Origin: Ruditapes philippinarum | Taxonomy: Eukaryota | Direction: 5' to 3' | Assembly (NCBI RefSeq): GCF_026571515.1 | Contig: NW_026862082.1 | Coordinates: 62,001 to 126,000, forward strand | Length of the DNA stretch: 64,000 nt | Part shown: positions 1 through 64,000 of the stretch, piece by piece | How the letters are laid out: every line of letters begins with the position of its first letter | Numbering within the stretch: the stretch's first letter is position 1 | The notes under the pieces: generated by a model | Database searches by the model: none | The model's input: the letters and a program-made list of their open reading frames with translations, nothing else | Told to the model about the DNA's origin: nothing | Program-made: the position numbers and the translations under genes

Positions 1-1277
1 ATACACACTTGTATTCATTTTTTACTTATGAATATCGTAATCAATATTGTATAGTCTTATTATTATGTAATCACTCGCGTTGTAACAGCATGTTTGCATA
101 TAGACAGTTTAAATATTTTTGTTTATTTGTCAGCACATTTATTTTTTATGCTTACGGAGTTATCATAATAATATTATAAGCGCATTTGTTTCTAAGATAT
201 GCAATAGCAATTCTGAAAAGTTTCATTTTAAAACTGAGGTAAAACCGCTTAATGTAAACATTTTAGATTCAATTTGTGATATAAAACCTTCTTCTTGATG
301 TAACACGTTTCTATGTTAGATATAAAATCAGAATTATCAGCCACTTAAACAGCATGGTGCTCATCCAGTGCATATTTCGCCCCAAAACAAAACACAGCAT
401 GTTAGAGATCAACATTAGATATATGTGGCAGTTTATAGCAAATATATTTTAGAGGAATTTCCTGTAATTTTTGTTTCAACAAAAATAGAATACATATTCA
501 ATAGGATATTGTAATATAGATTGTATCAAAGTGATTTTTATTTTACGAACAGAAAGAGTGACGCAAAAGAATCTGAGTACAATGCCATTATCAAAGGTAA
601 CAATATTAAAGCTTAAAATGCGGATATGTTTTCAGCAAAATATTATATTGAATCAGGAAACGTGATCATTAAAAACGATAATATTTTTTTTTCTGTGTTG
701 TTCATTTTGTACTTTGTTCTGCTTTTTGACATATTTTTTTTGTCTGTAATATTTTAAGAAATTAGGCATTTATTATCTGGTTTGGGAATTAGGTAATAAA
801 GAAATCACTGTCTTTTTTCTTTCTTTTTTAAATATCACATTTTGAAATTTTGTCAAGCTTGCAGACTTTTTTATTCTTCAGTGCATACATCAATCAGATC
901 AAGTCTTTAAGGATTTAATTACCTTTTTCACATTTATAAATTGTGTTACGGCCCCAAAGATAGCAAAAATAATGCATGGATATAAATGAACTCATTTTAT
1001 GATTCAATATTTAAATACACTGTATAGCCCTTCAGAGGTTTTAACATTGCTTTATTTATTTCATCAATATTTTCAAAATTTATGTGAAACATTTCCCAAA
1101 AGCTACTCCAAGGAAACTTGCATGTTTATTCAACAAATGTGTGAATGTTGAAAATTATATATATGTGTGTGCACTTCATTACGATAATATTAGGATTTTT
1201 TTATAATTTGATTAGTAGAAGAAATATTTATTGTTAAGTCAAACGTATACTGCTAAGAACGGTATCCCAACACTAAC

Positions 1278-1719
1278 CTGGTATTGGTGACCAAATATTC
1301 ATAAATAGACAGTGCTCATCCTGATCCTTTAACATTTCCGCTATTTTCATAAACCTTCTTGCACTGCCTTCTGGAAGGGATGCTAGATATTTCACATCAT
1401 TTTGGGGACACACTGCTGAGAAGCGTGTATATTCCTTTACTTGGTTGCCCCAGTTAGCCAAATTACCTGATGTAGGGAAAAATCGAAGAGTATTTCCACG
1501 TGTACCTATAAGTGATCCATATTGAATACCCGAATACCTTTCCACTGAAGCAAGGTTGTAGACATTATCAGGAAATTCAACTTTTACACCACGGATTTTG
1601 CCTATATTAAGCTTAATTAGTCTATCTCCAAGCTGACGCATTGTGACACCGGACATATGACTTTCATAAAAACACAATAAGAAACTAAGCATGCACACTA
1701 TTTTTCTCCTGATATCCAT
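1278..1719 (-). CDS. First coding exon of a neuroligin-like protein (carboxylesterase type B / cholinesterase-like family); the gene continues beyond the left edge of the window
   Basis: The ATG at 1719 sits in an AAAATGG context. The translation MDIRRKIVCMLSFLLCFYESHMSG (signal-peptide-like) ... GKIRG ... VERYSGIQYGS ... LRFFP ... W ... SAVCPQ ... LPEGSARRFMKIAEMLKDQDEHCLFMNIWSP matches the COesterase N-terminal motifs GxxxG, FLGIPYA, LRFxPP, CPQ and SEDCLYLNIxxP. The segment between CPQ and EDCL resembles invertebrate neuroligins. The ORF stop is really a splice donor, CCAG|GTTAGT at 1278/1277 (phase 1). Confidence 0.85.
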
Positions 1720-2330
1720 TTTGATGATAATGATAATTTCACTCACTATACACTTTTATTCCACATGTTATACATTTATATATTTCCACACTTCACTTTT
1801 TTTTGGATCAAACATTTCAAATTTTGAATGATAAAACAACAAATATTTACGTTGTATAATAAAATTGGTATGCTAATTCCATTGCAAATATTCCCCTTCT
1901 CTCGGAGAACATATAATATTTTCTTAGATTATTTCGCTAATAAAACTCATTTTTTGTCATATTAATCATAACACAGAATCGAACTGACGCAGAAAAAATA
2001 TAATAACTTTAACACATTTTAATGAAACTAAGACAAAATTTGCATCTCCCAAAGAAATTCCTTGAATTTTATGTCAAAAGAATGAACGGTTTATATTGCT
2101 TTCAATAAATCACACGGCATCATTCTTTCAAAGAGCTAATTAACTTGAATTAAGAAAGAAATTACATCCAAATACACAAGTTGATGGTTTTAATCTCAAC
2201 AAGCCGAAGCTACCTACATAAATCCAAATAACTTGAAAAGAAACCATAAGTTAATGATACTCCAAGAGGGATTAAGAATTCATTATTAACATAAGTAAGA
2301 TACTCTTAAAACGTTACTATACTCGTTTGC

Positions 2331-2381
2331 CTGCAAATGATGGGGCAACATAAATTGGCAGAAACATAGAGGAGAGAGAAG
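2331..2381 (-). promoter_or_regulatory. Candidate 3' splice site for the neuroligin-like exon (would give ~610 nt of 5'UTR in the same exon)
   Basis: The minus strand reads CTTCTCTCTCCTCTATGTTTCTGCC...CATCATTTGCAG|GCAAAC, a pyrimidine tract followed by TTTGCAG. No transcript evidence. Confidence 0.3.
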
Positions 2382-3290
2382 CTAGTGTATAGTTAACCAC
2401 GTATGTCACTGCGGTGAAGGCAATTCTAGTAATTTCCGATAGAGCATCTGGTCGGTATTATAAACACAGAGAAAATCAAGGAAATCTTGTCGTTTGTGAT
2501 TTTGTTTAATGAATTGTTATAGATCTTATCAATAAAGATATGACTGGAGTGTAACTTCATTTATCAAATGCTCGCGTACTCCTTTTATTAGATAAAGTTT
2601 GGGGAATGTGAATTAGTCGCAAATGTTTTGGGACGGGTCTTCAAATTGATTTGATTTTGAAATTATTAAATGTAGGAATAAATAAATGCGATACACCAGG
2701 GATAGCTTTTGAAGACCGCGCTTGCTTGAACAATGGAACTAAATTGATAGATATAACATGAAGTACGCAATGCTCTTATGTATAATCATTATTTTAATTT
2801 AAAACACACATTGTTCTCAAAGGCATAACAATTGTTGAGAACAATCAATTAATTGAGAAAGATCTGCACCTCTTAGGTATTTAAGTGAGATTTCAAAGAT
2901 AGAACTTGCCAAATGTGAATTGTTGTAAAAAAACGAAACTAGTTTCATTCAATTAATAATCAGACTGCATACTGTGCAATACTTGGATATGTGCACTCGT
3001 TAATAATATCTACTTTATTATATTAAAAAAAGAATTGTTAGGCTACGAATGATTTAGTTTAATTTATATTTGATAATGGATTTTATCGACAAAAACGTCA
3101 TTATTCCATGTGTAAGATACTAATATCTTACGTAAATTGACGAAATGGAATGGAACCGGTATAATGTAACGCCCATTTTAAACAGTCGTGATATACTAAA
3201 TTTGGAAGTGCTCCTCAGTGGTGAAATTATCGCACTAAATCATTTAATACCAACCAAATCGACATGTATTTACGTGTAATCTTATTTTAA

Positions 3291-3583
3291 ACGGTACCGT
3301 TGGACTAGTGGTTAAGGCGTCAGCCTTCGGATCGGGATGTCGAAGGTTCGAGCGCCATGGGAGCGTTAATTGGTAATTGTCGTGGGACTCGTTCCGAAAT
3401 GGCCGCTTCGTGTGCCACGAGGTAGTTAAAATGAATGGTTATCGATTTATATCCGCCTGGCGCCTGGCATAGTGGTAGGAGTTGGGAGGTACATGGTATG
3501 CAAGCAAAAGGTGTCTCATGAGTCAGAAAAGGCTGGCCCTTTCAGTAGGGGTTACAATATAAAAAAGACCTTAACCTTTACCT
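3291..3583 (+). mobile_element. Full-length tRNA-Arg(TCG)-derived SINE (family 1)
   Basis: A box TGGACTAGTGG, tRNA-Arg-like CTTCGGATC anticodon region, B box GGTTCGAGC and an (ACCTTT)n tail. TSD TCTTATTTT at 3280-3288 and 3584-3592. Homologous to 54838-55148 and 62215-62401. Confidence 0.9.
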
Positions 3584-4523
3584 TCTTATTTTCTACCGGT
3601 CATCTAGACCATTGAAAATAATAATTTTCACCTAGCAATAAACGCATCAAATCTCTGGCGTATGCGTTTTAAATAACACTGCACCTTAGATATAACGAAT
3701 CGCTTTGTGAGAGAAGCTGTATTCTAAATATATATGATTTACTTCTCGTTGAAAACAATTATCTCTTGTTTTTCTAAATTGCAGAGCAATATGTATGAAC
3801 AATAATTGTTTCACCTTCTCGTTTTCACACACATAAAACAGCTATGAATGTTCTCTTCACCATAAAACAAACAAATAAATCTGTATATTACCTTGCAAAA
3901 GAACAAAAAGACTAACAAGCAATGCGCCTTGAAGCCAATCGTTTATATACCCTCCTTACATAATGAAAGAATACTATCCGTTAAAATTAGCATTAGCATA
4001 AGCATAACATTGTTATACAATATATACATTATTTCCACATATTTATGTGTATTGTATCTAGAAATGTAAATAACTTTTGTTGTTGTTCTTGTTCTTGTTG
4101 CTCTCACAAATCGTGCGCGCTTACAAATGTATAACATGCACATACATTTCCTTTTGTTTTATGCTTACACTGCAGTTGCTCTGGTTTTAGAAATCCATAT
4201 TTTTTTAAATGTTAATGTAATAGTTTAAGTGCATGTTAGATGTTATACAATATAAACAAAAAATAGCGCTGAATATGCATGAATGTGTCTTAAAGTAATG
4301 TTAACAAAATATGACGTAGTATTTTGATTTTCACACACAATAATCATTCACTAGTGATAATTATACCAGTTGCCAACAGAACTAAAGACGCAAATGATAG
4401 TTCATTTATATAACAATTGAGTGTGCTTTGGAAACTTTAACAAGATACCAAACTATACAAATTGATAACATTTCTGAGGCATAATGGGCCTTTAAATTCA
4501 TACAAATTTTATATTTATTCCGG

Positions 4524-4780
4524 ACAGTTTGCGTGATTAAGACTATCAGATATCGATCTCTCTTTTTTACCGCTATCAACTCTTATCATTTGGAATGTTT
4601 TAAGAGAGGAAGCAACTTGCATTGTTGATCAAGACATCTTTGCTATGTTGTTATATCATATAACTGTCGAAGATAATTATTTCTCTTTCATTAAGTGTGC
4701 AATTTTGTCTAGGTTTCTTATAGGTAATTGCGAAGTATAGAAAACGGAATAAAAAATTGGCAATCAAATATGACTGATTT
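4524..4780 (+). repeat. Module A, representative copy (core GCTATGTTGTTATA-nnn-TATAACTGTCAAAGATAATTATTTCT)
   Basis: The core recurs, always on the + strand, at ~4640, 5915, 10570, 12935, 19030, 24885, 27580 and 32218. Degenerate copies lie at ~15870, 22290, 38495 and 55600, and 3' tails at ~7490 and ~8737. Confidence 0.8.
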
Positions 4781-6739
4781 AGTATAATTGTATTACATAA
4801 AACGTTAAGGGTATTTCTGACATAGTCGAATCATTCTTTTTGTAAACACGTGCAATACATTCCGGACATGGATATAAATCAAAACAATTTCAACTTCTCA
4901 TAAAATTAATTTTCGTATACAGAGCACTTAAAAAGAAGGTTTCTTTAATGAGAAAATTATGTGAATGTATGTACATGACAAGATCATGCAAGTCATGGCA
5001 TTCAACTTAAATATAAATGTACTTTATATCACTCGTGCGTGACATGTAAACAATAGAAAATTGCACGACACAGGTGCTGATGCGATTTTCCTTATTATAT
5101 TGTTAGATATTTCATCATAACAGGTGTTAACAAATATATATAACATTTGGAAAAAAAAGAAAAAACATGCGGAAGAAATAGCACTAAAGGGCAATTGCAG
5201 AGTCGGCTTGATTGAGTCTGTTCATTGGGAATAATGCATAAAGATAAGATCTAACTGTGTTTGATATTCATTTGTTGCTTTCATCACAAAATTTCATATT
5301 TTTTATGCATAATGTATTCAAAACTATATCTTATTAAAAGCCGCGCAAGTTTTGATATAATTGCTATCGAAATAAAAACGAAATTTTGGAAGCCAACAAA
5401 ACCTTACGGAAAAGAATTTCATTTATTCATTTTATGGCACAAAATCAATTGTTCGTTGTAAAATTGTGCAGTCCAGTTTGCACCATGACGCATTAGTCAT
5501 ATATATGTGTATTCATTATAATCATGTAATGATGACCATTTGAATTAGAAATATCCACAGATATGTTCATACGGATGTTATCCTTGAACGAATGTGTGTG
5601 CTCTAAACGAAATGAACAGTGTGCAGAACCACATAACACGTAATTAATTTAAAAAAGGTTAGAAAAGGTTACAAGCTTTGCACTATTTACTAAATGACCG
5701 AATATACAAGCGCAGTTTAAACGACATGCAAATATGAGGAAACTAATTACACGCACTATTATGTCTGAGTTGACAGCAGTAAATCAAAGGACGTCATAAA
5801 AATAAGATACCAGCTAGATGTTTATCATGGATCTATTCTTTTTACATCATGTTATTAATTCCTACCACTTGGAAGACTTTTGGTAGAGGAAACAACTTGT
5901 AGGTTGAATAACGCGACCTTGCTATGTTGTTATTTCGTTAACTGTCAAACTAAATTATTTCTCTTTCTTTTATTATAGTGCAATTCTGTCTAGGTTTCCT
6001 ATAGGTAATTGTGAAGTACAGAAAAACGAAATAAGACAATACCAATGAAATATGACTGTCTTTTTTACTATTTTTGTCTTAGGTTAACGTTTTTTTTGCA
6101 ATTTCTTTTACAGTCATATTTTCTATCATAATTGTAAAGTCATTCCATTATGTGTTCTATATACAATGTTATTATGTCCAAAGATATAATTATGTTTATG
6201 TTTATCTGTATGTTACTACACTCAGATGATACGGACATTCAAATACATAAAAAATAATTTGAAGTATAAAACTATTTGCTTAAGAACATCTGTTGGTTTT
6301 ACAGCGTCGTTGTCACAATTTATTATATATATAAATTATCGTAACAACATAAAAATCAGGATAATACGTATGAGCTATGATAACTGACATATACTTCAGT
6401 CACATTCGATCTATTTTTGTGAACAGCACCATATGCCGGACATGTCTCTGCAATTTTGAATTTATGAAGGTTAAAATATTATTCAAAGCTATTTTCATGT
6501 TAAGGGGAGAACACAAAATACTCATAGAAAACCACTCGGAAATGTGATAAAGTTTGATTTGCCTTGATATATCCAACTGGCGTTTAAATAACATTTTGCT
6601 TTTGAATCTATCAAAATGTCCTGCTTCGTAATGCGCTGACGAGTAACATTAGCATTAAGCTTATGGGTTACAAAGAAAAAATATAAGGATATTGGCAAAC
6701 ATGATGAATGTAGTCAATAGGAATGTTTGTGCGAGTCGA

Positions 6740-6740
<1 letters not shown>

Positions 6741-6785
<45 letters not shown>

Positions 6786-6788
6786 TAT
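6741..6788. repeat. (TTA)n microsatellite
   Basis: Direct reading. A similar degenerate tract lies at 26757-26812. Confidence 0.95.
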
Positions 6789-7487
6789 GTAGCCTAAGGG
6801 TAATCTAGTTGAAGAAAAATCATCCCATCCGACCTATTTGCCGTTACTAAACACCGTCATTTTCAAAAGTTGTGTATTTGACGGGTGAAAAATAATTGTG
6901 TTCGATTCAGAGGGATATCATTTGATTGTGTTAGTGATACATACTTTAATAAAAAAAACATGTTTTTTTTTTAGGATTGTTACAGACAATAAATAATGGT
7001 TCACAGACAATCAAGAAGGAATTCGGAAAACATTGTTGCAAGGCTGTATTTCGAACATATATATCTTTTATTCCTCCATTGAATGAAGAGCAGAACGAAC
7101 ATCAATAAATATCACATATATATACAAAATTGCGACAATCCAACATACATAATACAGTAGTATGCCAACAAACTATCTTTCAAACTACACAAATGTATTT
7201 AACTACACACATACTGGGTTGTTTACTTATTCTTCGGGCTGATGACTGTCATGGTTTTGTTGTTGTTTTTTTCTTCAAATTTTCATAATGCATAATTTAG
7301 TTAATGGTCATAGGATACTTAAACATGTCCCAATGTCATCAATAGTAGTTTTGCATGTGGCAGGTACTGTATTTTTCAGACTGTAAAAATGAAATCAAAA
7401 ATATAAAGACGATATTTGGTGATTGGTCATATGAATGAATTGGAGTAAGATTTTTTTTCTTTTTATTACTTTTGAAATGAAAGTAGG

Positions 7488-9880
7488 GAAAATGTTACAA
7501 GTAAAATGGCAATGAAATATGACTGTTTTAGTATCTTATTACAAAAGCATTACAAATACTTTTTCTTTCAGATTTACAGATGTATTCATATTGTAAATAT
7601 ATGCTGTGTATATGCACGTCATTGTAAGAGCTCCGACATACTGTTTATTTGACCGCCTAAAAATGTTTAGTTAGAGTGTCTTTTTGAAACTATTTTCACA
7701 ACACAATATACTGTTTGTTGCAATATATGTTGTCCTTACTTCATACATATTGCCCATAGCATCAAATACTTTACATGGACAATTAAATTAACAACACTAG
7801 ACGAGCAAATCTTGATAACGTTCATAATATTACGACAAGGTTCAGTCGACTTCAAATAAACTACTTAATTAATACAGTTAAATATGTCCTTTAACAAAAT
7901 TGTCCTAATAGTACACGTTTTAAAAGGTAATAATTTTGACATTTTCAGATAATTTCGTCGTCTTTGAATTACTGTCGGTAGACGTGACTTTTATTTTGAA
8001 ACGATTTTACATCATTTTGATTTAAATGTAGGTTTAGAAATTTTTCATTTGATTTTCCAATATTACAGCTGTATTTGCATAAATAAAGATCCTCCACTTA
8101 ATACTAGTACTCTCCTTAAAAAGGGATTTTAGTATTAGTACTTAATTTAAAACAATAGTTTTGCATACGTTTTCGTGCATATATCTGTAGCAAGTGTCAT
8201 GCATTCGTTATGCATTGATAAAATACATTGACAGAGAGAGTAAGTGAAATTTATAAAGGATAATGGAATGAACATGGAAGGGTACTTCTGTATCTATCGG
8301 ATCTAAATGAGTTTAAATTTTAAAATGTCTTTAGAAAGAAGTACTCTAAGAATAATGCCGGATTTAAGCGTAAATTCGATTGAAAAAGACAATTCAACAA
8401 CTTGCATGCATTGCGACCATGGTTGTAGAAAGCGCACGTTTTACATCTCGTATTACCAAAATATATTCTACAACATGTCGAAGAAGTTATATCTCCACGG
8501 ACTTATAAACCCGTGGAAGTGAAGAATCAGGTCTTGAACAATGATTTGTAATGTTTTTGAAAAAAAGTTTTTAAATGTTCTTCTCATTTTGAAGAAAAAC
8601 ATGAAGATTTTTTTTCTTTTTTCATAGTTTGCACGGACAACTCTATTCCTGTCCACTACGGTGATGAACTCCATGATTTACATTTACTTTTGTTATTCAA
8701 ACGATTTTTATAGCTATCAGTAGTTGCGAAGTGTACGAAAATGTTACAAGTAAAATGGCAATGAAACATGACTGTTTAAGTATTATATTACAAACGCATT
8801 ACAAATACATTTTATTTCAGATTAACAGATGTATGCATATTGTATATATATGCTACATTTATGTAAATGCATGTAATTGAAAGAGCTCCGACATATTGTT
8901 TATTTGACCGCCTAATGATGTATAGTTAGAGTGTCTTTTCGAAACTATTATCACAACACAATTCACTGATTGATTCAATATATGTTGTCCATACACCATA
9001 CATATTGCCCATAGCATGAACTTTACATGGACAATTAAATAAACAACACAAGACGAGCAAATCTCGATAAAGTTCATAATATTACGACAAGGTTCAGTCG
9101 CCTTCAAATATACTACTTAATACAGTTAAATTAAAATTATGTCCTTTAACAAAATTGTCCTTATAGTACACGTTTTAAAAGGTAATATTTTTGACATTTT
9201 CAGATAATTGTGTCGTCTCTGAATTACTGTCGGAAGATGTGACTATTATTTTGAAATGATTTTACATCATTTTGATTTAAATGTAGGTTTAGAAATTTTC
9301 ATTTGATTTTCACTATTAGTGCTCTATTTGCATATTAATAAAGATATTCTACCGAATACTCTCCTATAAAAGGCGATTTTAGTCTGATGTCCTTAATTTA
9401 TAAAAATTGTTTTACATACGTGTTCGTGCATAGATATGTCGCAAGTGTCATGCATTCGTTATGCATTGATAAAATACATTGACAGAGAGAGTATGTGAAA
9501 TTTATAAAGGATGATGGAATAAACATGGAAGGGTACTTCTGTTTCTATCGGATCTAAATAAGTTTGAATTTTAAAATGTCTTTAGAAATAAGTACTTCGT
9601 ATAGGAATAATGCCGGATTTAAGCGTAAATTCGATTGAAAAAGAAAATTCAACAACTTGCATACATTGCGACCATGGTTTTAGAAAGTGCATGTTTTACA
9701 TCTCGTATTACTAAAATATATTCTTCAACATATCGAAGAATGAATTTATTCCTCCACGGACTAACAAACCCCTGGAAAATAACATTTAGTTCTTGAAAAA
9801 TGATCTGATATAATTAAATTTTCTTCACATTTTAAAGAAAAACACGAAGAATTTTTTTCACTTTCATAGTTTAAACGGAC
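7488..9880 (+). repeat. Tandem duplication with a ~1.25 kb period (7488-8639 and 8737-9880)
   Basis: Both units start GAAAATGTTACAAGTAAAATGGCAATGAAA, end TTTCATAGTTT..ACGGACA, and are colinear throughout. Confidence 0.92.
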
Positions 9881-10975
9881 ACCTCAAAGGACTGTAGCAA
9901 AGTGTGTGCATCTGTCATTGAAAATCAATTTAATCTGAACTAAGACTACCTGATAATTAGGACAAAAGTCTACTAACAAACTTTTTGATATCAATCCTTA
10001 ACAAACAAAAATATATATATAAAAATAACAATCACTATCATTTCGTAACCGTCATGATCAACTTATTCTTCTTAAATGTAGAGTACGACTCACTAAGTAA
10101 CGCATGTTAACCCTTTAACAAGAGACGATGCTCCATTTATACAACCATTTTGTATAAATAGTAATGAATTGTTTACTGCCAAACATTTCCTTCTCGTATT
10201 ATATTATTTATATATACAACACGTGCGCCAAGATTTGCAGATTTTGTTTACGGACAATATGGAACTGCTTTACACTGTTTTCAAGTCAATAATGTATTCA
10301 GTTGTGACATTATTTACTAGATACGGTCATACAATTTAAACCAAACCTTCAATAAAGTTAAGCAAAACGATTCTTGTAGCCTGTTACGGTTTTGAAAAAT
10401 GGCAATTCGTTGATTAACGAAAATCCTTTGAAATCGATTTACACATCGTTTATCCTGAATTGAGACAGTTTGCGTGATTCAAGCTTTCAGTTTCCTCGTT
10501 ATAACTATTAATTCTTATCCAAAAGAAGTTTTTGTAGGAGAGGAAACAACTTGTACGTTCATCAATGCGATCTTGCTTTCTTGTTATATCGTATAACTGT
10601 CAAAGATGATTATTTCTTTTTCTTTGATTGTGTAATTTTGTCTTGGATTCATGTAGGTATTTGCTAAGCAATGTATTACTTTTAAGAAGTTTTTTCCCTA
10701 CAAAAACTCATTTTCTAGCTTATCACTTTGTAGATTTCTGTTTTTTACATATGTGTACATATTTTCATTTCAAACGCTAGTCTTTTTTTTCAAAGCTTAT
10801 AATGAGGGTATAATGTTTGAGTCAGCCAATTCGGTTTATATGAATTTGTACTTATTATTGTATTGACAATGTCTTTGTTAAGTTATAAAATGCCTAAAAA
10901 TTCATTTTACAGCTAGACATAACGGTTATATTCGACATATATATTCGAGATCACTGTTTCCAGAACTTTTGATTG

Positions 10976-11110
10976 TCGCTCAAGCCAGTGTAAGGGCTGC
11001 GTGAAGGATGTTGCACTTTTTTATAATCTCTCATGTACAGACTAAATTAAACATAGTCTGCAATTTTCATGTAATTTGAAGTTTTAATGCTTTCGTGGGA
11101 TCACCTTTTC
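10976..11110 (+). repeat. Module C, representative short copy (double stem-loop element)
   Basis: Homologues on + at ~27930 (3' fragment), 30500-30845, 32438-32580, 41509-42059, 43762-43895, 47960-48433 and 59245-59380. Homologues on - at ~30155-30260, 47320-47415, 61280-61390 and 63360-63525. Confidence 0.8.
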
Positions 11111-11641
11111 CCAGATATATTCACATTGTTTTCGAACATTTACTTGTTTATTTATTTCAGTATGAGCGTGATGAGATTCAACACGTCGAGTATACTGATA
11201 TTTTATATCATATTATTGTATGCCGTTTAGACAAAAATCATGCATTACTTTTGCTGCTATACCTGTTTATATCAATATTAAATTTATAGCAAAACTGGAT
11301 TTTTCATAAAAAATATATATATTCTTAACCCCGAGTGTACTGTTTTTTTGATAAACTGTCCATGCATTTTAAACACAAATACATGTAAATTGTAATTCCT
11401 TGCAACAGCACACGCACTGGATCCTAGATCGTTTTATACGCTGTTAAGCAGCATGTTAACACTCGTAAAAGTGCTATGAATATTTCTTTCATGAGAGGGA
11501 AACGAAAACTCAACAAAATATGCAACAATTCTGCTGGAATGAGTTATCTGATGTTTCTTCCTTGGCATTAACAATCAATTATAACAACATTAACATTCAT
11601 TTGGATAGTTAAAATTATTGTTGACACTTTATATCATTTAA

Positions 11642-12253
11642 CCTTTTACCCAATGAGCATATTGCAAAAAATGGCCGTTTTCATTGAAAAGCCTCCTGTA
11701 ACAAGTTCAAACTGCTATGAAACTATGAAAAATGCTTCAATACTGATGAAACTTGGCAAAAATGTTGACTACACCATAGCCTCTGTAACAGCATGCTCAA
11801 TCGTAAATTTCCCGTTACCATAGCAACGGGGGGACGTCTCAAAATTGCCAAAAATCACTATTTTGCATTGGTGTTTTTTCATCAAAACTGATTTCAAAGT
11901 GCTGCAACTTCTCAATAAATTGAGATAGAGAAAAAGGCTTTTCAGCGTCGGTCACTAGTTACCCTTAGATCGACCTGAGGCCATTTTTAACCTGTCACAT
12001 GTGCAAAATTTTCTTAGCGATGAGGGGGACTCCGCCCCCCTTCAAACCTCCCAAACAGAAGGGGGCACATCCCCCTTCTGGCAACATTTGGATGGGGGAC
12101 GGCGCCGAAAAAATGGTCACTTTTTTTAACAACATTTCTCAAACGAAAACCAGTGTTTGGGGCCTAAATAGGGTATTTTTTTACTGTTTGAGGCCTCAAA
12201 AAAGGGGGAGGGGGGCAAAAAGCCGTCGAAACACGCTTATATGAGGGAAAAGG
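11642..12253. mobile_element. Non-autonomous piggyBac-type DNA transposon (MITE)
   Basis: TTAA at 11638-11641 and 12254-12257 flank imperfect TIRs CCTTTTACCCAATGAGC ... GCTTATATGAGGGAAAAGG. The element is GC-richer than its flanks and has no transposase ORF. Confidence 0.8.
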
Positions 12254-12305
12254 TTAATATGGTATTCTTCCGGTTTTTGTATTAAAATGAAAATGTTGTG
12301 TCGTA

Positions 12306-12420
12306 ACAGAACAGAACAGAAACTTTATTATTGAAATTGTACAAAATACATCGTGTTACACAATACAATCAATTTAATATATTTTAATATAAGTCACATT
12401 ACATAATAATATCATAACAA
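12306..12420 (-). mobile_element. Probable 3' remnant of a non-LTR retrotransposon
   Basis: The minus strand reads AATAAAGTTTCTGTTCTGTTCTGT, a polyA signal followed by a short tandem-repeat tail. The 5' extent is uncertain. Confidence 0.4.
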
Positions 12421-13675
12421 GACAGATTCGTGTTTTAGCTCCCTCAACTAACAAGTGTATGCATTATTAATGTTCATAAAAAAGTTTGTGTAAACGCTAT
12501 TTTTCATTGCGAACGTTTACTTCAAATAAGGGATAAAAACTTTCATTCAAGGTTTAATTATAATAAGTTCAATATAGTACAAATATATTTATTCATACAT
12601 TCCAATAAAATAAAATGGTTTCAATCCCATATGAGTGCAAATTATTGCAAACTTCAAACTGTTGCAAAATATTTCGTCTTCTTTTTTATTTTTGCTATAC
12701 AATTTCTGTATTTTCGATTCAAAACAGGGAGGTCTTTCATGCAATATAGTTATTCAATACTTTATTTATAATAATCAAAAACCATGTGCGTTTTTAAAAT
12801 TGCAAAGGAACTAAAGGTTTTATTTTGGAGAACATGAAACAGTTTGCGTGATTCAAACTTTCAGTTTTGACTTGTTCACTTTACAAATGTTATACAAAGG
12901 AAGGAGATAGAAAACCATGTGCGTTCATCAACGCGACCCTGCCATGTTATTTTGTCATATAAATGTCAGAGATAATTATTTCTTTTTCCTATATAGTGCA
13001 ATTATGTCTAGAATTCCTATAGATAATGGAATGTGGTAAATTACATCGATATATCAGCGTGTATTGTATAAGCCTTTCTATTTCAAATATCCTGAAACTG
13101 TTGAATATTTAAAGTTTGTAACGCTAATAAAAAATTTAAAACTCGACATTCTATTGTTTAAGAAACTATCAAGCATAGATTGATATGACTTCTTCTACAG
13201 CAAATAAAAAAATCTCCAACACATGATTTTTCTTTACGATTGTCATCATTAAACTTATCTCTTGCTTACAATAAAATATACTTTAAAATTACCTCGGATA
13301 TGGAGCAAGTCGCATTTGTGATCAGATACAAAACATAATGCTTATGATAAAAGCTATTAATTCGGATAATGAATTTTACAAAGAAAATCCGTTGTTGAAT
13401 AAAAGATGATAGTTCTTTACCAACATAAATATAAACCCTATCAATAACTTTAGAAAGTCCTGAAGAAAATTTACTTGCCATTGGATGCATTTTTAACTTT
13501 ATCAGTATGATTAACGAAATATAATTCTAAGCAATTAATGACCACATTTCTACAATTATATATGAAAGTTCTTGCCATGTACATTGTGCATACTTTCGGC
13601 ATATCTTGTATAAGAAAAGTTAACATTCTTCGGGAAATCGAGATCAAACTTTGAACCTTTTTTATTCGTCTTACC

Positions 13676-13755
13676 GGCGTTTACATAGTTTTTCGCGCAT
13701 GAATCTGTCACAAGTGTCATGTCTTGTTATGCATTGACGAATTACATTGGCAGAC
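13676..13755 (+). repeat. Module B, representative copy (GGCGTTTACATAGTTTTTCGCGCATGAATCTGTCACAAGTGTCATGTC...TTACATTGGCAGAC)
   Basis: Copies, all on +, at 8158-8235, 9409-9485, 13676-13755, 15573-15652, 20368-20447, 22016-22095, 22898-22972 and 25517-25596. Confidence 0.85.
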
Positions 13756-16700
13756 ATAGCGTAGTTTATAACGTAAAATGAAAGAAAATTGGCAAAAAAT
13801 GCTAAAGCTAAGGAAATAGTTTGTTATATTCCCGAAAAGCAGAGTAAAGCAGGATTATCTAGGCCTGTTTGGCATATATCCTTTACTGGTTGTTGTGTTA
13901 TGATATATCAAAATATATTGAGCTCAAATTGTCTCTGGTTCATTTGAACACAACAGCACTGACCAGATCTCACAAACTGTAATAATTTGATTATTTTTTC
14001 TGACATACATTCGTTGCATGACCTTAAAACTACTACAATTTTATTATGATTGAAAACTATTTGAAAAGTTTTTAATGAAAAAATACAATTAATACGAAAT
14101 AATTACTTTATTCAGATTTGTAATTCGTATGTCATTTTGAAAACGATTCGTAATTTAAAGATATATACATAGATCCCTGACTTATTCTAATAATCAGATA
14201 AGTGAATACACATCGAATTTCTGCCCAACATATTTGTTAACAATAGAGCACCTGTCAATGTTTGTGGTAAATGTATTGTTATTCAAATAAAATGTTTGAG
14301 CAGGGATCTATCAATATAACAAGTGCTCAAAATTGAATATTTTCATATGCAATATGTTGTTAATTTTGGGGTTGTTATTACTTTTGCCCTTCGTTTGTTT
14401 TCCTTTGATTTTCATTTTTGTCCCTTTAAAATTTGTTAAAAGGTCTTAGCAGGGATCCTACAATGCAGAAATTCAAGATAACTGTATCTTATCAAATCCC
14501 ATTTATGTTTGAAATTGCCAACAAACAGAGAGTCTAAATTGATTATATGCCAAATGTTGCGTTTGAAAGAAATAGAAAACAATATTCACGCTCATTCATC
14601 TAATACAGTTTTGACCTACATTTTTGAGATATCCAACATTTCAAAATTGCATAATCGAACAGAAAACAGCTATGAAATACTTAATTATGGTAATATAAAA
14701 ATACAAAACTCATATAACACTTCTAACAAAGATTGTTTTAAAATTGGTTGGTCTACATTGAGCAAAAATTCAAATATTGATAAAAAAAAGTTATTAATCA
14801 TTTTCATATTCGTATAAAATGAAGGCTTGAAAAAATGTTGAAAGTGTTCTAGATGATTTAGCATGAACCTTTTTCTTTTGCTTTAATTTTCTTCAATTTT
14901 ATTTATATTTTCATTTTTTTTTTTTGAAATTTGTTTAAAGAATACCAACATCCGGAACCTTTGAAGCGGCATGCATCAATAATAATGCTATTTTTCATGA
15001 AAAATGTGACATGTATTAAAGGAATAGTGTGAAATGAAAACGAAATGAATTTATTTATAAACTTATTGCAAACAACGCTTGAATTCCACAAAAATATCTA
15101 ACTGTGTATGTCACTCAGTAGAAAAATGGTAATAAATACTGCAAAATTTGTTAAAATTATTCATAGCATGTACAAGTACATTATGACTTATTATCGAATA
15201 TTTTTATATCCTAAGATATTTGTACATTTTCATCAAATTTGATTTTTTAAACATATTTTGGCTCACCTCAAAGTTCGGAATTTTAACAACTATGTCCTTA
15301 TCTTTGAAGGCCATATTGTAAATAAGACAAGTATTTCTTAAAATGTTACTTTAATGAAATAAAGTTTTTATTATAACTATTATTATAAAAAGTAAATGAA
15401 GGCAGCTCTGATGTTTGCTTAAAGAAAAGAAATGAAATGGTTTCACACGACTTTCTCTTTGCTATTGAATATTTTTTCCTAACAATAACACAGTATACAT
15501 AGCTTAAATATGGCAAACAAGATCAACAAAGAAAATCTCGTAGCGACTTTGATTTCCTAAACTCATTTACTTGGCGTTAACATAGTTTTTCGTGCATGAA
15601 TCTGTCACAAATGTCATGTCTCGTTATGAACTGAACAATTACATTGGCAGACATAGTGTTAGTCGTAACAGACTTTTTGTGGAAATTGGCAAAACACTTG
15701 AAAACTTACTAAGCAAAACAATCCTTATGTCTGATACAAAAATCAGAAAAAAGGTTAACTTGTATTTCTGGCCCATATATGTATTAAACCATGATGCGCT
15801 GTTTTTGTGTAGCCTTCAAAATATAATGAAGAAACAACTTCGAAACTGAAGATTTCATTCTTAAGAGGAAAGAACCAGTGACATCACCAACGTTTTGTTA
15901 TGACAACGTATAGCTGACTTAATTATATTCCTTACTGTCATATTGCTAGGGAAGTCTAAGATTCATATATAAATAATTGCTTTATACAAAACATGGCACA
16001 AGGAATGAAATGAAATAAAAAATGTTGTTGCACTTTAACGGAAATGCACTCTGAATCATAAAATACGATTCATTTAATGAGTGTTCATGTTTCCATTTCG
16101 TCGTGCTTTTGCTCTACCTGTCGATATCTATTTTTTATATGTTATTATCATAAAATGTTTATGATAAATAAAATGTCATTTTAATATTCATTTATTTACA
16201 AAATAATCGTTAAACTTTAGTAACACATGTCATTTATATTTAATTTAAATACGATGTATGACAACATCAACAAATAATTTGGCTATTTTTACAAGAGTAA
16301 TTAGTCATAGGTTCGGATACTTCAAGAAGTGGGCAATGTTTTCATGTATTTGCTTCATTATGTAAGGAATTAATAATATAGGGAAGTCTTTATTACTTTT
16401 ACTATGTAACGATATGCGTGTGGTTTCATCTATTTCCTCAACATTTTTTTTCAACAAGGTTTTGCCAAATTATACTTTATAATTGTTTTTCGTCATTTAC
16501 ATGTATTATAAAAGGAATGTAAAGTTTGCAGAAGGGTTGATTATGTAATGCGCAATTTTCGGCAGTAGTTACGGAAAACCATGCTACGTGTACGAACGGT
16601 TTTTAAATATATTACTCAATACATGTGCATGTACAGTTTAATGTAAATTTGCGTCAATAATTCACGCTCCAGAATAAAATAAGGCTAATATAACATTTCT

Positions 16701-18657
16701 TTGTGATAAATACTGTGATGGGATTTTCACAGCATATGTACGCTTAGAAATGAAATACCTATCAACAAGGTCTTTCGTGTAAACATGTGAACCGTACAGT
16801 AAATTACGATATATGTCAAGAGTAATTTCATCACCACCTCCCTAAAATGATACAAAAATAAGATTTGTTTTTCCCGACATTTTCTGTCCTTCGTGGACGT
16901 AAACCAGTTATGTTTTAAATTTGCGTAAACCTAATTGTCAAATCATGCTTTTGATGGAGTAGTAATTCGACATGTATAAAATAAGATAATTTAAAAGAAA
17001 ACGAAGCTGCAGCAAAATTGTGGAAATTATTTAAGAATGCTTCCTGTAAAAGGATAATTTTAAATATGAACCATATCAATATATAGAAAACTTTTATTGA
17101 TATGTGGAGAAAATCAGGATCGGGAGCTAGTGTAATAAACGTATGTGCAACTGGGGTATTAAGCACCAGTTAAACTGGAATGTCGCCATGTGACCAATAA
17201 CAGCGTCTAAGTAAATGATGTGCCTACAATCGTAGTCCATTACATATACACAATAATCAGTAAAACCCGCAAGGGAATTGGGTTTATTTTTGTTAACTTT
17301 TCGAAAGCTTGGCGAAAAAACATCTGGGTTAAAAACTGTTTTCCCGTTTAAATATGGCCCACTTTTAATAACGGAGGTACTCTATTGATAGAAAAAACAG
17401 CTTTAATTTTAAATTTTAATAGGGGGAAATTTTGACAGGCTAAAATACCCAAAATTTGGAAAAGTAAACCCTTTTCTTTCAAAAATACTGTATTTAATGA
17501 AATTAATTTAAAAAAAAAGTAACAAAAAGCCAAAAAATTTTTTTTTACTATTTTTTTCCTACAAATTGTTTTTGTAAAGTTTTAGTAAATACATTTTAAA
17601 GGCAATTAAATTTGGTTTTGCGGCAGGTTTTTTTAGAAACAAAAAGACAAAAATTTTTCAAATTTAAAATTTAAATTTTGTAAAATGATGTAAAAAATTT
17701 CTGAAAAAAATTAATGGAATTAAACCATGTTTAAAATGCAGAAATTATAGAAAAAGGGGTTTAAATAAAATTTAAAAAGATAGTGATTTTAAAAAAATTT
17801 TTCTTTTTTTAAAGGGTTTTTTTGTGGAAGTGTATGATTTTAAATTAAAAACTTTGTTGATATTTTCATTTTGCGACTTTTATATAAATCCGTAGTTTTT
17901 ACTAGTATTTCCCCAAAATTTATAGAACCAATTTTTGGGAAAAAGGGAATTATTTAAAAAATTTAAACTCGCTTAAAAAATTTTTTAAAATTTTTCATAG
18001 CCCAAATGCAATTAACTCATTTGTTTGTAGTGTTAATAACAGTAAAAAAGAGTGTGCAAATATAAATATGTTGTAAAATTCAGTAGATCTTTCTGTTTGG
18101 ATGACCATTGGATTTTACTACTAAATACGGTGAAATATCAGATCAGTGTGCATTATTTACGTTCATAGAAAATAACTGTGAAAACTCGTGTTTATCTTCA
18201 TTGCAATATAACGGTTACTTCAAATAAATTTTATTTTAAAAGACATTTATCTTAAAGGTTTATTACAATTAGTTCTTCAAAGTACAGAGACATATACCAT
18301 TGCTTTAAATTTAATAAATTGATATTTATGAGAGCAAACTATTGCAAAATTCAATTTATTGCAAATTATTTTGTCTTCTATTTGTTTTTGCTATTCACTT
18401 TCTTTATTTTCGATTCAATACCGTGAGTTTTTTCAGTGATATAAAATGTTATTTTCTTATTCGATACGTGTGGGTTTTTGAAATTGCAATGGAACTAAAC
18501 GTTATAGTTTGGCAACATGCCAAACTATTCATTTAAAGTGTGTTTGAAACAATATTTAAATTTATTAATTATATAAACTATTGCCATTTGTCCTTTCACT
18601 GTTTTCAGCTTGTTCTTACATGAAACAGTTAACGTGATACAAATTTTCAGTTTTGAC

Positions 18658-19010
18658 CTTTTATTACATGTTTTTCGATGGTTTATAGAAATATATCAGT
18701 GAATTAAAACTGATAATTTCACTGTTTTGAAACAGTGAAATTACCACTTTGATAATTTCACTGTTTTGAATTTAAGCCCCTTACGTTGTTTCAGTGAAAT
18801 ACCAGCGTGCACAGTACTGGGTACCAACTTAATGACGTAACGTCGTAAATGACGTCACGTTGTATTATTATTTGGCGCACTTTTCATTCAGTATTAGTTA
18901 TAATAATGTCTTTTTAAAACGTTTCTTTGCATGTAATAAAAAGATAATTTGTTTAGTTTAGTGTAAGATCGAAATATATTTCACCTTGTGAACACCAAAA
19001 GTTCATATAT
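18658..19010. mobile_element. Small inverted-repeat-rich insertion (non-autonomous DNA element) interrupting a module A copy
   Basis: Absent from the paralogous position (~12870-12920). Inverted pair TTTTATTACATG (~18659) / CATGTAATAAAA (~18930), plus the internal palindrome ATAATTTCACTGTTTTGAAACAGTGAAATTA. Confidence 0.65.
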
Positions 19011-22000
19011 ATATATGCGATCATCAACGGGACCCTGCTGTGGTGTTATGTCATATAACTGTCAGAGATAATTATTTCTCTGTCCTTTATACTGCAATAT
19101 GTCTGGGATTCCTACAGATATTTAAGCAACACAGAAAAAATGGAATGTTGGTAAAAAAAAACGCTGAAAAAAATCAAAAGTGTAAATTTCATAAAACAAA
19201 ATTTTTAAATTTTTAAAAAAAATACCTTTTTTAAAAATAAAGAAAAAGTCCACCTGAAAACTAAAATGGGTAAAACTCCCCAAACCCCTGTTTAAAATGG
19301 GAGTTAAAACTCACTTAAAATAACAGGTTTTTTTTGGCAGAAATTAAATTTTTTAAAATTTTCCGGGCCCCTTTTTAAAAAAATTAAAATTAAAAAATTT
19401 TCCTGTATTTTTTTTTCTTTGCCCGGGCTTTTTAAACTTTTTTTTTAAATACAATTTTAAAATTTTAATTTGGGGACTTGAGCAATTTGTGACGTTTTTA
19501 ATATTTTTTTAAAATAAATTTTATCAATTTTAATTCAAAAACGTTTTTTTAATGTTTTTTTTTGCTTAAAAATTTCCCCCAATCGGCAAAAAAAAAAAAA
19601 AATTTGCCTTTTTAAAGAAGGTTTGTATTTTTAAATAATTTTAATTTATTTTTTAATTGGCCCCCTTAAAACCCTTTTTTTTTGCAAAAAAAAAATATCA
19701 AAAACCCCCCACCCTTAAAGGGGTTGTTACCCGCTAAAACAAAAATATATATGTCTTGCAATTTTTGAATCACTTGAACCCAAAAAAGATTTTGAAAATT
19801 CGGGCTGATCGACATTTTCGATTGAAAGGAGTTAAAAAAAAACTACCTGTTTTTTTGAAAAATTTAAATGATAAGTTATAAAGCATTCGTTGATATGACT
19901 GCCTTACACTTCATTAAAAAAAATCCTCCAACAATTTGAATGTATTCATGATTGTCATCAATTAAAACTAATTCTTGCTTACAATAAAAATAATTTTACA
20001 AATTACCTCGGCATATGGATCAATTTGCAGTTTTGTCCGGATACAGATCACATAAAAAAAACTTTAAAAGAGGATAAAGGATTTTACTTAAAAAATCCAT
20101 TGCTGAATAAAAAATGATAGCTCTTTACCAACATAAATATAAATCCTACAAATAACTTTAGAAAGGCCTGAGGAAAATGTACTTTTTCGAACATTATCAG
20201 TGTGATTAACGATGTATGATTCTAAGCAATTAATCACCACATTTCTACAATAAATGAAAGGTCTTGCCAAGCAAATTGTGCATACTTTCGGCATATCTTG
20301 TATAAGAAAAGTAAACATTTTTCGGGAAATGGAGATCTAACTTTGATCCTTTTTTATTCGTCTTACTAGCGTTTACATAGTTTTTCGCGCATGAATCTGT
20401 CAAAAGTGTCATGTCTCATTATGTATTGACGAATTACATTGGCAGACATAGGGTAATTTATAACGCAAAATGAAAGAAAATTGGCAAAATAATGCTAAAG
20501 CTTAGGATGTAGTTTGTTATATTCCAGAAAAGGAGGATTATCTAGGGCTGTTTGGAATACATCCTTTACTCGTTGATGTTTAATGATATATCAAAACTAT
20601 ATTAAGCTAAAACTGCCTCTGATTCATTGAAACGACAGCACTGACTACATCTAACAAATGGTTGTATGACCTTAAAATATAATTATTACCATTTTGTACA
20701 TTTTATGACGATGTAAAACAATTTGAAAAGTTTTTAATGTAAAAACTTCTATTGATACAAAGTTATTTTATTCAACTTTGGATTTCTTTAATTTCAATTC
20801 AATTCAATTCAAGAAACATGTAAAATTGTAATTGTTATAGCTATATTGAAACGTTCCTAAGAATGATCAAATATGACAAGTGATAAAAAACTGAATATTG
20901 GCATGCGCGTTAAGAGGTTAATTATTTTGAGTTGTTATTATTACCTTACGTTTGTTTTGTTTTCCTTTTTTCTTTCTTTTCTGTTAAAAGATTTAACTGG
21001 TGAGTCCTGCAATGAAACACTTTAAGATAACTGTATCTTATGAAAACCTATTTGTGTTTTGAAATTGCCAACAAATACAGAGTATAAATGGTTATATGCC
21101 AAATCCTGCGTTTGAAGGAAATTGAAAACAATATTCGCGTTCATTCATCTAATATAGTTATGACCTACATTTGTTGAATATGTAGCATTTCAAAATTGCA
21201 TAATCGAACATAAACAGCTATGAAATACTTTATTATGGTAATATAAAAATATGAAAAAGATATTACGCTTCCAAAGAGGCTTATCTGCAAAAAGTACTTT
21301 ATCTTAAAGTTGATTGGTCTACAACAGGCACATTTTCGAAAAACAATCAAATATCAAAAAGTATTGAAAATTAGCATGTTCATATTCTTATAAAATTTTG
21401 CCTGAAAAAATTGAAAATGTTCTAAATGATTTAGTATGAACACTCAGAGGACGAAAAAAAATATTTTTGTCCATTTATCCATTGTTTATGTCTAAGAAAA
21501 GTAAGATTTATGAATACTATGAAAGTCTTTGTTCTCTTCCATGTATATCACATATTTCTTATTTTTACTCTATTTGGAGTCGATAAAAATGATAAAATCA
21601 ACTTATTTACATAATTTACATATATTCTAATAATGAAAGTTTAGATATTTTAAATGATATAGTGTCTTTGAATAATAATATTCTTCAACACTGACGTTAG
21701 TAAAATATTACTGAAATTGAAATAGATAAATCGGGTAATGAAAATGTTACAGTTATAAAAATGTTAGCATGGTAAAATTATCACAAACAATTAGTTCTTT
21801 AACTTTGATGTTAAATCTTTCAGAAAAGTGTATGTAACATTGAAAATATCATAAAAGAAAACACATAGCTACTAATGACTGAGGTTTGCTCCTAGAAATG
21901 AAATGGTTTCACAAGACATTTTTCTTTGCTAGTGAATATATGTTCGTAACAAGAACACACAGTATATATAGCTTAAAATATCGTAGCGACTTTGATTTCC

Positions 22001-25000
22001 CCGACTCATCTACTTGGCGTTAACATAGTTTTTCGTGCATGAATCTGTCACAAATGTCATGTCTCGTTATGAACTGAAGAATTACATTGGCAGACAGAGT
22101 GTAAGTCGTAACAGTCTTCTTGTGGAAATTGGCAAACACTCTTGAAAACTCACTAAGCAAAACAATCCCAATATCTATACAAAACTTAGAAGTAAAAGGT
22201 TAATATGTATCTCTGACATATATATGTATTAAAATTAACCATGCGCTGTTTTTGTGTAGCCTTCAAGACTGAAGATCTGTTTTAGAAGAGGAAACAACTA
22301 GTGGGATCTTCAACGCTTTTTGTTACAATGTATAGCTATATAGCTATACAATTTAACCATGTCTTTCTGGTAAATTGCAATTTTGTTTAGGATTCATGAA
22401 TATGTTTAAATGTTAAATATATATGAACATGGAATGATAAACGCATCAATGAAATATAACTATTTAAGAATTTAACAGACCCTTAACGTATAATTAATGT
22501 TAGGACATTACATGATCCTATTCCGCTGTGCTGTTACTCTACCTGTCCATCGTCACATTTATATCTTATAAGCATTATACGTTTATAATATTATTTTCAA
22601 AAATAAATGTAAATGTAATCGTTATTAATCGTTGACTTTAGTATGTCATATACATTTAAATTAAAAACGATATGTGTCAGTAAATTATTTGCCCATGTAT
22701 CTACAAAGGCCATTTTCCTAGGTTTGCAATATAGTGTTAAATAGTTCTGATACTTCCCTTAGCGACTTTTTTTCATTCATTTGCTTCATCTGTTACGAAT
22801 TAATAATATGAAAGTCTTTATTACTTTCACTATGTAACGATATCCGTGTGATTTTTGTCTATTTCCTCAACATTAACAAAAGGGCAACGCTCTACTACCG
22901 TTAACATAGTGTTTCGCGCATGAATCCGTCACAGGCGTCCAGTTTCATTATAAATTGACGAGTTCATAACAGAAGAAGAAATTGGCAACAAGCATCACAA
23001 CTAAGAAACACACTTCAATTTCAGTACTCTTAATTGGTAATTTAGATTACAAACATGGTAAAAACATGACAATTTATCTAAAATATTAACAATTTGTTGG
23101 TAAAATCATATATTAATTAGCTACTTATCAATATAAGGTTAATGAGCATTATATCACGGGGACAGAATAATAAATACATTTAATAACAATGTTTATGTTA
23201 TCCGTCAAATGGAAAAACGAAACAAACTTTGTATGCTAGAACATACATCTCTACTGTCTTTCCTAATCATTTAATTGTGATACATACTAAAAACTGATAC
23301 AATAGTTAAGTATTACTTTGCGCTATAATGATACACGTTACGGCTTTTTAATAAACGTAGATCGCTTATATTAATAAGTTAATTAAAACTAAAACGAAGC
23401 AGAAGTACAAATACTGAGTAATTCAGAAGCAATTGTGGAAATTATTTTAGAAAGAAACTTATATCTAATTATTAAAAATATGTCTTAGGCTAATTAAAAT
23501 AGAAGTCTTTATGTCTTTTATTGATATGTGGAAACAAACAGGATCTGGAGCTAGTATAATATACGGACAGACAACTTGGATATTCCTACACCAGTAAGGT
23601 TTGAATGTCGCAATATCGTCTGAAATACTTACATGTAACTAAAACGTAAATAATCTCCCCACAATCGTATTCCATTACATATACGCATATCAGATATCCG
23701 CAAGCAATTAGCGTTTATTCTATTACTACGACGCTTGGTGACATAACATCTGCTAAAGCTGTTTTCAGTTTATTAACATTAATTCTAATGTAACGGAAGT
23801 ACTTTATGGTGAGGAAACAGTTAAATGAATGGCCAAAGCGACAGTGCTAAGACTACCAAATTGAATATTATCATATCTCTTTATCTTAGTGAAATTTCAA
23901 TTTTTTTCAATTAATCTTTAAGGAGATTTACTCAACTATGAAAATCAATGTTCACGTTGAATATATGCGATCGCTATTTGCCAAGTAATTAAATTGATGT
24001 CTAGAAATTCATTTTTAATAGAACGCTGGATTCGATTGTTCAAATTAAGCATTGTTCACCAAATCGATGAAAATACTAGTTTATGAAAGCGTAAACCATG
24101 CTACTAGTGCGAAAAAGTATAGGAATATGAAATAATTGAATAGTTTGTAGATGACAAAATATTTGTTCATTCTTTGTTGTGGAAGTTTATGATCGTTAAA
24201 ACTGTACAAATATTGTTTATCGCCTAGTATAGTCCGTTGTCGTTAATGTATATATTATTCAAATTGATAGATCATTTTAAACATATTGGCAATAAATCAA
24301 ACTAGATCAATATTTTTTTATTGCATAGCCAAGTCCAACGAACTCATTTTTATAGTGATAATTACGGTAAAAAGGGTGTGCATTATAAATATGTTGTGCA
24401 CTTGAATAGATACTTCCGTTTGCATGACGATTGTTTCTTAAAATAATCTGAGCTGAAATGAAAAATGTTTCCCCCTTCAGATGATTTCTTTCACTGTATT
24501 ATTTATTGTTTATGTATCTGCTTTATTGCTACAGAGAGGTCGGGGAACAGTTTGCCAGACGGGATTGACTCTGGAGTATTACATTTACATCTTTGTTTTT
24601 AAAATGTTTTGTAAAATTACTTATTTAAATTGTTGTCATTATTTCTCATATAAAATGCAAATAATACTAAACATATCGACATACATTACATTTCAACGTT
24701 CAAAATTTTAACAACAAACAAATGTTTTCTTCAGAAAACGCATTTAATTTATACGAATGAAGCCTGTTTTTTTTCTGAACACTACACGTGGCGTGATTTT
24801 AGGCCAACTCTATTTTCGTATTTATTCATCTTTATCATAAACTAGATCTTTTTAGCAGAGAAAACAATAATTGGGATCATCATCGCTATGTCGTTATAAC
24901 ATATAGCTGTCAAACTTAATTATATGTTTTTCTTTTATACTGTAATTTTGTCTAACCTTCCTATATAATAATTGCAAAGTATGATACAATAAAATGGGGA

Positions 25001-28000
25001 ACACGGCAATGAAATTTGACTGTTTTTGGCATTGTTATAGACACGCTTTCCTGTCTGTAAACATGTTTCATTTTATATATTTTCGGTCATATCAGGGATC
25101 GTGTTACGTCGAACAATTTGCTTTTTCTGTCGATCTTTACTTTACTTAAATATATAAAACAATTGTCGACACGTTTCTTATTTCAATATTTATACTTTGT
25201 CATACATCAAATCCTTACATATGAGAGGCAATTGATTTTTATTTTAATTGACAGAAAAAAAAGACGTGTGACCGCTTCGTCGGGGATCCGATTATGTGAC
25301 TCAACGCGTATCGAATAGAGCGTTATTAAAGTGTACGTCGTGAGTTCGAAACTGGAAAAGGTGGTTCTCCCCGATAAATTTGCATTAGGTGTAACAATTG
25401 CAAAATGTTGGTAAAGACTTCATAATAACAGTGAGTTTCATACAATGGTCGTGTGATTACAGTGGTTGTGTGATTATCATGATTTCAGAACAAGAACAAG
25501 GTCTACTTGCATGGCTGGCGTTTACACAGTGTTTCGAGCATGAATCTGTCATCTGAATCAAGTCTCATTATAAATTGATGCTTTTCTTCTGCAGACCGAG
25601 TGCAATCAGAATAGAAGATGAAAATAAATTGTCATGACGCGCCAAAACTTGGAAACTTGGTTTGCAATACGCACTCTGTTTTTAACGCCAGTGTTTTTAC
25701 ATAATGTTGTACCTTCTTTTTCTAAACTTTGCAAAAGCCATAGACTTAAACACAAGCAGGTCAGTATTTATTCGTATATTTTATATCTTTAAAATAATAA
25801 TGTTAAAAAATGATTTGTCGCATATTATCTCAATATGTCGTCATTTTAGAATCAGAGAATGCGACAATGCGATATCTCCATTTATGTTTGATTGATCACT
25901 TGACTGTTTAATTTGTGTTATTGTCATGGATTGTGTGTAATTAACTGTATAATAATGCTTCATTTTTTCTTCAGTGTACAAATATATCTAGAGAAGAATC
26001 GATTAGATAAACATCAACTGATACTCTCATAATTTTAAATTGCTAAACTTAATGTCTGCTCAATATGAACAATGTCCTTCAATTTATAAATGATGACTTT
26101 TTTAAGTTTAGGCTAAATTGTGTCTCTTATGAAATACCCAATATGAGCACAAATTTTAAGGACTTAAGTGAATGAAAATATGCATCATCTACAAGACAAT
26201 GAGAGTATCTGATTCTTGTATGTTGTCGAAAACCTTAATCATTCATATAAAATCATTCGTATCCCGAAATGTAAATTTAAAAATTAATTATTTGATCTTA
26301 TCCAACCTAAAAAATAACAAAATACCTACTGCATATCTTATACTTAAACTAATAAACATGTTACAGTCAACAGTCCGATATAACTGTGCGCTTTTATATT
26401 TTTTATATAAAGCACATAAAAAATACGTAAATTTGACGTAACAAAAATCTAATTATAAAACGTGTCTTAAATGGACGTTATTTTATTTCTCGCTATAGGT
26501 TACATGATATATGTTCCCGCCTGTTGTACTGTCTTGACATTTATGTTTGTATGAAGATTAACAAACCATTAAAGAACTTTTTTATCTTAAATATCTTTGT
26601 AATATTTAAATATGTGTTTCAGACGATGTTCGGCAAGCAAATCAGATGGTTGTAATTGTGTATTCAAAGTATTGAAGACATGATTTTCTTTTCATTTTCT
26701 TAATTGTACAGTAATGGTGACAAACGTTTTGTAAATGCATATAATTGTTGTAACTAATATTATTATTACTATTATTATTATTATTACATTATTATTATTA
26801 CAATTATTATTATTTCATTTTTTTGGTACACGTCTTAAGTTTTTTGATAGGTCATCCTATAATGCTTGATTTGCAAAAGACAAATCGGCCTTAGATTTTC
26901 AGTGTTGACCCGTAACTAACGTTATTGTATGATTTTCATTTGTAAGGTATTGTTCATATGCAGAAATTTGAATGATTACGTGTACACGTTTGTTTTTTTA
27001 TGTTTCTTAGGTTTGCTTAGGAGTGTTTACTAAAGGCCAAACATGGCAAGACTTATATATTATACTCAAGAAAGATTAGTTTGAAATGAAATACCTACAG
27101 AAGACTACCGAACTTGTAAACCTTAGTTACAGTAATTACAATAAATGTCAAGAGTAATTCAATAATCACCTTAATAACTTGGAACAAAGTTGACAAAATG
27201 ACTTCTTTCCGTTTATTGGCTATATATACGGGTTATTTTCCAACTTTTGCGTAACCATAATGGACAGGTTACACCTTAAATTGATTAGTATTTAAACACT
27301 ATTTTTTTTAAATAATGAGACAACGAAGCAAATTTAGAAAACTGTGTTATTCAGGAAATATTGTGTGAGTTAATCAATTCACCAAGACCAGCAACGATTG
27401 TTCGCTGTTGTTGATATAGCTACCTTAATGATGCTTGCATATTGGATTTATACTTGAGTCAATGTAAACAGAGTTCTTAATATTTTTTTTTTATTTTACA
27501 TATTTTTACAATAATACGATTTTATTGAATTTCTTGATTTTTTCATGTTAAGAAACTAGGAAACAGAGTCATTGAAGCGACCCTGTTTAGTTGTTAAATC
27601 AACGTATAACTATCAAATATAACTATTTCGTTTTCTTTTCTTATGGAACAGCTATCAAGGAATTATTTAATAAACTGAGATAAAAGAAGGCTAAATGAAA
27701 TAAAAGGCAATGTAATATACATTCAAAGGGGGTTTGGTGTAAGATAATTTTGATTGATTTGTTGCAAAACTCTTGAAAACAACTCTGAAAATATGTTTTT
27801 GATTGTGTGTTTGTTTTGTTTTATGGCGTTCAAACACAGTTTATGTCATATGGCACCGAAACAGAAAATATGATTTTAGCTAACATCGGGTGTAACAAAC
27901 TTAAAGTCACACCGGGGCTCAAAACCATCTTGTTATTTTGTTGTGATTAATGCTTCCGAGGGATCACTTTGTTTCCGAAATTTTTACTTTCTGCAGGTGT

Positions 28001-28029
28001 AACCCTAAAATTGTATACAGTAAATAATG

Positions 28030-31000
28030 TTCCAAAGAAAACATGTGCCTATGGCCACTATGTTAAAACGTATTGGTGTCACTAAAAGAAATTTTTTCTA
28101 ACGTAACATCATAAAAGAAGCTAAGAATGATGCTTTCAGGTTGGAAAAGACGTGTTGACAAAACAGAGATATACACGTATTTATGTTGTGCTGTAAAAAG
28201 AGTCGAAACTTGTTTTGCAGAACAACGGTGTTTATGTATCTATGGTAATTGGATTTAAAGATGCAAGCTGTTTTCTCAAAGGTATAAATCATGCCAATGA
28301 ATTTGACCTATACAACATATGTGATTTCTTAGAGCATACTTAGAGATATTTTAAAAGATCATATCTATTCAAATTTAGTTTGGATGAAATCTTGTATTGT
28401 TAGGCTTGTTTAGACTAAATTGAGAGTGATATTTTTCAAGTTAATTTAATTTCTATTTTTTTTAATTTAATTCAATTTTTAGCATCTAAATTGTAACTGT
28501 TGATTTACATATTTGAAGATACAGCTTAGTCTAATAATACATTTGAAGCGGAGGAAATACAATGAAAATTCTGTCATCTGATGCAAAATTTCTAAATTCG
28601 AAATTTTACTATATTTCATGTCTGAATGTTCATTTGAAATTATTTTAAAACTTATTGGCTTAATAAGTGTTTGTGAGCGTCATTATATAATATCAAATGA
28701 ATTGATAGTAAGCACAATGACAGTAGTGGTTATTGTGTGAATAAAATATGTAAAATATGATAAACATGATCAACAAGGAAATTCGCGTTCAATAAACAGA
28801 ATGCTATGATTATATCTGATACATTATATTTGTCTGTAAGTGGTAGTTGTGTGAAACATTTATTTAAAAATATATAATTTTATGTATCTTGTGTTCATTG
28901 TAATTCTAAGTTCTTTATTTGTATACCTTGTGCATTTACATAATATCTATACTAATCTGCACTGTCTGGAACCAATGGCGAACAATTTGTTGACTTTGCA
29001 ATTCTAGATGTGTAAGGAACAGTAATTGACGTTTACTTTCAGCTTTATCAAACTGTCAACATGTCGTGCATATTCAAAATTTGGCGCCATATAGCCATAA
29101 ATCGAATATCCAATCATTGGCTTAGAATATGGCGTTAATCAGGCCTGACTCTTACTCGACACTACACTAATATAAATCAATTATAGAAAAGTGCTTTTTT
29201 ACAAATTTTGTATCAGATGACAAACCATTGCTCACCAATGGAATATTTATTTATTTATTTATTTGCAGTGTCAGAAGTTTATTTAAATATTTAAGATTGT
29301 TTTCTCTAATTAAAAACAAATATACTAAACTACTGAACAATTTGAAAGTTTAACCGTTGTGTATGCCACTTCTCTGAGCATAAATTATTTAAGAACAATA
29401 CTTTGGCAAACAGGTTCTTTAAAATGCCCAACAATTTGCATTTTTGTACCGATTTATTTCTGAACTGTGTATCAGTCATGCAACTGATCCGACTTCCTGT
29501 CGACTGAAAACATACATCAGATAAAATTGAAGTGCTCAATGGGGAACACAGACATCATGTCATTAATATCGTCTGATAGGTATGCGTTCTTACAATATTA
29601 ATTTTGAAAAACATGCCTTTTGCTGTTATCCTGCTCATTACGACATTTAGAATAACTGATGACTACTAGCTCTCTGTGAAATAAATATCTGGAAAAAGTT
29701 CTCCCTCGGAAGCATTTCGGGTTTAAATCTAAAAAGTATTAACAGTAGAATTATATTCCTTCCGTTATTATATGGTTGATTCCCGAAAAAGTTGAAACAT
29801 AGAATGTCTCTTGTTATTTAATACACATGAATAATGTACTCAAACAGAATAAAATGTTCGGGAACAAAATATTATTTTGCTATTTGAAGTAGGGTTTTAT
29901 TCGCTTAGCAATGATTTCGTGCATGCCCCATTTACTTATAAGGCAATAAATTACCATATTTATTTCAAGCAAGTATTTTGGAAGTATACTATTTTAACTA
30001 AAACAACTATTTCTGCATCATCGGTTCTCAATTTTCAACCATGAAAAGTGCTGAACTAAATAATCTCGAAGGACCTGAAAAATATAACAACTCTGCAGTC
30101 AAGTACGGGACATACATCACTGGACACCTGCTGTTGTGATGTATAAATATCTGAAAAGAAAATGATCCTTTGGAAGTACATGTATGCAAAACAGCAAAAT
30201 TGCACGAAAATTGCAGACTCGGTTTGATAGATTTCGTACATGAGGAATAATGAAAAGCTTGCTTTCTTGTGAAAAATCAGAAATGTGATCCCCGGGACAC
30301 AACAAAATTACACGAAAAACTCAAACTAGGGGTCTTTTGAACGCCGCCTTTCCTTGTTGAGCTTGTTTTTTTTATATTTGATAAAATCGCATATAGCTTA
30401 TATAGACCTTTATGTCCTGAATTTCATCGGTCAATATAGGAAATATTGACAACAGCCAAAAAACGCGTACAGAAATAGTATCTGATTTGGCTTTATCAAG
30501 TCAGATCCCCTTTCAGAATTCTATTTTATTTAGACCCGCCTATTGTTTTCTCGTTTAGCGCACAAACGTTCCTTTACTTGGGGACAATGCGCCGCTTTTC
30601 ATGAAATGACACGAAAGAAAATGTCACATCGAAGGTTCCCTGATAACCAGCGTATGAGCACATCTGCGGTTGTTTGTTACTTCAAAATTTCACATTTTTT
30701 CATGTCTAAAAGTTAGTTTCCGCTTAAGCCGGTGAAAGGGGGTGTGAACGGTTACTTGTACTTTCCAGTAGCGTCCATGAACACGCTCAATCAAATCATT
30801 TTCAATTTTGTCATTCTGGGCGTTCTATAGAGATTCCGATTTTTCTAGTTTAATACTTGACTTTCCTTAAAGCGCTAATTGTCATTATTAGCTCACATAC
30901 AACTTTAAACATTCCCGTTAGTCAACCACTCTTACTTTGTTTTATAAGTTTTCATTCTTTAACTTTTTTCTTTGTATCGTAAGAAATAATATTAATCATT

Positions 31001-31200
31001 GCAATCTAGACTTGGGTTATTTAGTGTATATCTCTACAGGCAATTTTGATTTAGAGATGTCTGCTAAAAAACAACACGTTTATCATTATGTAATATCAAC
31101 CATCTTCATTTACAAGATAAACTGATTTTTTCTGCCAATAAAGCAAAGAGACAGTCCGTGTCTTTGTTATGTTTCGTCTATGTGCGTTCTTTTTTGCATT
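28030..31200 (+). repeat. Older, more diverged partial paralogue of the start of the 14 kb duplicated unit
   Basis: Anchors appear in the same order as in 34380-36450 and 49030-50830: AAGATGCAAGCTGTTTTCTCAAAG, AATCTGCA.TGTCTGGA..CAATGGCG, TGGCGCCA, ATCTAGAC.TGGGTTA, GAGACAGT. Confidence 0.8.
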
Positions 31201-31913
31201 TTCGTTTTCTTTGCTGTACAAAAACGCTTAACATCTCATGAGTCGTATGAGCCTGCTTGTGTAGTCCTTCGCTTTTCTGCCTCGAGAATTTGAAAATTAG
31301 ATACGACAAACTTTGATTAAAGTTTTATTACATTATGGCCGTTGAAAGGATATAAAAATACCCCATTAAATACAAGTTGGTTCAAAACAGAGTTAATAGG
31401 TTTTGCATATAATTTAGTTTTTCTAAAAAATGCATCTCGTTGTTTTACTGTAATCTTAATAAACTGGTCTGCGTTACATAGAAAGTTCTCCGTCTGAAAT
31501 CAGTCTTAAAACCAAAGTCTGAGTCAAGATTGAGTCAAGATTGCGTTTCAGAAAAGACGTCTTAAATTATGAATTATATTACAAGATTCTTTTAATTTCG
31601 AGACAGCTATACAGATGAACAATAAGACATTGCGAATAAAATTGTTTGTCATTGTATTTCCCTATATTTTCTCAGGAAAATGAATTCAATTATAGTCCAC
31701 AGTCTTTGACTGAAGGATAAAACTAAGTACATGTTTCTCAAGCTTGATTTTTCTTAAAATATTTTAGGTCATCTGGAGGCATGCAGCTTTAAATGGAACA
31801 GAACATAAAGCATATAAAATTGTAATGTATATACGACTTCCGAATCATCCTTTTTGTATAGTGATTCTTGTGCCATTTTCTGTAATACGCTTGTAGTAAA
31901 TAAAATAAATCAA

Positions 31914-32045
31914 NNNNNNNNNNNNNNNNNNNNNNNNNNNNNNNNNNNNNNNNNNNNNNNNNNNNNNNNNNNNNNNNNNNNNNNNNNNNNNNNNNNNNNN
32001 NNNNNNNNNNNNNNNNNNNNNNNNNNNNNNNNNNNNNNNNNNNNN
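31914..32045. other. Assembly gap (132 N)
   Basis: Run of N. Confidence 1.
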
Positions 32046-34249
32046 ATCATGTTATAATACATGATATATTTACGCGAGCATTTGCAGTTTATTCCTCGAC
32101 GTTTGCGTGACAGAAAACGTCTCCTTACTTTAAGGATGTTTTCTATCTAAAACTATTAATTCTTAGGTAATGGAGGTTCTTTAAGATACGAAAACATCTA
32201 ATGGGATACTCAGTGCGACCCTGCTATGTTGTTAAATCGTATAACTGTCAAATATAATTATTTCTCTTTCCTTTATTATAGTACAATTTCGTCTGGGAAT
32301 TCTTAATCTAAAGGCAAGTTATAGCAAAACAGAATGGAGTAGTACGGTGCAATGGAAATATCTAGTGCCGTTCAAAATAAAAGCAGATAGTTTTTTTAAA
32401 ATAATAAACTAAAAAAATGATCTTAAAATAATTAATTGAGTAGCGCTCAATCCGGTGCTAGGGGGCGTGAATGATGTAGCACATTTGTCATTATCCCTCA
32501 TGTACAAACTCAATCAAACCAAGTCTACAATGTTCATGTAATTTTTTGTGATAAATGCTTCCGAGGGATCACTCTTTTTTCAGATGTGTAAGAGTTGTAA
32601 AGAGATTCAATAGTGTTAGCCTGTCAAGACGGGATCACAACGTGTGGTGATTCGGCTTGGTTCCTATCATCATTATAAAAAGTAAAACATCATAGAAGAC
32701 GTCTGGGCGTTGGCTAACTACAGAAATAGTCTTTATATGCTTGCGTATGAAAACATATCATACAACGAATATTAGAACTTGAATCGATAACGTTACGATT
32801 CTGATTTTTAGTTTAAATACTACCCGTTATTTTACATGATTAAGTTCTTATTCAGCAAAACCAAAATGGTTTTAAATATGTTTATCTATTGATTTAAAAT
32901 TGAAATCTAATTTATATACTGCAATGACAAAGCAAAACGTCAATATTAAATTACATTAATATGCCAATATTTCGGTTAAATAACTGAACACTGTATTTGA
33001 TATACCTAAAATGATTCACACTTGAGATTATGCGCTATTTGGTGCATGTTTGCGCATACTTTATTGAGTCTTTTTTACGAATATTAGGACATGTACATGG
33101 TCACATGCCGAAAAAATATTAACACTAAAATAGTTTTGTAAAACAATGTTTTCATGATTATGACCGTGATAACTCAGTGAATGCATTTAAGTAAACTTTG
33201 GTTTCCATCTCGATTGTTACGTTTGTCAGGTTCCAATCATGTGATTTTATGAAAGTGACTTATGCCTATAAAAAGTTTTATCTCTTTTCTTAAATGTGCT
33301 TAACAATGTCCGCAACGACTTACTTCTAATTTGTGGCCATTTTGGATGGCGTCCTGAGACTAAAAAATAAACTGATATTAGTAAAATTTTATGAAAAGGT
33401 TAATTTACAGCAAGTGACAGTTTATATTGTGTCAATAAAAACTTACTGGTTATCTTAGGTAACATGTCAGGTTTTGCAAAATGATGAATTTGTTTCAACA
33501 AAACCGCTGCCATTTAACCATGTGATTAGATGACATTCTTGTTTCCATAAAATCACTATAAACGTGTTTTAGAATTATTCCTGCCATAATTGAACGTGAA
33601 TGACATCTAAATATGCACGTGCGAACTTGTTGAGTATGATTATTAAATTCTTTTAATATGGCATTCATCTTGGAAACCATCTTTAATGTTACATTTCACC
33701 CAGTGATGGCAGATTGACCCGGCCTAAATTTGTTTCAATCTACAATATTCAACATAGAAAGAACTGCGTGCATAACTAATTAATTCAGATATGTTACCTC
33801 CCTTTAATATAACTAGTAATAAGGTAAATCCAGATTATTAATGGGTCCACAACAGGTCCTATCGTATAAGGAACTGGTTTTTTTATTAGATGACTATCTA
33901 TGACAGGCAATTACTGCAATTATTAGCACATAACATTAGTTCATGAATATGATATCTAATGTATTATGACACTCAATACGCATCATACATATTTAAACTG
34001 AGAGCCCACCGTCCTATGAATGAAGAAATTGAATATAAAACATATTTATAATACTTTGTAAATTGCAACCCTTAGATATAGCACATTTAAATAATCTATC
34101 GTCTGCTATTGTTAGCCGACTAAATACGTTTCCTTATTTTTAGTTCACAATTGCCATTAACTTCAAGATACTATTTTTAAATATCTATAATTTTATGACA
34201 TCAAATTCGATCGTCTGCCTGATGTTAAAGCATGCATATGTACGATTGA

Positions 34250-34375
34250 ACGCACTTTTGGGTTACACTTTGACTCCAAAGTGCGTTACGCGCCTTGGGG
34301 TTGGACCCAAAAGTACGTTACGCACTTTGGGGTCGGACCCAAAAGTGCGTTTGACCCCAAAGTGCGATGTTACAG
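34250..34375. repeat. Palindromic minisatellite (unit ~31 bp, ACGCACTTTGGGGTCGGACCCAAAAGTGCGT)
   Basis: About 4 self-complementary units here. A collapsed version lies at 48970-49013 in copy 2. Confidence 0.85.
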
Positions 34376-35039
34376 AGCACAAATAAACGTAAAACGGTAT
34401 ATCGATGTAACGATCACTTGGAAACACCACCAAAACTTAAGTTCCTACATACATGCGTCGATTCTACGTTCCAAGGAAATCTGAATCAAATCTACCTAGA
34501 ATAGCTGTCTACGATTTCCCCTATTCTATATAGAATAAGACAACAATATACCTTTGATGACACTTAAATCAGGCAAATGCACTAGCACGAAAGTAGCGAT
34601 AGAGCGATTTTTTTTGTAAACCTAGATAGCTGTCTTTTGTTTACCAGGTGTGCATTCGCAAAAAAAGGAACGAGCCAACTGGCGTTGTTGCCTGTGTGAC
34701 CTCGTATGTACCGCGTAAATTTGGTGAAGAAAAGCAAATTTTGCAAATCATGCTTTATTGTACAATTGTCTGACCAATAAGCCTTAACTGCTGTTTTATG
34801 GCGCAGAATGTATTTCGATGCTGTAACTGTTTCTATTATAACTGAATTTCAAGATGCAAGCTGTTTTCTCAAAGTGATAAACATGTCATTGAAATGTGAC
34901 CCAGACAACATATGTGTTTTCTTAAGACATTCTTGAAAATATTTCATAAAATAACGTCTCTTCAAATTAAGTCTGGCATCTTGAGAAACAGAAAGGAATG
35001 TTTACAGGTTAAATCTCCTTAACAATTTTTAACAGGGGC

Positions 35040-35203
35040 TTAGTGTAAACATACTTATTTGAGCTCGATTGCGAAACACATTGCAAATTATATAAATCAC
35101 TTTCTTCGAGTCCACCATGGAACCAACCAGTATAAAGAATTATGGTCGTGACTCGAACCCATGATTCTTGGGTTGGGAGGCAACACCTTAACCACTATGC
35201 CAC
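35040..35203 (-). mobile_element. Old tRNA-derived SINE (family 2)
   Basis: On the minus strand: A box GTGGCATAGTGG, B box GGTTCGAGTC, then ...ACTGGTTGGTTCCA...CGCAATCGAGCT. Duplicated at 49604-49780. Confidence 0.75.
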
Positions 35204-38200
35204 TTTCCCTTTAATGGTAAACTTGCATAAAACAGTAAGTACAATACCGGTTTGAACAATTGAACGCTGATCGACAAAAACTATTTATTATAGCAAAGAA
35301 TTTATTAAGTATCAGTCAAATATAAACTCTTGCACTGTATGTTCAAGTGTACATTTAGAGCTGGTACATACACATTAAATCTATATCAATCTGCAATGTC
35401 TGGACACAATGGCGGACAATTTGTTGACTTAATGCTTCAAAATCAATCACAAATGAACAATTATTGACGTTTGCTTTAAGTTTAAATAATACATATCACA
35501 GGACTGTCACCATGTCGACAATATTTAAAATATGGCGCCAAAGTGTCATAAATCGAGCAACAAGTCATTGCCACTTTAATCAGGCTTGAGTCATACTTGA
35601 CCTTACAATGATATTAATCAATGTATATTGGTGTTTCAGATATTGTATGCATAGAATAAGAAGAAACATATTTGCTTATCATAGGACAATTCTATGAGAA
35701 GTAGGTTATGTTTCTTTGCAATGTCGTAGAAGTTAAGCTAAGTATGCTAAAATGTCTTCTGTAAGCCGAATCCTACATTTATAAACTGTTGACGTCAAGC
35801 ATGTCCCCTTGCCACTTTTCGTTATGTTTTAAGAATAATGTTTTCTAATAACTTAGACTCCCTACAAACGTTTTGCTTGTCGAACAAATTCAATGTCATG
35901 CAACTTATTTGTTGACACTCGTTAACTTCTCGCTTAGTTGATACACAATAAGGTATCATGAATATCACATTGTTTTAATTTTCTGAAATGTATGCTTATG
36001 CTTTAAGGCCATTTGAGTTAATTAAATATTTGGAATGCAGACTATTGCTATCATTCTGGTCACCTCACTAAAACATTAAGGAGAACCAATTAACCTCTGT
36101 GCGAACATGCCTTCTTGCAAAATCGTTTTAGATCAATGACATATGTAAATACATGGAAAAAAGGATTTTTTGTGTATAGATTGTAGTCATTATTTTGTTA
36201 TTTAACGATTTCGTTCATTCATTGTTTCCTAGCTTCCATAGCAAATAATACTTATCTTGGAAATCTAGACATGGGTTAATTTAGTGTATCTTTCTTCGGA
36301 CAATTCTGAAAGAGATGTCTGTAGATAAACAAAACGTATAAAGCATCGTTATATAATAACAACTATCTTCATAAACAATATAAATGAAGCTCGTTTTCTG
36401 ATGTAAAGAAACGAGACAGTTCATGATATTGTTATGTTCCGCCTATGTATGTACTTAAAATGTTTTGGCTACTTTTAATTCAACAAAACACAAAAAGCCG
36501 AGATAGAATAAAAATAAAGAGCACACACCATGCAATTGTTTGACTATATTGCTATGTTTAAATAGCTGTCTGTGAACTAAGAACTATGTACGGAGCTCCG
36601 TATCTAATTTGCTAAGAAATATTTAAAACTATTCAAACGATAACATAAGTGTCAACCTATTTATTATCTTTGATGTCTACAACATATTACTATTCAAGTT
36701 CTGGTGAACATTTCCCATATTTCGATCTTACAAATCCTATTAATTGTTTTCTAAATTCATAGGAAAAGCAGTAAACATGGTCAATTATAAATCATACTAA
36801 ACTTTCGTCGAGGCAAATTCAATAAACCAATTTATACTCACGTGAAAACAACGGGCAAATTGATGTACATGAACAAAGAGATACTATTTTGTATATACAC
36901 TCTTCGGACGTAATCAATTATTCTTGCAATTATTTATTATATAACAATTAAATAGAGACATGTTCCATAATGAATAAATGTCAAACATAAATCGTTTGTC
37001 GAGCAATATAGTTTATGTTGTTTTAAGATACTTTTGAGAAAGAAATTATCTTCATGCCACTGGCCATGCGGACGTCGGAGTACTGCACTGATTCTCGTAT
37101 TTTTACTTCTTCTTTGCACGGAAAGATCATTTCAAAAGGGATTTCAAACGATTTGCATTCTCTTGAAACGTATAAAAGAAAATTGATTGTCTTTTTATGT
37201 GAAAGGCAGTTTGCGTACATTACTATAATTTGGCATTTAAAATACATAAAATTCAAATTCTAAAACCAAAAAAAACAACACATGTTCATTGATTTCAGGC
37301 TTCAATGCCATTTAAATGAATTAAACAAAAAAAAACACGTTTGTGACTATTAATTGCCAGTGCCGGCATTCCTTAGAAACATGAAGCAATGATTACAGAA
37401 ATATTCTCTTTCTTAAAGGTGCATTATGCCTCAAAAAATGCTACCATTTTTATTTCACAAAAACATGATTTTTTTGGCATATTACTACAGTTTCCAAAAA
37501 ATACACACATTTGCTAAATAAATGAACTCTTTGCTTATTTTGCTTTGTTTGCAATTGGTATAATTATAACAGTGAATTAATAGTTTGTATGGTAGTCAAC
37601 ATAACTATTTTGCTTACATTTCGCTTCCTTTACGGCACATCAATGCACATTTATCGCTACTGTCATCAGCTGCTAAAAATCTAACATACCCTAAATTCAT
37701 AAATAACGTTTTATTCAACTCACGTTTGACATTTCTAAAGAATTTCATAAAATACGGATCTTTGATGTTAACAGAACACAAACATAATAATAATAATAAG
37801 AAGAAGAAGAAGAAGAGGTAAAAGAAGAAGAAGTTTTAAATTTTGAGAAATACAAATGAAAACACTTTGAGGCTTAATGGGTTAATTGGCCACTCTAATT
37901 ATAATGCATATGTGTACCGAAAACAAAACATGGTTAAGATTAATTCAGTTTTTATTTCGGAAATACCTCTCTTTGAACGGTAAGTGCGTTTTCATTAATT
38001 TAAATTCAGTCTAATATCTAGCATATACAAAAGTTAGAAAATTGGTAAAAACGTTTCTGTATAAATCGCTGCCTTTCAGATGACTGTGAAAAAATAGGAA
38101 ACATAGGATTGAACTATATGTTTATTTAAATTGGATTATTGAATTTTAACTTTAATGTTTTCGAATGAAGGAACAACATTTCTTATTCATAGTTTTGTAT

Positions 38201-39349
38201 AAAATGTGTATTGCCAATTCAGTATAAAACATAATATAATAGATAGTTTAGCCTTAAGAGGCGTGTTATATATAATAAAGATGTGGAAAACACAGCATGT
38301 GGGAGGAAAAACGTTTTTTATTAAATAACAACAAGGTATTGGAGAAAAAGTTCTCTTTACCGGAGACCCTTCGTGCAGCTGGATATTGGAAAAGATAATC
38401 TATTAAAATTTTTATTAAATTCGTAAAATAACCACCTAAAATCCTCATCCAAAATATTTAATGAAGAGAGAAAATAAGTTAATTATTGTTCTTTGCAACC
38501 TTGCCATGTTATTAGATCGTATATCTGACAAAGTAAATTTTCTTCAAGTGGTTTTATAAAAGAAATAAAGATAATGAAATACAATGAGAGCAAAGTTTGA
38601 ATTATGCGAAATGCTAAGGTAATTTTTTCAAATGAAAATATTGAACAAAATATTTTGTATAATGAAATTTGGTATCTTCATATTGGTAGTAAACTTTGAG
38701 AGAAAAAAATATAGTATTTAAGTATTTGTTGGTAGCAGTTTTTAAGCACCTGTTGATAACATAATTTTTTACCAGATTTTTGTTGCATCTGCTGCGGCAC
38801 AAATGATTTGGATCAGACCTGTTTTGAAACCTAAGCAGAATAACGCATTTTTGTTTTTTAACATTGGTTTAACTCACAAGCTCCCCTTTCAAAATTATTT
38901 TTAAGCATTATTCAATAGAATACTTATTTCAACATAGAACTATATTAACATTCAAAGTGTGAAACTACAAGTAAAATCAATGAAATAACACAAGTAAGTC
39001 AAAACAGTCAGAAACACGTAGTATTGTTTTCTTAGCCGTCCGTGCAGACTAACCAGTAATGGTCAAACGCGTAATCCAGTGAAAAAGCACTACGGCGAAG
39101 ATGGCGACGAAGTGATAAAGATTGTAACCTATCGTGAATTGCTAGGTAGTTTATGTTCGAAAATAGCTTTAAACAAATTGGTTGTTGTTGTTGATAATTT
39201 GCTTGTTAATAGATGATTTATGTTTTTACAGCACATGCTTCACCCTATGGCATGCTACATTAACGGATATCAGTGTGCCACGCTTATAGGTGGATTTTAC
39301 CTACGGCGTGGTCTTCAGCGTACCAGTCCTGACACAGTATAAAACGTGT

Positions 39350-39720
39350 TGCTGATATCTTAAATTAGCTGATATCAATCTTTATCTACTTCTTAATAAC
39401 GATTTCAAAGTACTTGCTCATAGCCATTTTTAAGTATTTGTTGAAAGCAATATTTATCACTTGTTGATATCAATACTTAGGTACGTGTTGATAGAAGTCT
39501 ACAAGTACTTGTTGACAGCAGTACTATCTACCTGTTGTTTTTTGGTTGATAGCAATAGTAAAGTATTTATTTGTAGCAATTTTAATAACTTACTGCTTGC
39601 AATCTTTACTTAATTGTTGTTGTATTTGTTGATAATATTTGTTGCAATATTTAAATACATGTCGATAGCAATCATTTAGTCCTTCTTGATATAAATCCAT
39701 TAGTAATTGTTGATTTAAAT
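39350..39720 (+). repeat. Degenerate ~25 bp minisatellite (AAGTACTTGTTGATAGCAAT...)
   Basis: Repeated TACTTGTTGA/TTTGTTGA..GCAAT units. Paralogue at ~57290-57630. Confidence 0.8.
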
Positions 39721-40189
39721 AGAAAAGTTCATGCAGGAATATTACAAACTGCTTAAAATGAATGTTTCATGTTTGTTCAAGATTCGGTAAAGTAATACTT
39801 GAAGATGATTGCTATTATAAAAATAATGATACAAATACCAAGTTTATGGTAACGTCCAAATGTAACATGATTTATTTGGAATTGAAAATAAAAAAAAGAA
39901 AACTTATGTCATTCTTAAAATTCCGAGCTGTCAAATTTGAAATAACTATGGCATGCACTGTATACTGTATACACTGTATTTTTACACGTGACAAGTGTAC
40001 AGTGAGATGTAAAATTTTACCGCTCTGTGAAATAAGTCAAATTTACAAGTTATAAAGGACTTTTTGGATTACTAAATAGTTGTATGTACTTCTTGATATA
40101 CCTAGCTAATGTCGGATAATAATAATACACCGGTTAATAACTCAACATCCTCAAAAACTAAGAAAAATAAACGTCCAGTTACCTCGCCT

Positions 40190-41036
40190 TTGTTATTGGT
40201 CAGCACTTTATGGTGAGCTTGGTTGTTAGGCAAGCGTATTTACTTCTTAAGTCAGACACAGATGATGGTCGAAATTATAACGAAAAAAAATGGGCTTCTT
40301 TTATTAAAGACACCTTGTCAAGTCTTGGCTTTTCATATATTTGGGACAATCAGTTTGATATAGATATACCATATGATACTTTTAAACAAAGATTAAATTG
40401 ACACCTTTCTACAAAGTTGGTATGCATCTATCAATAATTCACCAAGATTACAAACATATTGTATAATTACACATTCTTTTGAAATGGAAAAGTATTTAGA
40501 TTATGTCCAAGAAAGTAAATACAGAACTGCTTTAACTAGATTTCGAACTTCTTCCCATAATTTATTTATAGAAACTGGTAGATACGAAATCATTCCTAGA
40601 GAACAGCGATTATGTAAATAATGCAATATGAAGCAAATAGAGAGTGAATACCACTTTCTCCTTGTGTGTCCCAACTACCGAGATCTTTGAACAAAATATT
40701 TTAAAAAATACTACTGCCATTGGCCTACTATGAATAAATTAGATAGTATCTTGTCGTCAGACTCAAAGAAAACTTTATGTGCCTTAGCTAAATTTTTGTA
40801 TTGGGCAAATCATAAACGTATATCTTATTTATAAGCTGATATTTTTTCTGAAAAACTATATTGTTGATAAATACAAGTCTTATTTGTTCCCATATTAACT
40901 TGTATTCTTCAGAAAACTTGTGTATAATTGTTAACTGCTATTTTTCTCACTGTACATGTGTATCATTGTTAATTGGCTATAAGCAATGCATTTTGTTTTA
41001 TGCTTAATAAAATTCGTATTCGTTTTCGTATTCGTA
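40190..41036 (+). mobile_element. 5'-truncated, decayed non-LTR retrotransposon (RTEX-like ORF2 C-terminus plus 3'UTR)
   Basis: Translation with frameshifts: KWASFIKDTLSSLGFSYIWDNQ ... FLQSWYASINNSPRLQTY ... FEMEKYLDYV ... RTALTRFRTSSHNLFIETGRY...REQRLCK*CNMKQIESEYHFLLVCP, a CxxC..H..C zinc-knuckle region typical of LINE ORF2 ends. It ends AATAAA + (ATTCGT)n at 41006-41036 and contains in-frame stops. The clade assignment is tentative. Confidence 0.85.
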
Positions 41037-41508
41037 TACATTAATACATTAGCTACACGTGTAAATGTCCTGATTATAATAAAAAGAATTTTACATACCC
41101 CTGCTCTTTGTAATAATTTGAACTTACCTGAAATAGAAAGAAACATTATTTAATAATTATCATTACGCTGCCCGAGAAAACATTTTGATACAACTATCTA
41201 AAGAACAAGCTAATGAAACCATTTTTAATACTTAAGATTTATCAACACGAGAAAATATATTGGATACAACAAATATCTAACGAACAAACAATTAAGTAAA
41301 ACAATTCATATATTGTTTAATTTACAAAATAACTCGGTTCATTAATTGCATAAACATACTTTTTAATACCTCCTCGACAGTATTTGTAAGATTTTTTAAT
41401 TTTGCTATGGTATTTTTTATTTGCATTGTTTTTTTTAAATTACATTTCTTTTATGGACATAGTTTAAACATTGATTGTTTAGGTGGTTTGGGCCTTAGAT
41501 TATGACAT

Positions 41509-42059
41509 GCCTTAAAGATCGTTCAGCACGACATTATTGTTGGGCTTGTGGTATTTTTAGTTTAACTTTTCGGCATTTTCTAGTTGGGTGGTTACAATAT
41601 TCCTACTTGAATAATGTTGAATCACCCTTAGGATATGTTGCCTGCTTTTTAACTTGTCTTTTGACGTCTTATCTGTGATATGCAGGCTTCATAACCTCTG
41701 ATCCCCTTTCAAAATTCCATTTCATTTAGTTCCGCCCATTGTTTTCTCGTTTAGGGCACACGCTTTTTATTACCTGGGGACCATACGCCGCTTTTCATGG
41801 AATGGCACGGAAGTGTCACATTGCAGGTTCGATGATAACCGCCGTATGAACACATCTGCGGATGTTTTATAAATTCAAAAATTTACCATAGTTTAAATGT
41901 TGAATTCTGCTTAAGCCGGTGCTAGGGGGCGTGGACGGTAGTTTGCACTTGACAGTACCGTCCATGAACAGGCTCAATCAAACCGAGCCTGCAAAATTTT
42001 CAATTTTGCTGTGTTGGGCATTCTTTAGGGATTCTTATTTTCTCTATATTTTATCACAC
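41509..42059 (+). mobile_element. Long module C element, present in duplication copy 1 and absent at the equivalent site in copy 2 (~58220)
   Basis: Copy 2 reads GATTATGACA-AACGCAAGTGG, while copy 1 reads GATTATGACA-[550 bp]-AACGCTAGTGG. Homologous to 47960-48433 and 30500-30845. Confidence 0.6.
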
Positions 42060-42485
42060 AAACGCTAGTGGAAAACAAATGTTTTATACCGAGGAGTAAA
42101 GTACGTCCTTTGTCTTTAATTGTATACACAGATTTTATCAATAGGTGCCTGCTCGGATTCTTAACCATTATTTTGAGTAATGCTTATGCCCTCAATATTT
42201 ATTGTTTAATTATTCAATTTATTGATGAGACTAAATGTAGGCTAAAACAAGGACTAATTTATCAAAAATGATCGATCATTTATTTTACTAGAACATATAC
42301 ACATCTATTTTCTTTGTTAGAATGCCGTTAAATAACAAAGGAAGAAATAAATGATACAGTGTTCCGACAATTTATTAGTAAACTCATTCGAGCGGAAACC
42401 ATTAATTTCATAATGGTTAGAAAATCACCAATGCTTGTATTAATTAAGAAGATATACATTTTTCTAAACAAGCATGTGTCATTTA

Positions 42486-43108
42486 TTATCGCATGGTTTG
42501 GAACTTTACCTTTGTTCTTACAAACCCATTATACTCAGGACACTTTCAATGAGCATTTGGAAACTGTATTGATATATAGCAGTACAGTTTTTTCATTGAT
42601 TCATATAGGAAAAAACTCAACTGCTATATAGCGGTTGAGTTTTTTCGCACCTTGTATATATCAGTGTAGTTTTTTCACTGAGGCTCCAATGGGGCAGCGG
42701 TAACGAACATTCCCAGGAGCAAACAAAAAATAAAAAAATAAATAATTAATGAAATGAATGTATTCTCATATAATTATGCAACTGCTGAAATCAAAAGGTA
42801 CTCCGCTGAATGAATTATTTCCACTGAAAAAGCTGTAAGGTAGCTGGTATTCGTTCATTTTATCTGGGAGTGAGAAGGTGAAAACGTGAAAAAAAATTCT
42901 GATTTCTGTTACAAAAAAATGAAAATGCGATAAAACAGTTATAGTATATGAAACTCGTTAGAAACAAGGGTATAACACTGGCTGGGGCGACATCTCGGGA
43001 TGTTTCTGCAAAACGGACTCGACATTTTTAGCAGAAACACCCCTTGATGTCGCCCCAGCCAGTGTTATATCCTCGTAACTAACTCGTTTCTTATACTTTA
43101 ACTATTAC
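42486..43108. mobile_element. Non-autonomous element with a ~165 bp terminal hairpin
   Basis: Absent from copy 2 (~58670). Perfect 24 bp inverted repeat TATAACACTGGCTGGGGCGACATC (42971-42994) / 43046-43069 inside an imperfect palindrome at 42937-43103. A second short IR pairs TTATCGCAT (~42486) with ATGCGATAA (~42925). Confidence 0.75.
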
Positions 43109-46100
43109 TAATTAAGTAATGTAATTTTTCGACTCATTTATTTATTTAAAAATAAATCACAGTCAACGGATATGTCATTGCTCTACTGCATAGTTTACAT
43201 AATAATTCTGCAATTATATTAATTTTCCTAATACTTTTATGTTACTTTTATTAACTCGTTGGTAAAGATATTACTTTTATTCTCACATTGGTAAATAGAT
43301 ATGTTATTGCTTACAATTTAACTGTGTTTCACTTGCCTCATTTTAGAACGTCTCTTCATTTACATGCACTTTAGCATAACATTTTGCACTTTCATGCAGG
43401 AGCAAAATCAACTCATTTAGGTAGTTAGCTTAATGCAAAATGTTTCACAAATAACTAATAAAATGTGTATGTTTCGGATAACATTTCACAAGATAACTAA
43501 CCGTTGCCTCCCACACTTTAGCTTATGTAACGTTATGACAGAATTTAAAAGAAAGCTCTCTACATTCTAAAACATTACCTATCAATGCATTTCAAACGCA
43601 TTAAATAATTTGACACCAGTAAATATGAAACATGGGCAAAGGATTATATAAAGATATGCAATTCGGGTGCTAAATTTGAATAAAAATATAGCAGATGTTA
43701 AATATAAATATACCAGTTTTGTTTGTTGTGTTTTACCCAGAACTTATAAATATTTAAATTTGAGTACCGCTCAAGCTGGTGCTAGGGGGTCGTATGTGAT
43801 GTTACACTTTCTTTCAGTATTATGTACAAACTCATTCTAACCGCGTCTGCATTTTTCATGCAATTTTGTTGTGAATAATGCTTCCAAGGGAACTTTTTGC
43901 AGTTTTTATGTGATATGAAAGTTGGTTTATACGGTCAACAATTGCTTCGTCAGAATTTATTTATTCACTTATATATTCAAATATATTACATATGCGATAA
44001 TTTATTATATGGGTCTATAAGAGCATCTATTTCATGCTTTTGTTTCTGTATCATTCTGTAAACTAAATCAATTTGAAGAAAGGCAAACTTCCCGGTCTTA
44101 TTGGAATTTCTCAGACATATAAAGAAATACGGTGAAGATGTTTTACTGTAAACAACAAATTTAGAGATGCACCTCGTTTCCTGAACTAATAAAAATGTCA
44201 ATGTATAGTGTGCTAGATGCATTATTAAAAAAGCGCTCTTAAACTCTTCACACTTTGTTTGACTGAAATTCAATTCCAGATGTCTTAAAATAAAGAATGT
44301 ACTGTTCTCTGTTTCTCAGAATATCTTTCTAAACACTTTTTTTGATACTTTAAATATGCTAAACAGAAGCAAATTATGATATATTTGGTAAATATGTTCA
44401 GCAAATTCTATTTTATTGTAATTTTTATTTGTTCTTATTACACTTATAATTACACAAGCCACTTTAACAACAATAAAGCACTTGAAATAACCCGCTTCAC
44501 ATACTTCCACGGCTTTTTCCCAATAAGCTGCGTTAAATTATATCAAATGCTATCTTAAGTTTCTTAACATTTCAGATTTAATGTTTCTAAACCGATAAAA
44601 CAGGGTATTCAATTAAACCACATGAGATTATTGAATCAGCAGAATGACAATTTGAAACTTAACATGTATTTAAAATACATTTCAGGAGAGAGTAATCTCG
44701 TTTTGATATTGATTTGAAATGTATGTTTTTATATAGCTTATTGGAGATGTTGATGGAATGCAACATACCGAACGTAATCATTGTAACGAGAATAAAGAGG
44801 GACTCCACTGAGGATTTTTAACATGTCATGAGTAGAAATGTTTGAGGTGTTTGTACCATTTGATGAAGGTCTCATTCTCTTACAAGAATAATCATTTTTC
44901 TTGTGCGAAATGGCGGAAAAATGAAAAGCGTGTACCAAATTGGCTACGAATTACATTCACTATCGATTCTCAATTTAATTATGAGTATATTTATTGCAGA
45001 ATTTTCAAGTCTTTCACTTGGTCAATGTAAAAAACTCAAATTTTACTTTTTAGGTTTTTGTTCACCTCAGGGGATATCCTTTACGATTAATGTCGATGAT
45101 TTTATAAGTAATTTGTCTTCCTTATATTTTCCGTAATTTAGTGATGTATAATTATTTCACATGATTGTTCGATATAGACTTACATTGCTACAATGAAACC
45201 TGTGGTAATGATCTAGAAACGTCCGCATCAAAGAGCAGAAAGACAAATATAATTACACAATAAGCTAAATATTAAATATTGCATTTTTCACTTGTCGGCG
45301 TGATATATTCCGTATGGCATATTCACTAAGAATAAACAAGAGTCATTTTAAGTATCACCAAAAAAAGTGTGATCCTTGTTAACATATAAACTGCTGCACA
45401 GTAACATGTACTGTTTCAGGTATTCATAATGTCTCTATAAATTAAAGCTTATTTTATAATAATAATAATATCTAATTATGTTACTTTTGCTCCGTAAGCG
45501 TTCTTGGTTTGACGTAAAATATTACATAACCTAGATACCTACAATGATCGTTAGTACTAGATTTATTCATTAAGCTCTAATTTCATTATTTTTATAACAC
45601 TGGAGTTTTTAATCAACAGTACAATATGATGGTACCACCAGCCTTTCGTTCATTATGTAAAATAGCATTATACATTAATTATTATTATATAATTTATAAA
45701 CTTAGTCTAATTGACTAAATTCTCTAAATTATATAAATCCTTTTCCTCCCATCCAAGTTTGCAAATGATAAATGTAAAATGTAATTTAACGGACTCGCAC
45801 AGTGCTTATATGTATTTAACGAGTTATATTAATTGATTTTTATTAGATTAACCTTAAACGTTCAAGTGTGTATCTAAAAACGGCTGGACTATTCGCTCTT
45901 TCCACGCATGTTTTAGACATATTTGGAGTTGGCTAAATGTTCAATGCTGATAAATTATAATGCAACATTCGTTGTTTGATTAAACAAATGTTTCTTCATA
46001 GGTCCTTTATATTGGATTAATTTGTTAAAATAAGAATGGTGTGCCCATCTTCTTCAAGGAACTGGCATTGATTGGTTTTACAATGATTGTATAATTTTCA

Positions 46101-47959
46101 GTTAGTGGCTGTCTACACAATCTCAATATATATCACAATCTCAATAACGTAAAGTTAAAAGCACATTTGCATTTAGTAACGATTCTTGAATAAAACTATC
46201 TTGGGAAATGTAAATGCTACTTTTTCAAATAAATGGTCATTCCTCAATCATTAACAACCAGTAAATCTCTTATGGCGATAACAACTTTCTTAAATTTTAG
46301 CAGTTATATACATTGTAAACTGATATCGTAACGTTCACATGGGTAAAGTGATATTGAAATATAGCAATACAATAATTTTTATCCAAGAGCGATGGCAAAT
46401 ATAGACAAATAATGTATTGCTACAACATATATATATATATATATCTGGTGAAGAAAAAAAATTAACACTAAATAAACATTGGTTTAATAACTGGAATAAG
46501 AAACACGATACTGACTGCAATTGTTCAAACATATATTTAGTAAAACAGTTACTGTATTAAAACGTCAAAATTGAGAACAGATTTGTAAATTTATTGATAC
46601 AAAGTATCCAGAGTAAATGTTTGTTCATTCTTGTGTTACTTTTGGCGAATTTACTGTTATAGTAATGGTAATTTCCATATATCTAACATCTTCTAAAAAT
46701 GTTTTACTTAAGACATAATTTTGCTGAGCTTGTAAGGCTTATTGCATTAAAATTATAATTTCATACTGCTTCACAAATATTTGTTTTAATTTCGTGTGCC
46801 TTATACGTTTAAAAGAATTACGCACTCCATCTATCGTATTCAAACAGACAGAGTAGATCGAAATAATTGAGTAATGATATAAAATTGCCAAAATTTACAA
46901 TTTTCAAGGTGCATACCGGCTACCTAACTAATAAACAGGCCAGTTTGTTATGAACTTTGTTTCGCTAAAAATGCGATTTTTGCTCCTGCTTTAACGTTCC
47001 CTGACGATGATTAGAACTATAATTTATGAATAAAAAGAATATAGAAATAGATAACAAATATAAGATTTACATCGTTTGGATAAATATATAATGTATGCTT
47101 GTAAATATAAAGTGTCATACTTTTATCATTTTAATAAGGAACTGAAATGATTAAAATCGAGTAGACAAACTGTACACAATCAAATACTTAATCTTATGTA
47201 TTTTTATAATAAAAAATCTTTATGATGTTCCAGAGTCAAAACTTCTATTTCACACATATACAGTTATTCTGTTTAATGTAAACGTTCGCATTGATACATC
47301 GATAATATAAATATAATAGAGTAAGCATTAAAAACAACAAAAATACATGAAAATTGCAGACTCGGTTTGAGACTTTACAAGAGGGATAATGAAAAAGGGC
47401 AACATCCCTCATGAACCTATACCGCTTAACGTTCACACGCATAACTTCAATATGTTAAAGTCAAAATGTTTCATTAGGCAATAAAAGTAAAACTTTAACG
47501 CCTATTCCATTGACATATTTGAGATGTTCGATATAAAATACAACAGAATGAATTAATGCCTGTCTGGGCGGTTTACTATCTCAATTATATGTTTGACAAC
47601 TTCATTAAAGAAAGTTATAGTATGTCTGTCTGTTGCGAACGATATAATATATTAAATAAATAAGTATTGTACTTTATAATTGGTATTCTTGAAAGAGAAG
47701 TGGTTACTAGTATGTATACAAACTACCAAATTGCCACTCTTGAATACTGTTGTCAATGCATTATCATTACCACAGAATCAATTATCGGTATGCTTTAATT
47801 AACTTTTGAAAATTAACTTAGAATTTCTCTAAAGACATTAAAAGATTTTTAAAAGTGATAAATGGGTAGGTATAGGTATTTCTCCGTTACTTTCTTCGTT
47901 ATTATTTGCTGCAATTTGTATCAGCAGCTACAATGCTAATGTCAAATGCGACTTGAGTT

Positions 47960-48433
47960 CTTTCTATTCCGCTATTTTCTTGTTGGGTGGTTCGAGTATT
48001 CCTCACTTGAATACTGTTGAATCACCCTTAAGATATATGGCCTGCTTTTTTAATTTGTCTTTTGGCGTTTTATCTGTGATGTGCAGGCTTCATAACCGCT
48101 TTTTAAAATTCCATTTTATTTAGTTTCACCCATTGTTTTGTCGTTTAGGGCACACGCATGTGTTTACTTGGGGACCATATGCCGCTTTCTATGTAATGGC
48201 ACTTACTTGACATGATGGCCGCCATATTAACACATCTGTAGATGTTTCAAAATTCAAAATTGTACCAATTCATGTTAAATGTTGAATTCTGTTTAAGCCA
48301 GTGCTTGGGAGCGTGGACGGTAGTTTGCACTTGCCAGTACCGTCCATGATCAGGCTCAATCAAACCGAGCCTGCAACATTTTCAATTTTGCCGTGTTGGG
48401 CTTTCTTTGTGGATTCTTATTTTCTCTCTTTGA
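47960..48433 (+). mobile_element. Second long module C element, absent at the equivalent site in copy 2 (~61950)
   Basis: Copy 2 reads GCGACTTGAACAATC, while copy 1 reads GCGAC-TTGA-[~470 bp]-TTGA-ACAATC. Confidence 0.6.
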
Positions 48434-49603
48434 ACAATCTTTAACAATAAAGGCAAATTCCTAGTTCTGAGATTTGACGTTAGCTACATAGTTGTTATTT
48501 CAATTGTGATTTAATTAATTAAAACTTTATTTTTGATACAATGTACGACATGAGATACACTCATATGACATATATCGGGTAAGAACGTTGAAGGTCACAT
48601 TGAAGGTTCCATGATGGCGTGTATGCCCTAAATAGCTCCGGAAGTGTTTGTGTTGGAGAAGGGGCGCATGTTGTGTTTGTTCTGTTTGGATGTCTAGCTG
48701 CTCATACTTTCAGGCTCGGTTAACACGGAGGACAAAAGGCCTTAAAAAGTATAACTACCATGGAGCTCTTTAAATCGAAAGATCTGCACACAAAAAAAGA
48801 AAAAAGAATGTCTTCCTGAATTACACTGCAAATTGTCAAGACAAAATGAGGAAATTATCTGAAAATTTGCACATAAGTTATTAGTCCAAAACCCTTAACA
48901 AATAGTACACAAATATCAATAATTTTAAGTGCGTTCGTCTGCCTGATGTTAAAAATGCATATGTACCAGTGTAACGCACTTTGGGGTCAAAATGCGTTTG
49001 ACCCAAAAGTGCAGTGCTGCAGAGCAAACATGGAAGTATAAACTGAACGGAAAACGGTATTTCGTTCTAACGCTCACTAGAAAACGCCGCCAAAACTATA
49101 GTTCATACGTAAATGCATCGATTTTACGTTCCCAGAAAACTTCAATCAAATCTACATGGAATAGCATTTTTCGATTTTTGATATTATATGTAGCGTTTGA
49201 ATTACCAGCTGTGCATGCGCTAAAAAGGAACGAGCAAACTGGCGTTGTAACCTGTGTGACCCCGTTTGTACCGTGTAAGTTTGGTGACGAGAAACAAATT
49301 TTGCAAATCATGTTTCATTGTACAAATGTCTGACCAATAAGCCTTAACTGCTGTTTTATGGCGCAGAATGTATTTCGATGCTGTAACTGTTTCTATTATA
49401 ACTGGATTTCAAGATGCAAGCTGTTTTCTCAAAGTGATAAACATGTCAGTGAAATGTGACCCAGACAACATATGTGTTTTCTTAAGAAATTCTTGAAGAT
49501 ATTTCATGAAATAACGTCTCTTCAAATTAAGTCTGGCATGTTGAGAACCAGAAAGGAATGTTTACAGGTTAAATCCCCTTAACAATTTTGATTAACAGAA
49601 GGC

Positions 49604-49780
49604 TTAGTGTAAACGTACCTATTAAAGCTCGATTGCGAAACAGATTTTTTGCAGATTATATTAATCACTTCCGAATCCGCTTCCTGGAACCAACCAGTAC
49701 TGGTGTCATATAAAGAATTATGGTCGTGACTCGAACCCATGATTCTTGGGCTGGGAGGCAACACCTTAACCACTATGCCA
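49604..49780 (-). mobile_element. Old tRNA-derived SINE (family 2), duplicate of 35040-35203
   Basis: A box TGGCATAGTGG, B box GGTTCGAGTC, body ATGACACCAGTACTGGTTGGTTCCAGGAAGCGGA. Confidence 0.78.
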
Positions 49781-51086
49781 TTGCTCCCTTTAATGGTAAA
49801 CTTGCATTAAAACAGTAGGTACAATACCTGTTTATAAAATATGATTAGAATATTTGAACGCTGATCGACAAAAACTATTAATTCAAGCAAAATATTTATT
49901 AAGTATCAGTCAAATATAAACTCTTGCACTGTATGTTCAAGTATACATTTAGACCTTGTACATACACATTAAGTTTATATCAATCTGCAATGTCTGGACA
50001 CAATGGCGAACAACTTGTTGACTTTATGCTTGAAAATCAATCACAAATGAAAAATTATTGACGTTTGCTTCAAGTTTAAATAATACATAACACAGGGCTG
50101 TCACAATGTCGACAAAATTTAAAATATGGCACCAAAGTGTCATAAATAGAGCAACAAGTCATTGTCACTTTAATCCGGTCTGAGTCATACTGGACCTTAC
50201 AATAATTTAAATCAATGTATATTGGAGTTTCAGAAATTGTAAGCATAGATATTTGTTTATCATAGGACAATAATAAGTATGTTGACATGTCTAAGTATGC
50301 TAAAATGTCTTCTGTAACCCAAATCCTACATCTATATACGTTTTGCGTCAAGCATGTGCCCTTGCCACTTTTCGTTATGTTTTAAGAATAATACTTTTTG
50401 TAAAACTTAGACTCCAAAACTTTTCTGGTCACTTCACTCAAAACATTAAGAAGAACCCATCAATCTCTGTGCAAGCATGCCTTCTTACAAAATCGTGTAA
50501 GTTCAATGACATATGAAAATACAGGGAAAAGGGATTTTTTGTCTAAGTATATTCCTTATTTCGTTATATAACGATTTCATTCATTCATTCATTATTTTCT
50601 AGCTTCCACAGTAAATAATACTTATCTTGGAAATCTAGACATGGGTTAATTTAGTGTACCTTTCTCTAGACAATTCTGATATAAGATGTCTGTAGATAAA
50701 CAAAACGTATAAAACATCGTTATATAATAACAACTATCTTCATTTACAATATAAATGAAGTTCGTTTTTTGAAGTAAAGAAACGAGACAGTTCATGATAT
50801 TGCAATGTTCCACCTATGTATGTACTTAAAATGTTTTGACTTCTTTTAATTTAACAAAACACAATAAGCCGAGATAGAATAAAAATAAGAAGCACACATC
50901 ATGTTACTGTTGGACTTTATTGCTGTGTTTAAATAGCTGTCTGTGAACTTAGAATTATGTACGGAGCTCCGTATCGAATTTGCTAAGAAATATTTAAAAC
51001 TATTAAAACGATAACATAAGTGTCAAACAATTTATTATCTGTAATATCTACAACATATTACTATCCATGTTCTGGTAAACATTTCC

Positions 51087-53714
51087 CAGTCTACATTACT
51101 TATAACGAGATCGGTTTAAACGAGGTACCGCTTACTACGTATATTCTACTGTGTTCCAGCCTTTTTATACGCCCGTTTGAAAAACGGGACGTATTATGGG
51201 AACGCCCCTGGCGGGCGGTCGGGCGGCCGGCGTCCAATTTTGTCCGGAGCATATCTCCTACATGTATGGAGGGATTTTAATGAAACTTCATAGAAATGTT
51301 CACCACTATTAGGAGCAGTGTCACGCACATAAACCAGGTCTCTAGGTCACAGGTCAAGGTCACACTTAGAGCTCATTGAAAAATGCTTGTCCGGAGCAAA
51401 ACTTCCACATGTATAGAGGGATTTCAATATTACTTGGCACAAATGTTTACCATTGTGAGGCGGAGTGTCGCGCGCAAGATTCAGGTCCTTGCAGCCAAGG
51501 TCAAGGTCACACATAGAGGTCAAAGTTCAGATAAAAATATGAAGATGTGTATATGGACCATTTAGTCATCATTTATTGAGGGATTGTAACACAAATGGTC
51601 ATTATCAAGACTATGTCTGTGAAACATATAATTTAGGTCAATATATACAAGGTCAAGGTCACTAAAGATGATGAAATATCCAGATTTTGACCGGAGCATA
51701 TCTCCTACACGCATGGAGGGATTTTAATGAAATTTCATAGAAATGTTCACCATTATGAGGAGCCATGTCACGCACATGAACTAGGTCTCTAGGTCAAAGG
51801 TCAAGGTCACACTTAGAGCTCATTGAAAAACGCTTGTCCGGAGCAAAACTTCCACATACATAGAGGGATTTCAATATAACATGGCACAAATGTTCACCAT
51901 TGCGAGGCGGAGTGTCGCGCACAAAATTCAGGTCCCTGCAGCCAAGGTCAAGGTAACAGATAGAGGTCAAAGTTTAGATAAAATATGAAGATGTGTATAG
52001 GGACGATTTAATCATCATTTATTGAGGGATTGTAACACAAATGGTCATTATCATGACTACGGCTGTGACAAATGTACTTTAGGTCAATATATGCAAGGTC
52101 AAGGTCACTAAAGATGGTGAAATATCCAGATTTTGTTTGGAGCATATCTCCTACATGTATGGAAGAATTTTTATAATACTCTATGGAAATGTTCACCACC
52201 ATGATATGTATTGCTCCATGCATGATCCAGGTCTCCAGGTCAAAGGTCAAGGTCACACTTAGAGCTCATTGAAAAACGCTTGTCCGGAGCAAAACTTCTA
52301 CATTCATAGGGGGATTTCAATATAACTTGGCACAAATGTTCACCATTGTGAGGCTGAGTGTCGCACGCAAAATTCAGATCCCTGCGACCAAAGTCAAGGT
52401 TACACATAGAGGTCAAAGTTCAGATAAAAATTTGAAGATGTGTATAGGGGCCATTTAGTCATCATTTATTGATGGATTGTAGCACAAATGGTAACTATCA
52501 TGACTACAGGTGTGACACATTTAATTTAGGTTAATATTTGCAAGGTCAAGGTCACTGGAGATGATTTAATATCCAGATGTTGTCCGGAGCATATTTTCTA
52601 CATGCATGGAGGAATTTTAATGTTACTTTATAGAATTGTTCACCACCATGAGACGTAGTGCCCTGCACATGAACCAAGTCTCTAGGTCAAAGGTGAAGGT
52701 CACAGTTAGAGCTCATAGAAAAACGCTTGTCTGGAGCAAAACTTCTACATGCATAGAGGGATTTCAATATAATTTGGCACACATGTTCATCATTGTGAGG
52801 CTGAGTGCCGTGCATAAAATTCAGGTCCCTGCGACCAAGGTCAAGGTCACACATCCTGTGCATATCTTCACTACTGATTTGTTTTAAGGTTCATTTAACA
52901 ACACAGTGCCAAGAATAAAAACTTGCTTGCTAGATAACACTTATCCATAATGCCCCCATCTCCATCTAAAGCTTTCGTAAACGGGCGTATTTTGTGACTA
53001 TGGCACCCTTGTTCCTTCTATTTTCCTTTCATTTTATATCGTTTATAACGAGATCAGTTTTTTAGCGATTACATCGTACATATATTTGACGTCCCATGCG
53101 TAATTTTCAGAATTTTACCGAGGTCACGTCATTGGCACTTCGTGTGCACCATTTTGTCACCTTGAGAAAAACGATGGTGACCAAAAACAAAGGTCAACTA
53201 AGGAAGAAATTACTGAGCAATTAGCGATCAAATGTGTCAGTCTTGTTTTGTCAACGCTCCGGGCTAAATTGTCCTTTAGCTGACGAAATGTTATAACCAA
53301 ACTATTTCATTAAGTGATAAGCACAAAGAAAGCGGCTAATTTCTTGCAGTGCTATTCGGTGCTCGTGAGAAATACACTGCGTGACTTTTAAAAAAAGAAA
53401 TTTAAAATGTACATATTGATAACAACACAAGCGGTTTGGCGTCGTATCGCTTTTCACATGTTTTGTTTAAATTCTATGATAGCTAGATATATTTTTTTAT
53501 ATGTATATTTAAATAAAACAAAAACTACTGTGTGCAAAGAGTTACCTCCTATTATGTACTCTTTAAAAAAGAGGTACGCGAAAGGGAAAGTAGAAATAAA
53601 TGCTGTTCGACGTTGTCGGATTTCTCAATTTGTTCTGTCCCGGTTATAACGAGACCTATTATAACGAAGAATCATGCAAAGTCCCGACGATCTCATTATA
53701 TCCGGAGTGCACTG
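51087..53714. mobile_element. Tc1/mariner(pogo)-type MITE hosting a nested insertion
   Basis: Ends CAGTCTACATTACTTATAACGAGATCG ... CGATCTCATTATATCCGGAGTGCACTG followed by TA, with repeated TTATAACGA subterminal motifs. The empty site TTTCCCATATTTCGATC is at ~36711 in copy 1. Confidence 0.75.
51162..53013 (+). mobile_element. Helentron-associated non-autonomous element (HINE/DINE-1-like) carrying a tandem repeat array
   Basis: Starts in a T run. 5' subTIR ATACGCCCGTTT (51167-51178) has a local hairpin partner AAACGGG and is followed by a GGGC/GGTC microsatellite. Internal ~447 bp units start at 51244, 51691, 52137 and 52584. 3' subTIR AAACGGGCGTAT (52979-52990), then a short imperfect hairpin and a CTTGTT end. 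Confidence 0.88.
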
Positions 53715-54837
53715 TATTTCGATCTAACAGATCCTATTAATTGTTTTTTTTTAATCATCGGAAAAGCAGTAAATATGGTCAATTATAAATCATAATAATC
53801 TTTCGTCGAAGCGAATTCAATGAACCAATTTATACTCTTGGAAACAGAGGGCAAAACTGACATAGACTAACAAAGATACACTATTTAGTATATACACTCT
53901 TCAGACGTAATCAATTATTCTTACAATTATTTATTATAAAACAATTAAATAGAGGCATGTCCCATTATGAATAAATGTCAAACATAAATCGTTTGTCGAG
54001 CAATATCGATTAAGTTGTTTTAAGATACTTTTGAGAAAGAAATTATCTTAATGCCATTGGTCATGCGGACGTCTGAGTATTGCACTGATTCTCGTATTTT
54101 TACATCTTCTTTGCACGGAAAGATCATTTAAAAAGGGGTTTCAAACGATTTTGCATTCTCTTGAAACGTATAATAGAAAATTGTTTGTCTTTCATGCGAA
54201 AGACAATTTGCGTACGTAACTATAATTTGGCATTTAGAATACATAAAATTCGAATTCTAAAGCAAAACACATGTTCATTGATTTCAGGCTTCAAGGCCAT
54301 TTAAGTGAATTAAACAGAAATACACGTTTGTGACTATTAATTGCCAGTGCTGGCATTCCTCAGAAACATGAAGCAATGATTACAGAAATATTCTCTTTCT
54401 TTAAGGTTCATTATGCTACCATTTTTATTTCACAAAAACATGATTGTTTTAGCATATTACTACAGTTTCCAAAAAATACACACATTTGCTAAATGAAAGA
54501 ACTCTTTCCTTATTTTGCTTGGTTTGCAATTAGATCATTATAACAGTGAACTAGTAGTTTGTATGGTAGTCAACATCACTATATTGCCTACATTTTGCTT
54601 CCTCTAAGGCACATCAATGAACATTTATCGCTACTGTCATCAGCTTTTAAACATCTAACATACCCTTACTTCATAAATAATATTTTATTTAACTTACGTT
54701 TGACATTTCTAAAGAAATTCATAAAATGTGGATCTCCGATGTTAACAGAACACAAACATAATAAAAATAATTATAATAAGAAGAAGAAGAGGAAGAGGAA
54801 GTTTTAAATTTTGAGAAATACAAATGAAAACACTTTG

Positions 54838-55148
54838 ACCGGTACCGTTGGCCTAGTGGTTAAGGCGTCCGCCTTCGGATCGGGAGGTCGAAGGTTCGAG
54901 CCCCACGGGGAGCGCTAATTGAAGGATGAATGTTTCTCGTGGGACTCGTTCCGAAATGGCCGCATCGTGAGCCGCGAGGTAGTTAAAATGAATGGTTACC
55001 GATTTCTATCCGCCTGGCGCCTGGCATAGTGGTAGGAATTGGGATGTACATGGTATACAACCAAAAGGTGTCTCATAAGTCAAAATGGCTGGCCCTTTCA
55101 GTAGGGGTGACACTATAATAAACAAGACCTTTACCTTTACCTTTACCT
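54838..55148 (+). mobile_element. Full-length tRNA-Arg(TCG)-derived SINE (family 1)
   Basis: A box TGGCCTAGTGG, B box GGTTCGAGCCC and an (ACCTTT)n tail. Absent from copy 1. Confidence 0.92.
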
Positions 55149-55850
55149 ATACAAAAGTTAGAAAATTGGTAAAAACGTTTCTGTATAAATCGCTGCCTTT
55201 CAGATGACTGTGAAAAATAGCAAACATAGATAGGATTGAAATCTCTGTTTATTTAAATTAGATTATTGCATTTGACTTTAATGATTTTTTCGAATGAAGG
55301 AAGAACATTTCTTATTAATAGTTTTGTATTAAAATGTGTATTGCCAATTCAGTATAAACATAATATAATAAATAGTTTAGCCTTAAAAGACGTGTATAAT
55401 ATAGATGTGGAAAACACAGCATGTGGGAGGAAACACATAATTTGTTCAGAATTTGTTCGAAAGCAAATAGGTATTGGAGAAAAAGTTCAGCTGAATATTG
55501 GATAAGATAATCTATTTATTAAACTAGTAAAATAACCACGAAAAATACTCTTCCAAAATATTTGATGAAGAGAGAAAATAAGTTGATTATTGTTCTTTGC
55601 AACCTTGCCATGTTATTAGATCGTATATCTGACAACGTAAATTTTCTTGAAGTGGTTTTATAAAAGAAATAAAGATAATGAAATACAATGAGAGCAAAGT
55701 TTGAATTATGCGAAATGCTAACTTAACATTTAATATTTTTTTAATATTTTGTATAATGTAATTTGATATCTTTATCTTGGTACTAAACTTTGAGAAAAAA
55801 TAAAGCAATCCTTAAGTATTTGTTGGTGGCACTTTTAATGCTCCTGTTGA

Positions 55851-56685
55851 TTAGGAAATAGATATCAATTCTGAGTGCATTGTTGTAGAATAATGCACGG
55901 TTTGAGTTCAAATGCGTAGTAATATAATCACGAAGGCCGATAGGCCTGAGTGATTAATTACAAAGCATTTGAACAAAAAACGTGCATTATTATACAATAA
56001 TGCAAGAAGAATTAATATCTTTTTCCATTCTAACACGTCAAGAAAAATTAGAATTATTATTATAAAGTTGGACTTTATGTTTGGTGGTTAAATTTGTTTT
56101 CGCCTGAGAGTTTCCCATAGACACGTTCTTTAAAGGCTGTTCCAGTGGGTTGAAAGAAACTGTCGTTAAATCTACCGTTTGTAGAAACATTTTGAGAATA
56201 ACGAATTTTGAAAACGTTGGAAAAACTTTGTTTGTTTATTTTATTTCACTTTATAATTTTTCAAGCGAAATTCAAATTATTAAAAGTGAAATAAATGTAA
56301 AACTTAACTCGTTTGCGACATTAAAATAGCGTACTTGATTTGAACGTTTTGTACGTGCTGTTTGGCGCTACATTTTGACGTCACGTAAACAACACTTAAA
56401 ACGTCTGTACAGCGTTAACGACTGAATTGAAGATATTGGTGTTCGGATTCATTTTCTTAGTTAGACCATTTTCTTTCATTCTAGATAGCTTTCACAACAA
56501 AATTCGACAAAAAATGTTTTAATTTATCACATTTTTTAAACAAAATGGCGCCCTCAATGTGAAAATACACAGGGAGGTAATAAGAACGGCGAGTGCATTG
56601 TTGAAGAATAATGCACGCTTCGGGCCTTCTTTGTTTATATAGAAAAAAATCTGATAGTGTTAGAATAGTTCGATCTGGCTTCCAC
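55851..56685. mobile_element. Non-autonomous element with a ~170 bp terminal hairpin
   Basis: Absent from copy 1 (~38757). Imperfect palindrome at 55854-56026 centred on AGGCCGATAGGCCT. IR ATTCTAACAC (56027) / GTGTTAGAAT (56657), and an internal direct repeat GAGTGCATTGTTG.AGAATAATGCACG (55873, 56591). Confidence 0.75.
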
Positions 56686-59600
56686 AACTTTTTTTAACCA
56701 GTTTTTGTTGCATCTGCTGCGGCACAAAGGATTTGGACCCGACCTGTTTTGAAACCTAAGCAGAATAACGCATTTTCGTTTAACATTGGTTTAACTAGCA
56801 AACCCTCTTTGAAAATTATTTTTAAGGATTATGCAATAGAATATTTATATCAACATAGAACTATAAAATTCAAAGTATGAAACTACAAGTACAATCAATT
56901 AAATAAAACAAGTAAGTCACAACAGTCAGAAACACATAGTGTTGTTTTCTTAGCCGTCTGTGCAGATTAACCAGCAATGGTCAAACGAGTTATCACGTGA
57001 AAACAAACACAATACGGCTAAGATGGCGACGAAGTGATAAAGATTGTAACTTATCGGGGATTGCTAGGGAGTTTATGTTCGAAATTAGTTGTTATTGTTG
57101 TTGTTTTTGATAATTGGCTTGTTCATAGATGATATATTTTTTACAGCACACGCTTCACCCTATGGCATACATGTACTACATTAAACGCATATCAGTATAC
57201 CACGTGGATTTCACCTACGGCGTTGTTTTCAGCGTTCCAGTCCTGACACAGTATAAAACGGGTACGCTTATACCTTAAACAAGCTTTAATTACCTGTTAA
57301 TAGTAATTTCAAAGTACTTGCTCATAGCCATTTTTAAGTATTTGTTGAAAGCAATATTTAAGCACTTGTTGATATCAATACTTAAGTACGTGTTGATAGC
57401 AGTCTATAAGTACTTGTTGAAAGAAGTTCTACGTAACTCTTGTTGTTTGGTTGATAGCAATTGTTAAGAACTTATTGATGACAATTTTAATAACTCACTG
57501 CTACTTCTTGTATTTGTTGATAGCGGTCTTAACTTATTTGTTGATTGCAATATTTAAATACGTGCTGATAACATTCATTTAGTCCTTCTTGATATAAATT
57601 GATAATAAATTTTACTAGTAATTGTTGATTTAAACATAAAAGTTCATGCAATATTACAAAGTGGTAAACAAAGAATGAATGTTTCATGTTTGTACAAGAT
57701 TCAGTAAAGTAATACTTGAAGATGATTGCTATTATAAAATAATGATCCTGACTATAATAAACAGACTTTAACATACCCCTGCTCTTTGTAATAATTTGAA
57801 CTTACCTGAAATAGAAAGAGACATTATTTAATAATATTACGAAGACATTTTGATACAACTATCTAATGAACAATTTAATGAAACCTTTATTTAATACTGA
57901 TGATTAATCAACACGAGGAAACATATTGGACACAACAAATATCTAACGAACAAACAATTAAGTAAAAATTCCATATTTTGTTTAATTTACAAACTAATTC
58001 GGTTCATTAATTGGAAAAGCATAAATTTTAATACCTCCTCGGGAGTATTTGTCTTATTCTTTAATTTTGCTATGGTATCTTTGTTTGCATTGTTTTTTTG
58101 TTTTGTTTTTTTGTTGTTGATTTTTTGTTGTTGTTTTTTGTTAGTTTTAAGATTACATTTGTTTTATTGCCATATCTAAAATATTGATTGTTTAGGTGGT
58201 TTGGGCTTTAGATTATGACAAACGCAAGTGGAAAACAAATGTTTTATACCGAGGAGTAAAGTAGGTTCTTTGTCTTTAATTGTATACAAATATTTTATCA
58301 ATAAGTGCATGCTCGGATTCTAAACCATTATTTTGAGTAATGCTTATGCCATCAATATTTATTGTTTAATTATTCAATTTATTGATGAAACTAAATGTAG
58401 GCTAAAACAAGGACTAATTTATCAAAACTGATCCATCATTTATTTTACTAGACCATATACCCATCTATTTTCTTTGTTAGAATGCCGTTAAATAACAAAG
58501 GAAGAAATAAATGATAACATGTTGAAACAATTATTTGTAAAAATTCATTCGAGCGAAAACCATTTATTTCATAATTATTAAAGCGTTAAGGTAAGAAAAT
58601 CATCAATGTTTGTATTAATTAAGAAGATATATACATGTATTTAAAAAAAAATAAGCATGTGTCATTTATTATTAAGTAATGTGTTCGATTCATTTATTTA
58701 TTTAAAAAATCACAGGCAACGCATATATCATTGATCGACTGCATAGTGTACATAATAATTCTGCAATTATATTAGTTTTCCAAATAATTATGTTACTTTT
58801 ATTCACTCGTTGGTAAAGATATAACTTTCATTCCCAAATTGGTAAATATAAATGTTACAATTTAACTGTGTTTCACTTGTGTTTTTTTAGAACGTTTCTT
58901 CATTTATATGCACTTTAGCATAACATTTTGTACTTTCATGCAGGAGCAAAATCAACTAATTTAGGTAGTTCAGCTTAATGCAAAATGTTTCGCAAATGAC
59001 TAATAAAATGTGTATGTTTCGGATAACATTTTATCGGATCACTAGCCGTTGCCTCCCACACTTAAGCTTTTGTAACTTTAAAACATAGCTTAAAAGAAAG
59101 CTCTCTACTTCCTATCAATGCACTTCAAACGATAAAGATATGCAATTCGGGTGCTAAATTTGAATAAAAATATAGCAAATACTAAATATAAATATACCAG
59201 TTTTGTTTGTTGTGTTTTCCCCAGAACTTAGAAATAATTAAACTTGAGTACCGCTCAAGCTGGTGCTAGGGGTCGTATGGGATGGTACACTTTTTTCAGT
59301 ATCATGTACAGACTCAATCAAACCGAGTCTGCATTTTTCATGAAAGGTTGTTGTGAATAATGCTTCTGAAGGGATTTTTTTTCAGTTTTTTTATATGATA
59401 TGAAAATTGGTTTATACGGTGGACAATTGCTTCGTCAGATTTTTTTATTCATTTATATATTCAAATATTTTACATATGCTTTAATTTTTTGCATTAGTTT
59501 ATAAGAGCATCGTTTTCATGCTTTTGTTTCTGTACAATTCTGTAAACTAAATCAATTTGAAGAAAGGCAAACTTCCCCGTCTTATTGGAATTTCTTAGAC

Positions 59601-62214
59601 ATATAAAGAAATACGGTGAAGATGTTTTACTGTAATAAATAACAAATTTAGAGATGCACCTCGTTTCCTGAACTAATAAACATGTCAATGTATAGTGTGC
59701 TAGATAAATTATTTTTTCAAAAACGCTCTTAAACTATTCTCATTTTGTTTGACTGAAATTCAATTACAGATGTATTTAAATAAAGAATGTACTGTATTCT
59801 GTTTCTCGGAATATCTTTCTAAATACTTCTTTTTGATACTTTAAATATATTATGTTAAACAGAAACAAATGATGATATATTTGGTAAATATGTTCAGAAA
59901 ATTCTATTTTGTTGTAATTGTTCATTTGTTATTATTACATTTATAATTACACAAGACACTTAAGCAACAATAAAGCACTTGAAATACCCCGCTTCAAACA
60001 TACTTCCTAGGCTATTTCTAATAAGCTGTGTTAAATTATATCAAATGCTATCTTGAGTTTCTTAACATTTAAGATTTAATGTATCTAAACCGATAAAACA
60101 GGGTATTCAATTAAACCACATGAGCTTATTTAATCAGCAGAATGACAGTTTGAAACTAAACATGTACTTAAAAAACATTTCAGGAGAGAGTAATCTCGTT
60201 TTGATATTGATTTGAAATGTATGTTTTTAAATAGTTTATTGGAGATGCTGATGGAATGCAGCATACTGAACGTAATGATTGTGCTATAACTAGAATAGAA
60301 AGGGACTCCACTGAGGTATTTTAACATAACATGACTATAAATGGTTGAGGTGTGTGTACCATTTGATGACGGTCTCATTCTCTTTACCAGCATAATTAGT
60401 TTAAGTCTCACAAAAAAGAGTGTGATACTTGTTAATATATAAACTTCTGCACAGTTACATGTATTGTTAAAGTAACCATGAGGTCTCTATAAATACAAGC
60501 TTAATATCTAAATATGTTGTTTTTGCTCGTTCAATGTAAAATATTACATAACCTATATACCTACCATGATCATTAGCGTTAGAATTATAAATTAAGCTCT
60601 AATTTCATTACTCTTTGTAACACTGGAGTTTTTAATCCACAGTACAATTGGATGGTACCACCAGACTTTCATTCATTATGTAAATTAGTATTATAGTTAC
60701 ACTAATTATTATTATATAATTTACAAACTAATGGACTAAATTCTCTAAATTATATAAACCCTTTTCCTCCCGATCAAAGCTCGCAAATGATAAATGTAAA
60801 ATGTAATTTAACTGACTCCCACAGTGCTTAAAGTAAACTGTATTTAACAAGTTATATCAATTGATTTTTTTAGTCTTAAACGTTCTTATATGAATCTAAA
60901 AACGGCTAGATTATTCTAAAACAGCTATTGCTCTTTCCGCACTGTACATGTATGACGCCATAATTTCCCTTGACCTTAACTGTTAGGACAATTTTATATA
61001 TGTTAAATTTAGGAAAATGTGTGTTTATTATATGTTATATTATACAATTATTGACTAGTGAGCTATTGCAAGATCAATCAAAATGATTTTTACCGGTGAT
61101 GTCACATCATATTCAATCATGGATAACCCATTAACTGTTATATTTATTTATTATTTTGTTTAAAAACAAAAGATTCCACTCTGTAACTTCAAAATATAGC
61201 AAATCTTAATTTCTAGTTCACACATATAATTCTTGATTATGTAAACGTTCGCCTAGGTACATCGATAATATAAATATCTAGAAAGAGTGATCCCTTGGAA
61301 GCATTAAGACAGCAAAATTACATGAACATTGCAGGCTCGGTTTGAGTCTGTACAAGAGGGATAATGAAAAAGGGCAACATCCCTCGTGACCTTAAACTGC
61401 TGAACGTTCACATGCATAACTTCAATATGTTGTAGTCAAAATGTTTCATAAGACAATAAATGTAAAACTTTAACGCCGCTTCTATTGACAGATTTGAGAT
61501 GTTCGATATAAAATACAACAGAATGAATTCATGTCTGTCTGGGCGGTTTACTATCTCAATTATATGTTTGACATCTCCATTTAAGAAAGTTAATAGTATG
61601 TCTGTCTGTTGCGAACTATATAATCTATGAAATAAATAATTATTGTACTTTATAATTGGTATTCTTGAAAGAGAAGTGGTTACTAGTATATGTACAAACT
61701 ACCAAATTGCCACATTTGAATACTGTTGTCCATGCATTATCTTTACCCACAAGACAGAATTAATTATCCGTATGCTTTAATATTTGAAAATTAACTTAGA
61801 ATTTCTCTACACCTTCTATTGGCCTCAAATGTGTTTAAGACGTAATCAGATTTTTTAAAAGTGATTGATTGGTAGGTATAGGTATTTCTTTCTTATTATT
61901 TGCTGCTGCAATTTGTATCAGCAGCTTCAATACTAATGTCAAATGCGACTTGAACAATCTTAAACAATAAAGGCAAATTCCTAGATACGAGATTTGACGT
62001 TAGCTAAATATTTTCTGTTTTAATTGTAAATAAATTAATTGTAATAATTTAAAATTAAAACTTTATTTTTGATACAATGTACGATGTGAGATACATTCAA
62101 ATGACATACATCGAGTAAGATTGTGTGTATGCCCTAAATGGCTTCGGAAGTGTTTGTATTGGAGAAGGGGCGCATATTGGGTTTGTTCTGTTTGGATGTC
62201 TAGCTGCTCATACT

Positions 62215-62401
62215 TCGTGAGCCGCGAGGTAGTTAAAATGAATGGTTACCGATTTCTATCCGCTTGGCGCCTGGCATAGTGGTAGGAATTGGGAGGTACA
62301 TGGTATGCAACCAAAAAAGTGTCTCGTAAGTCAAAATGGCTGGCCCTTTCAGTAGGGGTGACACTATAATAAACAAGACCTTTACCTTTACCTTTACCTT
62401 T
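62215..62401 (+). mobile_element. 5'-truncated SINE family 1 copy
   Basis: Matches 54965-55148 and has an (ACCTTT)n tail. The empty site GCTCATACTTTCAGG is at ~48700. Short TACTT direct repeat at the flanks. Confidence 0.9.
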
Positions 62402-64000
62402 TACTTTCAACCTTGGTTAACACGGGGGACAAAAAGCCTAAAACAGTATAATCTGAAATTCTACCATGGATCTCTTTAAATCGAAAGATCTGCAACAAAA
62501 ATAAAAAAAGAATGTCCTCCAGAATAACACTGCAAATCGTCAAGACAAAATGAGGAAATTATCTGAAAATTTGCACATAAGTTATTAGTCAAAAACCTTC
62601 AACAAATGGTACACAAATCTCGGGAATACAGGTCCAGTCTAGTCACGTTAAACAAAAAATATGATAAACAAATTCAACAAGAAAAGGCAGCGCTCAATGA
62701 ACGCAATTCCAACACGACCATGAAACAAAAACCATCGGTCAAGAACCCAGGAGGACCGCAAGCAAAAACAAAACCCTCAGTGTAGTTCCATTAATATGTG
62801 CATTTTGCATTTTCAATTGGAATATAAACTACCGACATAAATGCAAAATATGTGTCAATAGTTTTTGGTTAGCAAACATATAGTTTGCATTTATCTTAAG
62901 GCTTTTGTTTCCATATATATTTTTAGACTTACGAAACGCAAACACATTTTTGTCATTCATGTGCTCTGAGCTCAAGTTGGTATATTGTTTCGTTAAATTC
63001 TGATGTTTAAAGCATATTTAAGAACATACAAATTTCCGCATCTTATTTGAATTCTCAGACATATAAACAAAGCACTGACAATGTTTTTTTCGTGATAAAT
63101 AACAAATACAAAGATGCACATCATTTCATAAACAAATAAACATGTCAATGCATAGTGTGCTAGATAAAATAGTCTGTTTTGAAAAGTGCCCATCGCTGTT
63201 TAAATCGAGCTTGTTTGAATAATTTTCAATAACAAGTTGTCAGTTCTGGCAGTTATTTGGAGGTAAGCATGCAAGTTACAAGACATACTGAACATAAAAT
63301 GCCTAAAACTGTGAACAGCATATTCCCTAAAGAACGCATAAAAATACGATATAGAAAATGTTGATTGAGCCTGCTCATGGACCGTACTGGAAAACGCAAG
63401 TTACCTTCACGCCACCATGCCCCCCCCCCCCCCAAAAAAAAAAAACAACAACGGTTTAAGCAGAATTAAGCGTTTAAACATGAAAATGATGAAAATTTAA
63501 AGTTTAGAAAACACTCGCAGACGTGGTTACCATGAAACCTTCTATACAAGTATGTTTTATAAGAAGTGCATGTATTAAGGAGTAAATAAATGTACATTGT
63601 AAGTATTAAAGCAAACAAACAAAACTAACCATAAAAGGAACACTCCTATAGATATGATTATCCAATTCTGCTTAACTTTGATAAAATAGTAACATTATCT
63701 TTTCTAGAAAACAAATATGTCTACAGAAAGTCATATATATATATTTATTTATTTCTCATTTTGCATTTGGCAACCGTTTTAATATGATAAAAGTTAGTTG
63801 AGTTTCTATAATACAGATTGTTTGATAAAGAAGTTCTTTATCAAATAATTACAAGATTACCAGTTCAATCCAAATGATATAAGACAATAATAATAAGAAA
63901 AAAAGAACAAGATTTCTTTACAAAGATCTTTTTTATATGTATAAATTAGATTAACAATTTATAAGTTATGGTATAAAAAGTCAATTTAATGAACTTATTA

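Follow-up and report, generated by a model that had tools for sequence, protein, structure and literature searches.

Module C, a dispersed structured repeat of Ruditapes philippinarum, is likely the 3′ end of non-autonomous Naiad elements

Naiad Penelope-like elements (PLEs) are described as partial tandems with 5′ truncation, neighboring inverted copies and no canonical hammerhead (PMC8557442). The two repeat families analyzed here, types a and b, share the partial tandems, the truncation and the lack of a canonical hammerhead, and inverted pieces beside some of their 5′ ends may correspond to the neighboring copies. Unlike the Naiad PLEs in that account, they are non-coding and 283-630 bp long (PMC8557442). 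The same source gives a 30-40 bp tail as optional for Naiad PLEs; no class of ends with such a tail was seen in types a and b or in the Naiad of the present genome. Non-autonomous forms are known for Chlamys, for example MRC1, which was formerly taken for an LTR element; the metadata file of that paper contains no ‘nonautonomous’ entry (PMC8557442). Non-LTR retrozymes resemble types a and b in being short non-coding tandem units, found as monomers and multimers, that derive from or depend on PLEs (PMC7229834; bioRxiv 10.64898/2026.07.22.740005). By these accounts their partner is a hammerhead-bearing PLE, whereas that of types a and b is likely Naiad, and types a and b show neither a type I hammerhead nor any sign of abundant RNA. 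The Poseidon PLE of Anolis also combines an RNA-internal start of reverse transcription beside a protein-binding region with AT-rich targets and tandem loci (PMC11167929). It differs in clade and sequence and has two start sites and a hammerhead; its mechanism was demonstrated in vitro, and that of types a and b is proposed here by comparison (PMC11167929). Finally, the terminal-repeat element biv-TRIM has been reported from 11 bivalve species (PMC6934838).

We analyzed a window of 64,000 nucleotides from Ruditapes philippinarum (contig NW_026862082.1, positions 62,001 to 126,000). A sequence-only reading had described in it a dispersed non-coding element, Module C, with about 12 copies on both strands and two stem-loops. 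A profile built from natural copies found 13 copies on both strands (E<0.05) and none in the reversed window, and all stem arms named in that reading are present where it had placed them. The features are as follows.

41899..42048, + strand: Module C, type a, complete (profile E 3.7e-40)
about 41508-42057, + strand: 5′-truncated type-a unit ending in the 41899 copy
41907..41926, + strand: Module C 5′ part, reverse complement of the biv-TRIM TDR R primer with 1 mismatch in 20
41931..41965, + strand: stem 1, arms 41931-41940 and 41956-41965, conserved TTGCA in the loop
41969..41991, + strand: stem 2, arms 41969-41975 and 41985-41991, 9-nt loop AATCAAACC
48281..48427, + strand: Module C, type a (profile match), in a unit at about 47957-48429
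30711..30849, + strand: Module C, older type a with a deletion of the stem-2 3′ arm, unit start at about 30438
63312..63467, - strand: Module C, decayed type a, the match running on to 63545
10969..11116, + strand: Module C, type b (biv-TRIM-like), decayed, bearing the sole CAGACTA/TAGTCTG variant
32435..32583, + strand: Module C, type b (profile E 9.9e-40)
43759..43895, + strand: Module C, type b, segmental duplicate of the 59242 copy
59242..59384, + strand: Module C, type b (profile match)
47323..47417, - strand: Module C, type b, 5′-truncated, segmental duplicate of the 61280 copy
61280..61391, - strand: Module C, type b, 5′-truncated (profile match)
30154..30262, - strand: Module C, type b, 5′-truncated, first unit of a partial tandem
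30014..30143, - strand: second unit of the 30154 tandem, module A (type-b positions 7-152, common to Naiad; E 4.8e-14)
27895..27979, + strand: Module C 3′ fragment, type b (profile match)
5192..5241, - strand: Module C fragment (3′ arm of stem 1 and stem 2), type-b-like, outside the range of the sequence-only reading
62660..62772, - strand: 3′-terminal fragment of autonomous Naiad, the likely partner (E 2.5e-10)

Not every copy is independent of the others. A tandem segmental duplication of about 14 kb accounts for two pairs, 43759/59242 and 47323/61280, one member of each pair lying on either side of it. Two empty sites are found within the window: the type-a unit of the 41899 copy is missing at the paralogous site near 58218, with a 3-bp overlap, and the paralogous site of the 48281 unit, near 61950, is empty, with a 4-bp duplication TTGA. 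Genome-wide, a 23-nt stem-2 pattern gave 20,320 exact matches and its control 0; evenly spaced stretches of large contigs gave 38 matches in 400 kb, and none when reversed. The copy number ranges from roughly 10^4 young copies to 10^5 in total, and the Module C families are a major repeat of the genome.

Module C had been taken for a free-standing element. It instead forms the last ~150 bp of longer non-coding units that belong to two families: those of type b measure 283-297 bp and those of type a ~630 bp. The 3′ motif ATGCTTCCGAGGGATCAC quoted for all copies is confined to type b, and type a carries a diverged counterpart. Both families form short head-to-tail arrays with a single fixed 3′ end and scattered 5′ ends. 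The fixed end accounts for 117 of the 165 termini in type a, 94 of the 114 in type b and 86 of the 123 in Naiad; most of these loci were retrieved by Module C or RT queries, so that the places where ends are observed are subject to bias. The 5′ termini are dispersed in type a (n=170), type b (n=115) and Naiad (n=122); an excess of type-b 5′ ends in bin 1-10 arises because short upstream pieces fall below the BLAST limit. Types a, b and Naiad alike end in a T-run, with TTTT after the fixed 3′ end, and 91 of 92 Naiad ends fall within 10 nt.

The insertion sites also connect the three elements. At 13 nested a/b insertions with an empty site, the target overlap is 0-9 bp, as measured from BLAST edges with microhomology included. 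Naiad position 2274 is a target of both type b and Naiad, type-a position 525 of both type a and Naiad, and type-b position 216 of both type a and Naiad. The insertion flanks are T-rich, matching the preference of the likely partner, Naiad. An inverted piece of a, b or Naiad abuts the 5′ end in 18 of 170 cases for type a and in 11 of 115 for type b, some of these being nested insertions. Joins between a/b and Naiad were also considered as template-switch chimeras; most are nested insertions, with host sequence resuming beyond.

The sequence-only reading had called the element undescribed, but type b matches biv-TRIM, which is filed as a partnerless LTR-type TRIM (PMC6934838). The TDR R primer matches the minus strand of Module C with 1-2 mismatches in types a and b and 0 in loci L132 and L133. 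The TDR F primer has 4 mismatches in type a and Naiad and more than 4 in type b, and the conserved inner segment has 1 mismatch to type b. Type b has an implied TDR of 203 bp and an inner part of 80 bp, compared to published values of 202-218 and 77-80 bp, and both form tandem arrays of mostly truncated copies (PMC6934838). As described, biv-TRIM lies on the opposite strand and comes without a partner, PBS or mechanism; in contrast, type b ends inside the TDR and has a likely Naiad partner with a common junction module. We found no mention of stems 1 and 2 or of the junction fold in the text of that description. Type a may correspond to the biv-TRIM copies with 250-385 bp insertions (PMC6934838). 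We found no earlier link between biv-TRIM and Naiad in the literature, and a reclassification in Repbase or Dfam may exist. Our analysis suggests that biv-TRIM is probably misclassified as an LTR-type TRIM. We regard the Module C families as a known repeat with a new, better-supported identity, that of a likely ribozyme-less non-autonomous Naiad.

An autonomous Naiad is present in the same genome. It has an N-terminal GIY-YIG, a DKA motif and an in-frame TGA at the places given for clam Naiads (PMC8557442), and a SECIS-like match with E 0.0022, below the gathering score. Just 3′ of its own fixed end it carries the common module of ~100 nt, which is 89% identical to type a over 91 nt and is also found in a second Naiad subfamily (2 of 15 loci). 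Module C proper, with stems 1 and 2, gave no profile match as part of the Naiad 3′ UTR in 30 Naiad loci, where all Module C matches are neighboring or nested a/b copies. No other Naiad family with Module C was found in 1.17 Mb of fetched loci, which gave only relatives sharing that end type; a query with locus L186 for a further subfamily returned only L186 itself and two short weak matches.

Paired changes support both stems to different degrees. For stem 1, the paired changes reported earlier belong to a strongly covarying helix, in which types a, b and a metagenome lineage (c) differ by 6 or more double changes, although the shuffle control for stem covariation ignores relatedness and the changes are carried by three lineages and one subfamily only. 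For stem 2, two independent double substitutions had been claimed. The exchange of A-U for G-C is a lineage-level difference between types b and a, whereas CAGACTA/TAGTCTG comes from a single decayed copy and is 1 of 340 distinct contexts. Folded singly, copies give mixed z-scores, from -3.6 to +1.2, and the basal G-run helix of Module C is absent from the minimum-energy fold of types a and b.

A larger fold is predicted across the unit border, in which the last ~30 nt of Module C pair with the module of the next unit. In this junction domain 12 of 36 consensus pairs are changed on both sides, with a covariation term of -3.71, among 9 sequences of 4 lineages (type a, type b and two Naiad subfamilies). 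The closing stem is pairable in lineage c too.

The ends, the targets, the module common to Naiad and the covariation back the suggestion of the sequence-only reading that Module C is a structured RNA of a non-autonomous retroposon. In our preferred reading, two non-coding families, one of them matching biv-TRIM, have Module C as their fixed 3′ terminus and their junction module and targets in common with autonomous Naiad, and are likely copied from tandem RNA by the Naiad reverse transcriptase/GIY-YIG protein. In transcripts of tandem or circular form, the terminal ~30 nt of Module C would find a partner segment ~105 nt further downstream, within the following unit, a predicted pairing that would close a long hairpin around the start site. 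By analogy, the Naiad protein may bind the junction domain and nick T-rich DNA. The cDNA could then start internally at the U-run, as it does in vitro for another PLE in the experiments described (PMC11167929), and copying would run back through Module C over a variable distance, sometimes across several units. The junction domain exists only across a tandem-unit border, which would account for the movement of these elements as partial tandems. Stems 1 and 2 would be RNA structures on which selection likely acts in active master copies, and they likely represent an enlarged counterpart of the single hairpin that Naiad has at the equivalent place. Their role is most likely to aid protein loading or RNA stability.

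Rfam returned nothing for the module, either in the window at the gathering threshold or in arrays, Naiad and metagenome loci at E<=10. The units contain no type I hammerhead, and no hammerhead core is found in a, b or c. A twister descriptor with the core strands and two pseudoknots, written from the consensus, gave 0 matches on both strands of a, b and c in any circular permutation, as did Rfam. The Module C hairpin, with a 7-nt loop ending in AAGC followed by a G-run, resembles P4 of twister-sister, and GC-UUAAG-CC of type a resembles the pistol linker as these are described (PMC7373991). By eye, 5 of 7 loop letters agree with twister-sister in type b and 4 of 7 in type a; however, Module C lacks the catalytic-loop strands of both classes (PMC7373991), its cleavage-loop strands for twister-sister are absent, the arrangement of P1 pseudoknot, AAG linker, GCG and GU cleavage site of pistol is not found by eye, and Rfam has no match to either. 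A fit to HDV was likewise rejected by eye against the consensus. As for a SINE, no tRNA, 7SL or 5S match lies inside the arrays, and a weak tRNA match in locus L007 lies outside the element.

In two unstranded RNA-seq runs, matching reads number 728 of 7.37 M in one and 1,329 of 11.05 M in the other (0.010-0.012%); small circles may be lost from such libraries. This level is far below the DNA share. The same two runs show no pile-up of RNA read ends as a cleavage signature. Two datasets labeled ‘RNA-Seq’ (X21 and X22) are joined at GATC sites and have a share of 0.58%, and were therefore treated as ligation-type DNA libraries. None of the datasets listed as holding the module is recorded as RNA. 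The sense strand of the units has several T4+ runs.

Module C could instead act mainly as DNA, as an internal Pol II promoter with the function of a PLE pseudo-LTR (pLTR), its stems being by-products of quasi-palindrome template switching. Across lineages a, b and c the unpaired 5′ part is near-invariant, and it contains a G-rich run that we take to resemble an Sp/KLF box, and the units have no other obvious source of transcription. PLE promoters are also placed in the pLTR (PMC8557442). Template-switch correction would, however, replace G-U by Watson-Crick pairing, whereas 22 of 26 alignment rows keep one particular G-U pair on the Naiad-sense strand; moreover, pair 45/69 shows three different states, and the closing stem spans ~105 nt and the unit border. 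We regard this as unlikely to be the main function, but a promoter role is compatible with RNA structure and the two can coexist. It is similarly unlikely that Module C acts as a self-cleaving ribozyme whose class is unlisted, possibly with protein assistance, cutting tandem transcripts into circularizing units as retrozyme hammerheads do. Module C occupies the place of the hammerheads in PLE pLTRs, its loops are invariant, its 5′ hairpin resembles P4/L4 of twister-sister, and multi-unit arrays with one start suit a circular template. A possible pseudoknot of loop 1 with GGUGC is preserved in lineage c by one-sided changes, but without any double change, and another invariant stretch just behind stem 2 would pair with it equally well. 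The absence of any Rfam match, of a twister-like or hammerhead core in a, b or c, and of the flanking strands that define twister-sister and pistol argues against cleavage, as do the scarce RNA and the lack of a 5′-end hot spot inside Module C of the kind a ribozyme would define. Equally doubtful is the fuller scenario in which biv-TRIM and its 630-bp sister are ribozyme-swapped retrozymes that parasitize Naiad, Module C being a new self-cleaving class (perhaps protein-assisted) that makes circles for rolling-circle reverse transcription, and Naiad, thought ribozyme-less, having a permuted twister variant of its own. A pile-up of 5′ ends (2 of 30) at the twister-like site of Naiad is ambiguous, the site being a T-rich target too.

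The end statistics contradict the LTR-type TRIM as published, with two terminal direct repeats, an inner domain and a polypurine tract, moved by an unknown LTR retrotransposon. Unit length and motifs agree with the published layout (PMC6934838). However, 94 of 114 type-b 3′ termini lie at one site inside the TDR rather than at its borders, the two TDR borders show no excess of 5′ termini (10-bp bins holding 3 and 6 of 115), and target overlaps are 0-9 bp instead of a fixed 4-6 bp. In reverse complement, the purine tract equals part of the module common to Naiad. The description itself reports no PBS and no partner, and part of the biv-TRIM set consists of PCR products delimited by the TDR primers themselves (PMC6934838). 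We therefore consider this reading very improbable. Helitron and Helentron termini follow the rule TC...CTRR, and no such termini are common to a and b. A non-autonomous element of that kind, moving as single-stranded DNA, would account for one fixed end, tandem arrays and hairpins; satellite-like arrays of bivalves are described as often Helentron-borne, and the stems fold with DNA parameters too. The short target duplications, and ends and targets in common with an RT element, nevertheless conflict with the rolling-circle terminus that the sequence-only reading had offered, and make it the most remote of these explanations.

With this probable assignment of the families to Naiad as its non-autonomous dependents, the orphan biv-TRIM acquires a likely partner and a new place, among Penelope-like rather than LTR elements. 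Animal TRIM cases are few, and this reclassification would take one away and repeat the MRC1 story in animals. Our analysis also names an RNA domain of ~120 nt that is conserved between Naiad and its dependents and exists only across tandem-unit borders. The choice of an internal start by a PLE reverse transcriptase thereby becomes testable with a compact template of 283 nt.

Module C, the hairpin-rich last ~150 bp of two non-coding repeat families (types a and b), is a real and structured feature. A profile built from natural copies matched the window 13 times and its reversed version not once. This agrees with the dispersal proposed in the sequence-only reading, and all stem arms quoted there are present at their positions. 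Two pairs of window copies are duplicates created by a ~14-kb tandem segmental duplication. This duplication and the other features of the window are:

34641-48917 versus 49202-62621: tandem segmental duplication, ~14 kb, 82-88% identity
7488-26000 (left part): older duplicated blocks
1273-1755, minus strand: signal-peptide-like start and carboxylesterase-family match (E 5e-8), presumably exon 1 of a neuroligin-like gene
51233-52854: units of 447 bp (3 x ~147 bp) in tandem, a repeat unrelated to Module C
4523-4780, 5827-6063, 10461-10671, 12835-13027, 19013-19139, 24878-25027, 32148-32335: dispersed repeat, about 7 copies
8160, 9411, 13676, 15573, 20364, 22016, 22893, 25515: separate ~85-bp repeat

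The 23-nt stem-2 pattern has 20,320 exact matches genome-wide (control, 0), and the Module C profile has 38 matches across evenly spaced stretches totaling 400 kb (control, 0). The extrapolated total is about 1.3 x 10^5 copies, counting large contigs only and with copies clustered. If sequencing run X21 is genomic DNA and the genome has the assumed size, its depth corresponds to roughly 24,000 copies of type b with ≥90% identity. Runs X21 and X22 are labelled RNA-Seq, yet are rich in joints at GATC sites and look like ligation-type (Hi-C-like) DNA libraries.

In genome searches, Module C proved to be the 3' portion of two kinds of unit: type b, 283-297 bp long, and type a, about 630 bp long. 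Units of both types are arrayed head to tail, the longest arrays having at least 7 units in type b and at least 4 in type a. A further lineage, c, is found in four metagenome stretches, two of them near-identical. Among distinct termini at the fetched loci, 117/165 type-a and 94/114 type-b 3' ends fall at a single site, and 170 and 115 5' ends, respectively, are scattered across the unit; these counts are biased frequencies, the loci having mostly been retrieved with Module C or RT queries. A T-run follows the fixed 3' end. Later insertions of types a and b and of Naiad, a Penelope-like element (PLE) of the same genome, repeatedly target the stem-2 loop and stem-1 flank inside Module C, and deletions in several copies begin in the stem-2 loop. 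This recurrence may partly be an effect of locus choice. The loci concerned are:

L036, L072, L153, L159, L190, L209, L222: insertions or deletions at the stem-2 loop or stem-1 flank

The sequence-only reading had suggested an undescribed element. Contrary to this, type b matches biv-TRIM, a published bivalve element (PMC6934838). The R primer for its terminal direct repeat (TDR) is the reverse complement of the Module C start, its conserved inner segment is present in type b with 1 mismatch, its purine tract corresponds, on the opposite strand, to a portion of the ~100-nt module lying after the fixed end, and the lengths implied for the TDR and the inner part are 203 + 80 bp. biv-TRIM was published as an LTR-type TRIM; the paper reports neither a PBS nor a partner for it and puts forward no mechanism. 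A TRIM identity is contradicted by ends inside the TDR and by variable target overlap. Types a and b resemble non-LTR retrozymes, as partly available sources describe these, in layout and in reliance on a PLE; membership in that class is ruled out because the units contain no hammerhead.

An RT fragment adjoining one array led to a young and abundant Naiad family. It has an N-terminal GIY-YIG region, a DKA motif and in-frame TGA codons, several of them at conserved cysteine positions (L112, L116, L120, L123). These features occupy the same positions in the selenoprotein Naiads of clams, as far as the available part of PMC8557442 describes them. A SECIS-like fold follows the Naiad frame (L064:2675-2736), with a score below the gathering threshold. 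These features point to a bivalve as the probable host. At the fetched loci, 86/123 Naiad 3' ends fall at a single site, the pattern seen in types a and b. Tandem Naiad copies carry this ~100-nt module after their end as well (89% identity to type a over 91 nt), and so does a second Naiad subfamily. Nested type-a and type-b insertions with empty sites (n=13) have overlaps of 0-9 bp, and different families have used identical target positions independently. For two of the window copies, the paralogous site is empty, and the overlaps there are 3 bp and 4 bp. Types a and b show most of the properties expected of a non-autonomous Naiad; an optional tail is absent from them and likewise from their Naiad partner. 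Literature searches, with Repbase and Dfam outside their scope, found no link between biv-TRIM and Naiad. The sequence was described previously; what is new, within the reach of our searches, is its likely identity, its partner and the junction fold.

At two Naiad tandem junctions (L113, L116), the 3' UTR contains a GTAAGT donor, and the shared module is followed by a pyrimidine tract and AG. These signals suggest that an intron may span the boundary between tandem units, like those of Penelope and Chlamys.

Stem pairing was analyzed in 26 Module C copies, hand-picked from 282 distinct full-length copies. Both-sided changes occur in 6/10 stem-1 pairs, and stem 1 pairs in 84% of cells versus 31-43% in slid controls, a shuffle that ignores relatedness. 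Compensatory changes had been claimed for both stems; counted by lineage, double changes number at least 6 in stem 1, which bears this out, and one in stem 2, the second stem-2 change claimed being present in 1/340 contexts. With the same 26 copies, RNAalifold recovered stem 1 and missed stem 2. One more double change, with few intermediates, is present in a type-b subfamily (18/120 copies on many contigs, a count inflated by prior selection); it may not be independent, as lineage c has the same state. Folding z-scores of single copies are mixed. One G-U pair is retained in 22/26 rows on the Naiad-sense strand. This retention favors an RNA of Naiad-sense polarity and speaks against palindrome correction.

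Structure prediction pairs the final ~30 nt of Module C with a segment of the next unit that lies past the shared module. In the resulting junction domain, which contains the fixed end, 12/36 pairs show both-sided changes across types a and b and two Naiad subfamilies. In Naiad, one G-run hairpin takes the place of stems 1 and 2, and both structures stop 28-31 nt before the end. We infer from position alone that they are homologous; the hairpin does not match the Module C profile.

A PLE studied in vitro begins reverse transcription inside its RNA near the protein-binding region and cuts AT-rich DNA, according to the accessible part of PMC11167929. In our model, drawn by analogy with that element, a tandem or circular type-a or type-b transcript would expose the junction domain, the Naiad protein would begin cDNA at the U-run, and copying would run back through Module C and stop at random. 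An internal start with a random stop would explain why the end is fixed and the starts are scattered, why arrays form, and why Module C outnumbers the remainder of the unit. Our best guess is that stems 1 and 2 serve in protein loading or RNA stability. Rival readings, each less probable, are that they act as a promoter or as a ribozyme. In two unstranded RNA runs, matching reads amount to 0.010-0.012%, some 50 times less than in the DNA-like runs, and their ends form no pile-up. Module C partially resembles twister-sister and pistol, as far as available descriptions of these go; Rfam models matched nothing for Module C in the window, arrays, Naiad or metagenome loci. The boldest reading, that Module C represents a new ribozyme class, is improbable.

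Possible ribozyme motifs also lie outside Module C. At L028, some 1.35 kb into the reoriented locus, a hammerhead-like core sits beside an RT fragment of Penelope type, immediately 5' of a type-b array; it is probably a chance neighbor from another PLE family. Some 430 nt upstream of the Naiad 3' end, both Naiad subfamilies have a stable fold (z -4.2):

L064:2950-3050, plus strand, also L230-L259: twister-like Naiad fold

In layout, the fold fits a twister of type P5; its first pseudoknot is short, its second consists of CC/GG, and its side hairpin covaries between the subfamilies. Rfam twister models do not match it. A twister descriptor, composed after the motif was seen, matches both subfamilies and 0/200 shuffles. 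That the fold is an active twister variant is a reasonable possibility, which we hold tentatively. The accessible part of PMC8557442 describes Naiads as lacking canonical hammerheads, and an active twister variant, if true, would be notable.
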